Part shown: positions 1 through 64,000 of the stretch, piece by piece
Position numbering within the stretch: position 1 is the first letter of the stretch
Layout: every line of letters begins with the position of its first letter
Made by a program: the position numbers and the translations under genes
The notes under the pieces: generated by a model
Seen by the model: the letters and a program-made list of their open reading frames with translations, nothing else
Database searches by the model: none
What the model was told of the DNA's origin: nothing
Origin: Planctomycetota bacterium
GTDB taxonomy: Bacteria > Planctomycetota > Planctomycetia > Gemmatales > HRBIN36
Assembly (NCBI GenBank): GCA_014584395.1
Contig: JACTMY010000006.1
Span: 59,800 to 123,799 of the forward strand
Direction of reading: 5' to 3'
Length of the DNA: 64,000 bases

Positions 1-9
1 TTATCCGCG

Positions 10-252
10 ATGAGCGACGCACGCGACGATACGCCCGCCGGGGGTCTGAACCCGAACGCCCTGTCCGTGGCGAACGCGGCCCGGCTGCTGTCGAGGGTGG
101 GCGGCGAGCGGGTGACGGAGGAGATGATCCGGGCCGACCTGGCGGCGGGCGCGCCGGCGAACGCCGACGGGACGATCAACCTGGTGCACTACGCGGCCTG
201 GCTGGTTCGACAGGCTGGAGACCGGAGACTGGAGACCGGAGGTGAAGAATGA
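10..252 (+). CDS. Phage-associated small HTH-like protein (possible small-terminase/DNA-binding paralog)
   Basis: ATG-started ORF of 80 aa in very GC-rich DNA. It has an HTH-like stretch (LSVANAARLLSRVGG) and shares the motif LVHYAAWLV / LLRYVAWLV with the next ORF. It lies upstream of the terminase large-subunit remnant. Confidence 0.4.
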   Translation: MSDARDDTPAGGLNPNALSVANAARLLSRVGGERVTEEMIRADLAAGAPANADGTINLVHYAAWLVRQAGDRRLETGGEE

Positions 253-307
253 TGACCCGAACCGTGATTGGTTTTGCTACAGCCTCCAGCCTACGGACTC
301 CAGCCTA
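212..307. repeat. Cluster of CTGGAG/CTCCAG-containing direct and inverted repeats (candidate terminase or regulator binding array, cosB-like)
   Basis: TGGAGACCGGAG occurs twice at 14-bp spacing (216-227, 230-241). CTCCAGCCTA occurs twice at 14-bp spacing (284-293, 298-307). AGGCTGGAG (212-220) is the reverse complement of CTCCAGCCT (284-292, 298-306). The array sits immediately 5' of the Nu1-position ORF. Confidence 0.35.
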
Positions 308-645
308 TGCTTGACCCGCGGCGACTGCGACCGAGCGAACTCTGCCGCCTGCTGAACTCGACCCCGCTGGGCGAGGTTCTCAACGAGTGGCAGCTGTACC
401 GCCATCGCACGCGCGCGGGCCTGCGGATCGGCGACGCCCGCCACGTCGACCTGCTGCGGTACGTCGCCTGGCTGGTGAGCATCCGGCACGCCCCGAAGCG
501 GGAGCCGGAGAGCGACCCCTACGAGACGCTGAAGGCCCGCGCCTTGGCTCAGAGCATCGCCCAGTCGATTGTCGAGCCTATTCCGACCACAAAACGATCT
601 TACCGGGCCCTTGCAACAGTGGAGCCGCTAGTGCCGATGAGCTAG
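307..645 (+). CDS. Putative phage terminase small subunit-like HTH protein (Nu1 position)
   Basis: The ORF begins with ATG at 307 (the track starts it at TTG 268). It has an N-terminal HTH-like segment (PSELCRLLNSTPLGEVLNEW). Its C-terminal part runs into the GC drop at about 650, so it may be truncated. It lies directly upstream of the GpA remnant. Confidence 0.4.
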   Translation: MLDPRRLRPSELCRLLNSTPLGEVLNEWQLYRHRTRAGLRIGDARHVDLLRYVAWLVSIRHAPKREPESDPYETLKARALAQSIAQSIVEPIPTTKRSYRALATVEPLVPMS

Positions 646-681
646 AATTCAGTCAGTTTTTCAACGGACACCGGAGACAAG

Positions 682-1182
682 TCACAGAAGCTCACAGTTA
701 TAGTCGGACGCATAAAAGATCACTACGGACGTTCCGGTTTCAGGAAGAGGTGCTCCACGAAGGTCTTCACGATCCGCCGCTTCTTTCCGTTCGACCAATT
801 TTCCTTCGGGATTAACAAAGGCGTAGTGTATCTCAATTCCGAATGTGCCATCAGCGTCGCTGCCGCCGGTGCAAGAAATGATCTGTCCAGGCACAACGCG
901 TCCATGGTCTCGGCGTAACTTGGCGCGATAATATGAGCGCAAAGCCAGAGCTGCACAAAGGCCCGCCAAGGCCATGAAGAAAAACCCTCCAACGAGCGCA
1001 TTCTGATTTCCTCCTTCCTGCCTCCAATTCGCACCAAAGTAAAACAGCGCCACTAACACAAAGAACACGATGCCGGTGCAGGCTACCCTCGTTGTATTCC
1101 AAAGAGAACCAGGAATCGCACAGTTTCCTGCCAAGAAATCGCGGTTTTCCGGGTGAAATACAAAAATGTCCTTGTACATCAT
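682..1182 (-). CDS. DUF3592-like membrane protein (two N-terminal TM helices plus a beta-rich C-terminal domain)
   Basis: 166-aa ORF in a clearly lower-GC patch (about 650-1380). It has two hydrophobic helices (GIVFFVLVALFYFG; VGGFFFMALAGLCAALAL). The C-terminal domain resembles DUF3592, a call made from memory. Confidence 0.5.
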   Translation of the reverse strand: MMYKDIFVFHPENRDFLAGNCAIPGSLWNTTRVACTGIVFFVLVALFYFGANWRQEGGNQNALVGGFFFMALAGLCAALALRSYYRAKLRRDHGRVVPGQIISCTGGSDADGTFGIEIHYAFVNPEGKLVERKEAADREDLRGAPLPETGTSVVIFYASDYNCELL

Positions 1183-1380
1183 GTTCCTGCTCCCACAACC
1201 GAACCACTGTCTCTGTCACCGCCTTCAGGGCTGCGGTGTTTGGCAACCCGCATAGGCGAAGACTCAACTAATGTGTTTCCCGAAATAAAAGTTGCATTTG
1301 GTAAAAGAGTTTCCGCGCAATCGCACCTCGGTAGCAAGTTTAGCTCACTCTTTGGCCCTCCACAAAAACGCGATAGATGA

Positions 1381-2173
1381 GATGTTGGCACACAATCGCT
1401 GGCAGACTTCACCGGCTACGTCATCGACTACGGCACCTACCCGGACCAGAAGCGGCCGTACTTCACGCTCCGCGACGCCCGGCACACGCTGGCCGTCGCG
1501 ACCAAGGCCAGCGGCCTGGGGGGGGGCGATCTACGCCGGCTTGGAGACGCTGACCCAGGACTACCTCGGCCGCGAGTGGCGGCGGGACGACGGGGCGATG
1601 CTGCGGATCGAGCGCTGCCTCATCGACGCCAACTGGGGCTCCTCGACCGACATCGTTTACCAGTTCTGCCGGCAGTCGGCGTTCGCCGGGATCGTCCTGC
1701 CGAGCCACGGGCGCTTCGTCGGCGCCTCAAGCCAGCCGTTCTCCGAGTACAGGCGGAAACCCGGCGACCGCGTGGGGCACAACTGGCGAATGCCCAACGT
1801 GCAAGGCAAGCGGGCCGTGCGCCATGTGCTGTACGACACGAACTACTGGAAGTCGTTTATCCACGCGCGGCTGGCGGTGCCGATGGGCGAGCGGGGCTGC
1901 CTGTCGCTCTTCGGCGACAAGCCCGAGCAGCATCGCTTGTTCGCCGACCATCTCACCGCCGAGTACCGCGTGAAGACCGAGGGGCGCGGCCGCACGGTCG
2001 ATGAATGGAAGCTGCGGCCGGAGCGTGCCGACAACCACTGGCTTGACTGCCTCGTGGTCTGCGCCGTGGCGGCGTCGATTCAAGGGGCCGTGCTCTTCGG
2101 CACGGACGGCCAGGCGCCAGCGAAGCGCGAGCGCGTCAGCTTAGCCGAACTCCAGCGGAGGAGGCGGCGATGA
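1381..2173 (+). pseudogene. Phage terminase large subunit (lambda GpA family), C-terminal half only, frameshifted
   Basis: The translation IDANWGSSTDIVYQFCRQS...HNWRMPNVQGKRAVRHVLYDTNYWKSF...WKLRPERADNHWLDCLVVCAVAA is typical of the GpA C-terminal (nuclease) half. The upstream homologous part (ADFTGYVIDYGTYPDQKRPYFTL) is in another frame, and the frame change coincides with a run of 9 G at 1518-1526. The ATPase half is absent. Confidence 0.8.
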
Positions 2174-2370
2174 GCATGATGCGGCCCAAGCGAGATGAGC
2201 TGGGCATCCGCTGCCCGCGGTGCGGCTGCCGGCATCTTAAGACCACCCACACCGAACCGCTGCGCAACGGCCGCATTCGCCGCCGGAAAGTCTGCCGCCA
2301 TTGCGGTCGGAAGATGGTCACATTCGAGGCCCCGCCTGCCGTTCTCCAGGGGCCGGATTGCTACAGGTAG
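2170..2370 (+). CDS. Small C4 zinc-ribbon protein (Ogr/Delta-like)
   Basis: 66 aa with CPRCGC...CRHCG followed by VTFE. Its ATG overlaps the terminase stop (ATGA), which implies co-transcription with the packaging genes. Confidence 0.55.
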   Translation: MSMMRPKRDELGIRCPRCGCRHLKTTHTEPLRNGRIRRRKVCRHCGRKMVTFEAPPAVLQGPDCYR

Positions 2371-2472
2371 CAAGCTGCCCTTCTTTTTCTTCGCTCGCTG
2401 CGTCATCTCGCGCCCGAATTGCAAAGGTCTATCTGTAGAGGCCGGCGTCCCGCCTTTCACGGAGCGACATTC

Positions 2473-2670
2473 ATGGCCGACGAACTCGACGACACGATTC
2501 GCCAGAACGCCCAGGGGCCGGCCAAGGCCTCCGGCGACGCCGGCAGCGTCGAGCAGCACCCGCTGCCCGACCAGATCGAGGCGGACCGCTACCTCGCCGC
2601 AAAAGAGGCCGCCAAGGACAAGAAACGCGGCCTGCGCTTCAACAAGTTCGTGCCGCCAGGGGCCAACTGA
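2473..2670 (+). CDS. Phage head-tail joining (gpW-position) small protein
   Basis: 65 aa starting MADELDD, with a GGAG motif upstream. It lies between terminase and portal as gpW does in lambda, and has a C-terminal RGLRFNKFVPPGA tail. The assignment is mainly positional. Confidence 0.45.
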   Translation: MADELDDTIRQNAQGPAKASGDAGSVEQHPLPDQIEADRYLAAKEAAKDKKRGLRFNKFVPPGAN

Positions 2671-3040
2671 GTGTTCCGTTGGTTGTCCAATCTGTTCACG
2701 CCCAGAGCCGTGGGACATTCCCCACGTCGCGCTCCCCGGCTGCTCCGTGCTCGCTACGACGCGGCCGTGACCACGGACGACAACCGCCGGCACTGGGCCA
2801 ACGCGGATGGCCTGTCCGCCCATGCTGCTAACAGCGCCGAGGTCCGGCGCATCCTGCGGAACCGAGCGCGTTACGAGGCCGCCAATAACAGCTACACGCC
2901 CGCGGCATCGTCCTGACGCTGGCCAATGACGTGATCGGCACCGGCTCGCGACTCCCACTGCTCTCCGACAAGCCCGAAACGAACCGGCGAATGGAGTACG
3001 AGTCGGCGCGATCGGCGACAACCAGGTGGTTGCTTGAGAA
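2671..3040 (+). pseudogene. Phage portal protein (lambda family), N-terminal fragment, frameshifted and truncated
   Basis: YDAAVTTDDNRRHWANADGLSAHAANSAEVRRILRNRARYEAANNSY matches the lambda-type portal N-terminus. The homology continues in another frame (RGIVLTLANDVIGTGSRLPLLSD) and stops at the GC drop near 3040. Confidence 0.7.
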
Positions 3041-3070
3041 GAAAACAACGTCCGATCATTCTCGGATGAG

Positions 3071-4414
3071 TCAGGGTTTCTTCGGAAGCTCAGCAGCGTA
3101 TGACCGCATCAGTTGCTGTAAACTGGCTTTCTCCTGCTGAGGTAGGTTGTCGATATAGTCAGCTTCCCAGAACAAGATCTGTTTGGCTCCTAAAGCCGAC
3201 GCACGTTGCAGTTCCTGACGAAAGCTGTCTGGATTGTTGGGAACCCAAGCATAAAGCCAGACATCCACCTTCCCCCCAGTAAGCTCTTTGAGATGATTAA
3301 ACGCCTTCTCAGGAGTGCCTCCCCCTGTGTAATAGCCTGCCGCCACCACAGAATCCATGAGCTTTTCTTTGGCCCATGTTGCAACATCGAGATGCAGCCC
3401 CCGGAGATTGTCCGCATATTTGGGGTTTCCACCGCGATAGCCCCAGGGATGATGCACCATCACGGCAATAGGCAACCCAGGTTGGAGTCGATCGCACAGT
3501 TTTCGGACCGCACGCATGAACTCGGTGTAGGGTTCCGCCCGATGACGCACCCAGCGCTCATCATCGTTGGGCAAATCGCGAGGATCAATTTTGAACGATT
3601 GCTTGAAACGATCAATCAGAATTTGTTCATATCCATAAACAGCGTGTCCTGATTGATCCACTTGCAAATCTCGGACATCGCCAGTGCGAATCCAATCGAT
3701 GAAAATGCCATCGAAGCGATATTTCTCCAGCAACTCCTTGACGATCGACAGCTTATAGTCTCGAACCTCTGGCCAAGCGAAACTCAGCTGACTGCGAAAA
3801 AACGTGCCATCTTTCCGCCGCCAGCGATGTTCGGGATGCCGTAGAGTATACCGGCTCGGCCAGCCCCAGCCATGATCATCTTCGTTGAGGGTTAGCCATG
3901 CATGAACTTCAATTCCGATCTGGTGGCCATATTTCACAGCCTCCGCAGTGTAATCAATGGAATCATAGTGATAGCGCTCGCGAATTTTCTTAAGCATTGC
4001 CTCGTTTTTCGCAGCCCCTGCGATTCCGACCTCCTCAGGTTTCGGATTGAAATAATTGTCTGCCACCGGCATTCCCATTGGATCCATCAAGTTGCTAGGG
4101 TACAGCGATCGTCCTGCATCCAAGCACCTCCAATAGATGCGATTCCATCCGGCGGCTTTGCACATATTAAGCATGTGACGAACACCAGTGAGTTTGTCGT
4201 CAAGGCCGGGAACGTTGTCCTTGAGGATCCAGTCGGAGTGGGTCAATGGGGCACTGAGAATGAACTTCTGGTCCAGACCTTTAGGATCTTGAGACGGTGG
4301 ATTCTGAGCATAAGCCACCGTTGAGACAAGAGTCAGACCACTGACTGTGCTTAGCCAAAGGAGATAATGAAGAGGGCATATGCAGGGTATTCTTATCACG
4401 AGGAAAACTCCCAA
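3071..4414 (-). CDS. Secreted glycoside-hydrolase-like TIM-barrel protein (GHL10/DUF187-like)
   Basis: 447-aa ORF with an N-terminal signal-like segment (LLWLSTVSGLTLVSTVAYA). It has motifs such as IGIEVHAWLTL and FDGIFIDWIR. The family call is from memory. The start codon is uncertain (TTG at 4414 or a nearby GTG). Confidence 0.5.
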   Translation of the reverse strand: MGVFLVIRIPCICPLHYLLWLSTVSGLTLVSTVAYAQNPPSQDPKGLDQKFILSAPLTHSDWILKDNVPGLDDKLTGVRHMLNMCKAAGWNRIYWRCLDAGRSLYPSNLMDPMGMPVADNYFNPKPEEVGIAGAAKNEAMLKKIRERYHYDSIDYTAEAVKYGHQIGIEVHAWLTLNEDDHGWGWPSRYTLRHPEHRWRRKDGTFFRSQLSFAWPEVRDYKLSIVKELLEKYRFDGIFIDWIRTGDVRDLQVDQSGHAVYGYEQILIDRFKQSFKIDPRDLPNDDERWVRHRAEPYTEFMRAVRKLCDRLQPGLPIAVMVHHPWGYRGGNPKYADNLRGLHLDVATWAKEKLMDSVVAAGYYTGGGTPEKAFNHLKELTGGKVDVWLYAWVPNNPDSFRQELQRASALGAKQILFWEADYIDNLPQQEKASLQQLMRSYAAELPKKP

Positions 4415-4630
4415 TGCTTAAAAGTTGGCGTTCGATAACCTCGTCTGGGCCTAGGATCCAGAAACTGCTTCAATCCATCGCAACAATGATACTAAGCATA
4501 CTGGCCGAGCCGCTGGCCGGCATCCCGGTCAAGCTGCTGGGACAACACTGCCAAGGTCAAGGCTCAAAGCGACATGTTCGACTTGTTAATGTTTGAACTG
4601 ATTCAAGAAGCCTTCACCAAAAACGTTATC

Positions 4631-5119
4631 TTACAAGCCTTCCGCCCAGCGTTTCACGGTATCAGCATGCATTTGCCAAGCACTCCAGACAGAACGGGCC
4701 CATCCTTGAACCCTGCGGATATGATCCTCGAGATCCGTAGCATGGCAGATGTCTCGGATGGTGATGGTGCCCAGATCTTGAGGCGGTGTTAACCAACAAA
4801 ATCCGCCACGTTTGACCGCTTTGCCGATCTGGATGGTGATTGCCTTGGCCGGTAATCCTTTCTCGATCCGTGAACAGAGCCCAATGAGATGGATCGCCAC
4901 CGATTGGGTAGACTGACGAGATTCCGTTCCTGGGTGTTGGGCGGCGTAAGCATCGACGATGAGACGATGGATCTCGGGTTCGTTGAAATCCTCGTATTCC
5001 CTTGCCAAGACTTCCCCATAGGTTGTCCAACAGGCTGCTGAAGCGCCAATGTAGGGGTGGGTGGGACCGTCGCACCGATCGAACCGGGCGCGACAGCCGG
5101 GGCAAATTTCATCGTCCAT
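4631..5119 (-). CDS. DUF5946 family protein
   Basis: Taking the ATG at 5119 (GGAG upstream), the protein starts MDDEICPGCRARFDRCDGPTHPYIGASAACWTTYGEVLAREY...VDAYAAQHPG, a motif pattern characteristic of DUF5946. Confidence 0.6.
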   Translation of the reverse strand: MDDEICPGCRARFDRCDGPTHPYIGASAACWTTYGEVLAREYEDFNEPEIHRLIVDAYAAQHPGTESRQSTQSVAIHLIGLCSRIEKGLPAKAITIQIGKAVKRGGFCWLTPPQDLGTITIRDICHATDLEDHIRRVQGWARSVWSAWQMHADTVKRWAEGL

Positions 5120-5265
5120 CTCAAACTCCGTTGCCCGACGAGCCAGCAAGCGCGACAACCTCCAACACCAGACAGTCAATCTCGGTGGAAGGTTCACCGC
5201 GTCCCAAGGTGCTCAAGTAATTTGGAGGCGGCGGGTGCTGTCGAAGTTCGGGGCGTTCGTGCGGG

Positions 5266-6585
5266 TTACTTCAGCTTGAGCGTGTACTTGTAACAATCGG
5301 CGGCCGTCCACTTGGCTGGGTCGGGGTCTTCGCCGTAGGTGGTGAGATACAACTCCAGATGATGCGTTTTGCGGTCTTCGAGCAGCGAAAAATTCGAGAA
5401 CTGAATGTCGCCCTGCCCCTCACGTCGATCATCAATTAATGTCACGGTCGCTTTCATCAACAGCCCGGTTTTGTCGTCGACTTCCGCGATCACCAGCGGG
5501 TACCGAGGCGAATTGCCGCTCGGTGGTTGATTGGTGATGTTACCGAGCCAGTACAGCTTCCCGGTGATGCTGTGGCGAATCATCCGGTGGTACGACGAAG
5601 GAGAATAGAATGCCGTGCCGTCGTCATACGTCCAGATCGCCGGGGCCGAAAGCGTTTGGCCGTTGTCGTTCGAGATGCTGAAAAACTTGTGGCCAGGTAG
5701 CTTGGAGTTGGAACCACGCCAGACGACTAAGAGCCGGCCATCGGTCAGCTCGGCGACTTCGGGTTCCATCAAACCCCGGGATGATTCGTCGGGGGTAATC
5801 TCCACTCGTGCTCCCGCTCGCCAGTCGTAGTCCTTGCGGTCAGCGTTCCATTTCCCGACAAAAAGCACGGAACCCATTCGCCAAGCCCGCTGATGATTCA
5901 GTTTGTCGTGGGGAGCATTGGCGTGGGCCAAGACGGTCACGAGCGTACCGTCTTTACGGCGGAGGATGTTGTTGCCGAAGTAGCCTTCGTTGTGGTTGAG
6001 GAACGTCGCTTGGAGCGGATTCTCGCGATCAAAATCCGTGCCGTTGTTCTCGTAGCGAAGCAGTTGAGGAGCCGTCCACGTCTGTCCCAAATCTTTGGAA
6101 TAGCGGACATATGTGTGGTTGTGCCAGAGGTTCCCCTCTTGCACTTGGCGAAGCCAGAGTTGCACGAGCCAGCCGGAAGCTGGGTCATACTCACACGCGC
6201 CCTCAGTTTCATGGACAGGAATTCCTTTGATGAGTTTCTTGGAGGAGGGCACAATCTTTTTCAACTCGCTCCAGGTTTGGCCATTGTCGGAAGACCAGCG
6301 AGCCAGCACGTTGTCCGCCACGTCGCTTTCGGTTTCCTCCGCGAAGATTTCCCGCTTTTCCAGCTTAGGCCCCACGTAGGTAACGGAAACCAGCGGTGCT
6401 TGATTCGGGTTGCTTCGTTTGCGATACAGTTCTTTGTGAACCGTGACGATCGGCGTGTTCGTTTTCCAAGGTGTCTCGGTCGAGGGGCGGGGTGGTTCGG
6501 CTGCTTGCACAAGAACCGAGAACAGCAGGAGCAACGCGATGGCTCGGCGAAACAAACAGGTCAACATCGGATTCTCCAAAGCCAT
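5266..6585 (-). CDS. Secreted BNR-repeat sialidase / exo-alpha-sialidase-like glycosidase
   Basis: It has a signal peptide (AIALLLLFSVLVQA) and three Asp-box/BNR motifs (SSDNGQTWS, SKDLGQTWT, SNDNGQTLS). Confidence 0.75.
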   Translation of the reverse strand: MALENPMLTCLFRRAIALLLLFSVLVQAAEPPRPSTETPWKTNTPIVTVHKELYRKRSNPNQAPLVSVTYVGPKLEKREIFAEETESDVADNVLARWSSDNGQTWSELKKIVPSSKKLIKGIPVHETEGACEYDPASGWLVQLWLRQVQEGNLWHNHTYVRYSKDLGQTWTAPQLLRYENNGTDFDRENPLQATFLNHNEGYFGNNILRRKDGTLVTVLAHANAPHDKLNHQRAWRMGSVLFVGKWNADRKDYDWRAGARVEITPDESSRGLMEPEVAELTDGRLLVVWRGSNSKLPGHKFFSISNDNGQTLSAPAIWTYDDGTAFYSPSSYHRMIRHSITGKLYWLGNITNQPPSGNSPRYPLVIAEVDDKTGLLMKATVTLIDDRREGQGDIQFSNFSLLEDRKTHHLELYLTTYGEDPDPAKWTAADCYKYTLKLK

Positions 6586-6639
6586 GCAGTGACTACTTGT
6601 GTTGCGATTCCACTGAGTATCGGCATGCTGCGGTGATCA

Positions 6640-7281
6640 TACCCGCGGTGTTTTATTGATCTGATCTGTTAGTAGTAGTCCAAGGTCGCTGTGGCATGAC
6701 GGGCCTGCTTCGGCAACTCTGACGAACGAGTGCCCCATGCCGAAAGAGGGCGACCAAGCACATGGGCTTCGGCGTGAACCAGCCCGGCAACCGGGAGGAC
6801 GGCACCGTCGCCGAGCGGGAGAACGGCCACGGCCAACTGCGGATGGTCCTGAGCGTCTCGTCCGGCGATTCCGGCGGCGGCATCTTCCAGGCCGATACGA
6901 ACTGGTGTCGGTGGTCTGCTGCACTAGCGGCATGTCCTGCAAGGTGTCGATGTGGGGCTGCTCGGCCGAGGTCGCACGACGCACCTGCCCCAAGCCGGCC
7001 GAAGCCGACGAGGCCTGGGTACCGGTCCCCATTCCCATCTGCAAGGACGGCAAACGCACGGACACCGGCGGCGAATGGAGGCCGCACCCGATCTCGATCC
7101 GCACCGTGAGTTCAGCCACGAAGTGAGGGCCAGCGATGCACAGCTTTCAGGACAACGCCGTGCGGACCTGGACGGTGGCCATCAACGTGGCGCTGGTCAA
7201 GCGCGTCCGGGGATTGCTCGACCTAAACTCTTCAAGCTCCTGGACGACGGGGCCAAGCCGCTAGGCGAGGCGAGCTTCTAG
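6640..7281. pseudogene. Degraded GC-rich phage-derived segment (mutually overlapping broken frames; includes a MHSFQDNAVRTWTVAINVALVKRVR fragment at 7135-7281)
   Basis: There is a sharp GC rise after the sialidase gene. No single clean frame is present: the minus-strand reading MAELTVRIEIG... changes frame mid-way. The plus-strand fragment at 7135 loses its frame after about 30 codons. Phage origin is inferred from composition and context. Confidence 0.3.
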
Positions 7282-7598
7282 CCGACCCGGACAAAGCCGA
7301 CGTGTCTTCCACTCGGCCACATCCCGACCCCTCCGAGAAATCCGCCGACCGATGCGTCATCCGGCGCGCGAACTGGAAAGCTCTTCAGTAGAGGGACACA
7401 CGCCAAGACAGCAGAGATCGCGAATTCCACCACCGACGTTCGCGCGGTTCCGGTAGCTGAACAAGGGAGGGGCCGCATCGCCGTTTGAGATCTTCCAGCG
7501 ACGCGGACAACCTGTTCGCGGACGGCATAGGTAACGGTCGGGCACTGCGCATGAGGGACATCATGAACGAACCAACTCCAGACCGGGCCGGCGCGGCG

Positions 7599-7730
7599 AT
7601 GAGCGACACCGTCGCGGACGCCTGGGCCGCGTCGATCCAGGGCGTCATCCTCCCCGGCACCGGTGGACGCGAACCGGTCAAACGCGGCCGCGTCAGCTTT
7701 CGGGACTTGCAGAAGAAGTCCCGGACGTGA
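7599..7730 (+). pseudogene. Second terminase large subunit C-terminal tail fragment
   Basis: ADAWAASIQGVILPGTGGREPVKRGRVSFRDLQKKSRT* aligns with the end of the first remnant, CAVAASIQGAVLFGTDGQAPAKRERVSLAELQRRRRR* (ending at 2173). Confidence 0.5.
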
Positions 7731-7816
7731 TCAGGGCGAACGGATCCTCTCCAACCCACCGGCTTAAGACTTTTGCGGTGAATCACGCGCGAAACGACAC
7801 GATTGATCGGCGTGTT

Positions 7817-8302
7817 TCAAGTGAGGCTTGCTGATCGCTTCCAATCCATCAATTGGCCGAGGTGATACGACTCGTGGGCTGCTAGTAGGTAGACAATGAT
7901 TCGGCCAACGCTGGGTGCGAATTGATCAAACGGGGCTGGTGGAGTCTTAGAAAAGTAGTCCTGATGCTTGGCCCGGACGACGCGTTCAACAATCTCGTGT
8001 CGACGTGTCAATCGGCTAATGAGTTCTGCCTTAGTTGCGTATCTGCTGGGGTCCGCGATTGGTACGGAACCTGGGCCGTAAAGCTCCATGTCTTGATCGC
8101 CAACATCATCACATGGCTCATCGAGCAGAGTCGTTATGAACGCTGCGGCATGGGCCACATGGCTAAGCGTCCAAGCGGGGTGATTGACCAGCCCGGCGGG
8201 TTGCGCGGTCATTGCTGATTCCGGGATGCGAGCAACCGCTTCAACGAAATCGTTGAGCGAAGCTGAATACAAGTCCAAGATCCGTTCCAAGTGGTTCATC
8301 AT
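7817..8302 (-). CDS. DinB/YfiT-like metal-dependent hydrolase family protein
   Basis: 161 aa with a DinB-like four-helix pattern (HPAWTLSHVAHAA ... AHESYHLGQL). It is the last gene of a four-gene minus-strand operon. Confidence 0.7.
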   Translation of the reverse strand: MMNHLERILDLYSASLNDFVEAVARIPESAMTAQPAGLVNHPAWTLSHVAHAAAFITTLLDEPCDDVGDQDMELYGPGSVPIADPSRYATKAELISRLTRRHEIVERVVRAKHQDYFSKTPPAPFDQFAPSVGRIIVYLLAAHESYHLGQLMDWKRSASLT

Positions 8303-9225
8303 TTCTCCAAGGAACGCACGACATACGCCGCGTAGCTATCAAGGATTGCCTGCCAGCCGGATCGCTGCATCTCCACGGGATTGCTCTGCTCCGGGTCGAA
8401 TACGGTCTGCACACGTGTGCCGATCCCTTCCGGGGTAAAGGTGGTGCGGACGCCACGGCCATCATCGAGACGCAACGTCACGGCGTGAGGGGCGTCCACC
8501 TCTTCGTAAGTGCCTTCGTACTCGAAGCCGAAGGAACCATCGCGGGCCTCCATGCGGGAGACATGCCGACCACCCACACGCAGATCGACCTGGGACCACG
8601 GGCAATGCCAGTCGGGGCTGGCCTGGTTCCACTGCGTGATGGCCTCAGGTGTATTGAACGCTTGCCACGCCTGCTCGGGCGGAACGGGAACGAATGCCTC
8701 GATGGTGATGGGTTGCGACATGGCCTGTCCTTGTGAGTTGGGAGGTTGGTGTCCTCGGCGTGCCGCATCAATGGCGGCAACGTCAATCTTGCGCATGGTC
8801 ATCATGGCGGCAAAAGCCCGTTTGGCTTCGTCTCCACCGGCGGCCAATGCCTCGGTCAGCGTGCGCGGGATAATCTGCCAGTTGACACCCCAGCGGTCTT
8901 TGCACCACCCGCATTCGCTTTCCTGTCCGCCATTTCCCACAATCGCGTTCCAGTAGCGATCGGTTTCTTCCTGATCCTCCGTGGCGATCTGGAACGAAAA
9001 CGCCTCCGTCTGCGGGAACATTGGCCCGCCGTTCAGCCCGATGCACCGGACGCCACACACGGTGAACTCGACGACGAGCACCTCGCCCGCCTTGTTGCCG
9101 GGGTTGTCCATTGGCGAGCGGTGGATCGCACCCACGTGGCTATCGGGAAAGACTGAGGCGTAGAACCGGGCGGCTTGCTCGGCTTCGCGGTCGTACCAGA
9201 TGCAAATGGTGTTTTTGGCGATCAT
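8299..9225 (-). CDS. Fusion protein: VOC/PhnB-like (3-demethylubiquinone methyltransferase-like) domain plus SRPBCC/AHSA1 domain
   Basis: ATG at 9225 is preceded by AGGAG. The N-terminal half (IAKNTICIWYD...GWCKDRWGVNWQI) is PhnB/VOC-like. The C-terminal half (ITIEAFVPVPPEQAWQAFNTPEAITQW...) is Aha1/SRPBCC-like. No stop codon lies between the two halves. The 84-codon upstream extension shown in the track was rejected. Confidence 0.65.
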   Translation of the reverse strand: MIAKNTICIWYDREAEQAARFYASVFPDSHVGAIHRSPMDNPGNKAGEVLVVEFTVCGVRCIGLNGGPMFPQTEAFSFQIATEDQEETDRYWNAIVGNGGQESECGWCKDRWGVNWQIIPRTLTEALAAGGDEAKRAFAAMMTMRKIDVAAIDAARRGHQPPNSQGQAMSQPITIEAFVPVPPEQAWQAFNTPEAITQWNQASPDWHCPWSQVDLRVGGRHVSRMEARDGSFGFEYEGTYEEVDAPHAVTLRLDDGRGVRTTFTPEGIGTRVQTVFDPEQSNPVEMQRSGWQAILDSYAAYVVRSLEK

Positions 9226-9280
9226 GAGTACTCCTGTCGGGATGGTTCTATTGTGCGATTGTTGACAACGGTGATGGTTT

Positions 9281-9664
9281 TCAGCGCGCTTGCTCATCGG
9301 GCTGAAAGATACCGAAGGTGTTGCCCGCGGGGTCAATGAAGTAGCCCTGCCAGCAGCGTCCGGGAACAGCAAACTTCGGCATGGCTTCGCGACCGCCTCC
9401 GCGGATAATTGACTCAGCGGTGGAGTCGAAGTCGTTGACTTGGATGGAACACACGAAGGCGTTCGTCCCACAGCCATCAGGCGGTGTTGAGGCGGGACGT
9501 TTCAGCAGGCCCCCGGCGATTCCCGTGGTCTCGATGCGCCAATACTCGACCGGCAAGCCATCCTGCCTGAGGAACCGCCAGCCGAACAGAGTGCCGTAGA
9601 ACGTGGCCAACGCCTGCGGATCAGCGGCTTGAATCTCGAAGTAGCTGATATTGTTCATACTCAT
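9281..9664 (-). CDS. VOC family (glyoxalase/bleomycin-resistance fold) protein
   Basis: 127 aa with ISYFEIQAADPQALATFYGTLFGW...GYFIDPAGNTFGIF, typical of VOC proteins. Confidence 0.75.
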   Translation of the reverse strand: MSMNNISYFEIQAADPQALATFYGTLFGWRFLRQDGLPVEYWRIETTGIAGGLLKRPASTPPDGCGTNAFVCSIQVNDFDSTAESIIRGGGREAMPKFAVPGRCWQGYFIDPAGNTFGIFQPDEQAR

Positions 9665-10284
9665 CTTCGGCTTCCTGATTTGAGAAGAGGGAATAGTTGC
9701 TCGACATAACGCTTCAAATGCCTAATCGCCTCATGCACGACCTGTGGATCGTTCAAGGCTTTTGCGAGCACGAAGGCCCCTTGCAGCACGACTTGCGTTT
9801 GCTGCGCCAAGCTCTCGGCAGTCCACTTGGCCTGCGGAGCATACTTGGCCTTGGCAGCTCGGATCGTCGGTATCAGTGTTTGTATGTGCCCGTGCATCCC
9901 GGCGCCGCACGCCGCCTGAAGTACCGGGTGGCTGGCAAACGTCTCCTGCACCAAAGTCCCGAGCAAACAAGTAAATTCGGGGAGTTCTCCCCGCACGAGT
10001 TCCCCTCGGAAGTCGAGGTACGCCAACAGTCGCGCCCGGGGATCCTCCACCTGCCAGTACGGTGCGTTGGCGAACAACGCTCCCGTGAAACTGTTCCAAT
10101 ACTCAATCGCTGCAAGCGCGACCGATTCCTTGCTTTCGAAGTGGTGAAAGAAGGCTCCTTTGGTGACACCAGCCGCACGGCACAAATCATCCACCGTTGT
10201 TGCGGCGTAGCCCTGACAACGAAAGACATTCAATGCAGTTCCAAGAATCCGCTGCCTGGTTTGTTCTCCACGAGTGTCTGACAT
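9661..10284 (-). CDS. TetR/AcrR family transcriptional regulator
   Basis: It has an N-terminal TetR HTH (RQRILGTALNVFRCQGYAATTVDDLCRAAGVTKGAFFHHFESKE). It overlaps the next gene by 4 nt. Confidence 0.85.
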   Translation of the reverse strand: MSDTRGEQTRQRILGTALNVFRCQGYAATTVDDLCRAAGVTKGAFFHHFESKESVALAAIEYWNSFTGALFANAPYWQVEDPRARLLAYLDFRGELVRGELPEFTCLLGTLVQETFASHPVLQAACGAGMHGHIQTLIPTIRAAKAKYAPQAKWTAESLAQQTQVVLQGAFVLAKALNDPQVVHEAIRHLKRYVEQLFPLLKSGSRR

Positions 10285-10291
10285 GATATAA

Positions 10292-10313
10292 ACATACCAA
10301 CTGGTTGGTATGT
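10292..10313. promoter_or_regulatory. Candidate TetR operator: perfect 10-bp inverted repeat ACATACCAAC-tg-GTTGGTATGT
   Basis: The palindrome lies 8 nt upstream of the tetR start codon (10284, minus strand), at the head of the tetR-VOC-fusion-dinB operon. Confidence 0.6.
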
Positions 10314-10354
10314 GTTCAAGGCCATTTTGGGGATTTTTTGCGTCCCCTGAGTCG

Positions 10355-11040
10355 AGGAGCAGTGGATCGACTTCAAGAACTTCTTCATCGACACCTTCTA
10401 CCTACCGGGTGGTCTGCGGCCTGGCCCGCTTCCTCAACGACGCCTGGGCCGGCATCCCGGTCGCCTGGGTCGAGACGGTCAGCTTCCTCGGCACCGCCTG
10501 GACGAACTTCATCGGCGTCTTGCAGAAGGCGTGGAACCGCTTCAGCGGCTTCTTCAAGAAGGTGTGGGCGCGGGTCAAGAGCGTGTTCACCGGCAAGGAC
10601 GCCGGCGAGGAGATCGCCCGCATCAACGACGAGATCGCCGCCGAGGACAACGCCATCAACGCTCGCCGGGACGCCGCCGTCAACGAACGGGAGACGGAAC
10701 GTCAACGCCGCCGAGCGGCCATCGAGGGCGAACGCGCCGGGGTCGAGGACGAACTCAACCGCATGCAGCAGGCCGAGCGGGCCGAGCGCGAGAAGCGCAA
10801 GCAGGAGACGCTCGCGGCCGGCGAGGCCGACATCGCCGCCGCCCGCAAGGAGTGGGAGGAAGCCCTGGCCGAGGCCAAGCGGAAGCGCGAGGAGGCCGAC
10901 GCCCGGCTTCCAGGGGGCCGTCGGCGTGGTCTGCCCGGACCTGTGCCGGGGCGAAAGCACGTCAGGCGAGGGGTGCGACTGCCCGTCGGCGGAATCGGTG
11001 CCGGCCGTCGTGCTCTTTGGAGTCATGGACTCACTAGCTC
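10355..11040 (+). pseudogene. Phage tail tape-measure protein fragment
   Basis: This is a GC-rich segment. Its coiled-coil, Ala/Glu/Arg-rich translation (FIGVLQKAWNRFSGFFKKVWARVKSVF...INDEIAAEDNAINARRDAAVNERETERQRRRAAIEGERAG...AAARKEWEEALAEAKRKREEA) is typical of tape-measure internal regions. There is a frame change near 10397, and neither a credible N-terminus nor C-terminus. Confidence 0.5.
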
Positions 11041-11049
11041 GAATAGGGC

Positions 11050-11081
11050 TTGACTCTGTAGTATGGTACAGGGTCGATAAT
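11050..11081 (+). promoter_or_regulatory. MerR-type promoter/operator: TTGACT, a 19-20 bp spacer containing the dyad CTGTAg-tatg-gTACAG, then GATAAT
   Basis: The layout closely mirrors the Tn21/Tn501 mer operator (TTGACTCCGTACATGAGTACGGAAGTAAGGT, quoted from memory). An over-long spacer is the hallmark of MerR-activated promoters. It lies 26 nt upstream of the merR ATG. Confidence 0.6.
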
Positions 11082-11106
11082 GGAGAAAGACGAAGGAAGC
11101 CAGACC

Positions 11107-11535
11107 ATGACCATCAAGCCATTGACCATCGGGCAGGTTGCCCGGCGTTCCGGCGTGGGCATCGAGACGGTGCGGTTCTACGAACGGGAAGGACTGCTTG
11201 CCAAGCCGGAACGCACCGTGTCTGGCTATCGGCAGTTCGATGAGGAAGTCATTGCCCGCTTGCTGTTCATTCAGCGTGCGAAGGAACTCGGTTTCACGCT
11301 TAACGAAATCAAGGAACTTCTTTCCTTGCGGATTGATCCCGACACGTCTTGCGACGATGTGAAGGCCAGAGCAGAAATCAAGATTGCCGACATTGAGGAC
11401 AAAATCAGGACATTGCAGCGGATGAAGAAAGCACTGGTACGGCTGACCCAAGAGTGTTGCGAAAAAGGCGGCGGTTCGGAGTGTCCCATCCTTGACGCAC
11501 TGGATGGACACCCCCGCAGTTCAAGAAAGGAATAA
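11107..11535 (+). CDS. merR: MerR family heavy-metal-responsive transcriptional regulator (Hg-type Cys triad)
   Basis: ATG at 11107 with GAAGGAAG upstream. It has an N-terminal MerR HTH (LTIGQVARRSGVGIETVRFYEREGLL). Cysteines lie at the MerR-like positions (..DTSCDD.., ..QECCEKGGGSECP..). The stop overlaps the next ATG (TAATG). Confidence 0.8.
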   Translation: MTIKPLTIGQVARRSGVGIETVRFYEREGLLAKPERTVSGYRQFDEEVIARLLFIQRAKELGFTLNEIKELLSLRIDPDTSCDDVKARAEIKIADIEDKIRTLQRMKKALVRLTQECCEKGGGSECPILDALDGHPRSSRKE

Positions 11536-12710
11536 TGAGCATGACAACTACCACAGCGACGGCTACGGATTGCCCGAAGTGCGGCAAGAAGGGAAAGACC
11601 GTCAAGCCTGTGACCCTTCGGGCGTTGCTCAAGGATGAGTACGCTGCGGCGGTTGCCGTTGCAGACGAGTCGAATTGCGAATCCGGTTGTACCCCTTCCA
11701 AAGGAAATACCGGCTGGCGGTTTTGTGACTCGCCCGAATGCGACGTGGTGTACTTCGGGGAGCAGAACGGTATCACGTTCACCAAAGATCAACTCAAGGT
11801 TGCAGTCGGTGTGAAGGAAACAACGGGGGAACGCCCCCTTTGCTATTGCTTCGGTCACTCCGTCGCCACGATCACCAGCGAACTTCGACTGAAAGGCCAG
11901 TCGGACGCCTTGGCGGACATTCGCACAAAGATGAAAGACCCCGGCTGTTCGTGCGAGGTCACGAATCCGTCCGGGTCATGCTGTCTTGGCACTGTCGCCA
12001 AAGGCATCGAAACTGCAAAGGCTGAACTCACCCCGATAGCCCCCGTCATTTCATCAGGAAACAAGGCCGAGACGATTACAAAAATTGGAACGGTCCTGTC
12101 GGCAATCATCGCCTCAAGCTGCTGCTGGTTGCCGTTGCTGCTGTTGGCCTTCGGCGTCTCAGGAGCGGGAATCGCCGGGGCGTTGGAAGCGTATAGACCG
12201 CTCTTCATCGTGCTGACCTTCGGCTTCTTGGCGGCGGCGTTCTACTTTACCTACCGCCCCCGAAAGTCACCCACCACGGAAAGCAACTGCTGTTCCACCG
12301 CCCATGACTGCTGTGCCGTTCCGCAAAAGGAAACTAAGCAGCGGTTCTCCATGATAACCATGAACAAGATCATGCTATGGGGCGTGACGCTGCTGGCGGC
12401 GCTGTTTCTATTTTTCCCGAAGTACGTCAGCTTCTTCATGGCGAGCCAAGAGGCTGAAAGCGAAACCACGGCCACAAGCCCGCTTGTCACAAAGACGACC
12501 ATCGCCATCGAAGGGATGACCTGCGAAGGTTGCTCCGTCGCTCTGGAAAAATCAATCAGAGGCGTGCCGGGAGTGTTGAGTGCCAAAGTGGATTTCAAGA
12601 ACAAGCAAGCCGTGGTGTCCACCGAAGCCTGTTGTCCATTCCCTCAAGATCAAATCCTCAAAGCTATCGAAGATGCCGGGTTCGCAGGATCGTTGGTAAC
12701 GCCTCAGTGA
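11535..12710 (+). CDS. Three-domain fusion: N-terminal Cys-rich metallochaperone-like domain (CopZ-N-terminal/2Fe-2S-like), MerT-like transporter and C-terminal HMA (MerP-like) domain
   Basis: aa 12-152 carry CPKCG, CESGC, CDSPEC, CYC, CSC and SCC clusters. aa about 185-300 align with MerT: the TM1 vicinal pair SSCCWLPLLLLAFGVSGAG, then EAYRPLF, a loop with NCCSTAHDCC, and a third TM ending FFPKYVSFF. aa 320-391 carry the HMA motif GMTCEGC. Confidence 0.75.
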   Translation: MSMTTTTATATDCPKCGKKGKTVKPVTLRALLKDEYAAAVAVADESNCESGCTPSKGNTGWRFCDSPECDVVYFGEQNGITFTKDQLKVAVGVKETTGERPLCYCFGHSVATITSELRLKGQSDALADIRTKMKDPGCSCEVTNPSGSCCLGTVAKGIETAKAELTPIAPVISSGNKAETITKIGTVLSAIIASSCCWLPLLLLAFGVSGAGIAGALEAYRPLFIVLTFGFLAAAFYFTYRPRKSPTTESNCCSTAHDCCAVPQKETKQRFSMITMNKIMLWGVTLLAALFLFFPKYVSFFMASQEAESETTATSPLVTKTTIAIEGMTCEGCSVALEKSIRGVPGVLSAKVDFKNKQAVVSTEACCPFPQDQILKAIEDAGFAGSLVTPQ

Positions 12711-12850
12711 ACCGCGTGATTTCTCAAATCGTCGATCCTGTCGTCCAGTACCGCACCCAGAACATCGGCGACGACATCTAGTCGCTGGCTTTTGAATATT
12801 TCCTGCCCCGTGTTGATTTGCGGATGAGTAACCTATCGACTCTCCGCTGT

Positions 12851-13156
12851 TCACGGGTTGTCATGCGGCGGCACAAGCGCCACTTTCTGCCATTGCTGAT
12901 TTTCCGTCTCCGGTCCACGAACATTGACACTGTCAATTCGCCGCACGGCCACGATCCCGGGTATACGGTGCAGTGTCCGCCCGATGACCGCGTGGGTCGT
13001 CCGGATCGGATCGACTGCGGTGACGTTCTCGTACAGATCGCGTACATACTCCTGGGGATACGCGGTCATGATGGCTTGAATGACATTATGGGAATCGAAC
13101 GAGTCGGGCATCCGACTGACGACGATCGCAAGAATCGAATCAGTCAGGTGTGTCAT
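12851..13156 (-). CDS. Hypothetical protein (101 aa)
   Basis: ATG at 13156 is preceded by GAGGAG at good spacing. The amino-acid composition looks natural, while the 143-aa ORF on the opposite strand looks like a shadow. I recognised no family. Confidence 0.5.
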   Translation of the reverse strand: MTHLTDSILAIVVSRMPDSFDSHNVIQAIMTAYPQEYVRDLYENVTAVDPIRTTHAVIGRTLHRIPGIVAVRRIDSVNVRGPETENQQWQKVALVPPHDNP

Positions 13157-13351
13157 TGTCGGCTCCTCAACATGGGTTTCACCGGTGAACTGACAACCTC
13201 ACGGCTGGACTCCAGAACGACCGGCACACTCTCTACCCGCGAGAACTGAGAAATCGCTGCGAGCAAAGCACTATTTTGAAGAAGATATGAAGATTTTCAA
13301 GGCGGCTGCTTCCGCCCCGCTCCGCGACGCCGTTCGGAGGTTCGTGGACTC

Positions 13352-13700
13352 ATGAAGCTCGCCGCGCTCTGCTGCACGTTCCACCGGCCGCACCTGCTCA
13401 GCCAGTTGGTCGAGTCGTTCCTCCGCCAGGACTACCTGCGGCACCTGCGGGAGTTGGTCATCCTCGAAAACGCCGGCTACCGCGACCTGGGCAAGAAGGC
13501 CACCAAGGGCAGGCACAAGCTCCAGCCCGGCTGGCCCCGTGACTTCACCAAGCTGCCCGTGGTCAAGCGGTTCACTTGCGCCCCGCACGTCTCCCACCGC
13601 GACGGCTAGTTGCCGGTCGAGTTGATCGGCCCGGTCCACGCCCCCGGCCGCGACGGCCCGACCAACGGCATGTACGCCCTGCAAAAGGAACTCCGTTAGC
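13352..13700 (+). pseudogene. Glycosyltransferase gene scraps (GT2-like N-terminus plus an unrelated C-terminal scrap)
   Basis: MKLAALCCTFHRPHLLSQLVESFLRQDY..RELVILENAG resembles a GT2 N-terminus but degenerates after about 45 codons. The following frame reads LPVELIGPVHAPGRDGPTNGMYALQKELR*. The segment is GC-rich like the phage fragments. Confidence 0.4.
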
Positions 13701-13983
13701 TAACGCAGACACTCGCCGACCATCGACCCGCTGTCCTTCCGAAGAGGGTGCGGTTCGCCCGTGACCAACCGAACGGTTGGCCGCTCGGGAGCGATGCCGA
13801 CAAGGCTATAACCCGAACGTGGGAACAGGGCCGAGACACCGAGAGTTTCCCCGATCCCTCCGGGCCAGTAGTCGTGGGTATGTCTCCACCCCAGCATGGG
13901 GAGAGACAACGGCAGAGCCTCGGGTGACGGGTAAACCCTTGCGGTGATGGGCGTAAAACGCGGAGGTGAGGCGATGAAAGTCT

Positions 13984-14010
13984 CCGACCCGGCGTGAACC
14001 GCCGGGTCGG
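13984..14010. other. Perfect GC-rich hairpin CCGACCCGGC-gtgaacc-GCCGGGTCGG, 26 bp from the tRNA 3' end
   Basis: The inverted repeat was read directly from the sequence. Neither side has a clear U-tract. Its function is unknown; it may be an attachment-site or terminator remnant. Confidence 0.3.
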
Positions 14011-14035
14011 GAAGTTGCTTGGAGCGTTGGGTCAG

Positions 14036-14108
14036 TACCCCCGGCAGGATTCGAACCTGCGACCCTCGGTTTAGGAAACCGATGCTCTATCCCCTGAGCT
14101 ACGGGGGC
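14036..14108 (-). tRNA. tRNA-Arg (anticodon CCT)
   Basis: The reverse complement folds as a cloverleaf: GCCCCCG TA GCTC AGGGGATA GAGC A TCGGT TTCCTAA ACCGA GGGTC GCAGG TTCGAAT CCTGC CGGGGGT A. That is 73 nt with a GTTCGAATC T-loop, anticodon CCT and a G1-U72 wobble. CCA is not encoded. Confidence 0.9.
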
Positions 14109-14233
14109 GCGGTATCACCATTCTATGGGTTGACTTGCCGCCGCGACAGCATTCCTTGCTTGGCCATCGCGGGTTCCATTGAACGTTCCACGGCGTCGTG
14201 TGGTCGCTCATCTCATGGATAGACCGCCCACCA

Positions 14234-14764
14234 TCATTTGGCGTTCGGTGGATGGGGTTGCCAGGCAAACAGGGCCAGGGCTAAGAACGCGCACAGCAGC
14301 GTGACCATGTCGCAGATCAAGCTGTAGTTATGCAGCAGACTGAACGATGTCTCTGCCAGCTTGGCTTTTTCCACGTCCTGATCGTAACGCTGCAGCCGCA
14401 CTTCATGGACCTTGGGCGCGAAGACGACCAGGTTCAGCGTCGCCAGCCCCAAGGCCAGGCCGAGCAGGCCAATCCGTGTCTTCTGTATGAAGCCCGGACT
14501 AGAGTAGAGCAGCAGGCCCGTCAGGGTGGCGACCACGCCGCAGGCCACTTGCCAGGGAAAATACCGGGCGAACACCACATCCAGAGCCTCCCCCGCCATG
14601 CGAACGCCCTGCTTCTCATCGGTAAATCCGGCCCAATTGCCCGCCGTGGAGGCTAATTCACGCATCCGAGCAATGATCGGCAAGGCCGTGAAGAATCCGA
14701 AAAAAGTGCTCGAACCAACCCACAAGCCCAACGACAACATGTGCAGCATTTTGATCCAATTCAT
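14234..14764 (-). CDS. DUF4149-like integral membrane protein
   Basis: ATG at 14764 is preceded by AAGGAG. The 177-aa protein has four hydrophobic helices (MNWIKMLHMLSLGLWVGSSTFFGFF...). The 316-aa form in the track has an Arg/Pro-rich N-terminal extension that overlaps plsY and was rejected. Confidence 0.6.
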   Translation of the reverse strand: MNWIKMLHMLSLGLWVGSSTFFGFFTALPIIARMRELASTAGNWAGFTDEKQGVRMAGEALDVVFARYFPWQVACGVVATLTGLLLYSSPGFIQKTRIGLLGLALGLATLNLVVFAPKVHEVRLQRYDQDVEKAKLAETSFSLLHNYSLICDMVTLLCAFLALALFAWQPHPPNAK

Positions 14765-14808
14765 GGGTTGGACTCCTTCTCGATGACGACTTCGAAAACG
14801 AAACCAAT

Positions 14809-15522
14809 TTAGGATGCCGGTTGATGAACTTCGATATTGCTCGAATCGGTATTGGCGCGTTGGCCTATTTTCTGCTCCGTGCCTTGCCAAAGGCGGAGCA
14901 TGTTGCCGCGGTGCCGCCACAGCACCAATCCCGCTCCCAGGATGCAGAATAGCGTCAGTGCACGCTGTTCGGGTTGCAGCGCGGCTGAACCGACCTCCAT
15001 GAAGCGGGCGGCAAGGAGCACGATGGCCGCTACGATGGCTCCCAGGGAAACATAGCGAAAGCCCAGCAACAAAACGACGAAGGCGGCCACGGCGGCGAGG
15101 GTGGGAATGGGCAGCAGCAGAACAAAGACGCCTGCTCCAGTGGCCACGCCCTTGCCGCCGCGAAAACCAATGTAAATGGGCCACAAGTGTCCGAGCAGGG
15201 CCGCCAAGCCGACCAAGGCGGCGATTTCATCAAGGGGTATGCCCGACGGTCCAGGGTTGATCGGCACCCAGGCCCAGCGAATCGCGGCAACCGGCAATGC
15301 CCCTTTGAGGAAGTCCAACAGAAAGACGATGGGAAACCACTTCCAACCCAAGACGCGGCCGACGTTGGTCGCGCCGATATTGCCGCTGCCTTTGGAGCGA
15401 ATATCGATGCCGCCGACGATCAGGGCCACCAGGTAGCCGAAGGGGATGGCGCCGATGAAATAGGCCGCCACAATCACCAAGACGATGAGCAAATCCATGA
15501 CATTCTCGAGGCACGATGCCAT
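14809..15522 (-). CDS. plsY: Glycerol-3-phosphate acyltransferase PlsY
   Basis: It carries PlsY motifs: YFIGAIPFGYL, SGNIGATNVGRVLG and GGKGVATGAG. The ATG at 15522 overlaps the stop of the upstream GT4 gene by 1 nt. Confidence 0.85.
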   Translation of the reverse strand: MASCLENVMDLLIVLVIVAAYFIGAIPFGYLVALIVGGIDIRSKGSGNIGATNVGRVLGWKWFPIVFLLDFLKGALPVAAIRWAWVPINPGPSGIPLDEIAALVGLAALLGHLWPIYIGFRGGKGVATGAGVFVLLLPIPTLAAVAAFVVLLLGFRYVSLGAIVAAIVLLAARFMEVGSAALQPEQRALTLFCILGAGLVLWRHRGNMLRLWQGTEQKIGQRANTDSSNIEVHQPAS

Positions 15523-16685
15523 CAAGCCGCTTGCTTGCGACGCGCCACTTCCGCGAATAATTCGAGCAAGGCTTGATAATGATCCTCAAACGTCCAGGCC
15601 ATGGCCGCCTGCCGGGCCGATCGGGCCAATCCCTGGCGATAAGCGTCGTCGCAAAATTGTTGTATGTGCCAGGCCAGGTGATCGGCATCATGCGGATCGG
15701 AAATCACGTGGGATTGCATGGCGGGAGGGAGCAATTCCGCGGCCCCATTGTGCACCGTGGTGATCACAGGCAATCCACAGGCAAGGGCTTCCAGAGTGAC
15801 CAGCGCGCAAGGATCATAGAAGGTTGGATGGACCAGGAAATCCGCGGCAAAATAGGGCTGCCTCACTTCCTCGACGAAGCCCAGAAAATGAACCTGATCG
15901 GCCACGCCCAAATCGCGGACCAGGCGTTCATAGGGTTTGACGTTTTGCCCGCCGCAGACGATCAATTGAGCAGACCCCTTAAGCCTGGCCCAAGCCCGCA
16001 GCAAAGGCCCGAGTCCCTTCAGCCGATAGTTATGGCCGCAGAACAACCCCACCACTTCTTCTGGATGTATCCCGAGCCGATCGCGCAATTCCGCGCGCAG
16101 CATGGGGCGGTCATAGGCTGTCATGCGGTCGGCATCGATGGCATTGGGAATGACGCGGACGCGGCTCGGATCGACGGAATACGACTGTTGCAAATGTCCC
16201 AGCACCATGCGACTCGGCACCACCACCCAGAGCGGTCGGTCCGCACGATATTGTTTTTGCTCCAGCCAGCGAAACGACCAATAACTCAAGCTGCAGCGCT
16301 GGACGCACCAGGCCAAGGAACGCATCCCAAAGGAAGCATGTTTGCGCAGGTTCTCCCGAGCGGAAACAACATGCACCCCCCCTTGGGGAATGAGCACGTC
16401 CTGGTGCCAGGTTTTGATCAGACCGACCACGACGTCATGCCGATGCAAGGGAATCGCTTGCTCGCAAGCCCTAGCGAAGTGCCATGGCCTAAGAAAACGA
16501 GGAGCTCGTCTGGGGGGAAGCGGATGATGTATCAATTCTTGAGGAAGCGACGCGGCGTCGTAGTCCACGGCGTAGAGATGCACTTCATGGCGATCGCGCA
16601 CCAGGCGGTGCAGCAGATCAGCCAGGTAGGTCTCCGCTCCACCCCGCTGGGGAAACACCGCTTCATAGGCAAAGGCAAGATTCAT
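15522..16685 (-). CDS. Glycosyltransferase family 4 (GT-B, RfaG/WaaG-like LPS core glycosyltransferase)
   Basis: 387 aa with N-terminal FPQRGGAETYLADLLHRLVRDRHEVHLY and a C-terminal GT1/GT4 motif (PTFYDPCALVTLEALACGLPVITT). It sits in the LPS gene cluster. Confidence 0.75.
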   Translation of the reverse strand: MNLAFAYEAVFPQRGGAETYLADLLHRLVRDRHEVHLYAVDYDAASLPQELIHHPLPPRRAPRFLRPWHFARACEQAIPLHRHDVVVGLIKTWHQDVLIPQGGVHVVSARENLRKHASFGMRSLAWCVQRCSLSYWSFRWLEQKQYRADRPLWVVVPSRMVLGHLQQSYSVDPSRVRVIPNAIDADRMTAYDRPMLRAELRDRLGIHPEEVVGLFCGHNYRLKGLGPLLRAWARLKGSAQLIVCGGQNVKPYERLVRDLGVADQVHFLGFVEEVRQPYFAADFLVHPTFYDPCALVTLEALACGLPVITTVHNGAAELLPPAMQSHVISDPHDADHLAWHIQQFCDDAYRQGLARSARQAAMAWTFEDHYQALLELFAEVARRKQAA

Positions 16686-16700
16686 GTGTTCATCGTCGAG

Positions 16701-17630
16701 TTAAGCAGCCGGCTTGGACACGCGCTGATGCGCCCCATCATGCTTTTGGACCATCGGCAAGGCTGGCTCCGAGGTTTTCGCTAGATTATGGTTCAGGTAA
16801 CGCTTGGCCTTAAGGGCCACCCATCGAGCGAGCCGTCGATCCGCGTTTGAAAACTTGCGGACGTTCAAATAAGCACGGAAAAAAGCCCATCGATCCCGGT
16901 CGGTAATCTCTGGAAGAAACGACGAATAGAGCAGTTGCGCCAGGTCTTTGATCCGCCAATAAAAACCCGTGATCGGATGATGGCCGAGCCGATGAAAATC
17001 GATCATGCTGATCTGACCAGGTTGGATGCGGGGGGGGTCGTCCCGAGTCGGCAGCGGCGCGTAAAAATGGCACAGATACAGGTCCTGATGGTAATGATGC
17101 GCATCATGCATGATGCGGACCAGGCGAGCCAGTTCGCGGATGAGGGAACGCCACCATTGCGGCGCCTCGGAGCGAGGCCGGATCGCCACGGCATGAGGAA
17201 GCCACTCGTTGAGGCTAAGCTGACCGGTCAATTCACGCAGCGCCAGATAACTCTGGCATCGTCCGCGCGGCCCTCGCCATTGGCCGACGGCCAAAGCATC
17301 CGGTACCGGAATCCCATGCTCCCTGGCCCACTGTAAATGTTTCCATTCCAACCAGGCGGGGGACCAGGCGCTTTGCGGGGCGATCCAGGCTTGCAACCGT
17401 TCCAGCCATGTGAAATGAAAATGACGTTTCAGATAAACCACCAAAGTGCGGCCATCGCGGTGAAACACCAACCTCCCCGTGGATCGTCCTTGCTTGGCAT
17501 GATACCGATCCGTGACCGGCATATTCATGAGGGCGGCCGCCTCGACGTGGCCGAGGAAGTCGTGCCATTCCGGATGCGTCAGGAAGCGCCCCTGCCCCGT
17601 GCGGCCGCGGGTCCAAAGTTTCAGGAACAT
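16701..17630 (-). CDS. Lipopolysaccharide kinase (Kdo/WaaP/InaA) family protein
   Basis: 309 aa with a kinase-like core, including HDAHHYHQDLYLCHFY (catalytic-loop-like) and IDFHRL. It lies next to a paralog and to the heptosyltransferase. Confidence 0.65.
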   Translation of the reverse strand: MFLKLWTRGRTGQGRFLTHPEWHDFLGHVEAAALMNMPVTDRYHAKQGRSTGRLVFHRDGRTLVVYLKRHFHFTWLERLQAWIAPQSAWSPAWLEWKHLQWAREHGIPVPDALAVGQWRGPRGRCQSYLALRELTGQLSLNEWLPHAVAIRPRSEAPQWWRSLIRELARLVRIMHDAHHYHQDLYLCHFYAPLPTRDDPPRIQPGQISMIDFHRLGHHPITGFYWRIKDLAQLLYSSFLPEITDRDRWAFFRAYLNVRKFSNADRRLARWVALKAKRYLNHNLAKTSEPALPMVQKHDGAHQRVSKPAA

Positions 17631-18538
17631 GGACCCTCTCCCGACGACTCATGGGGCTGAACCACCCGCAGTGAAGGCAGCCATGCCGTGGCATCCACGC
17701 TCACTCGCCAATAGGAGACGGCAGGCATGGCGTCGCCCTCCAGGGCCGGCGGGATCGTGGCCTGCCGCATCTTGCGGATTTTGTTGCGCTTCAATAATTG
17801 GGCTTCGCGTTGGCGAATGGCCCGCAGCGCGGCCCATTGTTCTTGTCGTTGGCGGCGGACCGCGGTGCTCCGCCAATAACGGGCATAAAAGGCCATCCGC
17901 TCCCTCGGTGTCACGGCGGCTTCGTGAAGGGATGCGGACAGGCTGGCCAAATCCCGCATGCGCTCGGCGAGCCGGGTGCCGCGCGGCGAATAGCGGGAGC
18001 GCTGAAAATCCACGAAGGCGACGTCGCTGGACTGCGTGCCGATGAAGACGTGCTTGGCGTAAAGGTCCGCATGCAGGAAGCCCGCATTGTGAAAGCGCGC
18101 CAGGGTATCGGCCAACTGCTCCAGCACTTTCCGCCGGGCCAAGCCGGGAGTCGCCGCGGCCAGGAAACGCGGCAAATCCACCGCCATGGGCAAGGCGCGC
18201 AGCATCAGGAACGCCTGCCCCTTGCGTTCCCCCATGGCCATCGGTTCGGGAGCAAAAAAGCCCAATTCACGCAAGCGAATCAATAACTGCCACTCGCGGC
18301 GCGCCTTGCTCACCCAACCAAAACCCGACCACCAATTGGTTAGCGCATCCTTCCAGGGCGACACGTACTCTTTCTTCAGGAAGACCTGGAGCTGATCCAA
18401 CGTCAATTGCCTGACGTCCCGTTGCCGGTGCCCCCCCACGAGGATGCCGTCCTCGATGCCCATGAAATCATGGAACGATCGGAGCCCCCATTTCCACAGG
18501 AAGAGGGCATAGCGCGGATTGATCAACAGGGCCGCCAT
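17621..18538 (-). CDS. Lipopolysaccharide kinase (Kdo/WaaP/InaA) family protein, second paralog
   Basis: 305 aa with FHNAGFLHADLYAKHVFI and VDFQRS motifs. It overlaps the downstream paralog by 10 nt. Confidence 0.65.
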   Translation of the reverse strand: MAALLINPRYALFLWKWGLRSFHDFMGIEDGILVGGHRQRDVRQLTLDQLQVFLKKEYVSPWKDALTNWWSGFGWVSKARREWQLLIRLRELGFFAPEPMAMGERKGQAFLMLRALPMAVDLPRFLAAATPGLARRKVLEQLADTLARFHNAGFLHADLYAKHVFIGTQSSDVAFVDFQRSRYSPRGTRLAERMRDLASLSASLHEAAVTPRERMAFYARYWRSTAVRRQRQEQWAALRAIRQREAQLLKRNKIRKMRQATIPPALEGDAMPAVSYWRVSVDATAWLPSLRVVQPHESSGEGPCS

Positions 18539-18539
18539 G

Positions 18540-19607
18540 TCACGCTCGCTTTCGTTGATCCTGTTGTGGCAAGGGCCAAGTCCATCGCGTCATCAGTTGG
18601 CGAACGGCATCGTAAACTTCCTCCGGCCCCAACTCAGTCATGCAGCGATGATCGAGCGGGCAGGTGCGCAGTTGGCACGGGCCACATGAAACCGGTTTTT
18701 GCAGGTGAATCGCCAAGGGGTGATACGTTTCCGTCCAGGCAATATGGGTCGGTCCAAACAACGTGACGACGGGTTTGTTGAACGCCGCCGCGAAGTGGCG
18801 CGGGCCGCTGTCGGTCGTGACGAGCAGGTCGCCGCGCCGCACACAGGCCTTGAGCAGGCCAATGGACAGCGTTTCCTCGGCCAGGCTGTGCACTGTGCGC
18901 CGTTGGGCCTGGTCGACAATCGACCGGGCCAGGGAGCGCTCCGAGGGGCCGCATAAAACCAAGACGTGAGCCTGGTCCTGATCCGCCAACCGTTGTGCCA
19001 GCCTGGCAAAGTGTTCGCTCGGCCAAAGCTTGGCTGAACCATAAGCCGCCCCCGGATTGAGCAGGACGACCTTGGCCGCTGCCTGCAAGCCAAACTTCGT
19101 CCAGACCTTGTCCGTCTGCTCTTCGTCTTGAGGCGACGTGAAGAGATGCATTTGATGGCCTGGCCACGGCGTTCCCAGGATCATCGCGATATGGTTATAT
19201 GCATCCAAGACGGGACTGGGAACATACCGGCCGCGTTCGTTGACCAAGGGCGGCAAGCGATCCGTCAGCATCCAGGAACGGCGGTCGCGGGCATAGCCCA
19301 CGATTCGGCGGCATCCCCCCAAATATGCGGTGAAGGCCGAACGAAAGGAATTGGGGAACAGGATGGCCACGTCGGCTTTCATTTTGCGCAAGTGGTATGC
19401 CGTGGAAGCGACGCTCTCCGCCCAGCCTTTCCCTTGGGTGCCCAGCCATTCATCGAACCACGGGCTGCCGGCGATGACGCCGTGAACGTATTTGCGCCCC
19501 ACGGCCACGAGTCGAGCCTGGCGGAAATGGCTGCGCAGGGCCGCGATCGCGGGAGTCGCCATGACCACGTCGCCAATCCAATTGGGCAGAAAGACGGCCA
19601 GGTTCAT
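18540..19607 (-). CDS. Glycosyltransferase family 9 (ADP-heptose:LPS heptosyltransferase)
   Basis: It has the N-terminal MNLAVFLPNWIGDVVMATPAIAALR signature of GT9 and the C-terminal TTDSGPRHFAAAF..P.V.LFGPT motif. Confidence 0.8.
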   Translation of the reverse strand: MNLAVFLPNWIGDVVMATPAIAALRSHFRQARLVAVGRKYVHGVIAGSPWFDEWLGTQGKGWAESVASTAYHLRKMKADVAILFPNSFRSAFTAYLGGCRRIVGYARDRRSWMLTDRLPPLVNERGRYVPSPVLDAYNHIAMILGTPWPGHQMHLFTSPQDEEQTDKVWTKFGLQAAAKVVLLNPGAAYGSAKLWPSEHFARLAQRLADQDQAHVLVLCGPSERSLARSIVDQAQRRTVHSLAEETLSIGLLKACVRRGDLLVTTDSGPRHFAAAFNKPVVTLFGPTHIAWTETYHPLAIHLQKPVSCGPCQLRTCPLDHRCMTELGPEEVYDAVRQLMTRWTWPLPQQDQRKRA

Positions 19608-19610
19608 GTT

Positions 19611-21146
19611 TCAAGCCACCTTGAGTGCGTTGCTGGGAGGCTCGCCTTGATCGCGAAGCTTGACCACCGCTGAAGTCGTGCTCAAGCCCGGCTTCATCGC
19701 CGCCAGATGAACCCGACCGCCGCGCGCTTCGACCCACTCCGCGCCGACGACTTGCTCCTTGCTGTAATCAGCACCTTTCACCAGCACGTCGGGGCTGATG
19801 CGTTCGATCAACGACAAGGGCGTGGGATCATCGAACAGCACGACGTAATCCACCGCCGCCAGCCCCGCCAAAACCTCCGCCCGATCCGCTTCATGATGAA
19901 TGGGCCTTTGCGGACCTTTCAGGCCGCGCACGCTGTGATCGCTGTTGAGGCCGACGATCAACACGTCGCCCTGGGCCTTGGCTTCGTTCAGATACTGCAC
20001 GTGGCCGGCGTGGAGCAGGTCGAAGCAACCGTTGGTGAAGACGATTTTACGATTTCGCGCGCGTTCGTATCTGAGCTGCATGTCCAGCACATCCAGACTG
20101 ACCTGCTTGTGCACAGACCCTGCCGCACCGCCGTGGCTGGCTTGCAAATCCGCGATCATCTCCTCGCGTGAAACCGGAGCGATCCCGACTTTTTCGACTT
20201 CCAGCCCCCCCGCGACGTTGGCCAAAGGAATGGCCGTTTCATAACCACTGCCCCCCGCCAAGGCCAGGCCGAGCACGCTCAATACCATGTCCCCCGCGCC
20301 GGTGATGTCGTAAACCTGCCGGGGCCGCGTGGGGAAATGTTGGCGGCGGCCATCCCGATGAACCATGGCCATGCCGTCCTTGTCGAGCGTGATAATCGAC
20401 GCTTCCATGGCGAGCATGTGCAAGAGCGTTTCCCCCGCCTTCCACGCTTGATCGAGCGTGTCGATCGGGAGACCAGTCGCCAGGCTGGCCTCGAGCCGAT
20501 TGGGGGTCATCGCATGACAACCCTTGTATTTCATGTAGGGGTGATTGCCATCGTTACTGCCGCAGCGAATGGGGTCCACTAAAATGCGCTTGCCCCCATG
20601 CAGGGCTTGGCGGATCACAGCCTGGGTCAATGTGGAAGTGCAAACGCCCTTGTCGTAATCGCTGATGAGAACGATATCGGCCAGGGCGATTTGGCGCGTG
20701 AGTATCGCGAGCAGCCGCTGCTCCAACGGCGCATCGATGGCCTGGCGGGTTTCATAATCTACGCGCAGGATTTGCTGCGGATGTTTCTGTTGGGCGCGGC
20801 CGACGTACCGTTCCTTCACCGTGGTCGGCCGCGACTCATCCGTCAACACCGCGTCGTGGTTGACCTGAAGCTGGTTCAAGAGATGGCGGAGGCGTTCCGC
20901 ATCGGCGTCCGCCCCTACAACTCCCGCCAAGGCGACACGGGCTTTCAAGGCTCGGAGCATCGTGGCGACGCTACTGGCCCCGCCCAGCCGCTCTTCCCGG
21001 CGATCCGCGCGCAGCAGGATCACCGGTGCTTCCTGGCTGATCCGTTCCGCGTCTCCCCAGACGTAACGGTCCAGCATCAGGTCGCCAAGAACCAAGACTT
21101 GGGGCTCGCCCCAATGCTCAATCTGTTGGATGAGATCCGTGGACAT
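19611..21146 (-). CDS. hldE: Bifunctional D-beta-D-heptose 7-phosphate kinase / D-beta-D-heptose 1-phosphate adenylyltransferase
   Basis: 511 aa. The N-terminal part is a ribokinase-like domain (VLVLGDLMLDRYVWG...DITGAGD). The C-terminal part is a cytidylyltransferase domain (FTNGCFDLLHAGHVQYL). Confidence 0.9.
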   Translation of the reverse strand: MSTDLIQQIEHWGEPQVLVLGDLMLDRYVWGDAERISQEAPVILLRADRREERLGGASSVATMLRALKARVALAGVVGADADAERLRHLLNQLQVNHDAVLTDESRPTTVKERYVGRAQQKHPQQILRVDYETRQAIDAPLEQRLLAILTRQIALADIVLISDYDKGVCTSTLTQAVIRQALHGGKRILVDPIRCGSNDGNHPYMKYKGCHAMTPNRLEASLATGLPIDTLDQAWKAGETLLHMLAMEASIITLDKDGMAMVHRDGRRQHFPTRPRQVYDITGAGDMVLSVLGLALAGGSGYETAIPLANVAGGLEVEKVGIAPVSREEMIADLQASHGGAAGSVHKQVSLDVLDMQLRYERARNRKIVFTNGCFDLLHAGHVQYLNEAKAQGDVLIVGLNSDHSVRGLKGPQRPIHHEADRAEVLAGLAAVDYVVLFDDPTPLSLIERISPDVLVKGADYSKEQVVGAEWVEARGGRVHLAAMKPGLSTTSAVVKLRDQGEPPSNALKVA

Positions 21147-21204
21147 CCCTGTCCCTCGATTCGTCCATGAACAAAGTCACTCACCGGTTCGCCTTTAACC
21201 CAAC

Positions 21205-22188
21205 TCAAGCGGCCTGGGACTGAGGCTCCGGAATCGACCGCTGTTGGTACAGTTTGGCGGCCACCGCGGCGTGGACCAGCGGAATCATGATTTCATGATG
21301 GCCGATCAGTTCGATCCCTTGATGCACGGGCCGCTCGACCACGTTGACGCGGCTGCGGTAGTTGGCATTTTTGTCCAGATTGACCGCGATCAGCTTGTCG
21401 AGGGCATAACCAAAATTGCGGACCACGCTCACGGCCTTGAGGAAGACCTCGGGCATGATCACCGCGCTGCCGAGATTCATCCAAATCCCCTCGGCCATCG
21501 TCGCCACCACGGAGCAAAGAAGGCGAAAATCCACCAGGCTGGCTTCGCCCATGGCCGCCCCGCTCACGTGCGGGTGCATGTGCACGATGTCCGTTCCCAG
21601 AGCGACGTGCACCGTGCAGGGGATGCCCGCTCGATGGGCCGCCAACAATAAACTCGCCTCGGGGTAAGCACAGTTTTGATCGGCCAGGTAGCGACCCAAG
21701 GCCGCCCCCAAACCGACGTGTTCCTGCGCCCCGATGCGCGCCGCCACGGCAAAGCCGTCCGCCGTCTCCTGGGCCATGCCGAATTTGCCGCTGGGCAATT
21801 GTCCGGCGACGTCCTCGCTGGTCTTGCCCACCAGGGCTAGTTCCAGGTCGTGAATGGCCGCGGAGCCGTTCATGGCCACGGCCGTGAGATAGCCGCGTTC
21901 GATCCAATCAATCAAGTAGGGAGCACAACCCGTCTTGATGACGTGCCCGCCCAGCGCCGCGACCACGGGACGCCCCTGCTCGAAGGCCGCACTCAAGTGA
22001 TCGCGCAAGGCCCGGACGCCATTGGCCGCCAATTGTCGGGGGAGTTGGTCCATCCATGCTTCGAGGGTAATCGGCCCCTCCGCCGGTCGTCCCAACTCAT
22101 CATGAAACACCTTGCTCGGGCGTTCTTTCAGTGGATACGTCTGCAATCCGTGCAGATTAAAGGGAGCAAATTTGCCTTGGGCTTCCAT
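21205..22188 (-). CDS. Deoxyhypusine-synthase-like (DHS-like NAD-binding fold) family protein
   Basis: 327 aa. The architecture parallels archaeal DHS: LGGHVIKTGCAPYLIDWIERGYLTAVAMNGSAAIHDLE vs FLGYTSN.ISSG.RE.I..L......D.IVTT.G...ED. IPCTVHVALGTDIVH is also present. The family call is from memory at low-identity level. Confidence 0.5.
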   Translation of the reverse strand: MEAQGKFAPFNLHGLQTYPLKERPSKVFHDELGRPAEGPITLEAWMDQLPRQLAANGVRALRDHLSAAFEQGRPVVAALGGHVIKTGCAPYLIDWIERGYLTAVAMNGSAAIHDLELALVGKTSEDVAGQLPSGKFGMAQETADGFAVAARIGAQEHVGLGAALGRYLADQNCAYPEASLLLAAHRAGIPCTVHVALGTDIVHMHPHVSGAAMGEASLVDFRLLCSVVATMAEGIWMNLGSAVIMPEVFLKAVSVVRNFGYALDKLIAVNLDKNANYRSRVNVVERPVHQGIELIGHHEIMIPLVHAAVAAKLYQQRSIPEPQSQAA

Positions 22189-22197
22189 GCCTTTCCC

Positions 22198-23253
22198 CTA
22201 TAAATGGAACACTCGATCCAACAACGAATGAAATGAATCCAAGCTCTCACGCAACCGAATCGCGATCTTGACTGCCAGCAAGCGGTGGCGGCCCAATGTT
22301 GGCACGCGCAGTTTGACTAAGTCTTTTTGGGTGGTGACGACCCAACCGTCTGGAGGCAGCTCTTCCGCCCAGCGTTCGAGAGCTTGCACGTCTGCTCGCG
22401 AATAGGGGTGATGATCCGCAAAGGTGCGTTGGAGCCGCACGTCCGCCCCCAGCCCTCGAAGCATGCGGAAGAACGCTTCGGGATTGCCGATGCCGCAAAA
22501 CGCCGCGACGGTCTTGCCCGCCAGGGCTGCCGTCGGCTCTGTCTGCTGCTGGGCATCCATCAGGACCTCGGGAACATGTTCCGACAAGAAGACCGGCCGC
22601 GATCCCATGCGCCGTTGGGCTTCCGCCCGCAAATGGCCCATGGCCTCAGGATCGACCTGATCGCAGCGCGTTAACACAACGGCATCCGCCCGGGCCAGTC
22701 CGTGAATCGATTCACGCAGCAATCCGCGAGGCAACTGCCAGCCATGACCCCATGGCTGCGTGGCATCGATCAGGACCAAGTCTAGATCGCGGGCCAGGCG
22801 GCGATATTGAAATCCATCATCCAGCACGATGACTTCGCTCTCCAACTCTTCCGGGGCCATCCGAGCCAAGGCGACGCGGTCGATTCCCTGCAAATGCGGC
22901 ACGTCGGGCAAATTGTCTTCCAACACCATCGCTTCGTCATTGCGGCCATGCGTCGCGCCATAACCGCGGCTGAGGATCACAACGCGGCGCTCCTGTTGTC
23001 TGAAATGACGGGCGACGTATTCGACCATCGGCGTTTTACCCGTCCCGCCCACCGTCAGATTGCCGATCGAGATTACCGGGCAAGCCGCGCGATGGACGGT
23101 TTTCCATCCCAAGTCAAAGAGCCAATTGCGCGTCGACGTGACCGTGCCATAAGCCATGGTCCCCAAACTCAAACCGCCGCGCAGCAGACTCGGCCACATC
23201 CCTCGCGAGTCGCCGCTGATTAATTGACGATGACATTCGCCCCAATCACTCAC
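22198..23253 (-). CDS. lpxK: Tetraacyldisaccharide 4'-kinase
   Basis: It has the P-loop ISIGNLTVGGTGKTPMVEYV followed by VVILSRGYG, which is diagnostic of LpxK. Confidence 0.85.
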   Translation of the reverse strand: MSDWGECHRQLISGDSRGMWPSLLRGGLSLGTMAYGTVTSTRNWLFDLGWKTVHRAACPVISIGNLTVGGTGKTPMVEYVARHFRQQERRVVILSRGYGATHGRNDEAMVLEDNLPDVPHLQGIDRVALARMAPEELESEVIVLDDGFQYRRLARDLDLVLIDATQPWGHGWQLPRGLLRESIHGLARADAVVLTRCDQVDPEAMGHLRAEAQRRMGSRPVFLSEHVPEVLMDAQQQTEPTAALAGKTVAAFCGIGNPEAFFRMLRGLGADVRLQRTFADHHPYSRADVQALERWAEELPPDGWVVTTQKDLVKLRVPTLGRHRLLAVKIAIRLRESLDSFHSLLDRVFHL

Positions 23254-23460
23254 GCTTGGTCCGCTCCACGAGTTTGGGTTCGACCATGGCGATTTATACT
23301 GTCAGTAAAATCAGGGAGCAACCGCAACTCGCGGTGAACCGCCGCAACTTTGCGTGAGAGCGACGAGGCGGACTTGACAAGATGGAAGCGCACCCGGCAA
23401 AGCCAGCGACCTGAGGCAGGCACGGGATCGAACGTGGGACTCGCCGGCGGGAGCGGCAGA

Positions 23461-25755
23461 TCAGGGCGGCTGCGGCGGCGGCGTCTCGCGGCGCATCAAA
23501 GAATGGATGTGTTGCATCAAGGTATCCGGCGAGAACGGCTTGCGCAGCAAGGCCTGCCCGGGCTTGAGCACCCGCAGAAACCGACTCCCGGTGTCCTTGG
23601 CATAGCCCGTCATGAACATGACGAGCATGCGCGGATGCCGTTCCAACAACTGTTCCGAGAGTTGATAGCCATTCATTTGCGGCAGCACGATGTCGGTGAC
23701 GAGAATGTCGATCGGCTCCTTGGCACTGTCGAAGATTTGCAAGGCTTCGATGCCATGGCTCGCCACCAGGACGCGAAACCCATAAAGCTTGAGCACGCGC
23801 TCCGTGAACGAGCGGACCGATTCTTCGTCCTCCACGAGCAAGATGGTCTTGTCCGCTGCCGCCAGCTTGACGCGCTTGGGCGAATAAGGCTCGCCATCGG
23901 CGAGGGGCTGCGTGCCCAAGTGCGGCAGGTAAATGCTGAACATGGTCCCGCGGTCCAGTTCGCTGTCGACCAGGATGGCGCCTCCCGCCTTTTGAATAAT
24001 ATCCGCCGCGGAAGCCAGGCCCAATCCCGTCCCATGGCCTGGCCCCTTGGTCGTGAAGAAGGGCTCGAACAGTCGCGCTTTGACGCTGTCATCCATCCCC
24101 TTGCCGGTGTCGGCCACCGTGATCAGGGAATATTCTCCCTTGTTCAACTTGCCCTTCAGGTAAGCTTCATCGCCGTTGACCGAAACGTTGCACGTTCGAA
24201 TCGTCAGCTTGCCGCCGTTGGGCATGGCGTCGCGGGCATTGAGCGCCATGTTGAGCAAGACCGATTCGATCTGCCCGTGGTCGGCTTGGATGCTCTTCAG
24301 GTCGGGGGATAATTGCACGTCGATGTCGATGTGCTCGCCGAGCAGCAGCCGCAGCATTTTTTCCAGGTCCGTCACCACCTCATTGAGATTCAACACCCGG
24401 GGAACGACGACTTGATTGCGCGAGAAGGAAAGCAGCCGGCGCACCAGGCCCGCCGAGCGTTCCCCCGCCTTGATGATCTCTTGCAACCCCTCGCGGACCA
24501 GTTTTTGATCCTCGGGGACCGTTTCCATCAGAATGTTGCTGTACCCCACGATGGCGGTGATCATGTTGTTGAAGTCGTGAGCAATGCCGCCCGCGAGCCG
24601 GCCCACGGCGTCCATCTTCCCGCTCTGCAGGAGTTGTTCTTCTAACAGCTTGCGGCGAGTGTCATCCACGACGTAGCCCCGCAAGGCGAGGAGGCGGCCT
24701 GCTTCATCGAATTCACCAAACACATTTTCAGTGACGTAGACCGGTTTGCCGTCCAAGCGCCGCAGTTCGACTTCGAGGTTCTGGATGCTTTTTTCCTTGC
24801 GCAGCCGATCGATGAATTGATCACGCGCCGCGGGCGGGGCGTACAGCGTGTTCATCGAGTACGTTCGCGCCTCTTCAACGGAGGCGAAGCCGAAAATCTT
24901 GGCAAACACGGAATTGCAGGCCAAGAGCCGGCCATCCGGCGTGGTGATGTAATTGCCCGACAGGCTTTCCTCAAAGAAGCGGCGATAGCTTTCTTCCTGC
25001 TTCTTGAGCGAATCTTGCATGCGTTTGCGATGGGCGATTTCCTGGGCCAGGGAGCGATTCGCCACGGCCAAGGCTTGCGTTTGGCCGTTGAGCTGCCGAA
25101 TGGTGCCGCGATTGGCCAGGAACAGAAAAAAGATGATGCCGGTGAGAATCGCTCCCGAGATCACCAACAGCCAAATCGAGTCCCAATTTTTCAAGACCAC
25201 GTTGCGATGCGACCAGAGGCGCGAGTGGATCGCTTGCACGCTGTCTTCCAGTTCCTGGACGAATTGATGGGCCGACAAAGTGTAGAGGGAATGGATGACA
25301 TCTTCCCACAGGGGGTCGGCCGACCGCAACCATTGCTCAAAACCCGCCATCTGCAAAATTCTTTGATCGATGCGGTCGAGCAGACGCGCGACCTCATCCC
25401 CTTCGTCCTGCCGCAAGAGCCGCTCCAGCAGATCTCCCTGTTCCTTGCGCCACGCTTGATAGAAATCCATGGGCGTTTGTTCGGGATTGCTCAAATACCT
25501 CGTGTTGAGCATGTAGAGGGCCAAGCGCTGTTCCAGATCGAGCACGATCTCCACGAGCTGCGCTTCGACTTCAATGTAGGTTTGGCTTTGGCGAACGTGC
25601 CACATCATCCAGAAGTGAAAAATCAGCACCACGACGGCAATGACGCCAAATGCCCAAACCCAAAAAGAACCGGCAAAACGAACCGGGGTCTCGGGCCTGG
25701 CCGCGTCATCGGAAAGGTGGGGGATTCGGTAAGTCTCTCTTGATGATGGTGGCAT
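23461..25755 (-). CDS. Hybrid sensor histidine kinase / response regulator (TM, PAS, HisKA, HATPase_c, REC)
   Basis: 764 aa with two TM segments and a PAS-like region. It has an H-box (IAHDFNNMITAIVGYSNIL), N and G boxes (LNARDAM; DTGKGMD; GTGLGLA) and a C-terminal receiver (ILLVEDEESV...DILVTDIVLPQMNG). Confidence 0.85.
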   Translation of the reverse strand: MPPSSRETYRIPHLSDDAARPETPVRFAGSFWVWAFGVIAVVVLIFHFWMMWHVRQSQTYIEVEAQLVEIVLDLEQRLALYMLNTRYLSNPEQTPMDFYQAWRKEQGDLLERLLRQDEGDEVARLLDRIDQRILQMAGFEQWLRSADPLWEDVIHSLYTLSAHQFVQELEDSVQAIHSRLWSHRNVVLKNWDSIWLLVISGAILTGIIFFLFLANRGTIRQLNGQTQALAVANRSLAQEIAHRKRMQDSLKKQEESYRRFFEESLSGNYITTPDGRLLACNSVFAKIFGFASVEEARTYSMNTLYAPPAARDQFIDRLRKEKSIQNLEVELRRLDGKPVYVTENVFGEFDEAGRLLALRGYVVDDTRRKLLEEQLLQSGKMDAVGRLAGGIAHDFNNMITAIVGYSNILMETVPEDQKLVREGLQEIIKAGERSAGLVRRLLSFSRNQVVVPRVLNLNEVVTDLEKMLRLLLGEHIDIDVQLSPDLKSIQADHGQIESVLLNMALNARDAMPNGGKLTIRTCNVSVNGDEAYLKGKLNKGEYSLITVADTGKGMDDSVKARLFEPFFTTKGPGHGTGLGLASAADIIQKAGGAILVDSELDRGTMFSIYLPHLGTQPLADGEPYSPKRVKLAAADKTILLVEDEESVRSFTERVLKLYGFRVLVASHGIEALQIFDSAKEPIDILVTDIVLPQMNGYQLSEQLLERHPRMLVMFMTGYAKDTGSRFLRVLKPGQALLRKPFSPDTLMQHIHSLMRRETPPPQPP

Positions 25756-25971
25756 GGATCCGTCTATCGGAGCGCGTGCCGCAGAGAAACATTAGCTTGC
25801 CCCCTGGCTCAAGCCGCATCCCTTGCGAAGGCATGCGGCGGGCGGCCACCCAAGGAGTCCGGGATTCGCGGCACGATACCAGCGAAGCCCCCATGCATGA
25901 TAATCGGGAGAATGTTCCGCCTCAATCAAATATTCAAAGACAGGGTGATGAGGCCGCGGATTTCACCTCGA

Positions 25972-26832
25972 CTAGGACGAAGGCAGAGGTTTGCTTGTTG
26001 ACCTTAGGATTCGCCCGGGATCCCGCAACGTTGGCTTGTCCCATTCTCCATAGAGCGGATTGGGGAACACGATCCAGTCCTGCCCCCAATGAGCACCATG
26101 CCGCTGCACGAGCCGGGCTCGCTCCTCGATGGCTTTCTGTTTCTCTTCCATGGGAGCTTGATCAATCCCCTTGGGAAAGGCATAGGCATCATCAAAATCA
26201 CGCAAATTATCGCCCAAATAGAGCAATACCTGAAACATCTGCTCGGCTCTGCGGCAGCGTTCCGATTTGTCGCTGGCGCCTTCGTGCAAAAGCAATTGAC
26301 GATCCGCGTCCTCGATGGGCAAGCCAAGCCTTTGGAGAGTGGCCAGGGTTGACGCTCGGTTTTTATTGGATCGATTGGAGATGTACACCATTCTCACGTC
26401 CAAGCGCGCCGCTTCCTGAGCAAATGCCAGCGCTCCAGGCACGAGCCGCACGTCGTCGCCGCATTCGGCTTCGAAGAATTCCCATATCTTGGGCTGGAAA
26501 ATCAGCTTTTGCTGCATCATGGCGGCGTTGAAGGCAGAGTTGTCGAAAATGGTTTCATCCAAATCGGTCACCACGGCCCAGGGTTTGCCGTCCATCGGTG
26601 TGTGCGTCTGTCGCTTTTCTTTGAGCCGAAAGAGCGCCAATTGGAACGCTTGCAAACAGCAAGCGTGATACTCGGCCGACATTTGCATATACAAAAGTGC
26701 GTTCAGCTCCCGATGGCTGTCGACCTGATGATGGGAATTAGAAGATAAAGGGCCATGACCCCATAGGCCAAAGCTGACAGCCGCGATCACCAGCAGGATC
26801 GTTTTCCAACTCGTACGCGATGGACCCGACAT
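25972..26832 (-). CDS. Class C acid phosphatase / 5'-nucleotidase lipoprotein e(P4) family (HAD, DDDD type)
   Basis: It has a signal/anchor (ILLVIAAVSFGLW). The bipartite class C motifs are present: VVTDLDETIFDNSAF and LLYLGDNLRDFDD. Confidence 0.75.
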   Translation of the reverse strand: MSGPSRTSWKTILLVIAAVSFGLWGHGPLSSNSHHQVDSHRELNALLYMQMSAEYHACCLQAFQLALFRLKEKRQTHTPMDGKPWAVVTDLDETIFDNSAFNAAMMQQKLIFQPKIWEFFEAECGDDVRLVPGALAFAQEAARLDVRMVYISNRSNKNRASTLATLQRLGLPIEDADRQLLLHEGASDKSERCRRAEQMFQVLLYLGDNLRDFDDAYAFPKGIDQAPMEEKQKAIEERARLVQRHGAHWGQDWIVFPNPLYGEWDKPTLRDPGRILRSTSKPLPSS

Positions 26833-26919
26833 GCTTGTCTTCTCCGAGAGGGGATGGGGATGAATCGAACAGGAGTTAAATTGCGTTCAAGGTAATGAAG
26901 TTGATCAATCGCTTTCCAA

Positions 26920-27936
26920 TCAACCTTCCATGAAGTGGGGATCGAAGCCATGACGTGCAGGCTCGAAATCCATGCGGCGAACAAACGCGGCTGCTTCCTG
27001 CGCCAAGAAGTCCCGATCCATTTCTGGATCTTCCGCTTTCACGATCCAGGGACCTTCATACCCTGTTCGATGCAAGGCGCGAACGAGCGATGACCAATCC
27101 ACCGAGCCATGCCCCGGCGCCCGGCAGGAACGACCGCGCCGCGGGTCCCCAGCCGTGAGACGCGAACCCAGGATCCCGGTTCGACCGTTAAGATTCAGGG
27201 CCGCATCTTGCCAATAAATCATGAAGATGCGGTCGGGGAAAGCCTGGATGAATTCGACCGGATCGACTCCTTGCCAATGAAGCTGCCCAGGGTCCACGGC
27301 AAAGCCAATGGTTTCACTACCCTGGAACAGATTCAGCATCGCTTCCGCGGAATACAGATCGAAGGCCATTTGACCTGGCTGCACCTCGAAAGCCAGGCGC
27401 AGGTTCAATGCTTGGAATTCCTGCACGATGGGCAGCCAGCGTTCCACCCATTCTTGACATTTCGTCGTCCACCATGCTCTTGGCACGGGCGGGTAGTCAA
27501 ACAGGGCTTGCCCATGGGGTGAGCCGCCACAAGTCGCAACCAGGTTCACGCCCAAGCTATGCGCCACGCGAGCCGTCGCCGCCAGCTCCTCGCTGGCACG
27601 GTCGCGCACGCCATGAGCCTGACCGTCTCCCCAAACGTAATCCGGTAATCCCGCCTGATGCCTTTCATCGGCATCCTCGCCGACAACCTGGCCCACCATG
27701 CGATTGCATATCGCTGCCAGGCGAATTTCATGTTTCTCCAACAGCGACACCAAACGCTGCGGATAGTCTGGCTCGCTCAAGGCCCTTTGAATGGCCAGAT
27801 GCTCTCCCTGGCAATCCAGTTCGATCGCCGCATAGCCCCATTCAGCCGCTTTTTGGACAAACGCTTCGAGTCCGCGGTCCGTCCACGAGCGGCTGCTCAA
27901 TCCAATCAGGCGTGGCATATCCCTTTCCTCCGCCAA
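26920..27936 (-). CDS. Sugar phosphate isomerase/epimerase (xylose isomerase-like TIM barrel)
   Basis: 338 aa with AP endonuclease 2/Xyl-isomerase-like barrel features (GYAAIELDCQ..., LRLAFEVQPGQ). The start may instead be the second Met at 27918. Confidence 0.65.
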   Translation of the reverse strand: MAEERDMPRLIGLSSRSWTDRGLEAFVQKAAEWGYAAIELDCQGEHLAIQRALSEPDYPQRLVSLLEKHEIRLAAICNRMVGQVVGEDADERHQAGLPDYVWGDGQAHGVRDRASEELAATARVAHSLGVNLVATCGGSPHGQALFDYPPVPRAWWTTKCQEWVERWLPIVQEFQALNLRLAFEVQPGQMAFDLYSAEAMLNLFQGSETIGFAVDPGQLHWQGVDPVEFIQAFPDRIFMIYWQDAALNLNGRTGILGSRLTAGDPRRGRSCRAPGHGSVDWSSLVRALHRTGYEGPWIVKAEDPEMDRDFLAQEAAAFVRRMDFEPARHGFDPHFMEG

Positions 27937-28002
27937 TGGAAAACAGGGAGCGGTGGATGCCGCTCCCTGATGAGTTCACGTCATGCAAGTCCGGTTTGGC
28001 CG

Positions 28003-29379
28003 TCAGTTGCCGGGCGGCGAGCTGGGCGGCGCGCCGCCTTCTCCCGGCGTTCCACCCCCAGAGACCGGCGGTTCATTGCCTCCGGAGCCGCCGGCTGGGG
28101 CAGGTGCATTCCCTCCCGAGATGGGCAAGGTGTTGGGCTCCTGGCTCATGGGCGAGGAAAATGGCACCATCACGTCTTCATCCTCTAGATAAACTTCATC
28201 CAGGTCCGTGTCGTCCACCAACTTGCGCATGAGGAAGTAAACGACCGTGCCCGCCGACCAGAAGAAGCTGTAGGCGAAGCCAAGCACGAACAAGAAGATG
28301 ATGTGCAGCCAGATGGCCACGATGCCTGCGGCGAACTTTTGGAACCATTCGGGCTTCAGGTCCTTGTGATCGCCGCCGAGCAGCGTGCACCACTCATAGG
28401 ACGTGGGGGCGTAGATGAACAGCGTGCTCAACGGGTCGCCGCGCCAGCCATGCCAGGGAATCAACTCCACGCCCCACTTGGCGAGATAGACCATGAAGGA
28501 CGTCATGAAGACCATGAAAAAGACGGCGATGAAGCCGTACAGGATCGCCAGGAAGGCGTAGAGCAGATACTGCCAAGGTCGCTGATAGACGTAAGCATAG
28601 CAGCGGCTCAAGGCGTCGAAGCTATCCGTGCCCTCGGCGCTGACTGTGGCATACATCAAAGGCCAGCCGATGTAGCCGATGACCAACAGAGCGATGATCA
28701 AGCCGGCAATGAGGGGGAGAAACCAGAGAATGGCGACGAGCCAATCGCCCACCAGGGGAATGTGCAGCAACAGGCCGCCCAACACCATCAAAATGCCCAG
28801 CCCGGCGATGCCGAGCAGCGGTATCAGGGGCGCGGTGAAAAACGACCAGAATTTTTGGCGGGCGAAGCGAATGCCGTCGGACATGGAGAGTTTTTCGCGG
28901 CGGGCCACCTGCACGGCGGCAATGCGCGTGATCGCTCCGCCAAAGATGGACCACACCGCCAAGGAATAAAACAAGCCGAACAGGGCATACCACCACTTGC
29001 CCTCGCGCGGGGAAGAGCGAATGACGTCGATGACCGGACCAAAGAATTTCTGGAAGGGTTCGACCTGAGCGGGAGGCTGCTGCCCCTCGCCGCCAAACCA
29101 GAACGTCCCGGAGAACAGATGGCCTTCGCTAGGATGGGTGACCACGATGAAGGGGTTTTTGCCGCGATTGACGTAGCCCGGCCAGGTGCTGTAGGCGCTG
29201 TCGCTTTGACCAAAGACCAACCCTAAAATCCACCAGCCCAGCCAAAGGACCACGACGGCGGCCGTGGCCAAGATCAACTTGGAAGGGTCCAAGGCGATTT
29301 GAAAGGCGCGAAAGACCTCGGTCCATGGCCGTCGTGTTGGACTGGTCGACTCTCGCATTTCCCCACGTTCATCAGACAT
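28003..29379 (-). CDS. Polytopic membrane protein with acidic then Gly/Pro-rich C-terminal tail (hypothetical)
   Basis: ATG at 29379 is preceded by AAGGAG. At least seven hydrophobic helices are visible. The C-terminus reads DDTDLDEVYLEDEDV...GGNAPAPAGGSGGNEPPVSGGGTPGEGGAPPSSPPGN. I recognised no family. Confidence 0.6.
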   Translation of the reverse strand: MSDERGEMRESTSPTRRPWTEVFRAFQIALDPSKLILATAAVVVLWLGWWILGLVFGQSDSAYSTWPGYVNRGKNPFIVVTHPSEGHLFSGTFWFGGEGQQPPAQVEPFQKFFGPVIDVIRSSPREGKWWYALFGLFYSLAVWSIFGGAITRIAAVQVARREKLSMSDGIRFARQKFWSFFTAPLIPLLGIAGLGILMVLGGLLLHIPLVGDWLVAILWFLPLIAGLIIALLVIGYIGWPLMYATVSAEGTDSFDALSRCYAYVYQRPWQYLLYAFLAILYGFIAVFFMVFMTSFMVYLAKWGVELIPWHGWRGDPLSTLFIYAPTSYEWCTLLGGDHKDLKPEWFQKFAAGIVAIWLHIIFLFVLGFAYSFFWSAGTVVYFLMRKLVDDTDLDEVYLEDEDVMVPFSSPMSQEPNTLPISGGNAPAPAGGSGGNEPPVSGGGTPGEGGAPPSSPPGN

Positions 29380-29795
29380 TCCCGACTCCTTGATGAGGCT
29401 TCTAGGCGCGTCGAGCACCCTCAAGAAATGGTTCGCAAAGTTGGTCGTATTATAGTTGCCTCCCCTGCTCTTTCAATCAAGACGAAGGCAAGTCGACGGA
29501 AATTCACCCTGCCGGGTCGGCCCCTGGTTCCGGCCCTGTCGCAAAAATCTTCATCAGGAAACCGGTAAAGCACTTAGGGCGACTTGACAAGCTTGCCAGA
29601 GTTTACTACTCAAGTAGGTGAAATCGACGCGGCTGTACTTGGAGTGCGGCTCGAAAAGAATGGATGACCCCTGGCTCTGATCCGGCAACGCGGCTCGAAT
29701 GACGCGGAATGGCTCCCATGGGATGCGACTCGGCCAGCTTTGCGAAACCGGAGCTTTTCGTCAGGATTCAAGTGATTTGATTTAAGGAATCCCTT

Positions 29796-30218
29796 ATGCT
29801 CCTACGGAAAACCATTCAAGAGTTGCAGGACCTGCTCGCCTGCTTGTCGCCCAGCACCGCCGGGGAGACGCTTTCTCGAGAGCGCCTGAGCGAGCCTCGG
29901 GCTGGTCGTCGCAAAAAAGAGGGCGATAACAACGAAGATGACATCGAAGACGAGGATGAGGACGACGACGAAGAGGATGAGGATGATGATTTAGAGGAAG
30001 ATGAAGAGTTCGAAGACGATCTCGAGGATGATGACCTCGATGATTTAGATGATGATGATTTCGACGACGATGACTTCGACGACTTGGACGATGACGACCT
30101 CGATGAGGACCTCGAAGACGATTTTGAAGATGAATTCGAGGACGACGATGATTTAGAGGATGACGAAGAGGAAGAAGAAGAGGAAGAGGAAGAGGAGAAT
30201 TTTGACGACGAAGAATAA
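29796..30218 (+). CDS. Poly-acidic (Asp/Glu-rich) low-complexity protein, 140 aa
   Basis: ATG with AAGGAA upstream. The first 45 aa or so are ordinary sequence. From there to the C-terminus almost every residue is D or E, with only L/F/I/N spacers (e.g. DDLDDLDDDDFDDDDFDDLDDDDLDEDLEDDFEDEFEDDDD, and a run of 14 E). A strong intrinsic terminator follows. Confidence 0.65.
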   Translation: MLLRKTIQELQDLLACLSPSTAGETLSRERLSEPRAGRRKKEGDNNEDDIEDEDEDDDEEDEDDDLEEDEEFEDDLEDDDLDDLDDDDFDDDDFDDLDDDDLDEDLEDDFEDEFEDDDDLEDDEEEEEEEEEEENFDDEE

Positions 30219-30256
30219 TGCTGTTCGAAATGGCTTTAGGACGATTTGGCATCCCA

Positions 30257-30290
30257 GGGGTTGTGATGAATTTCACAACCCTTATATTTT
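30257..30290 (+). terminator. Rho-independent terminator of the acidic-protein gene
   Basis: GGGGTTGTGA-tgaatt-TCACAACCC stem-loop followed by TTATATTTT. Confidence 0.7.
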
Positions 30291-30489
30291 CCCTCAATTA
30301 AAGCCACCTTGAGAAATGAGGATTGCATCGATAGATGGGATTACGGAGAAATAAGACGCCGCCCGCAGGAATGGAATTCCTTGAAGCGGCAAGAGTAAGG
30401 GGTATAATTGCGTTATCTTTCGTAATCGTGCAGGTTTCGCGCGGTGTCATACCTATCCATTCCGCCATCATTTGCCGAGGTGAGCAGTC

Positions 30490-30954
30490 ATGGCCGGCAA
30501 AGGCAATTTGCAAGACCCGTCATGTGCTTCGTCTACCACTCCCTATCCGGGTGCTGCGTTCATGGACATGAACCAAATCGACTTTGAAATCGAATTCTAT
30601 CAGGGCATTCTGAAGCGCCACCCGGAATACGTTGACGCCCTGCGGATCCTGGGCAATAACCTCACCATCAAAGGACGGTTCGCGGACGGGTTGGCGATCG
30701 ATCTGCGCCTGGTTCAGCTCCGCCCGCGTGATTTCCTGGCCCACTACAACCTGGCGTGCAGCTTTTCCTTATTGAGGCAAACCGAGCCAGCCTTGGCTGC
30801 TTTGCGGCGGGCGATTGAATTGGGGTATCGCGATTATCGCTATCTCAGCCAGGACCGCGACCTGGAAAACATCCGCCACGACCCCCGCTACCGCCAATTG
30901 CTGCTCGAATTCGAATTGCCGCTCTTGCGCAAAACCAAACATCGCCAAGCCTAG
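30490..30954 (+). CDS. TPR-repeat protein
   Basis: TPR-like helices are visible (YQGILKRHPEYVDALRILGNNL; AHYNLACSFSLLRQTEPALAALRRAIELGY). The start may instead be the Met at 30562. Confidence 0.6.
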   Translation: MAGKGNLQDPSCASSTTPYPGAAFMDMNQIDFEIEFYQGILKRHPEYVDALRILGNNLTIKGRFADGLAIDLRLVQLRPRDFLAHYNLACSFSLLRQTEPALAALRRAIELGYRDYRYLSQDRDLENIRHDPRYRQLLLEFELPLLRKTKHRQA

Positions 30955-30996
30955 TTCCACCCTTCCGATCCAACTCGCAGAAAGGAACGGGTTTCC

Positions 30997-32004
30997 ATGG
31001 GTTCCGCTGCCGATTCGCCGCCCCTGTTTGCATCCCCCGCCAGCCAGCCGATCCGAGAACATTTTCGCGGCAAAAATCGCTCGCTCACGGATAAAGTGAT
31101 GAGCGTGGCCGACGCCGTGCGGCAATGGGTGCGGGATGGGGATTATGTGTGCATCGGCGGGTTCGGCGTCAACCGACTCCCCACGGCCGTGTGCCATGAG
31201 ATCCTTCGTCAGGGCAAACAAGGACTGTCCTTTGCCGGGCATACCGCCACCCATGATTTTCAAATTCTCTGCGCGGGCAATCTCCTCGGGCGCGGGCAGA
31301 CCCTCAAGCGCGTCGACGCGGCTTACATCGTCGGCCTCGAGGCGCGCGGGCTGTCGCCGCACGCTCGCCGGGTGATGGAAAGCGGCACGGTGGAATGCGT
31401 CGAATGGACCAATTATGCCTTGGCCGTGCGCTTCAAGGCCGCCGCCATGGGCGTGCCCTTCCTGCCCTCGCACACCATGCTGGGAACGGATACACAACAA
31501 CAAAGCGCCGCCAAGGAAATCACCTGTCCGTTCACCCGCGAGCGTTTGATGGCCATTCCCGCCCTTTATCCCGACGTGGCCGCCATTCACGTTCACGAAG
31601 CGGATCGTTTTGGCAACGGCCGCATTCGCGGGGTCAACGTCGCCGACAGCGATTTAGCGCGTGCCGCCAAGCGTTTGATCATGACGTGCGAGCGGCTGGT
31701 TCCGACCGAGGAATTTCGCCGCGACCCCACGAGCACGACCATTCCCTTTTTCTGCGTCGACGCCGTCTGCGAAGTCCCCTACGGCAGTTATCCAGGCAAC
31801 ATGGCCTATGAATACTTCTCCGACGAGGAGCATTTGCGCACCTGGCTGCGCGTCGAGGAAAACCTCGATGAATTCAAGCGCTTCATCGATGAGATGATCT
31901 ACCAGACCAAGGATTTCACGGAGTATCTGCACCGCTGCGGCGGCTTCGCTCGGCTGCCCAAGCTGCGCCGGCAAGAGTTGATGATCGATTCGCCTTCCTC
32001 TTGA
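30997..32004 (+). CDS. CoA-transferase subunit A (glutaconate/3-oxoacid CoA-transferase family)
   Basis: DKVMSVADAVRQWVRDGDYVCIGGFGVNRLPTAVCHEILRQG matches the GctA/AtoD-type N-terminus. A 30-aa N-terminal extension makes the start uncertain. Confidence 0.8.
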   Translation: MGSAADSPPLFASPASQPIREHFRGKNRSLTDKVMSVADAVRQWVRDGDYVCIGGFGVNRLPTAVCHEILRQGKQGLSFAGHTATHDFQILCAGNLLGRGQTLKRVDAAYIVGLEARGLSPHARRVMESGTVECVEWTNYALAVRFKAAAMGVPFLPSHTMLGTDTQQQSAAKEITCPFTRERLMAIPALYPDVAAIHVHEADRFGNGRIRGVNVADSDLARAAKRLIMTCERLVPTEEFRRDPTSTTIPFFCVDAVCEVPYGSYPGNMAYEYFSDEEHLRTWLRVEENLDEFKRFIDEMIYQTKDFTEYLHRCGGFARLPKLRRQELMIDSPSS

Positions 32005-32786
32005 CGAGATCGCTCATGACCTACAACAAAATGGAATTGATGATCATCTGCGCCTCGCGGCTGCTTGAAAATGGCCGACTCGTGACCGTCGGGACAGGGG
32101 CGCCGTGCGCCGCCACGATGCTGGCCCAGAAACTGCATGCCCCGGACCTGGTCATGTTCTTCGAGGCCGGCGGCGTCGCTCCCCAACTCCCCACGATGCC
32201 CATCAGCGTCGGCGACTCCCGCACCTACTATCGCGGTCTCATGGCCACCTCCATGTGCGACATCATGGAAACGTGCCAGCGCGGCCTCATGGATTATGCT
32301 TTTCTCGGCGGCGCGCAGATCGATCCGCATGGCAACTTGAATTCCACGATCATTGGCACCGACTATCATCGCCCCAAGGTTCGGCTGCCCGGCAGCGGGG
32401 GAGCGTGCGATCTGGCGTCCTTCTGTTGGCGCGTGATCACGCTGATGAATCACGATCCGCGCCGCTTCGTGCCCAAGCTCGATTTCCTCACCACGCCGGG
32501 GTATCTCTCCGGACCGGGAGCCAGGGAAGCCGCCGGATTGCCCTCCGGCACGGGACCGTACCGCGTGGTCACCGATTTGGCCATCTTGGGGTATCACGAA
32601 GAGACCAAACGCATGGAAGTCGTGAGTCTGCATCCAGGGGTCGCCCTGGAACAGGTGCGCCAGCAAACGGGTTTTCCCCTGGGCGTGCGGGAACCTTTGG
32701 AACAAACCCCCGCCCCAACGGATCAAGAACTGCATCTGCTCCGCACCGAGGTCGACCCCCATCGCTATCTGATCGGTCGAGCCTAG
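32001..32786 (+). CDS. CoA-transferase subunit B
   Basis: It overlaps subunit A by 4 nt. EAGGV... and GSGGACD motifs typical of the beta subunit are present. Confidence 0.8.
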   Translation: MTRSLMTYNKMELMIICASRLLENGRLVTVGTGAPCAATMLAQKLHAPDLVMFFEAGGVAPQLPTMPISVGDSRTYYRGLMATSMCDIMETCQRGLMDYAFLGGAQIDPHGNLNSTIIGTDYHRPKVRLPGSGGACDLASFCWRVITLMNHDPRRFVPKLDFLTTPGYLSGPGAREAAGLPSGTGPYRVVTDLAILGYHEETKRMEVVSLHPGVALEQVRQQTGFPLGVREPLEQTPAPTDQELHLLRTEVDPHRYLIGRA

Positions 32787-32818
32787 CGTGACCGCGGCCT
32801 CCGAACTGGCCGAGTCCA

Positions 32819-33370
32819 TCACAGCCGTTCGAACTTGGCGGCGAATTCCCGGAAGATGTCCTCGGGATGGAAGTTAAAAATCGTCTTCTCCGAGGGATGC
32901 CACTGGCCTCCCTCGAAGGTGAACAGCACCGTGGCATTCTTGGCCAAATCCACGGCGGGCAGACCCTCCATGTCGCTGTCAGGGATGACATCGAATTGGA
33001 TGTCGCAGCCCATCAGCATGACGTACTGCCCCGAACGCCGCTCGCGCCCCAAGTGGGCCTCGGTTTGCCAATCGATCTGCTGCCAGCGCAGGCCGCGCGG
33101 CTTGCCCGATGCTGCCGCTTGCGCTTGAAAGCGCTGCTGCAGGGCTGGTTGCTGTTCGGCAAAGAGCGCATGGAGCTTTTCCTTGCGCCACCGGGCCAGG
33201 GGTAAGCGCAACATTCCCCCCAGGATGGCCAGGCCCATCAGCAGCAGGATGATCCAAACCCAAACAGTCCAGGATGGCCAGGCCCAAGGCATCATGTCAT
33301 TGATTGACCTTCGTGACACAAACACAAATGGATGGTCTTGCGGCTTTCTCGTCGCTTCCCTTTTCGCCAA
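32819..33370 (-). CDS. Hypothetical single-pass membrane protein
   Basis: 183-aa ORF with one Trp-rich TM segment (WAWPSWTVWVWIILLLMGLAILGG). I recognised no family. Confidence 0.45.
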   Translation of the reverse strand: MAKREATRKPQDHPFVFVSRRSINDMMPWAWPSWTVWVWIILLLMGLAILGGMLRLPLARWRKEKLHALFAEQQPALQQRFQAQAAASGKPRGLRWQQIDWQTEAHLGRERRSGQYVMLMGCDIQFDVIPDSDMEGLPAVDLAKNATVLFTFEGGQWHPSEKTIFNFHPEDIFREFAAKFERL

Positions 33371-33436
33371 GGATTATATTAGGAACGAATACAGCCAATT
33401 TTGGCAAGAAATGTCATCGCTCGAGGGTTGCCTTTC

Positions 33437-34108
33437 ATGATGAACGATCCCGTCCCTGCCGATCGTTTCCCCACGCTCGATGAAGCCGTGGCGACGCTGA
33501 TCGACTGGGGTCGGCTCTTTTACGATCGGAGGTGGTGCGAAGCGGGCAGCGGCAGCTTCAGCATGGTCTTGGGTAGAGACCCCTTGCGGATGGTGATGAC
33601 GGCGCCCCAAAGCGACAAGCGCCGCCTGACCGAACGGGATTTGATCGTCATCGATGCACAGGGGCAGATCGAGGGCTCGCCGCCGGCGCCGCCGAGCGGG
33701 GAAGCGCCGCTGCACGGCGTCATCGCGGAGTTTCTGCCCGCCGTTCGCGTGATTGTGCACACGCAATCCCAAGCCGCGACCTTGATCTCAGAACCCAACT
33801 ATCCACAGAACAACCTGGTGCTCGAAGGCTACGAAATGCTCAAGGGGTTGAGCGGCGTGACGAATCCGACGACCAAGGTTTATCTCAAGATTTACGACAA
33901 CACCCAGCAGATCGGCGAGCTGACCCGCCGGCTTCGGCTCGTCTTTCCTGAAGCCACTCCCGCCATGAAATATGGCTTCCTGCTCAAGCGGCACGGTCTG
34001 TTTACCTGGGGCAAGGATGGCGAGGAAGCACGCCGGCACCTGGAGACGCTGGAATATCTCTTCGAATTGATGCTTCGGCGATCGCTGATCTTTCCCGACC
34101 GTTTGTAG
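33437..34108 (+). CDS. Methylthioribulose-1-phosphate dehydratase-like class II aldolase/adducin family protein (diverged metal site)
   Basis: It is collinear with MtnB: GSGSFS (vs GTSGN.S), PSGEAPLH, VIVHTQSQAATLIS (vs AVLHTHS..AT), LVLEGYEMLKGLSGV, IYDNTQ and LLKRHGLFTWG. ATG at 33437 was chosen; the track starts at TTG 33401. Confidence 0.65.
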   Translation: MMNDPVPADRFPTLDEAVATLIDWGRLFYDRRWCEAGSGSFSMVLGRDPLRMVMTAPQSDKRRLTERDLIVIDAQGQIEGSPPAPPSGEAPLHGVIAEFLPAVRVIVHTQSQAATLISEPNYPQNNLVLEGYEMLKGLSGVTNPTTKVYLKIYDNTQQIGELTRRLRLVFPEATPAMKYGFLLKRHGLFTWGKDGEEARRHLETLEYLFELMLRRSLIFPDRL

Positions 34109-34245
34109 ACGGCATCCCCTTGATCGTCTGGTTCCGAGCTCCAACAGGATCGCTGCTGCGGGATGCAAGACGTGAACCATGCTTGAACGTTTTCCCTTTC
34201 CCGCATAAACTCCCATCTACCCATGGAGCCGTGGTTCGACGTCTG

Positions 34246-34986
34246 ATGAAAAGTGACAGCCTCATGCAAACGTCCGACGCTTATTTGCTTCTCAAGCTCT
34301 CCGGCACCCTGCTGCGTCCGGATTACATCGAAAGCGTGCTTTATCCCCATGCGCGCTTGCAAATGTACATGTTCTTGCGGCGGGCGTGGTGCCATCCCCA
34401 GGTCCAAGAAGCGCGTGAACGCTTCGCCAAAAGCGAAGGTGCCGACAGTTTCGCGGAGTGGCTGGGAGGGCCAGGCTTGCCGCCGGAGTATGCTTATGAG
34501 CGGTTCCGCGAAGTCATCACTCGCATGTTGGTGCAAAAGGTGCACACCGAGCCGCTGGCCATCTTGTTGCAGCTTCTCTGGGAAGAACAACTGCGCGCCA
34601 ATGCCATTGAAGGGGTGGTGCTCCCCAATGCGGTTCGAGCGCTGCAACAGTGGAACGAAAAACACAAACGCTTCGCTTTTTATTCACCCGAGAACGCCGT
34701 CCTGGAAAAGTTGATCGTTCAATTCAACGAGATGGAAAACATCGGCCAGCTTGCCAGCCACCACTTTGGCTCGGAACTCGGCTCCGCCTGTGACGCCGCC
34801 ACGTACCGCCGCATGGCGGAACATTTGAAGATCCCCCCTGGCCAGTTGCTTTACGTGGCCACCGATGCAGATTGCCTGTTCCATGCCAAGGAAGCGGGAT
34901 GCAAGACGGTTTGTCTCGCCGCCAAGGACGCTCCTCCTGGCCAGAACGGCCTGGCTACCATCCATGATCTCATGGACATCGCCTAG
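34246..34986 (+). CDS. Enolase-phosphatase E1 (MtnC)-like HAD-fold protein lacking the HAD nucleophile motif
   Basis: It aligns end to end with E1/ENOPH1: LLLKLSGTLLRPDYIESVLYPHA vs ILLDIEGTTTPI.FV.D.LFPY, FYSPEN vs IYSSGS and YVATD vs FLTD. The DxE nucleophile motif and the motif III Lys are replaced. Confidence 0.55.
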   Translation: MKSDSLMQTSDAYLLLKLSGTLLRPDYIESVLYPHARLQMYMFLRRAWCHPQVQEARERFAKSEGADSFAEWLGGPGLPPEYAYERFREVITRMLVQKVHTEPLAILLQLLWEEQLRANAIEGVVLPNAVRALQQWNEKHKRFAFYSPENAVLEKLIVQFNEMENIGQLASHHFGSELGSACDAATYRRMAEHLKIPPGQLLYVATDADCLFHAKEAGCKTVCLAAKDAPPGQNGLATIHDLMDIA

Positions 34987-35020
34987 GCCGTGAGGTCGAA
35001 GCAAACGCACAAAGTCCAAA

Positions 35021-37315
35021 TCAAATCCACTGGCCGATCTGATAGGTCGCCAGGGCGGCGAGATACGCCAGCGCTGTCATGTAGGTGAAGGTGAAGAGAG
35101 GCCAGCGCCAACTATGGGTTTCGCGTTTGATGACCACCAACGTCGAAGCACATTGGCAGCACAATGCAAAAAAGATCATCAAGGAGAGCGCCACAGACAG
35201 CGTGAACACGGGTTGACCGGCCCGCGGGCTGCCGGCGTCCCAGGTTGAGTTTTTCAGCTTTTGCGCCAAGGCCAGGCGCGCCTGTTCATCCTCGACGTCC
35301 ACTTCGCCTTCGTCATAGATGATGCCCAGGGTGCCGACCACGATCTCCCGAGCGGGAAAGCTTGCCAGGGCCGCCATGCCAATCCGCCAGTCCCAGCCGA
35401 GGGGTTGGAACGCCGGTTCGAGGAAGCGGCCCGTGCGGCCGAGATAACTTTGCGTGCGCCAGCACTGCAGCATGGCGTTTCGCTGTTCTTCCAAATCCTC
35501 GAGGCGCTTCAGCTCCTCGGCTGTGGCCTTCTCCTTGGCGGGCAGTGCCTCGATCTGCTCCTCCAGGGCAGCGACTTGCACATCGTAACTGTGCCCGTTT
35601 TCGTCCGTCGAGGGGAAATAGAGCAAGGCCCATACCAGGATCATGCTCGCCAAGATCAAGGTGGCGGCGCGCCGCACAAACGCCCAGCCGCGCTCCACCA
35701 TGCGATAAAGGACCAGGGAGGGGGATGGCCATTTGTAACTTGGCATCTCCAGGATGAACAACGGCGTCTCGCCGCGCAGCAGCGTTCGCTTGAGCAGCAA
35801 GGCGACCAAGGGAGCCGCGATCAGGCCCACGAGGTACATGCCGAAGATGACCACGGGCGGCACCCACCAGCCAAACGGCGCGAAAAAGGCGGCACTCAGC
35901 AGCACATACACCGGCAGACGCGCCGAACAACTCATGAGCGGCGCAATCAGAATGGTGGCGATCCGGTCGCGGCGATTTTCGATGACGCGCGTGGACATGA
36001 TGCCGGGGATGGCACAGGCAAACGATGACAGCAAGGGAATGAACGATTTTCCTCCCAGACCGCATTTGGACATGATTTTGTCCATCAGGAAGGCCGCCCT
36101 GGCCATGTAGCCGCAATCTTCCAACATCGCAATAAAGGCGAACAGGATCATGATCTGCGGGAGAAAAATCAACACGCCGCCCACGCCTTCGAGCACGCCG
36201 GAAACGAGCAGACTGCGGAGCACCCCGGGCTCCATCCACTCGTTCAGTCTGGCCGCCAGCCAGCCTTTGCCCGCGTCAATGCCGTCCATTAACGGTTTGG
36301 CGCCTAGAAACAGACCGACGAACATCAGGAAAAAGATGACCAAGAACGTCAGCGTGCCCCAAACCTTGTGCATCAAAAACGCATCGATGCGGCTCGTCCA
36401 GGTCACGGTTTTCTCAGTCGACCGCTTCACGCAGCCTTGAAGCCGTTCCTTGATCCAGCCATAGCGAACCCGAGCCTCGATCTGGGGAATGGGGCATTGC
36501 GCCGCTTGCAAGCGCGCCCGCGCCGCTTCCAGCTCGGCTTTAGCTTGCGGGCCAACCTGGCTCAAATAGCGCTCCTGGGTGGCTCCATCACGGTCGATGA
36601 AGAGACGCTTAATCATTTCCACCGGCCAGGCTGCGAGCATTTCGGGCCTTTGCCGCTGCAGTTCGCTGCGCCACTGGTTGACTTCCCGCGTGAACGGTTC
36701 TGGATAGTGCGGATATTGATCGGGCGGCTGCAAAGTTTCCGCCCTTGCCAAGACGCTTTTCAATTCCTGGAGGCCCTGACCCCGATGAGCCTGCATGGGG
36801 ATCACGGGAACGCCCAAGCGCTGACTGATTTGTTCCGGATCGAGCACCACGCCCTTGTTCTGGGCGATATCCATCATGTTGAGGGCCACGATGACGGGCC
36901 GCCCCAGCTCCATGAGCTGCGTGGTCAGATAAAGGTTCCGCTCCAGGTTGGAGGCATCGACGATGTTCAAAATGACGTCGGGCTTGGCCGTGCCTGGTTG
37001 ATGACCGAGCAGGACGTCGATGGCGACCATTTCATCGGGGCTGCGCGGCGCGAGGCTATAGGTGCCGGGCAGGTCGATTAGGTCGAACTGCATCGCAGCG
37101 AACGTGAAGGAGCCGACTTTTTTCTCAACAGTGACGCCCGGATAATTGCCGATCTTTTGACGCAGACCCGACAAGGCGTTGAACAGGCTCGACTTGCCCG
37201 TGTTGGGATTGCCGACCAAAGCGACGACCAGGCGATTCGATGAGTGGGAACCGGCGGCTGACGCGGCGCGGGGTTCAGTTTGGCCGGCGAGAGGGTTCGG
37301 CGGGTTGGACGTCAT
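35021..37315 (-). CDS. feoB: Ferrous iron transport protein B
   Basis: It has an N-terminal GTPase (VALVGNPNTGKSSLFNALSG, DLPGTYSL, NMMD) and a large polytopic membrane domain. 764 aa. Confidence 0.9.
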   Translation of the reverse strand: MTSNPPNPLAGQTEPRAASAAGSHSSNRLVVALVGNPNTGKSSLFNALSGLRQKIGNYPGVTVEKKVGSFTFAAMQFDLIDLPGTYSLAPRSPDEMVAIDVLLGHQPGTAKPDVILNIVDASNLERNLYLTTQLMELGRPVIVALNMMDIAQNKGVVLDPEQISQRLGVPVIPMQAHRGQGLQELKSVLARAETLQPPDQYPHYPEPFTREVNQWRSELQRQRPEMLAAWPVEMIKRLFIDRDGATQERYLSQVGPQAKAELEAARARLQAAQCPIPQIEARVRYGWIKERLQGCVKRSTEKTVTWTSRIDAFLMHKVWGTLTFLVIFFLMFVGLFLGAKPLMDGIDAGKGWLAARLNEWMEPGVLRSLLVSGVLEGVGGVLIFLPQIMILFAFIAMLEDCGYMARAAFLMDKIMSKCGLGGKSFIPLLSSFACAIPGIMSTRVIENRRDRIATILIAPLMSCSARLPVYVLLSAAFFAPFGWWVPPVVIFGMYLVGLIAAPLVALLLKRTLLRGETPLFILEMPSYKWPSPSLVLYRMVERGWAFVRRAATLILASMILVWALLYFPSTDENGHSYDVQVAALEEQIEALPAKEKATAEELKRLEDLEEQRNAMLQCWRTQSYLGRTGRFLEPAFQPLGWDWRIGMAALASFPAREIVVGTLGIIYDEGEVDVEDEQARLALAQKLKNSTWDAGSPRAGQPVFTLSVALSLMIFFALCCQCASTLVVIKRETHSWRWPLFTFTYMTALAYLAALATYQIGQWI

Positions 37316-37548
37316 TGAACGATGACTCGAGCAGCTTCCGATCGACGCAAGCTCAATAAATAGCCACCAATGCGAATCTCAATCGGATCTCCAAGCGGCG
37401 CCACGGTGACCATCTCGACCTGCTCCCCTTCCAGCAACCCCATCTCCATTAGTCGTTGACAAAGATGATCCTGGCCCAAAATGGCCGTGATGCATCCCGA
37501 TTCGCCGGGTCGAAGTTCGCTCAAACTCGGCATGGGAATGAGTCTCAT
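37312..37548 (-). CDS. feoA: FeoA family protein
   Basis: 78-aa SH3-like FeoA domain (LSELRPGESGCITAI...RLMEMGLLEGEQVEMV). It overlaps feoB by 4 nt. Confidence 0.8.
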   Translation of the reverse strand: MRLIPMPSLSELRPGESGCITAILGQDHLCQRLMEMGLLEGEQVEMVTVAPLGDPIEIRIGGYLLSLRRSEAARVIVQ

Positions 37549-37775
37549 TCGTTGGTGGACAGAGGTCTGACCAACACTTGCTGCCGGTCATTCAGCCGAA
37601 GGCTTAAACGCGCTTCTCCGATTTGCACCACACAAGGCGAGCCAGCCTGAATCATTTGAATGGCGGACCCCACATGCAAACCGATGTCTGCCAAACGCGC
37701 GACAAAGTTAGGATCACCTTCCACCACGGTGATCTCAGCTTGTTCACAGTTTTGCAGGAATTCAAGGGGAAGCAT
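37545..37775 (-). CDS. feoA: FeoA family protein (second copy)
   Basis: It starts MLPLEFLQNCEQAEITVVEGDPNFVARLADIGLHVGSAIQMI... The start was taken at the internal Met (37775) because the longer form would begin inside the upstream palindrome. Confidence 0.7.
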   Translation of the reverse strand: MLPLEFLQNCEQAEITVVEGDPNFVARLADIGLHVGSAIQMIQAGSPCVVQIGEARLSLRLNDRQQVLVRPLSTNE

Positions 37776-37806
37776 GATCGTTCTCGTAGCGTCTTTGATC
37801 TTGCTA

Positions 37807-37823
37807 TTGAGAATCAGTCTCAA
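37807..37823. promoter_or_regulatory. Palindrome TTGAGAatcagTCTCAA in the AT-rich feoA / FMN-reductase divergent control region
   Basis: The inverted repeat was read directly from the sequence. It lies about 30 nt upstream of the feoA-2 start, in the only strongly AT-rich stretch of this area. The match to the Fur-box consensus is weak (about 11/19 by eye). Confidence 0.35.
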
Positions 37824-37955
37824 TAATCTTATCGGTCAATTAGCCCGTCGTCAAGCAATGAATTTCAAGTTATCTTCAATGGTCGTGCTTTCTTTACGAA
37901 TGTATCGGCTAATATCCATCCTAATCATGCTGAAACAGAACAAGGAAATCACTTG

Positions 37956-38507
37956 ATGGCCAACCTCATCGGTCTCTCGGGCAGTTTGAGAAAGGGATCC
38001 ATCAATACGGCCTTGCTCCGGGAGGCAGCGACCATGATGCCTTCAGGTTCAACACTCTCGGTGCGAACCATACATGGCATCCCGCTTTATGATGCCGACC
38101 TTGAAGCGGCCCAAGGCATTCCATCGGTCGCGGCCAATTTGAAAGATGCCATAGCCGCTTCGGATGGGCTGATCCTCGCCACACCGGAGTACAACAATTC
38201 CATTCCTGGCGTGTTCAAGAACGCCATCGATTGGCTCAGCCGGCCACCCGCCGATCAAAAGCGCGTGTTCGCCGGCAAGCCCGTCGCCATCATGGGGGCC
38301 ACGCCCGGAGGATTCGGCACGATCCTCAGTCAAAACGAATGGCTGACCGTCCTTCGCTATCTTGGAACGCGCCCATGGTTCAGCGGAAGGCTGTTGATCT
38401 CCAATGCCGCCAACGTCTTCGATGCCGATGGCCGCATCAAGGACGAAAAAGTGCGGGAATTGCTGAAAGAGTTCGTGACCGGCTTCGCGGCCTTCATCAA
38501 TGGATGA
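37956..38507 (+). CDS. NADPH-dependent FMN reductase family protein
   Basis: LIGLSGSLRKGSINTALL...ILATPEYNNSIPGVFKNAIDWLSR is the classic FMN_red signature. Confidence 0.85.
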   Translation: MANLIGLSGSLRKGSINTALLREAATMMPSGSTLSVRTIHGIPLYDADLEAAQGIPSVAANLKDAIAASDGLILATPEYNNSIPGVFKNAIDWLSRPPADQKRVFAGKPVAIMGATPGGFGTILSQNEWLTVLRYLGTRPWFSGRLLISNAANVFDADGRIKDEKVRELLKEFVTGFAAFING

Positions 38508-38654
38508 AAACCGAAGCGGTTTGATCCAATCATGAGAGAATGAAAGCCCATCGACCGCTGACGGATTGTGCGGTCAAGACTATCGGTCGCCATCTTGCTT
38601 CCACCTTTCAAATCGAAGACAATGGGGGCATTTCACCCTATGTGAGGATTGGCC

Positions 38655-39797
38655 ATGGGCATGATGTGGCTGAATGGCATGGCGTTGCTGATGACGATTT
38701 GTCAAGGGCCGCTGCCCGCGACGGAGGAGGAACGCTTCCGAGACCTTCTTCGAGAGCTGCGTCAGAAGGCCGAGGCCACAAAAACCAGTGAGCGACAACA
38801 GGCCTTGGACCTGTTCAAACAGGCGGAGCAAGCAGGGAAAGCCGGCCGTTGGAGCGATGCTCAGTCCCTGGCTCGACAGGCGGAGCAGATCGATCCAGAC
38901 CTGCCCGGCCTGCGGCTGTTTCAAAAACACATCGACCAGCAGTTGAAGACGCCCGCGCCGCTCAAGACCGATTTGCAAATGGCCCGGCTCTGTCTCATGG
39001 AGGCCGTCGTCCATTTGCAAAGCCTTGTTCAGGAACGCCGCTACGCCGAGGCGCAGCGATGGAGCGAGATGGTGCGCGGCACCGTGCATCGCTTTCCCAA
39101 GGATTACGATCTGTCAGCCGTGCTAGAGCGGATGGAAGAAGTCATCCGGGAATTTCAGCAACGTTTGGATCAACCGCCTCCCCCGCCTATCCCTGCTTCC
39201 TCGAAGACCAAGCTCCCCGCCCCCGATAGCGACTCGACTACCTGGAAAAAGCGACTTTCCAAGCCGATAAACATTGAATGGGATCAAGTCACGGTCCGCG
39301 AAGCCTTGCAACAGATTGCCGACGCCACGGGTGTGACCTTTATCATCGACGAACCACGCGTTTCTGTGCGACAGCTCGATCAGCGGACCATCAGCCTGCA
39401 CCAACAAACCTCAGCCAACCTTGCTTTGGAAACCATCCTGCAATCGATGGCTCTCGAGTTTGTTCCTCTCAGCCAGAATCAGCTTTTATTGACGACCAAG
39501 GCACAGGCTCTGGCTCGAGCGGTCCGCCCCGAGTCGCTGCAATCGAATGTCACCCTGCAGCCCTCAACCCAGGCCAAAGACCCACGCTCGGAGCCGCCGC
39601 CCAGGACCGAGTCCCCTGCCCCTTCAGGGAAGGTTGGCCAAAAACCTCCGGCTTATTTGCAATCCCCTGAAGCGTTTCGCAGGCACATGGAGGCGATGCT
39701 CGGTCCCGAACTCACTCAACCTCCTCCGCCGCCAAGCATCTTGCCGCCTCCCAAAGGTGAGGTCTTGCCGCCTCCTAAGGCCGATTTGCCGCCATGA
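38655..39797 (+). CDS. Secreted protein with STN-like (secretin/TonB N-terminal) domain and Pro-rich C-terminus
   Basis: It has a signal-like N-terminus (MGMMWLNGMALLMTIC) and a helical TPR-like part. An STN-like segment follows (VTVREALQQIADATGVTFIID...LALETILQSMALEFV). The tail is proline-rich. Confidence 0.5.
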   Translation: MGMMWLNGMALLMTICQGPLPATEEERFRDLLRELRQKAEATKTSERQQALDLFKQAEQAGKAGRWSDAQSLARQAEQIDPDLPGLRLFQKHIDQQLKTPAPLKTDLQMARLCLMEAVVHLQSLVQERRYAEAQRWSEMVRGTVHRFPKDYDLSAVLERMEEVIREFQQRLDQPPPPPIPASSKTKLPAPDSDSTTWKKRLSKPINIEWDQVTVREALQQIADATGVTFIIDEPRVSVRQLDQRTISLHQQTSANLALETILQSMALEFVPLSQNQLLLTTKAQALARAVRPESLQSNVTLQPSTQAKDPRSEPPPRTESPAPSGKVGQKPPAYLQSPEAFRRHMEAMLGPELTQPPPPPSILPPPKGEVLPPPKADLPP

Positions 39798-39841
39798 CAG
39801 GACGCTCCCGCTGCCAAACGCTAATATGATCGAGACGTTGC

Positions 39842-40663
39842 ATGGCGGAGACACCGATGCAGGAATGGCTGAAGGAAATCCTCGATCATGCCCGCAGTTG
39901 GCAAGCCGCGGGCATCCATTGGCTGCCTCCCTCCGATGCCCCGCCCTGGAAGCGCCGACATGATGCCGAGGCTGAAAAACCGACCACGGACTCCAGCAGT
40001 GCAAATCGTTCCGCTTCCGTGTCCGCTGCAGCCACGACCCATCAACATTGGTTCGAACCATCCCCTTCGCCAACGGTTCCCATGAGTTTAGAAGAACGCC
40101 GCATCGCCCTCCAAACGCTCGATGAGCAACAAGTGAAAACCTGCACGCGCTGCACGGAATTGGTCCGCAACCGCACGCAGACCGTGTTTGGCGTGGGCAA
40201 TCTCGAAGCGGAATTGTGCATCGTGGGCGAAGCTCCTGGAGCGGACGAAGACGCTCAAGGGGAACCCTTTGTCGGCGCCGCGGGTCAGTTGCTCAATCGC
40301 ATCCTCGAGGCCTGCCAACTGAAGCGCAGCGACGTTTACATTTGCAACGTGCTCAAATGCCGCCCGCCGGGCAATCGGCCGCCCTTGCCCGATGAAGTGG
40401 CCCATTGCCGGCCGTTCCTGGAAAGGCAACTCGACGTGATTCAGCCCAAGTTCATTTGTTGCTTGGGAGCTGCCGCGGCGCAAACGATTCTGAACACCAA
40501 CCTGGCGATCGGCAAATTACGCAAGAAGTTCCATACCTATCGCGGCATCGCCGTGATCTGCACCTATCACCCGGCTTATCTGCTCCGCAATCCCAACGCC
40601 AAGCGGGACGTCTGGGAAGACATGAAAATGCTGATGGCTAAAATGGGCCGCCCCGTGAGCTGA
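39842..40663 (+). CDS. Uracil-DNA glycosylase, family 4, with a roughly 90-aa N-terminal extension
   Basis: It carries CTRCTELVRNRTQTVFGVGNLEAELCIVGEAPGADEDAQGEPFVGAAGQLLNRIL and HPAYLLRNP, which are family 4 UDG motifs. Confidence 0.85.
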   Translation: MAETPMQEWLKEILDHARSWQAAGIHWLPPSDAPPWKRRHDAEAEKPTTDSSSANRSASVSAAATTHQHWFEPSPSPTVPMSLEERRIALQTLDEQQVKTCTRCTELVRNRTQTVFGVGNLEAELCIVGEAPGADEDAQGEPFVGAAGQLLNRILEACQLKRSDVYICNVLKCRPPGNRPPLPDEVAHCRPFLERQLDVIQPKFICCLGAAAAQTILNTNLAIGKLRKKFHTYRGIAVICTYHPAYLLRNPNAKRDVWEDMKMLMAKMGRPVS

Positions 40664-40666
40664 GCG

Positions 40667-42016
40667 TCAGGCCAGATCGGGCTGGAGAAAGCGGACGCGC
40701 ATCCCCTCGGATTGCATAATGGCTTCGGCGGCCAGGTAGCCGCTGCGAACGGCCCCTTCCATGGTGGCGGGCCAGCCGGTCGCCGTCCAATCTCCCGCCA
40801 AATACAGCCCCGCGATGGGCGACCGCTGGTCCGGCCGCCAGCGATCCACCCCCGGTTCGACGCTGAACGTCGCGTGCGGCTCGGTGATGACCCGCGATCG
40901 CAACAGCTTCGCCTCGGCCGGAATGGGCAGCCTCGCTTGCAATCCTTCCAGGACCGCCGCCAAAATGCGCTCGCCGCCCCATCCTCGCAAGTCGCGCGCC
41001 GCGCTGATGACGACTTGATAGTAGTGCTCCCCGGCCACACCCGAGGGGCGATGGAAGAGCCATTGCGAAATGCCTTCCAGCAACACCAAGTGCGGATAGG
41101 TCGTGATGGGACGATCAAACCACATGTGCACGCTGGTGATGGGAGAGGTTTTGAGCAGTTGCATTCTCGTGAACACCGGGTATTGCTGCACGACCTCGGA
41201 AGGCAGCAGGTCAAGCAAGCGGTAAAAGGGAACGGCGGCCAGATAGAGGTCCGCTTCAAGCGTCTCGCCGCCGCGCAGTTGAACGCCGTGAATGACCGCA
41301 TTCTCGATTAGCAATTGCCGAGCAGGGCAATCGAGCCGAAGGTCGATGTGATGGTCCTTGAGCCAAGCCTGCATTTCCTTGCCGTACAATTCGCTTAAGG
41401 GCACCTTCGGCAGATAGACCACGCCCCCTTCACGGTGCTTCATCAAACCCTCGACGAAAACCTTGCGCGCATATTTGAGGCCGATCTGTTCAATGCCTTC
41501 GTTCAATGCGCTAACGAGAATGACGTTCCAAAAACAGTTGATGGACGTGCGTTGTTGCCCCTGCTCCTCGAGCCACTCCATGAAGGGGGGATCGGATTGA
41601 GGCGAAAAGCGCTCCAGGGCCGCCAAGGCCCAGCCAATGCTGAGCTTGTCCGAACGGGAAAGAAAATGGGCGCGGAGAAACGAGCGGATCAAATGCCAGG
41701 GCGCCGGCAAGCCATCGGCCCGCCATTGGGAGACGCGGCCATCCGCCGTCATGAAGTAAAGCGTTGTGACGCGTTCCAGCAGGTGAGCGATGCCGACCTG
41801 TTCGCAGAAGTGGGTAAAATTGGTGCAGCAGCCCATGCTGACGTGCTGACAGAGGTCGACGGCTTGCCCCGAGTTGGGGTCCGTGAAGGAACTGGCCCGG
41901 CCTCCTAATTGACTGCGTGCTTCCACCAGGGTAATGCGCCATCCGCGAGGAGCGAGGGCCGTCGCCGCGGCCAGCCCCGCGAGTCCGCCGCCAATGATCA
42001 GGAGTCGTCCGGACAT
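40667..42016 (-). CDS. hpnE: Hydroxysqualene dehydroxylase HpnE (FAD-dependent amine-oxidase/phytoene-desaturase fold)
   Basis: ATG at 42016 gives MSGRLLIIGGGLAGLAAA (Rossmann GxGxxG). It lies immediately downstream of the tandem squalene-synthase-like gene. Confidence 0.75.
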   Translation of the reverse strand: MSGRLLIIGGGLAGLAAATALAPRGWRITLVEARSQLGGRASSFTDPNSGQAVDLCQHVSMGCCTNFTHFCEQVGIAHLLERVTTLYFMTADGRVSQWRADGLPAPWHLIRSFLRAHFLSRSDKLSIGWALAALERFSPQSDPPFMEWLEEQGQQRTSINCFWNVILVSALNEGIEQIGLKYARKVFVEGLMKHREGGVVYLPKVPLSELYGKEMQAWLKDHHIDLRLDCPARQLLIENAVIHGVQLRGGETLEADLYLAAVPFYRLLDLLPSEVVQQYPVFTRMQLLKTSPITSVHMWFDRPITTYPHLVLLEGISQWLFHRPSGVAGEHYYQVVISAARDLRGWGGERILAAVLEGLQARLPIPAEAKLLRSRVITEPHATFSVEPGVDRWRPDQRSPIAGLYLAGDWTATGWPATMEGAVRSGYLAAEAIMQSEGMRVRFLQPDLA

Positions 42017-42044
42017 CGTGCCGATCTCCACATGCCTGGGGCGG

Positions 42045-43889
42045 TCATGAGCCAGCCGCCCAACGCTGAGGGATCGTCTTTAGGAACAACTGCAGCTTGC
42101 GCCAGCGCGGCAACCGAAAACGTTTTCCCTTCCATTGAAATTGCGAGTTTTCCAACCGGTCCAAAATTTCCGCATAAGTTTGCGACATCAACCGCCATAC
42201 GGCCCGCCCATCATGGGGGAGAAAATCCGCCACGGCCGCGGCATCCTTATAATGACCTCGGGCGATCCGGGCCATGTCGCGCAACAGGGCCAAAGCGTCC
42301 GCGGGAGGCGGTTCTTGGACGATTTCTTCCTCCCGCACTTGATGCTGATTCATAAGGTCCAAGGGCACATAGCACCGATTGTCGCGCGCATCGAGCCGAA
42401 CATCACGCAAAATATTAGTAATTTGCAACGCCCGACCAGCGGACAGGGCGTGGGGCAGCACCTTGGGATCATGGCAACCCCACACCGCCAGGCAGCATAA
42501 GCCGACATACCCGGCTACCTGGTCGCAATAACGCTCCAATTCCGCCAGGGTTTGAAAGCGTCGGCAAGCCAGGTCGCTCTCCACGCCATCGATCACCACG
42601 TGAAACCACGCAGGGTCGATGCGAAAACGCTGCACGGCCCGGATCAAAGCAGGGTGAAGGCGATGAGAAAATTGGCCCCGCAAGGCCCGATCCAAATCGT
42701 CGCGCCACCGTTTGAGAGCGGCTGTCTTCCAGGCCGCGGGAGCAGGGTCATCGGCCAGGTCGTCCGTGATGCGCATGAAGGCATAGAGGGCGCACATGCC
42801 CATGCGTTGTTCGGGAGGCAACATCCAAAAGGAGTAGTAGAAATTGCCTGCGCGCTGCCGAGCCAAATATTCGCAATAACGCTCGGATTGCGCGAGGGAG
42901 ATGCGCTCCCTCCAACCGCGGCGGTGCGGCGATGCACTTCGATCGGTTGGACATGGGGAACAGCGATCGGGAGCCAATTGCTGCCACCGGCATTGCAGCC
43001 AGTGCTGAATGAGCATGGCGGCCTGCCGCGTCTTGCTCACCGTGGGCCGTCGAGACCAGACGTCGAACTGCTGTCTTTCAATCGCTTCAAGGATCGCCAT
43101 GCCGCCGGAGATGATGAGGTCCACCTCGCCGGACACCTCGCTCGGCAGCTTTTGCACCAAGGCCCGGCCGGCTTGTAACAGATGTCGCGCGCGGTTGACC
43201 TCAAACGACATCAAGGCTTGAAAGGCCGGCGTGCAGCGGCGCTGGGCGAGATCTTCGTCGGCATAGCCAAACCGCTCCCGATCTTCGCGCGGGAGATAGC
43301 AGCGCCCCTTGCCATGATCCACGGCGACGTCTTGCCAAAAGTTGGCCAATTGCAGTCCCGTGCATATCTGATCGGACCGTTCAAGCGATTCCGCATCGAC
43401 GGCGCGAAACAGATGCAGCAAAATGCGGCCAACGGGATTGGCGGAGGAGCGGCAATAGGCAAGCAGTTGTTCGAAGGCGGCATATTCCTTGACGGTCTGG
43501 TCCTGCTCGAAGGCGGCCAGCAGATCGAGAAAAAGCTCAGGCGGAATGGCAAAGGCCCGAATCGTCTCCCGCAAAGCGATCATGACGGGGTGCCGGCTCG
43601 ATCCTTGCAACATGGCCTGAAACTCTTGCCGCCACCATTGGAGCAAGGCCAAGGCCTGCTGCCCTTCGGGCGTCTCGTCGGCCAAATCGTCCGCCCATCG
43701 GCAATAGGCGTAAATGGCATGAAAATGTTGCTGCAGGGAACGCGGTAAAAGAAGGGAGCCAACCGCGAAGTTCTCATAGTGTCTTTGGGCCAAACGCCGG
43801 CAATAACGCCGGGCAGCCGCGAGGGTGGGCCGTCGGCAACGGGCTTGCGGGCCGAATTGTTGCAAGTCCAAAGCGAACGAATCGTGCAT
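42045..43889 (-). CDS. Fused HpnC-like / HpnD-like protein (two tandem squalene/phytoene synthase domains)
   Basis: 614 aa. Domain 1 has HYENFAVGSLLLPRSLQQHFHAIYAYCRWADDLADE (HpnC-like). Domain 2 has AGNFYYSFWMLPPEQRMGMCALYAFMRITDDLADD (HpnD-like). Each domain has its own second Asp-rich region. Confidence 0.75.
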   Translation of the reverse strand: MHDSFALDLQQFGPQARCRRPTLAAARRYCRRLAQRHYENFAVGSLLLPRSLQQHFHAIYAYCRWADDLADETPEGQQALALLQWWRQEFQAMLQGSSRHPVMIALRETIRAFAIPPELFLDLLAAFEQDQTVKEYAAFEQLLAYCRSSANPVGRILLHLFRAVDAESLERSDQICTGLQLANFWQDVAVDHGKGRCYLPREDRERFGYADEDLAQRRCTPAFQALMSFEVNRARHLLQAGRALVQKLPSEVSGEVDLIISGGMAILEAIERQQFDVWSRRPTVSKTRQAAMLIQHWLQCRWQQLAPDRCSPCPTDRSASPHRRGWRERISLAQSERYCEYLARQRAGNFYYSFWMLPPEQRMGMCALYAFMRITDDLADDPAPAAWKTAALKRWRDDLDRALRGQFSHRLHPALIRAVQRFRIDPAWFHVVIDGVESDLACRRFQTLAELERYCDQVAGYVGLCCLAVWGCHDPKVLPHALSAGRALQITNILRDVRLDARDNRCYVPLDLMNQHQVREEEIVQEPPPADALALLRDMARIARGHYKDAAAVADFLPHDGRAVWRLMSQTYAEILDRLENSQFQWKGKRFRLPRWRKLQLFLKTIPQRWAAGS

Positions 43890-44108
43890 GGACCGTGTCC
43901 ATGGGTCATGGGAAACCGCGGCGTTCCAATAAGGCTCGAAGCCGCGGTCTCAAAGGAAAGGCATCCGTTGCGACGTTGCCACCCTGGGGCAACCCTGGTA
44001 GAGAATCATCATAGGAGTTTTACGTTTCCCCGCATCGAGGCCGATGGCTTGCCCATCCGCCGTTCGATTTTCTCCTCCCTCTGGGAGGCCATTGAAGGTG
44101 TATCCCAC

Positions 44109-45572
44109 TTGAGCACGCCAATCACCAACAAGCTCGAAGCCGATCGTTTGGAAAAGCTGCACGCCATCGAAGCCTTGGGGATCGATCCCTGGGGATGCCG
44201 GTTTGACGGCCGGCAGATGATTGGCGACGTCCGCAACCTGCCTCATTCCGATCAATTCGATACCGGCCCCGCGGTGCGGGTGGCAGGCCGGATCATGACC
44301 ATGAGGAAAATGGGAAAAATCCGCTTTCTGGACCTCGCGGATCGCACCGGCCGCATCCAGATCATGATCGGACAAAAGCAAATCGGCGAAACGGGCTGGC
44401 GCCTGGCGGAACTGATGGACTTGGGCGATCTGCTGGGCATTGAAGGCAAGCTCGGCACCACCAAGACCGGCGAACTAACGATCTTGGCGGACGCGCTGCA
44501 CTATCAGGCGAAATCCCTGCTGCCCCACCCCGACAAATGGAGCGGCATCGAGGACATCGAATTCGCCTTGCGGCATCGCTACCTCGATCTTTTTTACAAT
44601 GAAACCCTGCGCGCCAAGGCCGAACTGCGGATCAAGATGGTGCAAGCCATCCGCGAATACTTGAATGGCCGCGGGTATTGGGAAGTGGAGACGCCGGTCC
44701 TTCATGCCATCGCGGGAGGCGCGGCGGCCCGGCCATTTCGCACCCACCATCACGCGCTGGACCTGCCTTTGTTCCAACGCATCGCCCTGGAACTGCCCCT
44801 GAAGCGGCTCCTCGTGGCGGGATTTGACCGCGTTTACGAGATTGGCCGCGTGTTTCGCAATGAAGGCATCAGCCCCAGGCACAATCCCGAATTCACGATG
44901 ATGGAACTGTACGAAGCCTACGGCAATTACCATACCATGATGGACCTGACCGAGTCCATGATCGCCCATTGCGTAGCGCAGTTGGGCAAGGGCTTCAAGC
45001 TACCCTATGGCGACCGGGAGATCGATTTCACTCCCCCCTTCCAGCGGGCCAGCTATGCCGAACTCTTCGAGCGGCACGTCGGCTTTTCCATGGATCATCA
45101 GGAGAAAGCGGCTGAGCGCTGCCGTCAAATGCAATTCGATCCCGCCGGCAAGGACCACGACGTCCTGATCCAATTTCTCTTTGATGAGATCGTCGAGGAT
45201 CATTTGGCGGGACCGGTGTTTGTGTATGACTACCCCGCGTCCCTGTGTCCCTTGACCAAGCGCAAGCAGGGCCGCCCAGACATCGCCGAGCGGTTTGAGC
45301 TGTACGTCCTGGGTATGGAGTTGGCGAACGCCTACACGGAATTGAACGACCCCCTCACGCAAGAGCAGACGTTTCGCCAGCAATTGGCGGGTCTGTCGGA
45401 AGATGAGTCCATGGCCAAGATGGATGAAGAGTTCATCAAGGCGCTGAAGTACGGCATGCCGCCGGCCGGGGGGTTGGGCGTGGGGATCGATCGTTTGATC
45501 ATGCTCCTCACCAACAGCCAAACCATCCGCGACGTCATTCTCTTTCCCTTGCTGCGGCCAGAAAAGAAATAA
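44109..45572 (+). CDS. lysS: Lysine--tRNA ligase (class II)
   Basis: It has an OB-fold N-domain and class II motifs (FRNEGIS..HNPEFT; GGLGVGIDRLIMLL). The start is uncertain. TTG at 44109 (GAAGGTG upstream) gives a typical 487-aa protein. The in-frame ATG at 43908 would add 67 poorly protein-like residues. Confidence 0.85.
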   Translation: MSTPITNKLEADRLEKLHAIEALGIDPWGCRFDGRQMIGDVRNLPHSDQFDTGPAVRVAGRIMTMRKMGKIRFLDLADRTGRIQIMIGQKQIGETGWRLAELMDLGDLLGIEGKLGTTKTGELTILADALHYQAKSLLPHPDKWSGIEDIEFALRHRYLDLFYNETLRAKAELRIKMVQAIREYLNGRGYWEVETPVLHAIAGGAAARPFRTHHHALDLPLFQRIALELPLKRLLVAGFDRVYEIGRVFRNEGISPRHNPEFTMMELYEAYGNYHTMMDLTESMIAHCVAQLGKGFKLPYGDREIDFTPPFQRASYAELFERHVGFSMDHQEKAAERCRQMQFDPAGKDHDVLIQFLFDEIVEDHLAGPVFVYDYPASLCPLTKRKQGRPDIAERFELYVLGMELANAYTELNDPLTQEQTFRQQLAGLSEDESMAKMDEEFIKALKYGMPPAGGLGVGIDRLIMLLTNSQTIRDVILFPLLRPEKK

Positions 45573-45615
45573 GCGCGTCTTCCCTCTTCGCACGGCGGAA
45601 GGTGGAGTGCATCTC

Positions 45616-46164
45616 ATGTACGACATCGCCAAAGATTTCGTGATTCCCTTGATCGCACCCGTGGTCGCGATCATTGTGCCGACCATTTTCTTCTACGTCA
45701 TCCCAAGCCGATGGAACCGGCAAAGCGCCGCCATCTCGCTGTTCAATTCCTTTTTCAGCGAAGACATGCGCCGCGCGCGGCTCGAGGCCTGGACTTTCTT
45801 CGTGACCGAAAACCACCAGGTGACGGCCGAAAGCATCAACGAACGCTTGGATCGCTTCTTGGTCTACTTGATCGAGCCGGCCGCGAACAAGCGGCTCGAA
45901 CAAGGCGAGCACGACATCTTTCAAAAAGTGTCCCGGGTGCTCGACTTTTTCGCCATCGTGGATGGTTGCCTGGAGCGCCGCGTGGTCGAGCCGCAAATGG
46001 TCCGTGCTTTCCTGTCCTACTACTATCTATGGTGGCGGGACATGGTCATGATCCCTTTGCGGTCGCGCCCCTTGGGCCAGTCCCAGCCCATGCGCGTGGT
46101 GCCGATCTGGTGGCATCCTTTGCGGCATCTCGACGCCATCTGCCGATATGAAACCGCCGGTTGA
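45616..46164 (+). CDS. Hypothetical N-terminally membrane-anchored protein (possibly DUF4760-like)
   Basis: ATG at 45616 is preceded by GGAAGGTGGAG. It has one N-terminal TM (VIPLIAPVVAIIVPTIFFYVI) followed by a helical soluble domain. The family guess is weak. Confidence 0.5.
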   Translation: MYDIAKDFVIPLIAPVVAIIVPTIFFYVIPSRWNRQSAAISLFNSFFSEDMRRARLEAWTFFVTENHQVTAESINERLDRFLVYLIEPAANKRLEQGEHDIFQKVSRVLDFFAIVDGCLERRVVEPQMVRAFLSYYYLWWRDMVMIPLRSRPLGQSQPMRVVPIWWHPLRHLDAICRYETAG

Positions 46165-46247
46165 CCCCGACGCGGTTCTTTCATGGCCAATCGGTCTTTC
46201 TGCTTTTGCCCCCTTTCCTCCGGCCAGGGGCTTGTTAGCATGTCTGC

Positions 46248-47309
46248 ATGGCCAAATTATCTTATCGTGACGCCGGGCTGGACTTGGACCTGTATGAAGA
46301 AAGTCTGGCCCAAATCGCCCCCCTGGTCCGCCGCACCCACACACCCAGGGTCCTGGATGGCTTCGGCGGCTTCGCCAGCTTGGTGAGCATTGATTTCAAT
46401 AGCCGCCTATTCGCCAAGAATTATCGCCGCCCCGTGCTGGTCAGTTCGACCGATGGCGTGGGCAGCAAGCTGAAAATCGCCATGATGATGCAGAAACACG
46501 ACACCGTCGGCATCGACCTGGTGGCGATGAGCGTCAACGATTGCCTGTGCGTGGGCGGGGAGCCGCTGTTCTTTCTCGACTATCTGGCCATGTCCAAGGA
46601 CGATCCCGCCCTGTCGCGGCAAATCCTAAAAGGCATCAGCGACGGCTGCCTCGAAGCGGAATGCGCCCTCGTCGGCGGCGAAACGGCCATCCTCCCCGAT
46701 TTCTATCAACCCGGCGACTACGACCTGGCCGGCTTCTGCGTCGGCGTCGTGGAAAAGGACCGCATGATCACCGGCAAGGCGATCCAGCCTGGCGACCTGG
46801 TCCTGGGCCTGGCCAGCACGGGCATCCATTCCAACGGCTACAGCCTGGTTCGCAAAATCGTCTTCGACCATGCCGGGCTGAAAGTGGATCAAATGATCCC
46901 CGATCTGGCCCAGACCGTGGGCGAAGCCCTCCTCGAACCGACGCGCATCTACGTTCGACCGGTCTTGAACGTGCTCCATCATTATGCCGTGAAGCAAGTC
47001 GTCCGCGGCATGGCGCACATCACGGGCGGCGGTTTGATCGATAACTTGCCGCGCATCCTTCCCAAGCAGTGCCAAGTGGTCTTGCGCCGCCAAAGTTGGG
47101 AGGTGCCCGCCGTCTTTCAATGGCTGCAAAAGCTCGGGAACATTGAACAGGCCGAGATGGATCGCGTCTTCAACCTCGGCATTGGTTTCGTCATGATCGT
47201 TCGTGAATACTATGCGGACAGCATCATCAGCCAACTGCAAGAAAGACAGTGCCCCACGCGCGTCATCGGCGAGGTCCGGCGCGGTCCCGCGGAAGTGATC
47301 TATGAGTGA
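46248..47309 (+). CDS. purM: Phosphoribosylformylglycinamidine cyclo-ligase (AIR synthetase)
   Basis: It starts MAKLSYRDAGLDLD and carries GGFASL, STDGVGSKLK, DLVAMSVNDCLCVGGEPLFFLDY and HITGGGL. Confidence 0.92.
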   Translation: MAKLSYRDAGLDLDLYEESLAQIAPLVRRTHTPRVLDGFGGFASLVSIDFNSRLFAKNYRRPVLVSSTDGVGSKLKIAMMMQKHDTVGIDLVAMSVNDCLCVGGEPLFFLDYLAMSKDDPALSRQILKGISDGCLEAECALVGGETAILPDFYQPGDYDLAGFCVGVVEKDRMITGKAIQPGDLVLGLASTGIHSNGYSLVRKIVFDHAGLKVDQMIPDLAQTVGEALLEPTRIYVRPVLNVLHHYAVKQVVRGMAHITGGGLIDNLPRILPKQCQVVLRRQSWEVPAVFQWLQKLGNIEQAEMDRVFNLGIGFVMIVREYYADSIISQLQERQCPTRVIGEVRRGPAEVIYE

Positions 47310-47323
47310 CGAGGCGAATTATC

Positions 47324-47539
47324 ATGAACGAGCCAACCCGGCTGGCGCCGCGGCCCTTGACCGATCTCACCACGGAAGAAGCTTACACACTGGCGGTGCA
47401 AGCGGGCACGCGGGAACTGCCCGATTGGAAGGCGATCGAAAATGAGGATTGGGGCCGCGACTTTCTGCTGCAATTCCTGGCCGAACTGCCCGCGGCGAAG
47501 CTGGCTGAATGGGGCCTCGTCGTTGCCCGCGATGCATGA
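47324..47539 (+). CDS. Hypothetical small protein (71 aa)
   Basis: ATG is 15 nt after the purM stop, with GAGG upstream. Composition is acidic and helical. I recognised no family. Confidence 0.35.
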   Translation: MNEPTRLAPRPLTDLTTEEAYTLAVQAGTRELPDWKAIENEDWGRDFLLQFLAELPAAKLAEWGLVVARDA

Positions 47540-47598
47540 GCCAACAAGAAGACCCAACCGCTATTGGCTGGGTCAAGAGACACGTTCGAGGTGATCGT

Positions 47599-47787
47599 TT
47601 AAGCAAGCGAGGAAAAGGCCGGTTCCGTGTTGCTCATCAGATCGCGATCCTTTTTGGCCATTTCATCCAGAATCACTGGATGCCAGGAGTTTTCTCGGCT
47701 AGGCCGGGGGACATAATTCTCACGTGCCCACCGGCGCATCCGCAACTCTTCGATAAAGTCCAACTCCATGGTCGATTCTTGATACAT
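47599..47787 (-). CDS. Hypothetical small protein (62 aa)
   Basis: ATG at 47787 is preceded by GAGGTGG. The protein starts MYQESTMELDFIEELRMRRWARENYVP... I recognised no family. Confidence 0.35.
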   Translation of the reverse strand: MYQESTMELDFIEELRMRRWARENYVPRPSRENSWHPVILDEMAKKDRDLMSNTEPAFSSLA

Positions 47788-47945
47788 GACCCACCTCTTT
47801 GCCGTGATCAACTTTCATCTGGTAAGCAATAATATCGACTAAGAACTCAAGTTCAAGCATGAATTCACGATGAGTTCAAAATTCCTCCCCCCTACGCATG
47901 GAATGGAGGACTCGACACGGAATATTTTACCCATATTGACCATTT

Positions 47946-48944
47946 TCAGTCAAATAGAATGGGAATGTTCAATGGCACAGGCTGCCCTTGCAGTTCGATC
48001 TGCAGAAAATCTCTTTCGTTCATTGCTGGACTGCGATCCCATGTGACCTGAATCTGGACCGAGCCTGGAGAAGAGCGAATCACCTTGGCTTGCACCGCCT
48101 TCGACGTGGACGAAAGCTTCGTGATGTTGATCGTTTCGCCGCGCGCATCGCGAAGTGTGATGACGCGATGAGGCTGCGAAGCCGTGGACTGGGTTCGAAA
48201 ATCCACCATGGGGGGAAGGCTCGTGAACCGCTGCGGCCCGCGCCGATGGATGGTGATGGGCAACTGCAGTAACGCATATTGTGGATCATTCGTGTGAATC
48301 AAGAGCCGCTCCTCATGCACGCCCACGTCAAATCCGCCCTCGATGGTCAGTTGAATGCCTAGCGGTGGTCGTGCCGTTGCACCGGCCTCCGGCTCGTTCG
48401 TTGCGATGGCTGCCTTGATCCGCTCCGAACTGCTCTCGACCTTGATCACTTTCAGCGAACGGTTGGAGCGAAGATCGCGGATGGTGATGTGATGCTGCGT
48501 GGTGCGCGTACCCCCATAAATGGTCAACTCCGCCGGGGAAATCTGCAGCTCCTGCTCCACGTCCGCCTTGACGATCATTTCCGCCGATTGTGCTCCTTGC
48601 GGGGTCTCGACTTGGAGTTGAACGCGCCAGCCTTGGGCCCCAGCGGGTCGGCCAAGCGTGTTGAACTGCAGATGCAAATGAGCGGTGCCGCCGGGGAGCA
48701 CGGTCGCGGGTTCGATGCGGTGGCGGGTGCAGCCGCAACTTGTTTTGATCTGCAGGACCGTCACGGGATAGCTTCGGGGGTTGTGCACCTGCACGGTTCG
48801 TTCGATCACCTGCCCCGCCTTGACGGCTCCCAGATCGAGCCATTCGGGATGAAAGCGCAGGCACGCCTCGGTCGGAGCCTGCGCCTGTGGCAGCAGACCC
48901 ACAAAACCGAACCACAAACAAGCCAACGTCCACCAATGCATCAT
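47946..48944 (-). CDS. DUF1573 domain-containing secreted protein
   Basis: It has a signal peptide (WWTLACLWFGFVGLLPQAQA). The DUF1573 hallmark follows: LDLGAVKAGQVIERTVQVHNPRSYPVTVLQIKTSCGCT. Further Ig-like repeats follow. Confidence 0.7.
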   Translation of the reverse strand: MMHWWTLACLWFGFVGLLPQAQAPTEACLRFHPEWLDLGAVKAGQVIERTVQVHNPRSYPVTVLQIKTSCGCTRHRIEPATVLPGGTAHLHLQFNTLGRPAGAQGWRVQLQVETPQGAQSAEMIVKADVEQELQISPAELTIYGGTRTTQHHITIRDLRSNRSLKVIKVESSSERIKAAIATNEPEAGATARPPLGIQLTIEGGFDVGVHEERLLIHTNDPQYALLQLPITIHRRGPQRFTSLPPMVDFRTQSTASQPHRVITLRDARGETINITKLSSTSKAVQAKVIRSSPGSVQIQVTWDRSPAMNERDFLQIELQGQPVPLNIPILFD

Positions 48945-49224
48945 GGCTCATCGACTCCCTGCCACAAGATTGCATGGATTCTGAATCCATGCCGACCTCG
49001 CCGGCAGCTATACACCAAGCCGATGAGTCTCGCAAGGCGAGCGGGCCGACCCTGTTCAATAAACCATTGAATTCAGGGAAAATAGCGAAGGTCTCTCATG
49101 GGGTCGCTTCAAGAGTAAGTCCGATTCATTTTCCATCTCAGGCGGGAAACGAGTCCATAAGATGGAAATGGTCCAGTGGAGCCTGGCGAGTGAGAGGGAG
49201 GTTTGAGAGTTGAGTCGATCCGTG

Positions 49225-49887
49225 ATGTATGAATTGCTGCTGCGCATCGCTCCCCATGCCATGGAATGGACGCTCATTCTCGCACCGGTGACGTTGTACA
49301 TCTTGTATTTGGCCATGTGGGTCAATGTCCGTAAAACGCCCAAGCTGGTCACCGGCCGCCGCAACGCCTGCCACCTATTACTGGCTGGTTCAGGCATCCT
49401 GCTGCTTGGACCGCCCACCTGGATACTGGCTTTTCTGCATCCCTATGGAGCCAAGGTTTACTGGGCGGGATACACGCTCTATGCGGCCGCGATTGCCATG
49501 CTCGCCTGGCGGTTTATTTCGCGACAAGCAAGGCGGTATCAACTCTTTCATGTCTCGCCCTTTGCCCTGCGGGATGCCCTCGAGTCCGTGCTCGCTGCCT
49601 TGAATCAACCCTACCTTGCCCAGTCCAGGCAGGTGACATGGACCGCGCGGCCATTGACCCTGGAAGTGGACATCTACCCCTTTTGGCGTTCGGCCCAGTT
49701 GCGTTTTTCCGGAACCGACGCCGCGCTGGAGAGCCAATTCATCGAACGTCTGCAGGAAGAGTTGCGGAGCATGGACCATGCCTCCATGGTGGTCCATTAT
49801 GTGTTAACCATCTGGGGAGGTCTGTTCTTGCTCTTCCACGTTTTATCGGTCGTCTTGTTCATTTGGTATTTGCAAGCCATCCCCTGA
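49225..49887 (+). CDS. Hypothetical polytopic membrane protein
   Basis: Four or five hydrophobic helices are visible. The track start is TTG at 49210; the first ATG is at 49225. I recognised no family. Confidence 0.5.
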   Translation: MYELLLRIAPHAMEWTLILAPVTLYILYLAMWVNVRKTPKLVTGRRNACHLLLAGSGILLLGPPTWILAFLHPYGAKVYWAGYTLYAAAIAMLAWRFISRQARRYQLFHVSPFALRDALESVLAALNQPYLAQSRQVTWTARPLTLEVDIYPFWRSAQLRFSGTDAALESQFIERLQEELRSMDHASMVVHYVLTIWGGLFLLFHVLSVVLFIWYLQAIP

Positions 49888-49908
49888 GCACGGCATCCAT
49901 GAAATGCA

Positions 49909-49939
49909 CCAAGCCCATGGGATGTTCCCATGGGCTTGG
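49909..49939. terminator. Perfect 14-bp stem hairpin between convergent genes (candidate bidirectional terminator)
   Basis: CCAAGCCCATGGGA-tgt-TCCCATGGGCTTGG lies between the stop of the 49225..49887 gene and the stop of the YTV gene. There is no clear U-tract. Confidence 0.45.
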
Positions 49940-49966
49940 CATCGGTTAACGGGTTAACGATTCTCG

Positions 49967-51859
49967 TTACTTGCCGGGGGCCGGCATCGGGCTCGGCTCG
50001 GCGGTTTTCTCCGCCGGGGCGCTGGTCGCACAACCCTGGCAAGGCGCATCGCAGCACAGACGCTTGGCGAAGATGCGCTGCAACAGGCCGGTGCACCGCG
50101 GCTGGCACGCACAGGGATCGCAAGGCTTGCAAGGTTCGCAAGGCTGGCAGCAGGGCTTGCAGCAAGGCGTGCGGCATTCCCACACCCGTTCCTTGCGAAC
50201 GCGGCACTTGCAGACGTCTTCGCACCAGGTCACTGGCACTTTCTTGACGCACTTGACCGGCACGCATTCCGTCGTCTGATAAGGCACCTTCACGCAGAAC
50301 GTGTAGGGCACTTGCTTGGCCACGCACACCGGGACGTGCTTGGTCACCTTGACCGGCACCTGCTTGGCGACGGTGTAAGGCACGCGCGTCACGACTTCCT
50401 CTTGCGTCATCTGCACGGTCGTCACCGGAACCTGGCGGGTCACCTGCTCCTGCACGGTGCGGGTCACCGTGTAGGGGATGCGCTGGGTCACGTTTTCGGC
50501 CACCATGCGCGTCACGACGCGAGGCGGATTCTGACGGACGATCTTGGCGCCTTCGACGAACCGGGTCGAGCCGGCGCCGCCTGGTCCCGCCGTCGCGCCG
50601 CCTTCGCCGGCCGTGCTGCCGCCGCTGGCACCGGCCGCGGCCGCTTCCGTCGGATGGCCAACGCCGCGGTCATCCACGTAGGCGCCGTAGATCGTGCGGC
50701 TCGTGGTGTAGGGAATCCGTTCCACCACGTTTTCCTGAACCATGCGGGTCGTCGTGATCGGGATGTCCCGGGTCACGGTTTCCTGCACGTTGCGGACCAC
50801 GGTGACGGGCACTTTGCGCACTTCGGTCGTCGGGACCATGCGGGTCACCTTGTAAGCGACGCGTTCGGTCACGCACTCTTCCACCATGCGGGTGCAAGGC
50901 ACTTGCTCGCAAACGACCTTGGGCTTCTTGACCGTGCGGGTCTTGACCTGCGGTGGTTCCTGGCACGTGACGAACTTCCAACCGCCGCTCTTCTTGCAGG
51001 TGTGTCCCGTGCAAGGATCGGTGTAGCTGCAGCCGTCTTCATGGACAAGGCGGACGTACTTCTTGCCGGGCACGCAGTAGGTCTCGCAGCAATCTTCATA
51101 GATCGTCCGCTTGACCATCTTCATCTCGCACACGGGCTTGCTCACCTTCTTGACCACGTCCTTGTAGCACGTTTCCTCGACCGGCTTGCACACGGTCACG
51201 CAAACGTCCTTGACGATGGTCTCTTGCACCGGCTTGCAGACGACGTAGGTGCACGTTTTCGTGACCGTTTCTTGCACCGGCTTGCACACCGTCTTGCACA
51301 CTTCGCGGTAATGCGTTTCACACACCGTCTTGGGGACCATGTATTCACAAGGCGGGTCCTGGATGGTTTCCTGGACGGGCTTGCACACAGTATAGGTGCA
51401 TTCCTTGTAGTGCGTTTCCTGGACGGGCTTGCAAATGGTTTCCGTGATCGTCTTCATTTCGGTCTTGTACACGGGTTTGCAAACGATTTGCTTGCATTCC
51501 TTGTAGTGCGTTTCATGGACCGTCTTCACGCATTCCTGCTCGACGGCCTGGAACTGCACTTCATTCACGGTTTTGTAGCAGGTCCGCATCTCATCGCGAT
51601 AGCAGGTCTTGGTCACGGGTTTGTAGGTGATTTCTTCCACCCTTTGATAGCACGTATGGAATTTCTTCTCGTGCACCGTGTCGTAGACCAGGCGATAGGT
51701 GGGACGCAAACGAGCCTTGAGCGCGGACAGACCACAAGGGTCGCCGCAAGGCCCACAATTCACCGCCGACGCGCAGCCGCAATCGCCCGCCGCGGCCATG
51801 CCGTAAAACGACAAGGCGACGATGGCGGACAACAGGGGCGCGACCCAGCGCATTCTCAT
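49967..51859 (-). CDS. Secreted Cys/Pro/Val/Thr-rich repeat protein with YTV-type motifs (planctomycetal cell-wall-type protein)
   Basis: ATG is preceded by AAGGAGG, and a signal peptide is present (MRMRWVAPLLSAIVALSFYGMAAA). There are at least six CKPV[QEY]ET repeats. (I/V)PYT(V/T) motifs occur (TYTVCKP, IPYTVTRTV, VPYTVAKQV, IPYTTSRT). A Gly/Ala linker is present. The C-terminus reads CCKPCCQPCEPCKPCDPCACQPRC. Confidence 0.75.
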   Translation of the reverse strand: MRMRWVAPLLSAIVALSFYGMAAAGDCGCASAVNCGPCGDPCGLSALKARLRPTYRLVYDTVHEKKFHTCYQRVEEITYKPVTKTCYRDEMRTCYKTVNEVQFQAVEQECVKTVHETHYKECKQIVCKPVYKTEMKTITETICKPVQETHYKECTYTVCKPVQETIQDPPCEYMVPKTVCETHYREVCKTVCKPVQETVTKTCTYVVCKPVQETIVKDVCVTVCKPVEETCYKDVVKKVSKPVCEMKMVKRTIYEDCCETYCVPGKKYVRLVHEDGCSYTDPCTGHTCKKSGGWKFVTCQEPPQVKTRTVKKPKVVCEQVPCTRMVEECVTERVAYKVTRMVPTTEVRKVPVTVVRNVQETVTRDIPITTTRMVQENVVERIPYTTSRTIYGAYVDDRGVGHPTEAAAAGASGGSTAGEGGATAGPGGAGSTRFVEGAKIVRQNPPRVVTRMVAENVTQRIPYTVTRTVQEQVTRQVPVTTVQMTQEEVVTRVPYTVAKQVPVKVTKHVPVCVAKQVPYTFCVKVPYQTTECVPVKCVKKVPVTWCEDVCKCRVRKERVWECRTPCCKPCCQPCEPCKPCDPCACQPRCTGLLQRIFAKRLCCDAPCQGCATSAPAEKTAEPSPMPAPGK

Positions 51860-52208
51860 GATAATGCCTCCTTGCGTGTAACCGACGTTCGTTGACCTTC
51901 CAGTGATTCAACGTTGCCAGGCGATTCGGCCATGGGGGGAACGACTCTGCCGAAGAGTCGGTTTGGGATGCTGGCGTTGACAGGATTTCACCCCTGATCC
52001 GCCCTCCATGGCTTGCCCACGGCGATTTCCTTGCCGTGATGCTGGCTCTTTATCGTCCGCGAGCGCGGCTAGCTATCACCAGCAACCGCCAAACTCGCGC
52101 GGCTTGCTCCTCTTCCCTAGACGGTGGTAGGCGGCGTAGGGGCTATGACGATCGTCCCTAGGAGACGTCCTTTTCGGACGGTGCTTGGGATAACGTTCCT
52201 GACGGCGG

Positions 52209-52251
52209 GAAACAAACAAACGGTCGGAAGCGGGGGGGCGCTTCCGACCGT
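52209..52251 (-). terminator. Rho-independent terminator (minus strand)
   Basis: There is a 13-bp perfect stem: ACGGTCGGAAGCG-gggggg-CGCTTCCGACCGT. On the minus strand it is followed by TTGTTTGTTT. It lies about 110 nt downstream of the 65-aa ORF. Confidence 0.65.
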
Positions 52252-52361
52252 TCAGGGGGGACAGGGAGGAGGTTTCGTTCAGACTCGGTTTCTAGACAAA
52301 AGCGGAGTGATGTATCAATTGGTCCGCCTGGACGGCGGCGGTTCGATGCGCCAATCAGGTT

Positions 52362-52559
52362 TTAGTTCAAGGATGGCCAAGCTGCCCGGCGTTGCAACTT
52401 GAGGCATTGCTTGCGGCACTCTTCGATGTCCCGGAGCATGCGCTCGGTCAAATAGATCACAAAGGGAGCATCGTCCGCCGCGGACAATTCGTCGTGCGTC
52501 GAGGTCAGCTTGGTCAGCGAATCACGCATGCGAAGCAATTCAGCAATGTGTGCAGGCAT
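52362..52559 (-). CDS. Hypothetical small protein (65 aa)
   Basis: The internal ATG at 52559 is preceded by GAGGAG. The protein starts MPAHIAELLRMRDSLTKLTSTHDEL... The upstream part of the 129-aa track ORF looks non-coding. Confidence 0.4.
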   Translation of the reverse strand: MPAHIAELLRMRDSLTKLTSTHDELSAADDAPFVIYLTERMLRDIEECRKQCLKLQRRAAWPSLN

Positions 52560-52860
52560 GATGATGGACTCCTCATTGGGTATTGACTTGGTTGATGACG
52601 GAGGGAACAAAAAGCAAGGTCGATGCCAAGAGCCAAAAATTCCCGGCAAGTTTTTAGCTGCGATGCAAAACCTGAGTACAGATAAGCAGTTATGGATTTG
52701 TGTTTTCCCTAGACGTGCGGCATGACCGATGGGGCGAATTTGTAAGATCATCTTGAAGAGCGTGGCAGCGAAGGCAATCCTTACAAAACGCTTACAAAAC
52801 TGATTTTGACTAAAGTCGGATGCACGCTTTGGCCGATATCAATTTGTTTGTCCGTCGCGC

Positions 52861-52897
52861 AGAAAATACAAAACCCCCTGGCGTTGACCGCAGGGGG
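52861..52897 (-). terminator. Rho-independent terminator (minus strand) of the zinc-ribbon membrane protein gene
   Basis: CCCCCTG...CAGGGGG stem. On the minus strand it is followed by TTTTGTATTTTCT. It lies 27 nt after the stop at 52924. Confidence 0.6.
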
Positions 52898-52923
52898 TTT
52901 GGCGATTTGGTAGATCGGATCGC

Positions 52924-53409
52924 TCAGCGCGGACTGAGATAGGCCGGGATGAACCACATCAACGTCAGCACCGGATAAATGAGGGCGCCAACCAATCCCG
53001 CGATGATGCCGAAGACGGCCCGACCCATGCCGGGTTTCTCGGTTTGCACGACTTGCAGCAAGGCCACGATGCCCATGATGATGGCCGCCACGCCCAGCAC
53101 CGCATTGATCATGCTGCAGTATTGCAAGACTTTCCTGGTGGTGTCGGCATCCGTGGGAAACGCGGTGATGGCATAGACCCAACCTAGAGCGGGTCCGGGA
53201 ATGAGCGCCAAGATGCCCACGTAACAAGACAGCATGGCCCAAAGATTGACGCCCACGGGAAACAGCCATTGCATGAACTCGGCCGATCCCCCATCATCCC
53301 CATGGTCTTCCTCATCGAGGAACTCGCCGCAAAACCGGCACTTGATCGCATTGATCTTGATGGTTTCGCCACAATAGGGGCATGGTTTCATATCACGGGC
53401 GTTTGGCAT
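52924..53409 (-). CDS. Zinc-ribbon plus multi-pass membrane protein (hypothetical)
   Basis: ATG at 53409 gives MPNARDMKPCPYCGETIKINAIKCRFCGEFLDEED (C4 ribbon). Four hydrophobic helices follow. Confidence 0.6.
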   Translation of the reverse strand: MPNARDMKPCPYCGETIKINAIKCRFCGEFLDEEDHGDDGGSAEFMQWLFPVGVNLWAMLSCYVGILALIPGPALGWVYAITAFPTDADTTRKVLQYCSMINAVLGVAAIIMGIVALLQVVQTEKPGMGRAVFGIIAGLVGALIYPVLTLMWFIPAYLSPR

Positions 53410-53505
53410 GGGGATAACCTGCGACAACCAAAGGATGGTGCTTGATCTACTCGTTTTAGGATTTCCGCTCAGCAATGCCTAGCCTGACATGAAGCGCTCC
53501 ATGAA

Positions 53506-54834
53506 TCAAGAGGCAGTCGCGGACTTTTTCTCTTCTGGCCCCGCCAAGCCTTCAAAGACTTCGTGGACGGCTTGAAGCGTCTGCTGGATCAGCTTCTCGT
53601 CGTGAGCCGCCGAGAGAAATGCCGCCTCGAACGGACTGCATGGCCAATAGACGCCGCGATCCATCAACCCCCAAAAGAAACGGGCAAACCGCTTTTGATC
53701 GCACCGTTTGGCGGCGGTGTAATGCATCACCGGTTCGTCCGTGAAAAAGAGGGTGATCATGCTGCCGACGCGCTGGACCCGATGAGCCAAGCCCCAATGC
53801 GCCGCCGATCGGGCCATCCCATCCGCAAGCTGAGCGGTCAGCCGGTCCAGTTTCTCATAGGGCGGGTCTTTCAGCAAGCATCGCAAGGTGGCCAGTCCCG
53901 CGGCCATGGCCAAGGGGTTGCCCGAAAGCGTCCCGGCTTGGAAAACCGGCCCGCTGGGCATGACATGCCGCATGATGTCCCTTCGTCCGCCAAAGGCGCC
54001 GACGGGAAGCCCCCCGCCGATGATCTTGCCCAGGACGGTCAGGTCGGGCCGTTGTCCGTACAGTTCCTGGGCGCCGCCCAAGCTCAGGCGAAAACCGGTC
54101 ATGACTTCGTCATAAATGAGCAGGCTGCCATGCTTGGCCGTCACATCGCGCAGGGCCTTGAGGAATGCGGCGCTGGGGGGGACCAAGCCCATGTTGCCCG
54201 CCACCGGCTCAACGATCACGCCCGCAATGGTTGGCCCTTGCTGCCTAAAGGCGTCCTCTAAAGCCTCCGCGTCGTTGTACTCCAGGACCAAGGTATCCTG
54301 GACGGCCCCCGGGGGCACGCCAGGGCTGTTGGGCACACCCAAAGTCGTTGCGCTCGAACCAGCTTGCACCAGCAAGCTGTCGACGTGGCCATGATAACAA
54401 CCAGCGAACTTGATGATGCGATGACGCCCTGTGAAGCCGCGGGCCAGGCGAATCGCGCTCATGGAGGCTTCGGTTCCCGAACTGGTGAACCGCACCATTT
54501 CGATGGATGGAACGCATTGGACCACGCACTCGGCCAACTCGGACTCGCGCTCCGTGGGCGCGCCGAAACTGCTTCCGCCTCGCATGGCCGCTTGCACGGC
54601 CTCGACGACTTCGGGGTGGGCGTGCCCCAAAATCATGGGCCCCCAGGAACCGATGTAGTCCACATAGGGCCGGCCATCCACATCGAACAGCAACGGCCCC
54701 GACGCACGGTCGATGAAAAGCGGCTGTCCTCCCACGGCTCCGAAGGCTCGCGCCGGGCTGTTGACGCCGCCCGGGATCGTTTTCTGAGCGCGCTGGAAAG
54801 CCTGGGCACTTTTGGGACGATCCATGGACGACAT
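53506..54834 (-). CDS. hemL: Glutamate-1-semialdehyde 2,1-aminomutase
   Basis: It carries IPGGVNSPARAF, DYIGSWGPMILGH, FTSSGTEA and DEVMTGFR, with a Lys-containing GKIIGGGLPVGAFGG motif. Confidence 0.92.
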   Translation of the reverse strand: MSSMDRPKSAQAFQRAQKTIPGGVNSPARAFGAVGGQPLFIDRASGPLLFDVDGRPYVDYIGSWGPMILGHAHPEVVEAVQAAMRGGSSFGAPTERESELAECVVQCVPSIEMVRFTSSGTEASMSAIRLARGFTGRHRIIKFAGCYHGHVDSLLVQAGSSATTLGVPNSPGVPPGAVQDTLVLEYNDAEALEDAFRQQGPTIAGVIVEPVAGNMGLVPPSAAFLKALRDVTAKHGSLLIYDEVMTGFRLSLGGAQELYGQRPDLTVLGKIIGGGLPVGAFGGRRDIMRHVMPSGPVFQAGTLSGNPLAMAAGLATLRCLLKDPPYEKLDRLTAQLADGMARSAAHWGLAHRVQRVGSMITLFFTDEPVMHYTAAKRCDQKRFARFFWGLMDRGVYWPCSPFEAAFLSAAHDEKLIQQTLQAVHEVFEGLAGPEEKKSATAS

Positions 54835-54906
54835 CAGGAGCCCTCGTCAAGGGTTGCAAGATCAACCATCTGTTCGCTTGATAATCGAATGGCGGCGCTG
54901 CGAGCT

Positions 54907-56763
54907 TCAACTGGCTTGCATGCGAAACAGGCGTTCCTCGGCCAACTTGATGTAGCCCCGATATTTGGGGATATCCTTGGCCTTCAAATCCAACCCTTGA
55001 GTGGAATCGCCAAACGCTTTCACTTCCATCCACAGCTCGCGAATGGCGTTGGGATCGGGAGTGTCTTTTAGTTCTTCCTCGATCGCCTTGATCACCAAGG
55101 TTTCCGCTTCGTTCAGCGAGTTGCGCTTGTTGCGCGCCATATGAATGGCCGATTCGAAGGCGATCAAGACCTCATACAAAGCCGCTCCCTTCTTGGCGTC
55201 ATCCTGTTCGAGGGGAAGGTAGCGTTCGACGAGCAAACCCAGATTGGCCTTGGCTTGATTCCAGACGTTTTGATTGAGGGGATCGTAGGCGTTGCGCCCT
55301 GTCATCAAAATTTTATATTTGTCGCTGCCGACCTCAAACAACTTGGGAGCTTCAAAAGGCGCCAGCAGTTCCCGGGCTTTCTGAATGAACTTCAATTCGG
55401 GAGCATTGCGCGCTTTGGCTTGGGGGTATTGCTGCAGGAGATCATCGAACCCCGCTTCCTTGGCCTTGACCCAATCCTTGCTTTTGATTTTTGGTTCGCC
55501 GCGGAGGAACAGCTTCCCCGCCTTGATGTAGTCCAATTGCGCCTGCGCCTTGCCGGCCCACTCGCTGTTGGGATCGCGCGACAGGATGCGATTGAAGTAT
55601 TTTTCCTCGGCGTCCTTCCACTTGTAATAACTGTTCGCCCGCACGTCCTCGTTCGCGTCGTCGAACAGCTTGTCTCCCTCCTGCACCAGCTTCATGCCGG
55701 CCTGGTAAAGCTGCTCGGCACTGGCGGGTTGCAGGAGAAAAACAAGCAATGAGATCATGATAACCAAGATCAAGCTCAGTCCCGCCACGCTCAGCCACTT
55801 GCTCATCGACGAGCTTGCGCCGGTCCCTGTTTTCCGTTTGCGTTTGCGGCCGCCTGGAGCCGCCAGGGAATCGCCATCGACCGTTTTTCTCTTGCCAGAG
55901 AGTTTCTTGGTGCCGCCTTCCACGCTTTGAACCGTTTCCACTTTCTGCTTCACGTCCAACATAGCTTCGGCCACGGTCTTGGCGTCGAGCGGCCGATGCT
56001 CGGGCTTCTTTTCCATGCATTGGCAGACGAGATTATCGAGCCAAATGGGAATGTCCATCACGGTCGACGTGGGGCGCTCAAACGTGCCCTGAACGTGCTG
56101 GATGAACATGTCCATGGCATTCTCGGCAAAAAAAGGCTTCTTGCCCGTAAGCAGTTCGTACATCAGGATGCCAAAGGAATAGATGTCCGATTTGGGCGTC
56201 AAGTTCCGTTCGCCGCGGCATTGCTCCGGCGACATGTAGGCGGCGGTGCCGACGGTGGAGTTGGCCGAGGTCAAGCCGGTGACGTCCGTGTCCTTGGCAA
56301 TGCCAAAGTCGGTCAGTTTGACCACGCCGCCCTTGGCGATCATGATGTTTGATGGTTTCAAGTCGCGGTGAATGATGCCGTTTTCATGAGCGTGCTGCAG
56401 CGCGGTGCACAACTGCTGTCCGATGTCGATGACTTCTTCCCACGTCAGCCGGCCGCGCCGCTGCAGGATTTGATCCAGCGGCTCGCCTTCGATGAATTCC
56501 ATGGCGTAAAACGGGGAGCGGTGATACTTGCCGATGGCCAGGAGGCGAACGATGTTGGGATGCTTGAGCTGCTTGAGAATCGCGGCCTCGCGCTCGAACC
56601 GCTGCTGCACGCGCTCATTGTCGCCCAGGCCCGCCACAATGACCTTGATCGCCACGGGTCGGCCCGTATTCGTGTAGATGGCGCGGTACACCGTGCCCAT
56701 GGCGCCGCTGCCAAGTTCCTTTTCGATCTCAAAGGGACCAATCTTTTGGCCAACCAGGATCAT
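54907..56763 (-). CDS. Serine/threonine protein kinase with TM segment and C-terminal TPR-like helical domain
   Basis: ATG at 56763. Hanks motifs are present: GSGAMGTVYRA, AIKV, HRDLKPSNIM, DFGIA and SPEQ. A TM segment follows (WLSVAGLSLILVIMISLLVFLL), then helical repeats. Confidence 0.85.
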   Translation of the reverse strand: MILVGQKIGPFEIEKELGSGAMGTVYRAIYTNTGRPVAIKVIVAGLGDNERVQQRFEREAAILKQLKHPNIVRLLAIGKYHRSPFYAMEFIEGEPLDQILQRRGRLTWEEVIDIGQQLCTALQHAHENGIIHRDLKPSNIMIAKGGVVKLTDFGIAKDTDVTGLTSANSTVGTAAYMSPEQCRGERNLTPKSDIYSFGILMYELLTGKKPFFAENAMDMFIQHVQGTFERPTSTVMDIPIWLDNLVCQCMEKKPEHRPLDAKTVAEAMLDVKQKVETVQSVEGGTKKLSGKRKTVDGDSLAAPGGRKRKRKTGTGASSSMSKWLSVAGLSLILVIMISLLVFLLQPASAEQLYQAGMKLVQEGDKLFDDANEDVRANSYYKWKDAEEKYFNRILSRDPNSEWAGKAQAQLDYIKAGKLFLRGEPKIKSKDWVKAKEAGFDDLLQQYPQAKARNAPELKFIQKARELLAPFEAPKLFEVGSDKYKILMTGRNAYDPLNQNVWNQAKANLGLLVERYLPLEQDDAKKGAALYEVLIAFESAIHMARNKRNSLNEAETLVIKAIEEELKDTPDPNAIRELWMEVKAFGDSTQGLDLKAKDIPKYRGYIKLAEERLFRMQAS

Positions 56764-56919
56764 GGCTGCCCCATTGGCTGAATTTCCTCGGTGATCAGGG
56801 CCATGCTTCGATCTATGATAGTCAATAACCGCGGAAGATACCAGCAGCCACTTGTAGGGAATTCGCACTCCCTGGTGGAGCGTTTCTATCCGCTCCTTGA
56901 AGCCACAGGGCTATCGGCG

Positions 56920-57699
56920 ATGTCGCAGCGCCAGATCACGCTTACGACCGATTTCGGCCGGCAATCCCCCTATGCCGCCAGCATGAAAGGGGTGATCCTT
57001 TCCCTGTACCCGCAGGTTAACCTGCTCGACCTCAGTCATGATCTGCCGCCGCAGAACCTGCGCCATGCCGCGTTTTACATTCGCTCCGCCTGGCCCCATT
57101 TTCCGGAAGGCACGATCCATCTCCTGGTCGTCGATCCGGGGGTTGGCACCGATCGATCCTTGCTCATGATCGAGTGGCGGAACCAAGTCATCCTTGCCCC
57201 CGACAACGGCGTCTGTTCCTGGCTGCCGGGGTTCGAACAGGCGGTGGCTCGCGCCATTGAAAATCCGTTGTGTCGGCGATCATCGGTCAGTCCCACGTTT
57301 CACGGCCGGGATATTCTCGCACCCACGGCGGCGCATCTGGCCATGGGGTTAGCCCCCGAGGACGTCGGTCCTATCGTCCAACCGCAGCACCGCCTTCCCT
57401 GGCCGCAGCCGGTCTGGACCGATGGCGGCGTCGACGCGGAGATCATCTTCATCGACGATTTCGGCAATCTCATCACGGCCCTCGATGCAGCGGCTTTGCA
57501 AGGCCATGTCCCCATTGAAGCGAAGATCGGCGACCTGGCCGCCCCCTGGTCAGCCACCTACGGCATGGCCCCGCCAGGGTCGCTGGTCGCGCTTTTTTCC
57601 AGCGATGGTTTGGTCGAAGTGGCGTTGGTCAATGGCAGCGCAGCCCGGCAATATGGCCTTGAAGCGGGCATGAAAATCCGGCTGCGAGTTTCGCCCTAA
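56920..57699 (+). CDS. SAM hydrolase / S-adenosyl-L-methionine hydroxide adenosyltransferase family protein (DUF62)
   Basis: ATG at 56920 gives MSQRQITLTTDFGRQSPYAASMKGVILSL...DLSHDLPPQN...VVDPGVGT, typical of DUF62. Confidence 0.75.
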   Translation: MSQRQITLTTDFGRQSPYAASMKGVILSLYPQVNLLDLSHDLPPQNLRHAAFYIRSAWPHFPEGTIHLLVVDPGVGTDRSLLMIEWRNQVILAPDNGVCSWLPGFEQAVARAIENPLCRRSSVSPTFHGRDILAPTAAHLAMGLAPEDVGPIVQPQHRLPWPQPVWTDGGVDAEIIFIDDFGNLITALDAAALQGHVPIEAKIGDLAAPWSATYGMAPPGSLVALFSSDGLVEVALVNGSAARQYGLEAGMKIRLRVSP

Positions 57700-57868
57700 G
57701 ACCCGCCTTGGCCATGCGTTTCCAGCCAAAGTCAGCCCCATAACCGCGCTTCCTTGGCCGCGATGAGCTTGACGGACAACGCCTGGACTCCTAAATTGCG
57801 GTACGGAAGCATTTAACTTCGAACGCTCTCGTTCGGAGTTCTTTTTATTTGCACGACAGGTCCAGTTC

Positions 57869-59149
57869 ATGAACCGATCCACCTGTGTCGTCGGGCTGCA
57901 ATGGGGCGACGAAGCCAAGGGCAAGATCGTCGATCTCCTGGCTCAGGAGCACGACGTCATCGTGCGCTACAACGGCGGCTCCAATGCGGGGCACACCGTG
58001 GTTCATGGCGGTCAAAAGTTCAAATTGTCTCTTATACCCACGGGCATCATCCGGCCCGATAAGTTTGCCGTCGTTTCCGTGGGCGTGGTGATTCACCCGG
58101 CTAGTTTCTTCGACGAATTGCAGCGTTTGGAGGAAGCCGGCGTTCGGGCGGATAGCCGTCTCCTGGTGAGCGATCGCGCCCACGTCATTTTTCCATACCA
58201 CATGCAGGAGGAAGCGGCCCACGAACGTCTTTCCGGAAGGCCCATCGGCACCACGGGCCGGGGCATCGGCCCATGCTACCAGGACAAGGTCGGCCGCACC
58301 TACGCCGTGCGGGTCGGTGAATTGCTGGAGGAAAACCATCTCCGCCAGCGGCTGCATCAGATCGTGCCCGTCAAGAACAAGATCTTGCATGCCTTGGACC
58401 CGGCCGCCACTCCCTTGGACGCGGACGCTCTCACGGCGGCATACGCCCAATTTGGCCAGCGGCTCAAACCCTTCGTGACCGACACCACCCGCTGGCTGCA
58501 TGAGCAACACCGCGCGAACCGCTCCATTCTCTTCGAAGCGGCCCAAGGGTCTCTTCTCGACGTGGATCATGGCACTTTCCCGTATGTGACGAGTTCCAAT
58601 AGCTCGACGGCGGGAGTCTGGGCAGGGACGGGCCTGTCGGTGCGGCGCTTGGAGCGCGTCGTGGGCGTGATCAAGGCCTATACGACCCGCGTCGGCGAAG
58701 GCCCCATGCCCACGGAGTTGTTTGACGCGGCTGGGGACCAGATTCGACAAACGGGCCGGGAATACGGCACCGTGACCGGTCGGCCGCGCCGCTGCGGCTG
58801 GTTCGACGCCGTGGCCGTGCGCTACAGTGCCGCCCTGGCCGGCGCGGATGAATTAGCCCTGATGCTGCTGGACGTGTTGAGCGAGTTTGACCGGATCGGC
58901 GTCTGTGTGGCCTACGAATTGGATGGCCGTCAAATCGACCACTTCCCGAGCGATGCCCATGTCCTGGCGCGCTGTCAGCCTGTTTACGAATGGTTGGCCG
59001 GCTGGCAGGTGGATATCTCCCAATGCCGGCGGCGCCAGGACCTCCCCGCCGCCGCCACGGCCTATTTGGAATATCTGCAAACCATCCTTGGCCTGCCCGT
59101 GAAGATCGTTTCCGTCGGCCCCGATCGCGAACAGACGATCATGGGATAG
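57869..59149 (+). CDS. purA: Adenylosuccinate synthase
   Basis: It carries VVGLQWGDEAKGKIVDLL, NGGSNAGHTV, TTGRGIGPCY and GTVTGRPRRCGWFD. Confidence 0.93.
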   Translation: MNRSTCVVGLQWGDEAKGKIVDLLAQEHDVIVRYNGGSNAGHTVVHGGQKFKLSLIPTGIIRPDKFAVVSVGVVIHPASFFDELQRLEEAGVRADSRLLVSDRAHVIFPYHMQEEAAHERLSGRPIGTTGRGIGPCYQDKVGRTYAVRVGELLEENHLRQRLHQIVPVKNKILHALDPAATPLDADALTAAYAQFGQRLKPFVTDTTRWLHEQHRANRSILFEAAQGSLLDVDHGTFPYVTSSNSSTAGVWAGTGLSVRRLERVVGVIKAYTTRVGEGPMPTELFDAAGDQIRQTGREYGTVTGRPRRCGWFDAVAVRYSAALAGADELALMLLDVLSEFDRIGVCVAYELDGRQIDHFPSDAHVLARCQPVYEWLAGWQVDISQCRRRQDLPAAATAYLEYLQTILGLPVKIVSVGPDREQTIMG

Positions 59150-59191
59150 CGGGTTGTCGATCACGACCGTGCCACGCACAAGGACCCTCCA

Positions 59192-61822
59192 TTAAGCGGG
59201 CAGTTGCTTGAGGAGTTCCTCATCCAATTGCTTGGTGCCGCGGCATTTGGGGTACTTGGTGCAGCCGAGGAAATAGCCCTTGGCCGAGCTGCGCAGCTTC
59301 ATCGCCGCGCCGCATTTGGGGCACGTCTCCTTGATTTCGATCTCGGGAATCTCCTTCTTGGGAGGAGGCGGCGGCAGCACGTCCTTCAGCTTTTCCTTCA
59401 ACTCCTCCGTAAGCGGTTTGGCGTTGCGGCACTTGGGATACTTGGTGCAGCCGAGGAAGGGTCCGCGCGGCCCCTTGCGCACGGCCATGGGGCTGCCGCA
59501 CTTCTCGCACGACACCCCCGTGTCAATCGGCTTGAGCGGGTTGCCCTGGGCATCCACGTCCTGGGCGTTGCGGCATTTCGGATAGGCGGAGCAGGCCAGG
59601 AAGGGTCCCCGGCGGCCTTGCCGGAGCACCATCACGCTGCCGCATTTCTCGCAGGTGTGCTCGGTCTTGGTGACGGCGGGGATGGGCTTGCCTTCGGCGT
59701 CGAGGTTCATGATCGTCTTGCAGTCCGGATAGCCGCTGCAGGAAAGGAAGGGGCCGAATTTGCCCATGCGCTGCACGAGCGGTTTGCCGCATTCGGGGCA
59801 CTGAAACTCCGTGGGCGTGACGGCGGGGGCCGTTTCGCCCTCGCGCGGCTTGATGTACTTGCACTCGGGATATTTCGAGCAGCCGAGAAACTTGCCCCGC
59901 TTGCTGAAGCGAACGACCAGCGGCGCGCCGCACTGTTCGCATTTTTCGTCCGTCTCCAGGCCGCGGACAGACTGCATTTTGACTTCCGCTTCCTTGAGCG
60001 ATTGCGCAAACGGTTCGTAAAACTCATTGAGGACGTTTTGCCAGGCGATCTTGGCGTTTTCGATGTCGTCCAACTCATCCTCCATGTGGCTGGTGAATTT
60101 CACGTTGATGATCTTGGGGAAATGCTCGACGAGCAGGTCGGTGACCAGCATGCCGAGTTCGGTGGCGAAAAAGCGCCGCTCCTTTTGCTCGACGTAGCCC
60201 CGCTCCTGGATTTTGCTGATGATGGCCGCATAGGTGCTGGGGCGGCCGATGCCCTCCTTTTCCAGCGTCTTGACCAGCGAGGCTTCGTTGTACCGCGGCG
60301 GCGGCTGCGTGAAATGTTGCGAGGGGTCCAGTTCGACGAGATGCAGCGGCTGCTTCTCCTCGAGCGCGGGCAGCAAGGCGTCTTCTTCCTGCCGGCCGGC
60401 CGGGGCATAAATCTTGCGGAAGCCGTCGAACTTCAAAATCTTGCCTTGCGCCTTGAGCACGCCCTCGCCGGCGCGCACTTCGACGTTGGTGATGGCAAAT
60501 TGGGCCGGCTTCATCTGGCAGGCCACGAAGCGGTTGTAGATCAGCGTGTAAAGCTTGAGTTGGTCCTGCGGCAAAAAGGCGGCCACCTTCTCCGGCGTAT
60601 AGCTCAAATCCGTCGGCCGGATCGCCTCGTGGCCCTCCTGGGCCGACTTGCCCGACGCATAACGGTTGGGATTCTCCGGTAAATAACGCTCGCCGAACCG
60701 CGCCCCGATATAGTCACGGCAAGCCTTGACGGCGTCATCGGAGACGCGGACCGAGTCGGTGCGCATGTAGGTGATCAAGGCGACCGGGCCATCCGCTCCC
60801 AGGTCCACGCCTTCGTAGAGCCTTTGGGCGAGCATCATGGTTTTCTTGGCCGGGTAGCGCAGCCGCAAGGAGGCCTGCTGCTGCAGCGTGCTCGTGGTGA
60901 AGGGAGGCGGCGCTTTTTCCTGGCGCTCTTTCTGCTCGATCTGATGGACCACAAAGTCCGCCTGCCGCAGCGACTCGACGATCCGCTGCGCTTCCTCCCC
61001 CTGGCTGACGCGGAACTTTTGCCCCTGCCATTCGACGAGTTCGGCCTGAAAGGCATCGGGGGGCAGGCCGCGTTTCCCCGACTCGGGGGCCATCTCGGAA
61101 GCCGGGTCCGTCTCCGCCTCGGTGTCTTGATCCTGGTCGATTTGATCCTGGACCAGGTGCGGCGCGATGACGTGAATCTGCGACGTTTCCACGGGATTCG
61201 TGCTCAACGTGGCGGTGATCCGCCAAAATTCCTCGGGCTTGAAGGCCAGAATCTCGCGCTCCCGCTCCACGATCAAACGGACCGCCACCGACTGAACGCG
61301 GCCCGCAGAGAGCCCCTTGGAGACTTTCTTCCGCAGCAAGGGACTAAGCTGATAGCCCACGACGCGATCCAAAAAGCGCCGCGTCTCCTGGGCGCGGACC
61401 CGGTCCATGTCGATCTGGCCAGGCTCAACGAAGGCTTTCTGGATGGCCGTCTTGGTGATTTCGTTGAAGCGCACGCGCCGCACGCGCTCATCGTCCAGCC
61501 CCAGGGCTTCCTTCAAATGCCAGGCAATGGCCTCGCCCTCGCGATCGGGATCAGGCGCCAGGTAAACCAGCTCCGCCTTCTTGGCTTGCTTCTTGAGCGC
61601 ATCGATGAGTTGCTTGCGGTCGGCCAGGTTTTGATAAGTCGGCACCCACCCCTTGTCGATGTCGATGCCGAAGCGCTTGGCGGGCAAATCGCGAACGTGT
61701 CCCTTGCTAGCCGCCACTTCGAAATCCGCGCCAAGGTATTTGCCGATGGTTTTGGCTTTGGCTGGCGACTCGACAATCACCAGTTTTTTCTTCTTCGGGG
61801 GCACTTCGATCTCCTTCCGCAT
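59192..61822 (-). CDS. topA: DNA topoisomerase I (type IA) with five C-terminal C4 zinc ribbons
   Basis: It has a Toprim N-terminus (KLVIVESPAKAKTIGKYLG, DPDREGEAIAWH) and the active-site region YMRTDS. Five CxxC...CxxxxxC ribbons are present (e.g. CEQCGAPLV..GCSKYPECK). Confidence 0.93.
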   Translation of the reverse strand: MRKEIEVPPKKKKLVIVESPAKAKTIGKYLGADFEVAASKGHVRDLPAKRFGIDIDKGWVPTYQNLADRKQLIDALKKQAKKAELVYLAPDPDREGEAIAWHLKEALGLDDERVRRVRFNEITKTAIQKAFVEPGQIDMDRVRAQETRRFLDRVVGYQLSPLLRKKVSKGLSAGRVQSVAVRLIVEREREILAFKPEEFWRITATLSTNPVETSQIHVIAPHLVQDQIDQDQDTEAETDPASEMAPESGKRGLPPDAFQAELVEWQGQKFRVSQGEEAQRIVESLRQADFVVHQIEQKERQEKAPPPFTTSTLQQQASLRLRYPAKKTMMLAQRLYEGVDLGADGPVALITYMRTDSVRVSDDAVKACRDYIGARFGERYLPENPNRYASGKSAQEGHEAIRPTDLSYTPEKVAAFLPQDQLKLYTLIYNRFVACQMKPAQFAITNVEVRAGEGVLKAQGKILKFDGFRKIYAPAGRQEEDALLPALEEKQPLHLVELDPSQHFTQPPPRYNEASLVKTLEKEGIGRPSTYAAIISKIQERGYVEQKERRFFATELGMLVTDLLVEHFPKIINVKFTSHMEDELDDIENAKIAWQNVLNEFYEPFAQSLKEAEVKMQSVRGLETDEKCEQCGAPLVVRFSKRGKFLGCSKYPECKYIKPREGETAPAVTPTEFQCPECGKPLVQRMGKFGPFLSCSGYPDCKTIMNLDAEGKPIPAVTKTEHTCEKCGSVMVLRQGRRGPFLACSAYPKCRNAQDVDAQGNPLKPIDTGVSCEKCGSPMAVRKGPRGPFLGCTKYPKCRNAKPLTEELKEKLKDVLPPPPPKKEIPEIEIKETCPKCGAAMKLRSSAKGYFLGCTKYPKCRGTKQLDEELLKQLPA

Positions 61823-62049
61823 GCTTGGCCTTCAGCCCGGCCGCCGCGCTGCCCGCGGCGGCATCGCGCCGCTCCAACCGGCGCCGGGGACTTGGCCCAG
61901 ACCGCTGCAAGGTGGGTTGTTCCCGGCCTTCAAGTCGGTACAATGCCTACAGCCGTACGTTCTCTCTCTTTAACCCATAGTATGGCCCGGTGCACTCCGT
62001 CAAGGGTGGCCCCGGTTCAGGGATGGTTTTTTTTCAGCAGCAGGACAGG

Positions 62050-64000
62050 TGAGGTGGTCATGGCTTGGGACACCGCGGATTACTTTCGCAAGCACAAAAA
62101 AATCGTCTTCGCCGTCTTGACGGTCATCGCCATGTTCGTGTTTATCATCGGCGATCCCCTCTCTTCGCGCGGTTTTGGAGACAACCCAAACCAGAAGCGC
62201 TCCCGGGGCTGGTTTACGGACGATGACTCCCAACTCGTGGCGGTCGTCGAAGGGCAAAAAATTTTTCCCGAAGACTTGAACGAGATGGCCATGACCAGGA
62301 CCGTGGTGCTGGCCTTCATCGGCGGCGTGGAAGTGCGCGGCCGGGCCGTGGTCTTTGGCCAACTAGGCTTCACGCCGCAGGAAATGCTTGAACTCGATCG
62401 GCTCATGCAAATTATGCAGCAATACGGCCAGCTTGCCGGACAGATTTTGAATCAACTACCCGAACCCAGGCGGAAACTGCTGGAACGCTACTTCGCGGCA
62501 CGCAACAGCCAGTTTGATCTTTGGCAATTGTCGACCATGTCGCGCGACTCGCTGAGCATGGATTACTACCAAAACTGGCAGCAAATGCAGGACCCAACGA
62601 CGGAACGCCCCCTGGGCACGTTCGAGCGCGGCACGGGCCGCGAATTCACCGCGCCGGAAACGCTTATCGACAACCTGTATTGGAAAAAACAGGCCGATAT
62701 CATGGGGATTGTTCTCACCCCCGCGCAAATCAAGGAAGATCTACTGCGCTGCGGCCGCGATCGCTTGACGGAAGTCGAATTGAATGAAGTTATGCGCGCC
62801 GTTCGCCAGCGCACCCAATCGACGATGACCTTGGATGAGATGTACAAGGAAATCGGCCACGAGCTGCGCGCCGCCATCGCGCGGACGGTGCTCCTGGGCG
62901 ATCAAGACAACAAATTGGCCCAGCTCACGCCCTTGGATTTATGGGAAGGCTACGTGCAACTCAAAACCCAATTGGACGTGGGTATTTTGCCCCTGGCCGC
63001 ATCGGATAACCAATTCATCAGCCAGGCTCCTTCGCCCAAACCGGAGGAGTTGAAAGCTTATTTCCACAAATACCGCGATAAACTGCCCGACCCCAACAGC
63101 GACACGCCGGGCTTCAAGGTTCCCAAGCTGCATAAGATCAGCTACCTGTATGCGAATCTGCGCGAGACTCAGGAAACCCGCAAGCATTATGAATCTTTCG
63201 TTCAACTGAGCCTGGCGCTCAACCCCCTCTATTTTCATTTGAGCTTGCTCCAGGAGTATGGACAACAATCGTTGCGCTACACCTCCAATGAAAGCATCTG
63301 GGATTTCACGCTCGGCGACGCCGCGAACCGGCAAGAGGTGCGCTTGCATCCTTTCGCCGCTCAGCCGGTCGATCCGATGCTCGGCGCGCAAACGTTGTGC
63401 GGCGCCGCGCTGCAGATGCTTCAGCCCGGTGCGGGGCATTGGGCCGTGCTGGCCACCCGGCATCCGAGCTTTCGCCTGCTCTCGCCCAAGGAACAAGCGG
63501 TCATGCAAGCCGCTCAAGCGCTGGCCCTGGCCAACGCGGCCGCGCTGCATTGGACCGGACTGTTGACCGCCTTCCCTGAAAAGCGCATCATACAAAGCAC
63601 GATCATCAAGCCCTTCGATGAAGTCCACGATCAATTGAAGTACGATTTCATCGAGGAACAGTGCCGCCAGGAATTGCAGCGCGACCTCAAGCACGTCGAG
63701 GCCGTCCTCACCGAATACGGCAAGCGCTACACCGAAAAGCGGCTCAAATGGCGCAACGTTCGCCGCACGACCAACGTCCCCTTCGATCCGCCGTTTTACG
63801 ATGAAGAGAAAAAGGTGACGCTGGACGAATATCTGATGCAGTTCGCTCAGAAGCGGGGTTTGCAATACGCCGTGAGCCAGGAGGCGCGGACGCAAGACGA
63901 TCTGGTCAAGGAAAGCTTGGAATCCTCGATCGGCACACTGAAAAACCTCTTCAAGTCGCAGTATGCTTTGATGCCGCAGGAGCAAATCGACCAGCAGATC
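62050..64000 (+). CDS. PpiD/SurA-N-like periplasmic chaperone (membrane-anchored), 3'-truncated by the window edge
   Basis: This ORF is not in the supplied track. I translated it by hand from ATG 62050 (GAGGTGG upstream) to position 64000 and found no stop (650 codons). The N-terminus MAWDTADYFRKHKKIVFAVLTVIAMFVFII is a PpiD-type signal anchor. The 348-aa minus-strand ORF 62939..63985 is its shadow. The family call is tentative. Confidence 0.6.

Follow-up and report, generated by a model that had tools for sequence, protein, structure and literature searches.

A probable graveyard of at least two related prophages, interspersed with accessory genes, beside a tRNA-Arg(CCT) gene

In a 64,000-nucleotide stretch of DNA from a Planctomycetota bacterium (hereafter, the window), phage-derived and accessory genes alternate over the 14 kb that adjoin a tRNA-Arg(CCT) gene, which raises the question of whether this locus is the remnant of one phage, of several, or a genomic island of another kind. 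The tRNA gene (14035-14108, minus strand; ARAGORN; Rfam RF00005, 70 bits) has its 3' end toward the island, the left end of which lies beyond the window edge. The island contains about 4.3 kb of phage-derived DNA in 12-13 pieces of 37-1670 nt, all on the plus strand, separated by about 9.2 kb of accessory genes of lower GC content (55%). Aligned with IMG/VR contigs of an uncultured phage family, the pieces show 75-94% nucleotide identity; terminase, portal, capsid-protease and tape-measure genes are present on these contigs. The original prediction, a mosaic of GC-rich phage pieces and lower-GC cargo, is borne out by the composition: GC amounts to 67.1% in the phage pieces, 54.8% in the cargo and 59.0% in the core (14109-64000), where 1-kb windows range from 51.1 to 64.1% (1st-99th percentile). 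Moreover, the profile is not uniform, and both fractions stand apart from the core in pooled tetranucleotide distance, with z = 6.2 (phage pieces) and z = 9.7 (cargo); the mean GC of the whole island equals that of the core (0.589 versus 0.590), and the variance alone differs. Gene order is not conserved in close relatives, in line with the same prediction. We postulate that 1-14034 is very probably a prophage graveyard, in which the remains of two or more related temperate phages, all from a single uncultured and GC-rich family, lie head to tail and in the same orientation beside tRNA-Arg(CCT), and in which phage segments were replaced stepwise by accessory genes.

The genes of this family are ordered helicase, primase, HNH, ParB-methyltransferase, GpA terminase, portal, protease-capsid fusion, tape measure and glycosyltransferases. 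The first four lie upstream of the terminase in L082 (L numbers denote related loci and contigs), and the portal (phrog_21, E = 2e-62), protease-capsid fusion and tape measure are encoded by L162; the nearest cultured terminase is about 30% identical in amino acid sequence. In phage lambda, the packaging and head genes run from a small gene through the gpA terminase, gpW and the gpB portal to the protease/capsid. Like lambda, the family has a GpA terminase that contains the nuclease domain PF20454, places a small gene between this terminase and the portal, and arranges Phage_portal_2 portal, protease-capsid fusion and tape measure in the same order. It differs from lambda, to which it has no sequence similarity, in that a Zn-ribbon gene follows the terminase, the tail region includes a trypsin-like peptidase gene, the tail genes are succeeded by glycosyltransferase and pyruvyl-transferase genes, and packaging is immediately preceded by a replication module.

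Two series can be distinguished among the pieces, remnant A (1-7304) and remnant B (7491-13699), and within each the pieces follow the phage map in ascending order. Remnant A, about 80% identical to L082 and closest to L082 and L085, corresponds to L082 6611-6826, 6819-7088, 8322-10005, 14611-14646 and 15643-15801. It begins with an 80-aa ORF (10-252, plus) that lies just upstream of the terminase in the family, aligns end to end with its L082 homologue and shows 79-93% nucleotide identity to L085, L082 and L260. Two small HTH genes had been proposed here: the first is indeed a phage ORF, its HTH fold being putative and matched by no Pfam or PHROG family, and the second (301-578, plus) was rejected as a separate gene. 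The latter is the N-terminus (about 90 codons) of the GpA large terminase, as tblastn with full-length L098 GpA places residues 4-90 at 313-573 (76%) and blastn aligns the segment with L082 6819-7088. A GpA C-terminal nuclease-domain fragment (1405-2173, plus; PF20454 positions 123-288 of 294, E = 7e-19; phrog_15, E = 1e-26) shows 90% amino acid identity to IMG/VR contigs L081-L084 and a frameshift between 1512 and 1523, seen as a change of frame in tblastx coordinates. It is followed by a 66-aa Zn-ribbon ORF (2170-2370, plus; PF22811, E = 2.9e-6), which aligns end to end with its L082 homologue, and by a small ORF in the terminase-portal interval (about 2470-2670, plus), aligned to its stop codon with L082 9380-9601. 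This last ORF had been termed gpW-like; it is a small full-length ORF in the gpW position, and with no family match in profile searches the name applies by position only. Hence the view that none of the phage genes is intact has to be revised, since these three small ORFs match their homologues over the full length; the large phage genes are truncated or frameshifted, with frameshifts in the GpA, portal and tape-measure pieces. The portal N-terminus (residues 1-107; 2671-2996, plus) aligns with the L082 portal in two frames, shifting near 2895, and blastn homology stops at 2996. Further on, a 37-nt scrap of a head-tail region gene (5228-5264, plus; L162 6188-6223) is 92-95% identical to L161, L163, L166 and L081 and is joined to a phage module in L260. 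The last piece of remnant A (6728-7304, plus), previously regarded as unassignable, comprises the 3' third of the phage trypsin-like peptidase gene and the start of the next gene; it shows 83-86% nucleotide identity to L162 7684-8202, L161 and L163 (L162 7010-8059 matches PF13365).

Remnant B is 92-94% identical to its nearest relatives, L161 and L162, and maps to L162 613-813 and 9948-10509, then to L161 9598-9684, 11905-11990, 12622-12785 and 13242-13474. Its first piece (7491-7810, plus) holds a second GpA C-terminus, located by tblastn with residues 671-755 (limits approximate), and the start of the following region, with 92.6% nucleotide identity to L162 629-763. An internal tape-measure fragment (10340-10905, plus; phrog_24, E = 2.6e-5), frameshifted near 10401, shows 94% nucleotide identity to L162 9948-10509, within the tape-measure gene at 8756-10732. 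Smaller scraps derive from a 661-aa gene downstream of the tape-measure gene (87-92 nt; 10917-11008, plus; 92% nucleotide identity to L162 12194-12280) and from a phage pyruvyl-transferase-like/glycosyltransferase gene (12740-12826, plus; 85% nucleotide identity to L161 11905-11990). The last piece (13304-13699, plus; 91-95% nucleotide identity to L161 12622-12785 and 13242-13474) consists of two GT2-gene scraps fused by a 456-bp deletion between 15-nt direct repeats; the repeat, CTCGACGACGCCGGC, is present at both ends of the deleted segment in L161, whose region 12660-14315 matches PF00535. Profiles and IMG/VR alignment also confirmed the earlier identification of the GpA C-terminus, Zn ribbon, portal N-terminus, second terminase tail, tape measure and glycosyltransferase scraps. 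The scraps at 5228-5264 and 10917-11008 were absent from the earlier list.

Most junctions are abrupt. The junctions are real: they turned up in an NCBI MAG, in several independent assemblies of Logan runs and in a contig from JGI. Cargo block 1 (579-1404; 50.8% GC) stands in place of GpA codons about 90-500, the ATPase domain (L082 7089-8321 is missing from the window), and the sharp breakpoint at 1405 is common to about 80 loci. It contains a membrane-protein ORF (682-1182, minus) with only two distant homologues (58-60%), one of which, in L268, also adjoins a GpA scrap. A GHL10 glycoside-hydrolase-like protein (3071-4414, minus; PF02638, E = 2.6e-12) lies in a module (2839-4851) that is found again at 98.3% identity in the sister-strain contigs L262-L267, where the genes flanking it on either side are different. 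The gene for a DUF5946 protein (4631-5197, minus; PF19371, E = 1.4e-33, profile positions 2-141 of 141) is complete in the window and truncated in the sister strains, where homology stops at 4851. A BNR/sialidase-like protein (5266-6585, minus; PF13088, E = 1.3e-12) replaces about 1.46 kb of phage DNA, and a protein 80% identical to it, P0002, has a plain chromosomal context. Cargo block 4 (7817-10284, minus) encodes, by Pfam, DinB (7817-8302), a 3-dmu-9_3-mt and AHSA1 fusion (8299-9225), glyoxalase (9281-9664) and TetR (9661-10284); it occurs in all sister contigs, where DinB is frameshifted. Cargo block 5 (11080-12710, plus; Pfam) comprises a MerR regulator (11080-11535) and a zf_CopZ-MerT-HMA metal transporter (11535-12710). 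Finally, a 477-bp replacement confined to the window (12827-13303; 54.7% GC) contains an ORF (12851-13156, minus) for which neither a family match nor a viral relative was found.

Comparison with related loci supports a stepwise and recent exchange of phage DNA for other DNA. In the less decayed L260, P0001, 97% identical to the BNR protein, lies between the same two phage junctions as in the window and contiguous with the peptidase piece, and the portal, capsid, cement and head-tail genes are still kept. L260 is itself defective, and hence represents an earlier stage of decay rather than a functional phage carrying the BNR gene. Outside divergent patches, sister-strain contigs share about 99.9% identity with the window, and they differ from it at three places, one of which is the 477-bp replacement within a phage gene; in place of 12827-13303, all six retain an uninterrupted 631 bp of phage DNA (three-way alignment of the window, L254 and L161). 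It could be argued that all cargo consists of morons of functional ancestral phages, the island having been shaped by deletions alone, with no insertion after immobilisation. Indeed, four members of the family (L098, L107, L106 and L089) carry insertions of 1.1-7.8 kb between the Zn-ribbon gene and the gpW-position gene with the flanking phage genes kept; like morons or lysogenic-conversion genes, these differ in composition, are mostly antisense to the late operon and sit between conserved phage genes. The L098 insertion, located between the terminase/Zn-ribbon genes and the gpW-position gene, includes a cassette of the block 5 architecture (53% amino acid identity), and most island cargo shows the moron-typical antisense orientation. 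Unlike morons, however, most of the window cargo interrupts or replaces essential genes instead of occupying intergenic slots, and neither promoter nor terminator signals rose above chance; cargo inside terminase, portal, tape-measure and glycosyltransferase genes is incompatible with a functional phage. Moreover, the 477-bp segment is missing from six sister contigs whose surrounding sequence is near-identical, and thus arrived or was exchanged after grounding. Four cargo proteins examined from the blocks that lack a phage-embedded counterpart are without relatives in IMG/VR. We therefore consider it quite improbable that morons account for all of the cargo. That just two of the six cargo blocks have such a counterpart, within related phage elements, also weighs against the graveyard reading that we favour.

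The position of the island suggests another origin. Genomic islands linked to tRNA genes carry an integrase and direct repeats of the tRNA 3' end, and such an integrative element might have targeted the tRNA-Arg 3' end, the accessory genes being its cargo and the phage scraps the debris of phages that landed later. The region does resemble these islands in adjoining the tRNA 3' side, in its atypical composition and accessory genes, and in varying from strain to strain; additionally, a serine-recombinase fragment occurs in a related mosaic of a sister MAG (L262). Unlike such islands, the window has no detectable integrase or att repeat, as originally noted, nor was any relaxase or conjugation gene found in it, and the scaffold is phage DNA: the pieces keep phage-map order and orientation over 14 kb, as expected if cargo was inserted into a phage scaffold, and the BNR gene of L260 lies inside a nearly complete phage head module. 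An integrative island thus appears quite improbable. In the graveyard that we favour, tRNA-Arg(CCT) may have been the original attachment site; neither tRNA-Arg nor a match to the tRNA was found in any of 93 related viral loci. The phage block had been thought to end precisely at the tRNA, but phage homology is demonstrable only up to base 13699, 335 nt short of the tRNA end. The spacer (13700-14034), read directly from the sequence, lies directly downstream of the tRNA, contains a hairpin near 13980-14012, is common to the sister strains and has no family match. Since integrase, excisionase, att repeat and transposase were not found in 1-14034, we infer both phage integration and the entry routes of the cargo.

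Tandem prophages and the replacement of phage DNA by cargo had been offered as alternatives for this locus, and both are supported. That two different phages contributed is supported by the mutual identity of the two GpA tails (the 7491-7810 copy versus the first copy, at 2062-2142), which is only 69%, by the different nearest relatives of the two remnants (L082/L085 for A and L161/L162 for B), and by the colinearity of each series taken alone. A single decayed prophage, with the second terminase tail arising by internal duplication or rearrangement, would fit the one orientation and one phage family of all pieces; given the divergence of the tails, with 92.6% identity to L162 for one and about 80% for the other, and the different relatives, we regard it as very improbable. 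Two remnants do not account perfectly for the order of the pieces: a 46-nt match to the region upstream of the gpW-position gene lies at 7350-7394, ahead of the second terminase tail, and a capsid scrap precedes a portal scrap in sister strains. It is likely that there were further remnants or additional rearrangements. A reduced functional element (a satellite or gene-transfer-agent-like cluster) keeping only the pieces it needs is hardly credible, despite its three full-length small ORFs and a nonsynonymous/synonymous ratio against the references well below 1 (0.08-0.33 for most pieces), since profile searches of the region revealed neither a capsid gene nor a complete portal or terminase gene, and no gene for tail, replication or integrase, the large fragments are frameshifted, near-identical strains differ in content, and the low ratio is explained by most of the divergence being older than inactivation.

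We propose that each prophage first became unable to excise and then suffered erosion by deletions, and that accessory genes took the place of phage segments stepwise. Some of these genes may have been morons of family members; others would have entered once the prophage was immobilised, as they disrupt genes that a phage cannot do without (terminase, portal, tape measure). Selection would retain the accessory genes as the intervening phage DNA shrinks to scraps of 37-600 nt, and homologous recombination, between strains and between related remnants, could shuffle modules made of a cargo gene and the adjoining phage scrap, which would account for the differences in arrangement among close strains. 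The defective prophages of E. coli K-12 are examples of cryptic prophages. The island resembles cryptic prophages in having no means of excision and particle production, in its erosion by deletions, in the insertion of accessory genes (stress tolerance, resistance, metabolism) and in its strain-variable content. It differs from those of E. coli K-12 in its extreme fragmentation (12-13 pieces in 14 kb), its two tandem remnants, the uncultured phage family, and a host that is probably a planctomycete rather than an enterobacterium. The concept of cryptic, or 'grounded', prophages as hotspots of horizontal gene transfer has been reviewed (PMC6379469), and the island described herein is an ordinary, though well-resolved, example of how prophages decay at a hotspot that varies between strains.

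The phage origin of the pieces in the island (window 1-14034) was borne out both by profile matches and by alignment to phage loci in IMG/VR. Profile searches confirmed a nuclease-domain fragment of the large terminase GpA (PF20454, positions 123-288 of 294) and the Zn-ribbon ORF, with a weak match for the tape-measure piece. The terminase fragment has 145 IMG/VR matches, the best 80 of which show 65-90% protein identity, and the tape-measure fragment adds 13 further matches; these 80 and 13 formed our comparison set of 93 viral loci, most of them partial contigs. Nucleotide alignment of window 1-14200 to related loci gave matches with sharp edges, all on the plus strand: a small ORF upstream of the terminase (match 9-225, ORF 10-252), the GpA N-terminus (301-578), a run comprising the GpA C-terminus, Zn-ribbon ORF, gpW-position ORF and portal N-terminus (1405-2996, with weaker tblastx similarity to 3077), a 37-nt scrap of a head-tail region gene (5228-5264), the 3' end of a trypsin-like peptidase gene with the start of the next gene (6728-7304), a second GpA C-terminus (7491-7810), an internal piece of the tape measure (10340-10905), part of a 661-aa gene downstream of the tape measure (10917-11008), part of a pyruvyl-transferase-like/glycosyltransferase gene (12740-12826) and two GT2 gene scraps (13304-13486 and 13454-13699).

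Overall, the original prediction of a mosaic, tRNA-linked island of shredded phage genes and cargo was confirmed as an observation and supported as an interpretation, with corrections to its list of pieces. Its second "small HTH gene" (268-642) is instead the GpA N-terminus, as the full-length GpA of the related locus L098 aligns with residues 4-90 to 313-573 and with residues 530-751 to 1493-2155. Since this protein aligns on both sides of 579-1404, the cargo block there lies within the terminase gene and replaces the ATPase domain, which is missing. By tblastn, GpA residues 432-540 could be weakly aligned as far left as 1132; since every one of about 80 nucleotide alignments starts at 1398-1405, the part before 1405 was put down to overrun. 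The block previously described as unassignable is the peptidase 3' end with the start of the next gene, and the view that none of the pieces is intact was too strong, as ORFs 10-252, 2170-2370 and approximately 2470-2670 are full length relative to homologues. Elsewhere, inactivating lesions are directly visible: the portal fragment comprises residues 1-107 with a frameshift near 2895, and frameshifts are also present in the GpA and tape-measure fragments. Pfam and PHROGs profile searches found no capsid gene among the island ORFs. The island combines the features expected of a cryptic prophage, i.e., homologues of phage structural and packaging genes, kept order and orientation, inactivating lesions and an incomplete particle gene set. 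We also noted a 31-nt motif encoding "...Y(A/V)AWLV" at 176-206 (small ORF) and 446-476 (terminase N-terminus), with 81% identity between the copies, and a third, weaker copy at 7232-7262 inside the 6728-7304 piece; it may represent a common protein motif.

The reference loci L162 and L082 are genuine phage genomes. L162 encodes a portal, a protease-capsid fusion, a head decoration protein and a tape measure, as well as a trypsin-like peptidase and glycosyltransferases, and L082 carries helicase, primase/polymerase, HNH endonuclease and ParB-methyltransferase genes just upstream of its terminase. The peptidase gene of L162 (7010-8059) lies ahead of the tape measure; glycosyltransferase, LicD and polysaccharide pyruvyl-transferase genes follow the tail genes in L162 (13368-16824) and in the related locus L161 (12660-17285), where they could be phage genes or host flank. 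No close cultured phage was found in INPHARED (the best tblastn match of the terminase fragment was 31%), and megablast of the island against this collection matched nothing but the tRNA. The family is uncultured and GC-rich, with glycosyltransferase genes and variable cargo in its structural module; it is apparently abundant, judged by the 145 IMG/VR matches to half its terminase, and its hosts are probably Planctomycetota, from which, to our knowledge, very few phages have been described.

Alignment to these loci directly reveals two phage sources and two colinear remnants in the same orientation. The first series (1-7304) is approximately 80% identical to L082 and L085 and ascends on L082 through 6611-6826, 6819-7088, 8322-10005, 14611-14646 and 15643-15801. 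The second (7491-13699) is 92-94% identical to L161/L162, ascending on L162 (613-813 and 9948-10509) and continuing on L161 (9598-9684, 11905-11990, 12622-12785 and 13242-13474). Each series includes one terminase C-terminus, and identity between the two is only 69%. Since each series has its own, so divergent terminase C-terminus and all pieces share one strand, the alignments argue for two different phages of one family placed in tandem in the same orientation, which bears out the tandem prophages envisaged by the original prediction. Minor exceptions to the map order exist, namely a scrap at 7350-7394 and scraps in the sister strains; the former matches 2396-2441, upstream of the gpW-position ORF, over 46 nt (80%), and it precedes the second terminase tail, out of map order, hinting at an extra scrap or a rearrangement. 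The tandem arrangement fits successive integration at one site, or homology-driven integration into a remnant already present, with deletions occurring afterwards. The nonsynonymous/synonymous ratio between pieces and references is 0.08-0.33 for most pieces, indicating that most of the divergence built up under selection and that the fragmentation is comparatively recent.

The island adjoins the 3' end of a tRNA-Arg(CCT) gene (14035-14108, minus strand, 3' end toward 1-14034), the sole match in an Rfam scan. To its right, at 14.2-64 kb, lie core genes, including those for PlsY, LPS heptose, HldE, LpxK, FeoB and TopA, and no similarity to phage DNA was found in that part; in a scan of genome contigs, the nearest relatives of PlsY had only 45-47% amino acid identity, all from Planctomycetota MAGs. 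Mean GC is equal in 1-14034 and in the rest of the window (0.589 versus 0.590); within the island it varies from 0.49 to 0.70. When the island is split by homology, the phage-derived pieces (approximately 4.3 kb in total) have 67.1% GC, exceeding the 64.1% that marks the 99th percentile for 1-kb windows of the core, and the cargo blocks (approximately 9.2 kb) have 54.8%. As pooled sets, both are tetranucleotide outliers relative to the core (z = 6.2 for the phage pieces, z = 9.7 for the intervening blocks), so that the predicted compositional mosaic of GC-rich phage DNA and less GC-rich cargo proved correct.

The tRNA gene is a plausible candidate for the attachment site. The last demonstrable phage base is 13699, and a hairpin lies in 13700-14034, just downstream of the tRNA. 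The absence of an integrase, excisionase or att repeat from the window held up in profile, mismatch and repeat searches: Pfam and PHROGs profiles detected no integrase, excisionase or recombinase among the tested ORFs of 1-14034, the left end of the island lying beyond the window, and neither a search of the 64 kb allowing up to 3 mismatches nor the repeat search turned up another copy of the tRNA 3' end. Likewise, the 93 related, mostly partial viral loci carry no tRNA-Arg, and short blastn revealed no match to the tRNA region in them. The island starts further left than the window does, since in this phage family replication genes directly precede the first ORF seen here. One junction can be read directly: the reference has two copies of a 15-nt repeat, CTCGACGACGCCGGC, and a deletion of 456 bp between them accounts for the join of the two GT2 scraps (about 13463-13477). 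The remaining junctions are abrupt and share no common motif, and searches for repeats and for remnants of a transposase or recombinase found none.

Between the phage pieces lie blocks of lower-GC cargo, which looks like ordinary accessory genes from the host's wider lineage. The block interrupting the terminase (579-1404) encodes a membrane protein (ORF 682-1182), 3078-5227 a GHL10 hydrolase-like protein (3071-4414) and a DUF5946 protein (4631-5197), 5265-6727 a BNR/sialidase-like protein (5266-6585), 7811-10339 DinB, a 3-dmu-9_3-mt and AHSA1 fusion, a glyoxalase and TetR, and 11009-12739 MerR and a zf_CopZ-MerT-HMA metal transporter; 12827-13303 (ORF 12851-13156) is a segment found in the window only. 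Homologues of the BNR and GHL10 proteins come mostly from Planctomycetaceae, Pirellulaceae and similar MAGs, and a BNR gene of 80% identity occurs in an ordinary chromosomal context, hence the assignment to host-lineage genes. No viral relatives were found in IMG/VR for four cargo proteins tested from blocks without a phage-embedded counterpart. As would be expected of moron-type cargo, the MerR and zf_CopZ-MerT-HMA cassette has a counterpart among the phage genes of L098, with the same architecture and 53% amino acid identity. In the L098, L107, L106 and L089 loci of the same family, accessory genes amounting to 1.1-7.8 kb separate the Zn-ribbon gene from the gpW-position gene, and the flanking phage genes are kept (L098 10803-14826; L107 10604-18436; L106 and L089 about 10806-11919). 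The contents of this slot, an unusual cargo site within a structural operon, include thioredoxin-like, MerT-HMA, ankyrin and PATR-repeat proteins. The long ORF 8299-9477 fuses a 3-demethylubiquinone-9 3-methyltransferase-like (VOC-type) domain to an AHSA1/SRPBCC domain, and gene callers start it on sister contigs at the equivalent of 9225 (308 aa). Of the distant homologues of the membrane protein, just one (58% amino acid identity) could be assigned to a contig; it lies at 345-845 of L268, a contig from Logan run SRR27730036, where it again adjoins a terminase C-terminal scrap (1-66), with DUF4928, HNH, HTH and Vsr genes beyond. The DinB gene, intact in the window, is frameshifted in sister strains (L174 10695-11181, corresponding to window 7817-8302), so cargo genes decay too. 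Consensus scans for the promoter and terminator that a moron would have of its own found such sites to be no commoner than in shuffled sequence, with the reservation that the sigma-70 consensus may misfit planctomycete promoters.

Replacement of phage DNA by cargo, the other process invoked in the original prediction, was corroborated by a less decayed relative and by sister strains. On the JGI contig L260, a BNR gene 97% identical to that of the window lies inside a far more complete phage module (portal, capsid-protease, cement and head-tail joining genes and the start of the tape-measure gene), yet it replaces phage genes there too. Its junctions are those of the window, with phage DNA to L162 6223, the BNR gene and phage DNA from L162 7685, and L260 aligns to window 5234-7042 at 93.7%. 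This shared replacement in a fuller module implies that the BNR substitution is older than the portal-to-head-tail loss of the window. The losses of the two differ and are partly reciprocal; in L260, a kinase-TPR gene has taken the place of most of the terminase.

Over window 7280-18920, the sister strains, represented by NCBI MAG GCA_013328875.1 and by several independently assembled Logan runs, show 97.7-99.4% identity. The differences are concentrated in a few patches (16687-16848, 7800-8400, 10600-10815 and 11767-11885) separated by nearly identical DNA, with just 3 in the 2 kb between 8400 and 10400, and outside the few divergent patches identity is about 99.9%; this is the pattern expected of recombination imports, and one patch falls in a core LPS-kinase gene. 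Even between such near-identical strains, differences at the level of whole replacements are seen directly: the sisters retain an unbroken 631 bp of phage DNA where the window has the replacement 12827-13303, and in the tape-measure piece 84 nt of the window stand against 17 nt of the sisters. Left of 7280, the sisters are wholly different, with portal, capsid and GpA scraps, a 696-aa ORF and metal-efflux genes. The 696-aa ORF (L254 12167-14257; GC 41-47%), which has no Pfam match, takes the place of the first remnant, with scraps of GpA, capsid and portal on its flanks. A copy of the GHL10 module (window 2839-4851) with 98.3% identity lies on another sister contig, L262, flanked there by other phage pieces and by the type I CRISPR-Cas genes Cas_GSU0053, Cas_GSU0054 and Cas3. 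On this contig (JAANMY010002603.1), the CRISPR-Cas genes and a serine-recombinase fragment (1742-8767) lie amid scraps of the same phage family; the island shows no similarity to this recombinase. A satellite (PICI-like) or gene transfer agent was rejected, as the phage DNA consists only of fragments and three small ORFs, with no conserved intact minimal set, and the content differs between near-identical strains. An assembly chimera was rejected because the same junctions occur in independent assemblies.

The island is of an already known kind, i.e., prophages that are defective, carry accessory cargo and occupy a variable locus, and no new mechanism is needed; its shredding is unusually fine, and its phylum is understudied. 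We postulate that the ability to excise was lost ("grounding"), after which the prophages would have been eroded by deletions while selection retained accessory genes. Some cargo probably entered after grounding, because it interrupts essential genes, and homologous recombination may have shuffled cargo-plus-scrap modules between strains and remnants. Such a course agrees with the published proposal that grounded prophages are hotspots of gene gain and loss (PMC6379469).

Taken with its relatives, the island forms a dated erosion series, from L082, L162 and L098, which keep their flanking genes, through the half-decayed L260, to the window and its sisters with their different losses. The series shows piecemeal replacement of phage genes, with accessory genes persisting, and such changes arise even between strains that, a few divergent patches aside, are approximately 99.9% identical. 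Ordinary accessory genes for metal transport, detoxification-type enzymes and glycoside-hydrolase-like proteins make up about two thirds of this "prophage", and prophage predictors would probably miss or overcall the region. It is conceivable, though we consider it unlikely, that the phage scraps beside the cargo are not mere debris and act as portable homology arms for cassette exchange. Consistent with this idea, the GHL10 module is conserved in the sisters with both neighbours different, a BNR-plus-scraps module is common to L260, and the membrane-protein homologue of L268 again lies beside a GpA scrap. If so, prophages, their remnants and newly arriving phages of the family would swap cargo-plus-scrap modules through homologous recombination, and the phage gene order would serve as a common scaffold for cassette exchange in this lineage.

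Follow-up and report, generated by a model that had tools for sequence, protein, structure and literature searches.

A MerR-controlled cassette of Planctomycetota encoding a fused CopZ-N, MerT and HMA protein

Described mercury and copper systems compared with the locus

Mercury resistance is usually taught as transport of the metal combined with its reduction by MerA, with import alone expected to be harmful, and cells expressing merT/merP without merA are hypersensitive to Hg(II). The locus considered here lies in a 64-kb stretch of planctomycete DNA (the window) and shares several features with the merR-merT-merP module of Tn21/Tn501, represented in our comparisons by the Tn21-like copy LC621169 (L097). 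These include the MerR cysteines 82, 117 and 126; a merO in which a CCGTA/CTGTA-N6-TACGG/TACAG dyad directly follows TTGACT within an over-long spacer; the Cys-Cys of TM1 and a cytoplasmic cysteine loop in the MerT core; and an HMA domain with GMTCxxC. In contrast to Tn21/Tn501, the MerT and MerP counterparts form a single chain that has gained a 150-aa N-terminal domain of a predicted Zn/[2Fe-2S] type, merR comes first and points the same way instead of diverging, the spacer has 20 bp in place of 19, and the loop reads CC..CC rather than C..C. Moreover, merA, merC, merD and merE are absent, and the scores stay below the NCBIfam equivalog cutoffs of MerR, MerT and MerP alike.

Other described proteins match parts of this architecture. 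The MerTP fusions (NF033556) likewise combine MerT and a C-terminal HMA/MerP in one polypeptide, and their model matches aa 186-383 of the protein, but at 111 bits (cutoff 180), which places it outside the equivalog, and the CopZ-N domain is additional here. CopZ of Archaeoglobus fulgidus has a homologous N-domain and an HMA domain in one chain; here, however, a three-helix MerT core is inserted between these soluble domains, which should therefore face opposite sides of the membrane, and the protein is bacterial, encoded on a mobile cassette and under a MerR-type sensor with a Cys at position 82. The protein passes the cutoff of the stand-alone CopZ_Nterm_CC family, the 'putative iron-sulfur cluster-binding metallochaperone' (NF047645), but as a fusion with MerT-HMA. 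Against the model of the 'MerT/CopZ fusion-like heavy metal transport selenoprotein' (NF045683) it scores 83 bits (cutoff 375), and it has no selenocysteine. In Gram-positive mer operons merR is the first gene. The locus shares with these the co-directional merR-first layout and the 20-bp spacer described for their promoters (PMC5027573), whereas they differ in having merA and other MerR and operator sequences, and the host here is a planctomycete, to judge by the named relatives of the fusion and by the YTV and DUF1573 proteins of the window. A previous reading of the window made from its sequence alone (the sequence-only reading) had taken the co-directional layout for a departure from mer operons; in light of the Gram-positive arrangement it is no such departure, and co-directional and divergent merR both occur within the family. 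A literature search returned no paper on the combined CopZ-N, MerT and HMA architecture.

Promoter, regulator and the domains of the fusion

The features of the locus are collected in Table 1. The co-directional operon running from merR to the fusion gene behind a MerR-type promoter, as proposed by the sequence-only reading, is borne out, with TTGACT, the CTGTA..TACAG dyad and GATAAT all in place. The same reading was right in calling the spacer over-long, although its length, read from the string TTGACT-CTGTA-N6-TACAG-GGTC-GATAAT, is exactly 20 bp and not 19-20 bp. The promoter block CTTGACTCTGTAGTATGGTACAGGGTCGATAAT is kept in eight related loci, the rest of whose upstream DNA is unalignable. 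In the relative L007 the dyad has become CCGTA..TACGG, a symmetric change affecting both arms, and both the half-sites and their placement right next to TTGACT agree with the Tn21-like merO of L097 (TTGACT followed by CCGTA-N6-TACGG, with a 19-bp spacer). A generic sigma-70 scan restricted to spacers of 16-18 nt left the promoter at 11050-11081 uncalled, as was to be expected of so long a spacer. Further downstream, a GGAGGAA/GAAGGAA motif ahead of merR is kept in the alignment of relatives, as are ATG 11107 and its ribosome-binding site, while the alternative ATG 11080 falls within the -10 hexamer; thus, ATG 11107 is most likely the start of merR. At the other end of the operon, a candidate terminator begins 55 nt past the stop codon of the fusion gene; it is located at the edge of a segment where the window departs from the same-species contigs.

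Table 1. Coordinates of the features of the cassette and its vicinity (window positions)
Feature	Position	Strand	Basis
Shared cassette: promoter, merR and fusion gene	11046..12695	+	blastn
MerR-type promoter/operator	11050..11081	+	read off sequence
-35 box TTGACT	11050-11055	+	read off sequence
Dyad CTGTA-N6-TACAG	CTGTA 11056-11060, TACAG 11067-11071	+	within spacer
-10 box GATAAT	11076-11081	+	read off sequence
Shine-Dalgarno-like GAAGGAAG upstream of merR	11093..11100	+	read off sequence
merR-family regulator, 142 aa	11107..11535	+	Pfam MerR_1, MerR, MerR-DNA-bind
Three-domain fusion gene, 391 aa (389 aa from ATG 11541)	11535..12710	+	Pfam zf_CopZ, MerT, HMA
CopZ-N-type domain, aa 7-154, predicted cytosolic	11553..11996	+	Pfam zf_CopZ, NCBIfam, PDB 2HU9
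MerT core, aa 179-301	12069..12437	+	Pfam MerT (PF02411)
HMA (MerP-like) domain, aa 322-383, predicted periplasm-facing	12498..12683	+	Pfam HMA (PF00403)
Terminator-like hairpin then T-rich tail, candidate only	12765..12798	+	consensus scan

The regulator contains both the HTH and the dimerisation helix, as indicated by matches past the cutoffs to the Pfam models MerR_1 (71.3 bits), MerR-DNA-bind (73.3 bits) and MerR (56.1 bits). Its best NCBIfam match is MerR TIGR02051 (133.3 bits, short of the cutoff of 150.85), and the ZntR (132.9 bits, cutoff 143) and CueR (125.1 bits, cutoff 147.4) models are not passed either. As no equivalog cutoff is passed and MerR and ZntR score nearly alike, the sequence of the regulator does not settle its metal specificity. 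In an alignment with the Tn21-like MerR, Cys82, Cys117 and Cys126 together with CPIL show a spacing identical to that of Tn21/Tn501 MerR, in which the Hg(II) ligands are Cys82', Cys117 and Cys126 (PMC5027573). These three cysteines are conserved among the co-directional regulators flanking the fusion, but Cys118, which lies beside Cys117, is not conserved among the co-directional regulators.

The TAATG overlap between merR and the fusion gene noted earlier is present (TAA 11533-11535, ATG 11535-11537). Nevertheless, translation of the latter may start at ATG 11541 to yield 389 aa: the AGGA Shine-Dalgarno core at 11528-11531 lies 9 nt from this codon as opposed to 3 nt from ATG 11535, and the public gene calls P0001 and P0121, which belong to the same cluster, give 389 aa. 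With either start the gap between the two genes is at most 5 nt. The protein has 22 cysteines (13, 16, 48, 52, 64, 69, 103, 105, 138, 140, 149, 150, 196, 197, 252, 253, 259, 260, 330, 333, 366 and 367), and those assigned to the relay discussed below are invariant or at least 90% conserved across 27 homologues of 55-87% identity. The earlier assignment of three parts, CopZ-N-like, MerT and HMA, holds, with each of them past its Pfam cutoff.

For the N-terminal part, the suspected resemblance to the Zn/[2Fe-2S] domain of CopZ is recovered by three comparisons: zf_CopZ (PF18423; 61.8 bits, cutoff 28.4), CopZ_Nterm_CC (NF047645; 102.1 bits, cutoff 100) and the A. fulgidus CopZ N-domain (PDB 2HU9; E = 1.1e-13), with the ligand cysteines of the last aligned over aa 58-151. 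Here, Cys64/69 align to Cys38/43 of 2HU9, and Cys103/105/140/149-150 to its Cys75/77/109/118-119, which are reportedly Zn and [2Fe-2S] ligands, respectively (Sazinsky et al. 2007). The first CxxC pair, Cys13/16, lies outside this alignment and is assigned through the zf_CopZ match and its invariance. As both Cys13/16/64/69 and Cys103/105/140/149-150 are invariant in the 27 homologues, this region is predicted to bind metal via a Zn ribbon and a [2Fe-2S]-type site. It is also the most constrained of the three domains (dN/dS 0.10-0.15).

The central region scores as MerT, as expected by the sequence-only reading, at 55.9 bits (PF02411, cutoff 32.9) over profile positions 7-115 of 116. It has Cys196-Cys197 within TM1 and Cys252/253/259/260 in the predicted cytoplasmic TM2-TM3 loop, all conserved in the alignment, as are the MerT motifs CC in TM1 and YRP. 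It is 36% identical to the Tn21-like MerT (tblastn, E = 2e-14), with the NF010314 equivalog not being reached (55.1 bits, cutoff 150). The C-terminal domain matches HMA (PF00403; 50.0 bits, cutoff 24.8), with GMTCEGC at aa 327-333 and an extra Cys366-Cys367, and is 36% identical to the Tn21-like MerP (E = 7e-10), again short of the equivalog (TIGR02052; 36.8 bits, cutoff 92.55). The MerT-HMA part as a whole is collinear with the adjacent merT-merP genes of Tn21-like plasmids. The three hydrophobic segments, with no Lys or Arg in loop 1 and six in loop 2, suggest three membrane helices with the N terminus inside and the C terminus outside. A full-length AF2 model computed from 27 sequences (mean pLDDT 57.6, pTM 0.27) places helices at 177-205, 210-240 and 273-308; it is confident only for the HMA domain, which is modelled best (pLDDT 81-90), and parts of the Zn ribbon, and with such low confidence is silent on contacts between the domains.

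Family, genomic context and linkage to MerA

The window harbors one member of a large, conserved, mobile and uncharacterised family centred on Planctomycetota. Although the sequence-only reading had considered the architecture unusual, zf_CopZ, MerT and HMA co-occur in at least 118 of the best 120 protein clusters (769 matches in all), mostly from Planctomycetota, and relatives are encoded in 345 further metagenome stretches. The latter come from an alignment-based scan, which we used for the survey; a scan of genome contigs with a single protein gave six loci. In part, then, the N-terminal domain, which had been viewed as an addition, is a common component of annotated MerT/MerP proteins. Members of the family go under the names 'cation transporter', 'mercuric transporter MerT family protein' and 'copper chaperone CopZ' (JGI). 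Others are called 'mercuric reductase' or 'Cu-ATPase', and the naming is inconsistent and in places wrong; such misnaming bears on how mercury-cycling potential is estimated from metagenomes.

MerR is the only near-universal neighbor of the fusion (56/58 loci). In blastn comparisons with the relatives L001, L002, L011 and L007 (79-90% nucleotide identity), similarity starts at 11042-11049 and ends at 12691-12695, with unrelated flanks on either side. Homology thus extends from the -35 box to near the stop codon, and the shared unit is a 1.65-kb cassette. This two-gene cassette is horizontally spread. At least 23 same-species contigs also have it at one and the same chromosomal position, at 99% identity, and 56 non-redundant loci have intact ORFs. 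dN/dS for the whole fusion gene is 0.18-0.25 against four relatives, and values of 0.10-0.31 for all three domains in loci lacking merA show that the fusion is under purifying selection even where no MerA is linked. Some relatives adjoin czcCBA/RND pump or P-type ATPase genes instead of mer genes. A split version on a Mariprofundus contig has merR, merT and a merF-like gene followed by a stand-alone CopZ-N.

As to the wider surroundings, the placement of the module inside a prophage-derived island finds little support, as phage signs are few and the other neighbors are ordinary chromosomal genes. PHROGs recovered a terminase nuclease-domain fragment (1292-2170), 9 kb from the cassette, and, on an ORF of low-complexity coiled-coil sequence (10310-11050), a tape-measure match with E = 2.4e-5. 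There is one relative among 2.9 million viral contigs and one partial MerT match among 50,697 phage records. Given these weak matches and this rarity, we reject phages as the main context. The 3' end of the tRNA-Arg occurs only once in the window, and the cassette is not bordered by convincing repeats, either direct or inverted.

The absence of merA from the window, as initially reported, is upheld: tblastn of the 64 kb at E <= 1 with MerA (queries from Gimesia and a Tn21-like element), MerC and MerE gave no match except the HMA domain of the fusion itself, and Pfam scans of the 48 other window ORFs revealed no mer-related or metal-reductase gene. However, this is the norm for the family rather than a peculiarity of the locus, since, of 25 non-redundant loci flanked by 5 kb or more on each side, only 3 have a true MerA in these flanks. 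The MerA proteins of two relatives, L009 and L029, reach 500 and 489 bits with TIGR02053 (cutoff 454) and retain the C-terminal CC; at 475 aa they lack NmerA and are thus core-only. The fusion family therefore does occur in bona fide mer operons, with core-only MerA as the next gene in a minority of relatives. A 514-aa flavoprotein upstream of the fusion in L007 and L008 was rejected as a MerA: it belongs to NF004991, 'FAD-containing oxidoreductase', lacks the C-terminal CC and, with a score of 387, falls short of the MerA cutoff of 454. In this family, all that MerR controls is an importer of the MerP-MerT type with a predicted Zn/Fe-S domain attached, usually with no MerA nearby, and the puzzle of import without reduction, raised by the sequence-only reading for this one locus, holds for the family in general. 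Since merT/merP alone sensitise cells to Hg(II), a cassette serving import alone would seem to harm its host, unless a reductase gene is present at another site.

A proposed thiol relay and its alternatives

We posit, with a probability of roughly 55%, that this is a self-regulated MerR cassette of the Hg(II) type, in which a single gene provides a complete thiol relay from the periplasm to the cytosol; which metal is handled, which way it travels and what the N-terminal domain contributes to the relay we infer from the comparisons above. Following the MerR paradigm, the regulator would hold CTGTA-N6-TACAG in the 20-bp spacer and repress in the absence of metal. Binding of a divalent, thiophilic metal, of which Hg(II) is the most probable, by Cys82'/Cys117/Cys126 would cause MerR to realign the -35 and -10 boxes, thereby switching on merR and the fusion gene in one transcript. 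The periplasmic HMA domain (GMTCEGC), as the MerP counterpart, would then catch the metal and pass it to Cys196-Cys197 in TM1, from where, as in MerT, it would move to Cys252/253/259/260 of the cytoplasmic loop and probably end on the cytosolic CopZ-N domain, which would stand in place of the NmerA of classical systems. In the minority of relatives with a core-only MerA as the next gene, this enzyme would take over and reduce the metal; in the window and most relatives, disposal might fall to an unlinked reductase, a thiol buffer or the Fe-S domain itself. If unlinked reductases serve the cassette, surveys of mer genes need a different reading; alternatively, the Fe-S domain may give these organisms a novel means of dealing with the metal they import.

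It is unlikely that the metal is not Hg but Cd, Zn, Pb or copper, with the fusion acting in uptake, as a chaperone or as a buffer within a broader metal-resistance network. Such a role is suggested by the near-equal ZntR and MerR scores of the regulator, neither of which passes, by the czcCBA, RND pump and P-type ATPase genes next to relatives, and by the JGI name 'copper chaperone CopZ' along with the copper chaperone that serves as structural prototype for the N-domain. ZntR also has a Cys114-Cys115 pair, which Cys117-Cys118 resembles; however, Cys118 lacks conservation across the co-directional regulators, and it is Cys82/117/126, with their MerR spacing, that those beside the fusion retain. 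CueR-type sensors have a Ser at the position corresponding to Cys82, and so this residue speaks against a Cu(I)/Ag/Au sensor of that kind. Against a metal other than Hg also stand the operator half-sites, which are those of the Tn21-like merO, the match of the transporter part to MerT and MerP among the classical mer proteins compared, and the observation that MerA is the only recurrent linked enzyme.

That the cassette is a self-sufficient, MerA-independent detoxifier of Hg or another soft metal, with a built-in [2Fe-2S] electron donor that reduces or neutralises its own cargo, appears rather improbable to us. In this scenario, ferredoxin or NAD(P)H systems would re-reduce the [2Fe-2S] center, electrons would pass to Hg(II) on the cysteine loop and Hg(0) would diffuse out. 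The idea draws on the conservation and movement between genomes of precisely the two-gene unit, on purifying selection without a linked MerA that is strongest on the Fe-S domain, on the Cu(II) reduction mediated by the homologous N-domain of A. fulgidus CopZ (PMC7558416), and on the apparent rarity of MerA in Planctomycetes, where a survey found it in one genome only (PMC8261052). If true, it would explain the stand-alone spread of the cassette and its persistence in lineages largely without merA. However, a [2Fe-2S] cluster is a one-electron center while reduction of Hg(II) to Hg(0) takes two, and a true MerA follows the fusion in 3/25 loci, for which the simpler reading is that the fusion is the transporter arm of a MerA system.

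We find it quite improbable that the fusion serves in sequestration or sensing, i.e., in metal-induced stoichiometric binding on its 22 cysteines or in signaling with no net transport or reduction. Its very high cysteine content, with clusters on both sides of the membrane, and the lack of a partner enzyme encoded nearby would fit such a role, but one-to-one binding protects little, the conserved MerT motifs (the CC of TM1 and YRP) point to a transport core, and eight of the cysteines are predicted to be structural Zn/Fe-S ligands rather than free thiols. Lastly, a functionless remnant of a decaying mer operon that has lost merA is strongly disfavoured: merA is indeed absent from the window, and other bacteria are known to have partial merRT clusters, but 56 non-redundant loci have intact ORFs, dN/dS is 0.1-0.25, the promoter is conserved, and the same-species contigs carry the cassette at a fixed chromosomal site with 99% identity.

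The thiol-relay reading and its alternatives can be approached in a cultured organism, since Planctomycetes bacterium K2D, a cultured strain, carries a copy of the cassette on a mobilizable plasmid, which makes the question open to experiment.

The fusion family and its linkage to MerA

The three-domain architecture, whose extra N-terminal domain the sequence-only reading had called unusual, is no oddity of this genome and belongs to a widespread family. A full-length search with the fusion recovered 769 matches, at least 118 of the 120 best clusters carry the same three Pfam domains, and the protein is present in hundreds of database copies under inconsistent names. Named sources include Gemmataceae, Planctomycetes, Gimesia, Bdellovibrionales and Actinomycetota MAGs, to which a genome scan adds Rhodopirellula and a 'Nitrosomonas' MAG. 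Each of the domains and the MerR logic are already known; our literature searches found no published description or test of the three-domain fusion.

We surveyed 80 fetched metagenome loci along with genome and contig loci. The sole near-universal neighbor is a MerR-family gene, which accompanies the fusion in 56 of 58 full-length loci, either co-directionally, as in the window, or divergently (Gimesia, Rhodopirellula). MerA was identified by a long match to a MerA query together with a C-terminal CC pair. Among 25 non-redundant loci flanked by 5 kb or more on each side, only three have such a MerA in their flanks (3/37 for loci with at least 3 kb downstream). The absence of merA from the 64-kb window, where we found no MerA-, MerC- or MerE-like sequence, is borne out, but it is not peculiar to this locus. 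It is this family-wide absence of linked MerA that is of interest, and it is experimentally tractable. The linked MerA proteins examined, from the Gimesia locus L009 and from locus L029, exceed the TIGR02053 cutoff of 454 with 500 and 489 bits, respectively, and are 475-aa, core-only forms lacking NmerA. Other, occasional neighbors include resolvases, czc/RND pumps, P-type ATPases, ArsC-like phosphatases and small HMA proteins.

The regulator, its operator and the gene starts

The compact two-gene unit (see table) opens with a promoter whose hexamers are separated by a 20-bp spacer, CTGTAGTATGGTACAGGGTC, with the dyad CTGTA-N6-TACAG inside it. A sigma-70 scan restricted to 16-18 nt spacers did not call this promoter, as is expected from an over-long MerR-type spacer. 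We compared the window operator (TTGACT-CTGTA-GTATGG-TACAG-GGTC-GATAAT) with that of the related locus L007 (TTGACT-CCGTA-GTATGG-TACGG-GGTT-TATAAT) and with the classical merO of a Tn21-like locus on LC621169 (TTGACT-CCGTA-CATAAC-TACGG-AAG-TAAGCT; 19-bp spacer). The comparison supports their equivalence, with the half-sites, the 6-nt gap and the abutment on the -35 box all the same, and the window and L007 differ by a C-to-T and a G-to-A change that mirror each other on the two dyad arms. In Gram-positive mer operons, too, merR is the first gene. The spacer length equals the 20 bp reported for Gram-positive mer promoters (PMC5027573).

Caption: Features of the window and of the related loci discussed in the text
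Feature	Position	Strand	Basis or remark
Terminase gpA nuclease-domain fragment	1292-2170	+	293-aa ORF; Pfam GpA_nuclease 7e-19, phrog_15 1.4e-26
Glu/Arg/Ala-rich coiled-coil ORF	10310-11053	+	weak tape-measure match (E = 2.4e-5)
Alternative long ORF, same stretch	10385-11026	-	
Small difference from sister contigs	10815-10900		
Two-gene unit	11050-12710	+	
-35 TTGACT	11050-11055	+	sequence reading
-10 GATAAT	11076-11081	+	sequence reading
Alternative in-frame merR ATG	11080	+	
merR start (ATG)	11107	+	
AGGA core	11528-11531	+	
merR stop (TAA)	11533-11535	+	
Fusion ATG	11535	+	
Second fusion ATG	11541	+	
Extra Cys-Cys pair of HMA (aa 366-367)	12630-12635	+	
Segment differing from sister contigs	12786-13312		
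101-aa ORF	12851-13156	-	
tRNA-Arg(CCT)	14035-14108		
L006 (Mariprofundus MAG), split genes	9576-11305		
L009 (Gimesia, CP036266), orphan regulator	6416-7355		
L024, CPITGEELxCxxCCPLN protein	1073-1588		
L049, insert between merR and fusion	8401-9988		fusion 81% identical
L096 (plasmid pK2D_1, CP036351), fusion homologue	8965-10200		
L100, divergent merR-fusion pair	3908-5736		

We placed the merR start at an ATG that is kept in relatives together with the preceding ribosome-binding site, GAAGGAAG; the alternative in-frame ATG falls within the -10 hexamer. The TAATG overlap noted at first reading is real, with the last base of the merR stop codon serving as the first of the fusion ATG. The AGGA core lies 3 nt before this ATG and 9 nt before the second one, where public annotations start the identical protein (389 aa); under either start the gap between the genes is at most 5 nt. 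This tight coupling can be broken, as seen in L049, where about 1.6 kb separates merR from the fusion gene and encodes a ~200-aa protein that is HMA-like in its N-terminal part and also has a PDZ-like stretch.

The first gene encodes a 142-aa MerR-family protein (Pfam MerR_1, MerR, MerR-DNA-bind). In an alignment with the Tn21-like MerR from LC621169, its Cys82, Cys117 and Cys126, and the P-I-L that follows, agree exactly in position and spacing. All three cysteines are kept among the co-directional regulators flanking the fusion, while Cys118 is not, and in Tn501 MerR the same three coordinate Hg(II) trigonally (PMC5027573). The regulator reaches none of the NCBIfam equivalog cutoffs, and the ZntR model scores level with MerR. 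Judging from these alignments, the regulator and operator appear to be of the mercury type, and Hg(II) is the best-supported, if unproven, inducer of the cassette.

The fusion protein and the proposed metal relay

The three domains that had been proposed for the 391-aa protein each exceed the curated Pfam threshold: zf_CopZ (PF18423; 61.8 bits, cutoff 28.4), MerT (PF02411; 55.9 bits, cutoff 32.9; aa 179-301) and HMA (PF00403; 50.0 bits, cutoff 24.8; aa 322-383). Residues 7-154 also match the NCBIfam model CopZ_Nterm_CC ('putative iron-sulfur cluster-binding metallochaperone'; 102.1 bits, cutoff 100), and matches to the MerTP_fusion, MerT and MerP equivalogs stay below their cutoffs. On Tn21-like plasmids, adjacent merT and merP align collinearly with approximately aa 157-387 of the fusion. 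Tn21-like MerT and MerP proteins match the fusion with E = 2e-14 and 7e-10, respectively.

The N-terminal 177 residues match one solved structure, the Archaeoglobus fulgidus CopZ N-domain (2HU9; E = 1.1e-13), whose Cys38/43, Cys75/77, Cys109 and Cys118/119 align with Cys64/69, Cys103/105, Cys140 and Cys149/150 of the fusion. Together with Cys13/16, a first CxxC pair that the alignment does not reach, we take these to be four Zn-ribbon and four [2Fe-2S] ligands. The protein has 22 cysteines, and hydrophobicity peaks in three segments, at 187-205, 222-240 and 276-302. Lys and Arg are absent from the loop that joins segments one and two, whereas the loop joining two and three has six, plus Cys252/253/259/260. 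On this pattern and with the usual MerT topology, the N-terminal domain and the CC..CC loop would be cytoplasmic, and the HMA domain periplasmic. The whole-chain AF2 model is poor (pLDDT 57.6) and was used for helix positions only. In an alignment of 27 homologues (55-87% identity) the relay cysteines are all invariant or at least 90% conserved. Besides GMTCxxC, the HMA domain has an extra Cys-Cys pair in a conserved 'CCPFP' motif, found in most but not all family members and, in contrast, missing from classical MerP.

The best-supported reading is that a Hg(II)-type MerR switch drives expression of a single-polypeptide relay. Metal would pass from the periplasmic HMA domain to the TM1 Cys-Cys pair, and from there via the cytoplasmic Cys4 loop to the putative cytosolic Zn/[2Fe-2S] domain. 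The CopZ-N domain would then sit where NmerA sits in classical systems, which fits the core-only form of the examined linked MerA proteins. A split version in a Mariprofundus MAG (L006), with the order merR, 133-aa MerT-like, 78-aa MerF/MerE-like (two-helix, with CC and DDCC motifs) and stand-alone 146-aa CopZ-N, followed on the opposite strand by an LMW-phosphatase/ArsC-like gene, independently ties the Fe-S domain to MerT-type transporters.

Where MerA is not linked, the metal may pass to an unlinked reductase, be buffered by thiols or undergo redox chemistry at the Fe-S domain. By analogy with AfCopZ, and given that the cassette persists on its own, this last route might apply; a survey that recorded MerA in just one Planctomycetes genome (PMC8261052) leaves room for it.

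Selection, mobility and genomic setting

The cassette is mobile and under selection. Nucleotide similarity to the closest relatives starts at 11042-11049 in the window, at the -35 box, and stops at 12691-12695, just before the stop codon. The cassette is 89-90% identical to those of three loci (L001, L002, L011) and 79% to that of L007, with unrelated flanks. Against relatives without linked MerA, Nei-Gojobori dN/dS is 0.12-0.17 for merR, 0.18-0.25 for the whole fusion and 0.10-0.15 for CopZ-N, the lowest among the three domains; these values exclude a decaying mer remnant. Conspecific contigs, at least 23 of them at ~99% identity, have the cassette at the identical chromosomal position, with a TetR/glyoxalase cluster on one side and LPS-core genes on the other. 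In a cultured planctomycete, a homologue lies beside czcCBA on the mobilizable plasmid pK2D_1, misannotated as 'merA, mercuric reductase'. Elsewhere, proteins of the family go by 'Copper-transporting P-type ATPase' or 'copper chaperone CopZ', and such names would skew gene-based mercury-cycling surveys.

Pfam scans of 48 other window ORFs returned housekeeping and planctomycete-typical genes, including topoisomerase I, PurA, PurM, LysS, FeoB, squalene/phytoene synthase, LpxK, heptosyltransferase, Kdo kinases, and YTV and DUF1573 proteins. The 'prophage-derived island' of the sequence-only reading is a poor description of this setting, since phage signs are confined to the terminase fragment and the weak tape-measure match, the tRNA-Arg(CCT) has no att-like repeat within the window, and relatives are essentially missing from phage and viral collections. 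The former ORF lies 9 kb away from the cassette, matches only the endonuclease domain of the terminase large subunit gpA and is probably left over from a prophage. The latter lies in a GC-rich stretch just upstream of the cassette, with candidate long ORFs on both strands, where the gene callers of sister contigs picked a 185-aa minus-strand ORF. Downstream, 526 bp of the window stand in place of a different 669 bp in sister contigs (L092-L095), with both sides ~99% identical. There, a 263-aa pyruvyl-transferase-like ORF starts from a GTG overlapping the fusion stop codon; its window counterpart ends after 24 codons, and the 101-aa ORF of the replaced segment has no family match.

Several variants accompany the family. 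Just upstream of the divergent-type merR / fusion / 2xHMA protein / merA operon of L009 lies an orphan regulator that is 70% identical to the window MerR, shares its promoter region (blastn match from 11049) and has only two tiny ORFs downstream; it resembles what a second window-type cassette would leave behind. Shorter relatives (L069-L090), with MerT and HMA and without CopZ-N, are 42-53% identical over aa 176-388; a tblastn survey found no MerA in their flanks, and the only MerR-like match is at the far contig end of L070. They may be regulated and used differently. Nine loci (L024 and eight others) encode, near the fusion, a small protein that looks secreted and repeats the motif CPITGEELxCxxCCPLN; it may be a further thiol-rich protein that binds metal. 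Finally, the merR-fusion pair of L100 lies beside genes for MbnB/TglH-like, HvfC_N and DUF3179 proteins and thioredoxins, a neighborhood typical of metal-binding peptide systems.

Follow-up and report, generated by a model that had tools for sequence, protein, structure and literature searches.

Sequence comparisons indicate that a hyper-acidic ORF in the window (the whole stretch of 64,000 nucleotides that was analysed) is a real gene under purifying selection, which arose once in a sub-clade of the Gemmatales (Planctomycetota) and appears to form a monocistronic transcription unit, flanked by a promoter-like block and a terminator of its own (Table 1). Judged by family, structure and literature searches its products are an undescribed family. 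By analogy with other acidic proteins, their most likely role would be that of gripping a positively charged partner. As the best explanation of the whole we tentatively propose that this selected gene of single origin encodes a cytoplasmic disordered polyanion, which binds a basic partner and probably serves as an accessory of the membrane module encoded on the opposite strand.

Table 1. Features of the hyper-acidic gene and its neighbors, with positions in the window
Feature	Position	Strand	Basis or remark
Hyper-acidic protein CDS, 140 aa including Met	29796..30218	+	Stop TAA 30216-30218; ORF list, orthologue in matching position
Head, residues 1-40: amphipathic helix 2-17, variable linker, then RRK (38-40) inside RAGRRK	29796..29915	+	Family head alignment, AF2
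Polyanionic tail, residues 41-140, 80% D/E	29916..30215	+	Composition, AF2 coil
Homopurine GAA/GAG tract, 35 nt, encoding the Glu run	30165..30199	+	TRF period 6
Shine-Dalgarno-like AAGGAA, 6 nt before ATG	29784..29789	+	Sequence; kept in L005
Promoter-like cis block CTTGACAA-N12-TTACTA, 188 nt 5' of ATG	29583..29608	+	Conservation; TTGACA invariant, -10 assignment uncertain
Intrinsic terminator: 11-bp stem, 6-nt loop, T-rich tail	30256..30293	+	Stem 30256-30283, then ATATTTTCCC
Polytopic membrane protein, 458 aa, ~6 TM, DUF7847-like	28003..29379	-	Hydropathy, homologues
Sigma-70-type promoter of the membrane gene, TTGAAA-16-TATAAT, 11/12 match	29449..29476	-	Hexamers kept in all sublineages
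Xylose-isomerase-like TIM-barrel gene (AP_endonuc_2)	26920..27936	-	Pfam 7.8e-26; operon partner downstream of membrane gene
Small basic TPR protein (TPR_END_plus)	30490..30954	+	NCBIfam NF047558, 1.1e-18; pI ~9.2

The first-pass annotation had described a 140-residue ORF made up largely of Asp and Glu with periodic Leu and Phe, and this description holds, with a tail of about 100 residues. However, the non-acidic part stops at RRK40/KKEG43 rather than extending over the 45 residues assigned to it, and the terminal run given as 14 Glu comprises 11 (residues 124-134), after which the protein ends in NFDDEE. The whole protein has 48 Asp and 37 Glu, a mass of 16.6 kDa, a net charge of about -76 and about 80 carboxylates per chain, and residues 44-140 consist of 47 Asp, 32 Glu, 8 Leu, 6 Phe, 3 Asn and a single Ile. 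The tail begins with a D/E block followed by a periodic L/F block (residues 66-120), and the 11-Glu block and the C-terminal hexapeptide come last. Its roughly 14 Leu and Phe residues are spaced 3-6 residues apart (successive hydrophobic gaps of 6, 4, 5, 3, 5, 5, 3, 5, 4, 4, 4 and 6), a regularity equalled in 0 of 20,000 shuffles, and the corresponding shuffle fraction lies between 0.0001 and 0.01 in the other ten members of the family. A single-sequence AF2 model, in itself weak evidence, has a helix at residues 2-17 and otherwise coil with pLDDT 50-63 (mean pLDDT 57.9); taken with the composition it suggests that the tail is an intrinsically disordered polyanion. An N-terminal signal peptide was considered and rejected, since residues 1-17 form an amphipathic, charged segment and not a hydrophobic one. 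The pure GAA/GAG purine tract of about 35 nt noticed earlier is present, and is 6 nt (2 Glu) shorter in the near-identical strain L001; the usage of D/E codons in the gene is normal.

Using synteny and a motif scan we collected eleven distinct orthologues, all from one monophyletic Gemmatales clade; the corresponding scan of metagenomes yielded 4 true members among 81 stretches, the rest being mostly chance matches. The loci with the acidic gene likewise form one clade in the tree of the neighboring membrane protein, and a single member of that clade (L009) is without the gene at this position. An orthologue at the equivalent position of GCA_039809045.1 is 64% identical to the window protein, and the differences between their tails are distributed 7/4/57 over codon positions 1, 2 and 3. 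Over the whole gene dN/dS comes to about 0.09; in the tail pS has reached saturation. All 13 aligned hydrophobic positions of the tail from residue 66 onwards remain hydrophobic in this orthologue, with Leu and Phe retained where their codons have changed synonymously, for instance from TTA to CTG. The family shares a fixed architecture: an N-terminal amphipathic helix starting with ML is followed by the RRK motif, after which come a pure D/E block, an L/F block with periodic spacing and a further D/E block, and the protein closes with [FL]-D-[DE]n. In the alignment of the heads M1, L2, R38, R39 and K40 are invariant, with RRK falling at residues 37-40. Across the eleven members the head measures 37-40 residues, the tail 64-100 residues at 77-87% D/E, the periodic block has 8-13 Leu/Phe 3-6 residues apart, and the net charge of the protein ranges from -51 to -81. 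The C-terminus has the form [F/L]-D-[D/E]3-6 in most members (NFDDEE, FDDDEE, FDEDED, LDDEDD, FDDEED), L152 being the exception.

While the head and the periodic tail are kept, the total length varies from 102 to 140 residues through in-frame changes only, as in near-identical strains with 138 and 140 residues, and the periods of the tandem repeats in the acidic genes are all multiples of 3. We looked for tract-length frameshifts, which would mark the ORF as non-coding, and encountered no genuine one: P0124, the only candidate truncated copy, was rejected as its truncation is a cloning-vector junction. An antisense ORF of 167 codons (29794-30297, minus strand) was also rejected, because antisense frames of GAN repeats are all open by composition and the substitution pattern matches the sense frame only. 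Together with the cis elements described below, the purifying selection and the conserved ORF strongly support the earlier view of a real stand-alone gene.

The Shine-Dalgarno-like element reported previously is present and retained in the L005 orthologue, and the remaining sublineages have GAGGA-type motifs 5' of the ML start. In the case of the proposed promoter TTGACA-17-TACTCA, the -35 hexamer is borne out as part of a conserved block, but TACTCA is a poor -10 element, which matches TATAAT at 2 of 6 positions and is not called by a sigma-70 scan. The block upstream of the acidic gene has the family form CTTGACAA-N10-13-TTACTA, is found in all sublineages and is 100% identical between the window and L005 though the flanks diverge. 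It occurs in one copy on the strand of the acidic gene in 18/18 acid-gene loci covering the region, as against 0/151 other loci, and only once within the 64 kb of the window, where 0 occurrences are expected by chance. The promoter of the membrane gene and this block lie back-to-back, both being conserved. The terminator noted earlier behind the acidic gene is likewise there, and the L005 orthologue has a hairpin at the equivalent place with a compensatory change (GTTGTGA/TCACAAC to GTTGTGG/CCACAAC). Overall 9/11 orthologues have their own GC hairpin and T run after the stop codon, the hairpin sequences differing between them. The 5' leader of the acidic gene shows no unusual structure (z = -0.41), and an Rfam scan of the acidic-gene region gave no match.

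The acidic and membrane genes are divergently adjacent at every acid-gene locus with flanking sequence (the window, L001-L008, L010, L011, L037, L038, L063, L068, L088, L132, L157 and L159), so that their co-occurrence is confirmed wherever the flank is available. The first-pass annotation had also pointed out the acidic and then Gly/Pro-rich tail of the 458-residue membrane protein, and this is indeed what we find: the conserved C-tail motif RKxVDDTDLDEVYLEEEE (in the window protein RKLVDDTDLDEVYLEDED) precedes a Pro/Gly-rich disordered stretch, and residues 404-458 have pLDDT <50. Its gene starts at an ATG preceded by AAGGAG, an alternative TTG start giving 473 residues. Its AF2 model has pLDDT 83.5, and from this model together with hydropathy and loop charges both termini and a K/R-rich loop (residues 153-177) are predicted to be cytoplasmic. 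We recovered 600 homologues across the Gemmatales. The window protein itself has no match to PF25231 (DUF7847) at E up to 10, one homologue (P0036) scores marginally above the gathering threshold (30.0 bits against 28.7, E 4.1e-07) and several others have a precomputed match; a literature search returned no account of DUF7847 function. A Foldseek search of the PDB with the confident model gave nothing significant (best E 0.18), the non-significant matches being transporters, of which the choline-transporter-like ones have TM <0.31.

The TIM-barrel gene lies downstream of the membrane gene in 64/71 Gemmatales loci with flank, and the pair occurs without the acidic gene in about 90% of the Gemmatales species sampled, which implies that the acidic protein is dispensable for its core function. 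The adjacency could merely mark the birthplace of the acidic gene in a syntenically stable region. Origin of the acidic gene by fission of the membrane protein's tail was rejected, no homologue having a long acidic tail. On the other side, the genes 3' of the acidic gene vary between sublineages; the TPR gene follows it in three lineages (the window, L005 and L152) and is absent from the neighborhoods of the other sublineages. Because of this adjacency the TPR protein is a possible associate of the acidic protein. Other neighbors in the window include FeoB, an aldolase, CoA transferases, LpxK and a histidine kinase, and there are no mobile-element neighbors.

Similarity searches with the acidic protein were almost empty. 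It had no match in Pfam (E up to 10), NCBIfam or PADLOC, nor in a sequence search of the PDB (E up to 1). A word-index search with the whole protein and an exhaustive phmmer run over 1.84 billion representatives each led to P0004 alone, a secreted acidic protein with no relation to the family, and a head-profile search only the vector-junction artefact P0124. The exact protein is absent from the protein collection. A tblastn search of 50,697 phage and 72,556 plasmid records, in which the BLAST low-complexity filter masks the tail, found no match, and a motif scan of IMG/VR gave 5 chance matches and no family member. Both the word-indexed search and the exhaustive HMMER scan missed orthologues 64-99% identical, and hence these negatives say little. 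A literature search found no description of the family.

Based on the behavior of acidic-hydrophobic tails and nucleic-acid mimics, we propose that the disordered tail would contact a positively charged surface through multivalent electrostatic interactions, reinforced by the Leu/Phe anchors, while the N-terminal helix might dock or oligomerise the protein. The likeliest partner or beneficiary would be the divergent membrane module, through either the basic N-terminal helix and loop on the predicted cytoplasmic side of the membrane protein or a ligand of its acidic C-tail, with the acidic protein acting as an accessory regulator or tether of the module. In E. coli about 30 tunnel-spanning residues offset the destabilisation of the ribosome by D/E runs (Chadani et al., 10.1101/2021.02.02.429294). 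Given this tunnel-filling effect and the 37-40 residue heads of all members, the non-acidic head of about 40 residues may protect translation by filling the exit tunnel before the D/E run is translated. A more ambitious version, quite unlikely as a whole, is that these proteins found a 'sticker-and-spacer' class of stand-alone bacterial polyanions of the prothymosin/nucleoplasmin kind, which would be soluble partners of the Gemmatales membrane module and might, for example, keep a basic protein or a polyamine tethered or sequestered at the membrane while the small TPR protein reads the [F/L]DDEE end of the acidic protein.

The least unlikely alternative is a general nucleic-acid mimic or acidic chaperone for nucleoid-associated proteins, RNA polymerase, ribosomal or other basic proteins, with no specific tie to the membrane protein. 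Periodic aromatic and aliphatic anchors inside acidic runs are typical of acidic binders, and the L/F anchors of the family are of this kind. Furthermore, all eleven members have a long D/E-dominated low-complexity tract with predicted disorder, as expected of such a mimic or chaperone, and their composition and charge as well as the monocistronic organisation of the gene, with a separate promoter-like block and terminator, would suit a general role. Acidic disordered regions are moreover known to mimic DNA in Npm2 and Nap1 (PMC10987829) and in SPO1 Gp44 (PMC8208478). However, a general role leaves unexplained why the acidic gene has stayed strictly next to the membrane gene across deep divergence, there is no gene for a basic partner nearby, and the Pfam and PDB searches detected no homology to any known mimic. 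Rather unlikely is a high-capacity, low-affinity buffer of cations (Ca2+, Mg2+, other metals or polyamines) comparable to calsequestrin, which might serve transport by the adjacent membrane protein. The many carboxylates on so small a chain are consistent with this, as is the proximity of a polytopic membrane protein whose only fold matches, all non-significant, are transporters; but buffering needs no conserved, spaced Leu/Phe, no [FL]DDEE end and no helix-RRK head, and the membrane protein is without a significant transporter match (TM <0.3).

We regard as doubtful the further possibility that the acidic protein is a client or ligand of the TPR protein, in which case the TPR domain would bind its free acidic end, [F/L]-D-D-E-E-COOH. 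In Hop and CHIP, TPR domains clamp Hsp70 and Hsp90 by their EEVD-COOH ends, the [FL]-D-[DE]3-6 terminus is conserved in most members, and the TPR protein is basic and encoded next to the acidic gene even in the divergent L152. Against this, the TPR gene is missing near the acidic gene in the L010/L011 and L037-type sublineages, a terminator separates the two genes and the TPR gene has a promoter-like site of its own. It is very improbable that no functional protein is made, the ORF being either spurious in GA-rich low-complexity DNA or an mgtL-like cis-acting leader whose translation is what matters. All frames of GAN repeats, including the antisense ones, are indeed stop-free by composition, the exact protein is absent from the protein collection and the similarity searches recovered no relative, and D/E runs are known translation sensors. 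Yet the divergence is concentrated at third positions, the head, RRK and C-terminal motif are conserved despite membrane neighbors only about 41-44% identical to that of the window, and gene callers call the ORF in other assemblies; in addition a terminator directly follows the ORF and the downstream genes are not conserved, which leaves nothing to attenuate. Finally, the earlier suggestion of an anti-restriction factor, here taken as an Ocr- or ArdA-like DNA mimic by which a mobile element would counter restriction or defence, has only extreme acidity in its favor and is exceedingly improbable, as the gene sits among chromosomal housekeeping neighbors, is vertically inherited within one clade, has no match to the ArdA/Ocr Pfam models, NCBIfam, PADLOC, the PDB or the phage, plasmid and viral collections searched, and encodes a protein for which the single-sequence AF2 model weakly suggests disorder and not a compact fold shaped like DNA.

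It is rare for a stand-alone bacterial protein to consist of about 80% Asp/Glu along 100 residues, and as close orthologues escape standard searches such families are likely to be under-counted. Several signs point to function in the present family: its members are under purifying selection and built on one modular plan, the gene has cis elements of its own, and it is strictly linked to a conserved membrane operon. If the acidic protein were a mere cation or charge buffer the result would be modest. The family offers a tractable entry to the roles of polyanionic disordered proteins in bacteria, to the function of the widespread Gemmatales pair of a DUF7847-like membrane protein and a TIM-barrel protein, and to the handling of very long acidic tracts by the ribosome.

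Several known systems share individual features with this family. In the DDDIPF tip of SSB and the acidic CTD of Hfq, an acidic run with a Phe/Leu anchor acts as a docking or autoinhibitory motif, and the tail described here resembles about 10-14 such motifs in series, ending in [FL]DDEE; in SSB and Hfq the motif is single and appended to a folded nucleic-acid-binding domain, whereas here it makes up the whole protein, which is without such a domain. Calsequestrin, which has a thioredoxin-like fold and a short acidic tail and resides in the lumen of a eukaryotic organelle, is comparable in so far as a dense array of carboxylates could take up many divalent cations or polyamines, but there is no homology and cation binding leaves the periodic Leu/Phe pattern unexplained. 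Ocr (T7 gp0.3) and ArdA, which are also very acidic, form folded dimers in which the carboxylates follow the course of B-DNA, and are encoded by phages, plasmids and conjugative transposons (PMC2731889), unlike the acidic protein with its lack of a profile match, its predicted disordered tail and its vertically inherited chromosomal locus. D/E-rich leader peptides and N-terminal D/E runs such as mgtL cause intrinsic ribosome destabilisation (10.1101/2021.02.02.429294; PMC11162784). Like these, the family has consecutive acidic residues that are hard to translate, and its head of about 40 residues fits the tunnel-filling 'length principle' against abortive translation; unlike these very short ORFs directly upstream of a regulated gene, it comprises selected proteins of 102-140 residues, with a terminator and no conserved downstream gene. 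The phage SPO1 protein Gp44 is an RNA-polymerase inhibitor whose negatively charged C-terminal tail is a DNA mimic (PMC8208478). It too is a small protein acting in bacteria, with a disordered acidic tail thought to be a non-specific DNA mimic, but it is phage-encoded and differs in its N-terminal and middle parts, whereas the acidic gene is chromosomal, clade-restricted and absent from the phage and viral collections. Prothymosin-alpha and the acidic IDRs of Npm2 (A2) and Nap1 (C-terminal) (PMC10987829) resemble the family in their long, almost pure D/E tracts with embedded hydrophobic and aromatic anchors, in being very strongly negatively charged and predicted to be disordered, and in having a short basic cluster in another part of the chain. 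They are eukaryotic nuclear proteins with no detectable homology to the present family, which has no known histone-like partner and is set apart as a stand-alone bacterial protein of 102-140 residues with a fixed helix-RRK head, strikingly regular Leu/Phe spacing and linkage to a membrane gene.

The hyper-acidic reading frame singled out in the first-pass annotation is confirmed, with small corrections. The protein (hereinafter the acid protein) contains 48 Asp and 37 Glu residues over its whole chain, and its residues 44-140 comprise 47 D, 32 E, 8 L, 6 F, 3 N and a single I. Its non-acidic head, previously put at 45 residues, actually ends at RRK40, and the terminal run of Glu counts 11 residues (124-134, followed by NFDDEE) instead of 14. 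The Shine-Dalgarno-like AAGGAA 6 nt 5' of the ATG, the GAA/GAG purine run and the terminator are all present as had been described. So too is the divergent gene, which starts from an ATG with AAGGAG ahead of it and encodes a polytopic membrane protein, whose C-terminus RKLVDDTDLDEVYLEDED is followed by a Gly/Pro-rich stretch modelled as disordered.

Coordinates of the acid gene, its neighbours and associated signals in the window
Feature	Position	Strand	Description
Acid-protein CDS	29796..30218	+	140 aa, ORF
GAA/GAG purine run in the acid gene	30165-30199		35 nt
Acid-gene terminator	30256-30283		11-bp stem, then T-rich tail
Membrane gene	28003..29379	-	458 aa
AP_endonuc_2 gene	26920-27936	-	
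Sigma-70-like match upstream of the TPR gene	30381-30408	+	TTGAAG-16-TATAAT, 10/12
tRNA-Arg(CCT)	14035-14108	-	Sole Rfam or ARAGORN hit within the 64-kb window

The earlier proposal that this ORF is a real gene is strongly supported by an orthologue in the same place, by tail divergence dominated by codon position 3, and by an in-frame length change. The metagenome-assembled genome GCA_039809045.1 (locus L005) encodes a membrane protein 83% identical to that of the window and, in the same divergent position, a 139-aa acid orthologue showing 64% identity to the window protein. When the DNA of the two loci is aligned, differences at codon positions 1, 2 and 3 number 7, 4 and 57 in the tail, and 15, 10 and 18 in the head. 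Nei-Gojobori estimates give a dN/dS of about 0.09 for the whole gene and about 0.35 for the head (pN 0.266, pS 0.536); in the tail pS is saturated at 0.887 (pN 0.149) and dN/dS is not computable. From residue 66 on, 13 of the 13 aligned hydrophobic tail positions stay hydrophobic, some of them despite two synonymous changes in one codon (TTA to CTG, for example), and the two hydrophobic residues closer to the head, the orthologue's M47 and the window's I50, are not conserved. In assemblies with an identical membrane protein the acid gene is called either as 140 aa with I50V or as 138 aa, the latter version having two Glu fewer in the purine tract (6 nt; L001 5168-5584 versus the window). This difference is an in-frame length polymorphism among near-identical strains. 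Furthermore, the tandem repeats in the gene all have periods that are multiples of 3, and its D/E codon choice is that of the neighbouring genes. An antisense ORF of 167 aa is an automatic product of the GAN repeats and gains no support from the substitution pattern. A non-functional ORF or a leader peptide is refuted by the pattern of selection.

Within the otherwise diverged intergenic region, the window and L005 share an identity island of about 85 bp, whose core is CTTGACAA-N10-13-TTACTA. In each of the 18 acid-gene loci covering the region, the acid-gene strand has exactly one copy of this core, placed 97-188 nt 5' of the ATG; the 151 other loci have none, and the 64-kb window has one copy versus 0 expected by chance. 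Of the promoter suggested previously (TTGACA-17-TACTCA), the -35 element is therefore phylogenetically footprinted, but the -10 element is uncertain, since just 2 of the 6 bases of TACTCA agree with TATAAT and the spacing of the conserved TTACTA is unusual. A conserved membrane-gene promoter, TTGAA(A/T)-16-TATAAT, lies back-to-back with this block. Right after the stop codon, 9 of 11 acid orthologues have a GC-rich hairpin and T run; the hairpin sequences vary between them, with a compensatory change in the window/L005 pair. The 5' leader shows no unusual structure and no Rfam match. The sigma-70-like match upstream of the TPR gene suggests that the latter is transcribed apart from the acid gene. 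We conclude that the acid gene is under selection and monocistronic.

As sequence searches are blind to the acid protein, its family was gathered by synteny from 80 species-representative loci with the membrane gene, 73 of which include 1.2 kb or more of sequence upstream of that gene. Seven of these 73 contain a divergent acidic ORF (L008, L010, L011, L037, L038, L063 and L068), and L132, L152, L157 and L159 were added by scanning metagenomes for RAGRRK with acidic codons after it. Orthologues with 64-99% identity, established by synteny, were missed both by a word-indexed search (5.8 billion proteins) and by an exhaustive phmmer run against 1.84 billion representatives; proteins that are hyper-acidic and of low complexity effectively escape both. 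The exact acid-protein sequence was absent from the protein collection searched. The same divergent arrangement is seen in a Logan contig (L088), where a frameshift reading of the 44-aa protein P0124 was rejected, as this SRR867159 contig is cut off by a cloning-vector polylinker (GGATCCTCTAGAGTCGACCTGCA, L088 3960-4000).

All members of the family start with ML and an amphipathic helix, followed by a variable linker and an invariant RRK at residue 37-40. Thereafter come a pure D/E block, an L/F/Y block with 8-13 hydrophobics at a spacing of 3-6 residues, and another pure D/E block, 13-19 residues long, with a C-terminal [F/L]-D-[D/E]3-6 in every member except L152. The tails span 64-100 residues with 77-87% D/E, giving proteins with a net charge of -51 to -81, and the hydrophobic spacing is non-random in each member (shuffle fractions <=0.01). 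An AF2 model of the single window sequence has a helix at residues 2-17 only, the remainder being low-confidence coil. The helix-RRK-polyanion architecture of the product is conserved. Separately, P0004, a 121-aa protein from an ENA metagenome contig of 547 nt, has a clear signal peptide, then RPRAPRRP and a D/E tail that repeats the periodic L/F pattern of the family (DDLDEDDLDEDELEEDDLDEDD...DDDFDDDFDDDL); it looks like a secreted analogue that follows the same plan behind an unrelated head.

Significant homologues of the membrane protein number 600, and those with a name belong to Gemmatales or Gemmataceae (Planctomycetota). Five MAG contigs with a Gemmatales-type membrane gene (L015, L028, L032, L038 and L076) are labelled "uncultured Alcaligenaceae" or "Bacteroidales" and are probably mislabelled bins. 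The AF2 model of the membrane protein (35 homologues; pLDDT 83.5, pTM 0.80) is all-helical, and 6 TM helices are suggested by its hydropathy and loop charges, which would place both termini and a K/R-rich loop (153-177) in the cytoplasm. Foldseek found no significant match to this model in the PDB (best E 0.18), and the DUF7847 threshold is marginally passed by some relatives but not by the window protein. The C-tail motif RKxVDDTDLDEVYLEEEE is invariant, itself acidic and hydrophobic, and predicted to be cytoplasmic. Judged by gene order, the membrane gene and the AP_endonuc_2 TIM-barrel gene are a conserved two-gene module (L008-L087), the latter following the former in 64 of 71 flanked loci with or without the acid gene. 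In an NJ tree of membrane proteins every acid-gene locus falls in one clade, which also includes L009, yet this locus lacks the acid gene at this position. Elsewhere in Gemmatales the usual upstream neighbour is co-oriented and encodes a secreted protein, possibly one of the outer membrane (38 loci, within 2.5 kb; e.g. L051 291-2069); four loci, such as L070, have a membrane-gene paralogue in tandem instead. The single clade, together with an operon kept regardless of the acid gene, implies that the acid gene is a single-origin, clade-specific addition beside an older, conserved operon. Its linkage to the membrane gene is strict. Several Gemmataceae loci (L018, L022, L025 and L041) encode, about 4-5 kb downstream of the membrane-gene start, an unrelated protein that combines poly-Arg runs with acidic segments and ends in a conserved ...FSTWNVPSWAEIIAGLYRPER.

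We propose a disordered polyanion for the tail, in which Leu/Phe at regular intervals would anchor it to a basic surface through multivalent binding, with the N-terminal helix docking or oligomerising the protein. The most economical choice of partner would be the neighbouring membrane module, because the adjacency has outlasted both membrane-protein divergence (other sublineages are ~41-44% identical to the window's) and turnover of the other flank. The constant head of 37-40 residues also agrees with published evidence that about 30 residues spanning the tunnel shield ribosomes against the destabilising effect of D/E runs (10.1101/2021.02.02.429294). Rival explanations would make the protein a generic chaperone or mimic of nucleic acids, a buffer for cations, or a ligand of the TPR protein. 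As to the last, a TPR_END_plus protein is encoded 3' of the acid gene in the window, L005 and L152 lineages, L010 has a different ORF there (metallophosphoesterase-like by eye only), and L037 has no long ORF directly downstream. An anti-restriction role is largely refuted; there are no mobile-element genes near the acid gene, and the protein has no match in phage, plasmid and viral collections. Database and literature searches yielded no homologous family or description of the acid protein, and its closest analogues are of a functional, not a homologous, kind, namely acidic disordered nucleic-acid mimics and docking tails that are both acidic and hydrophobic.
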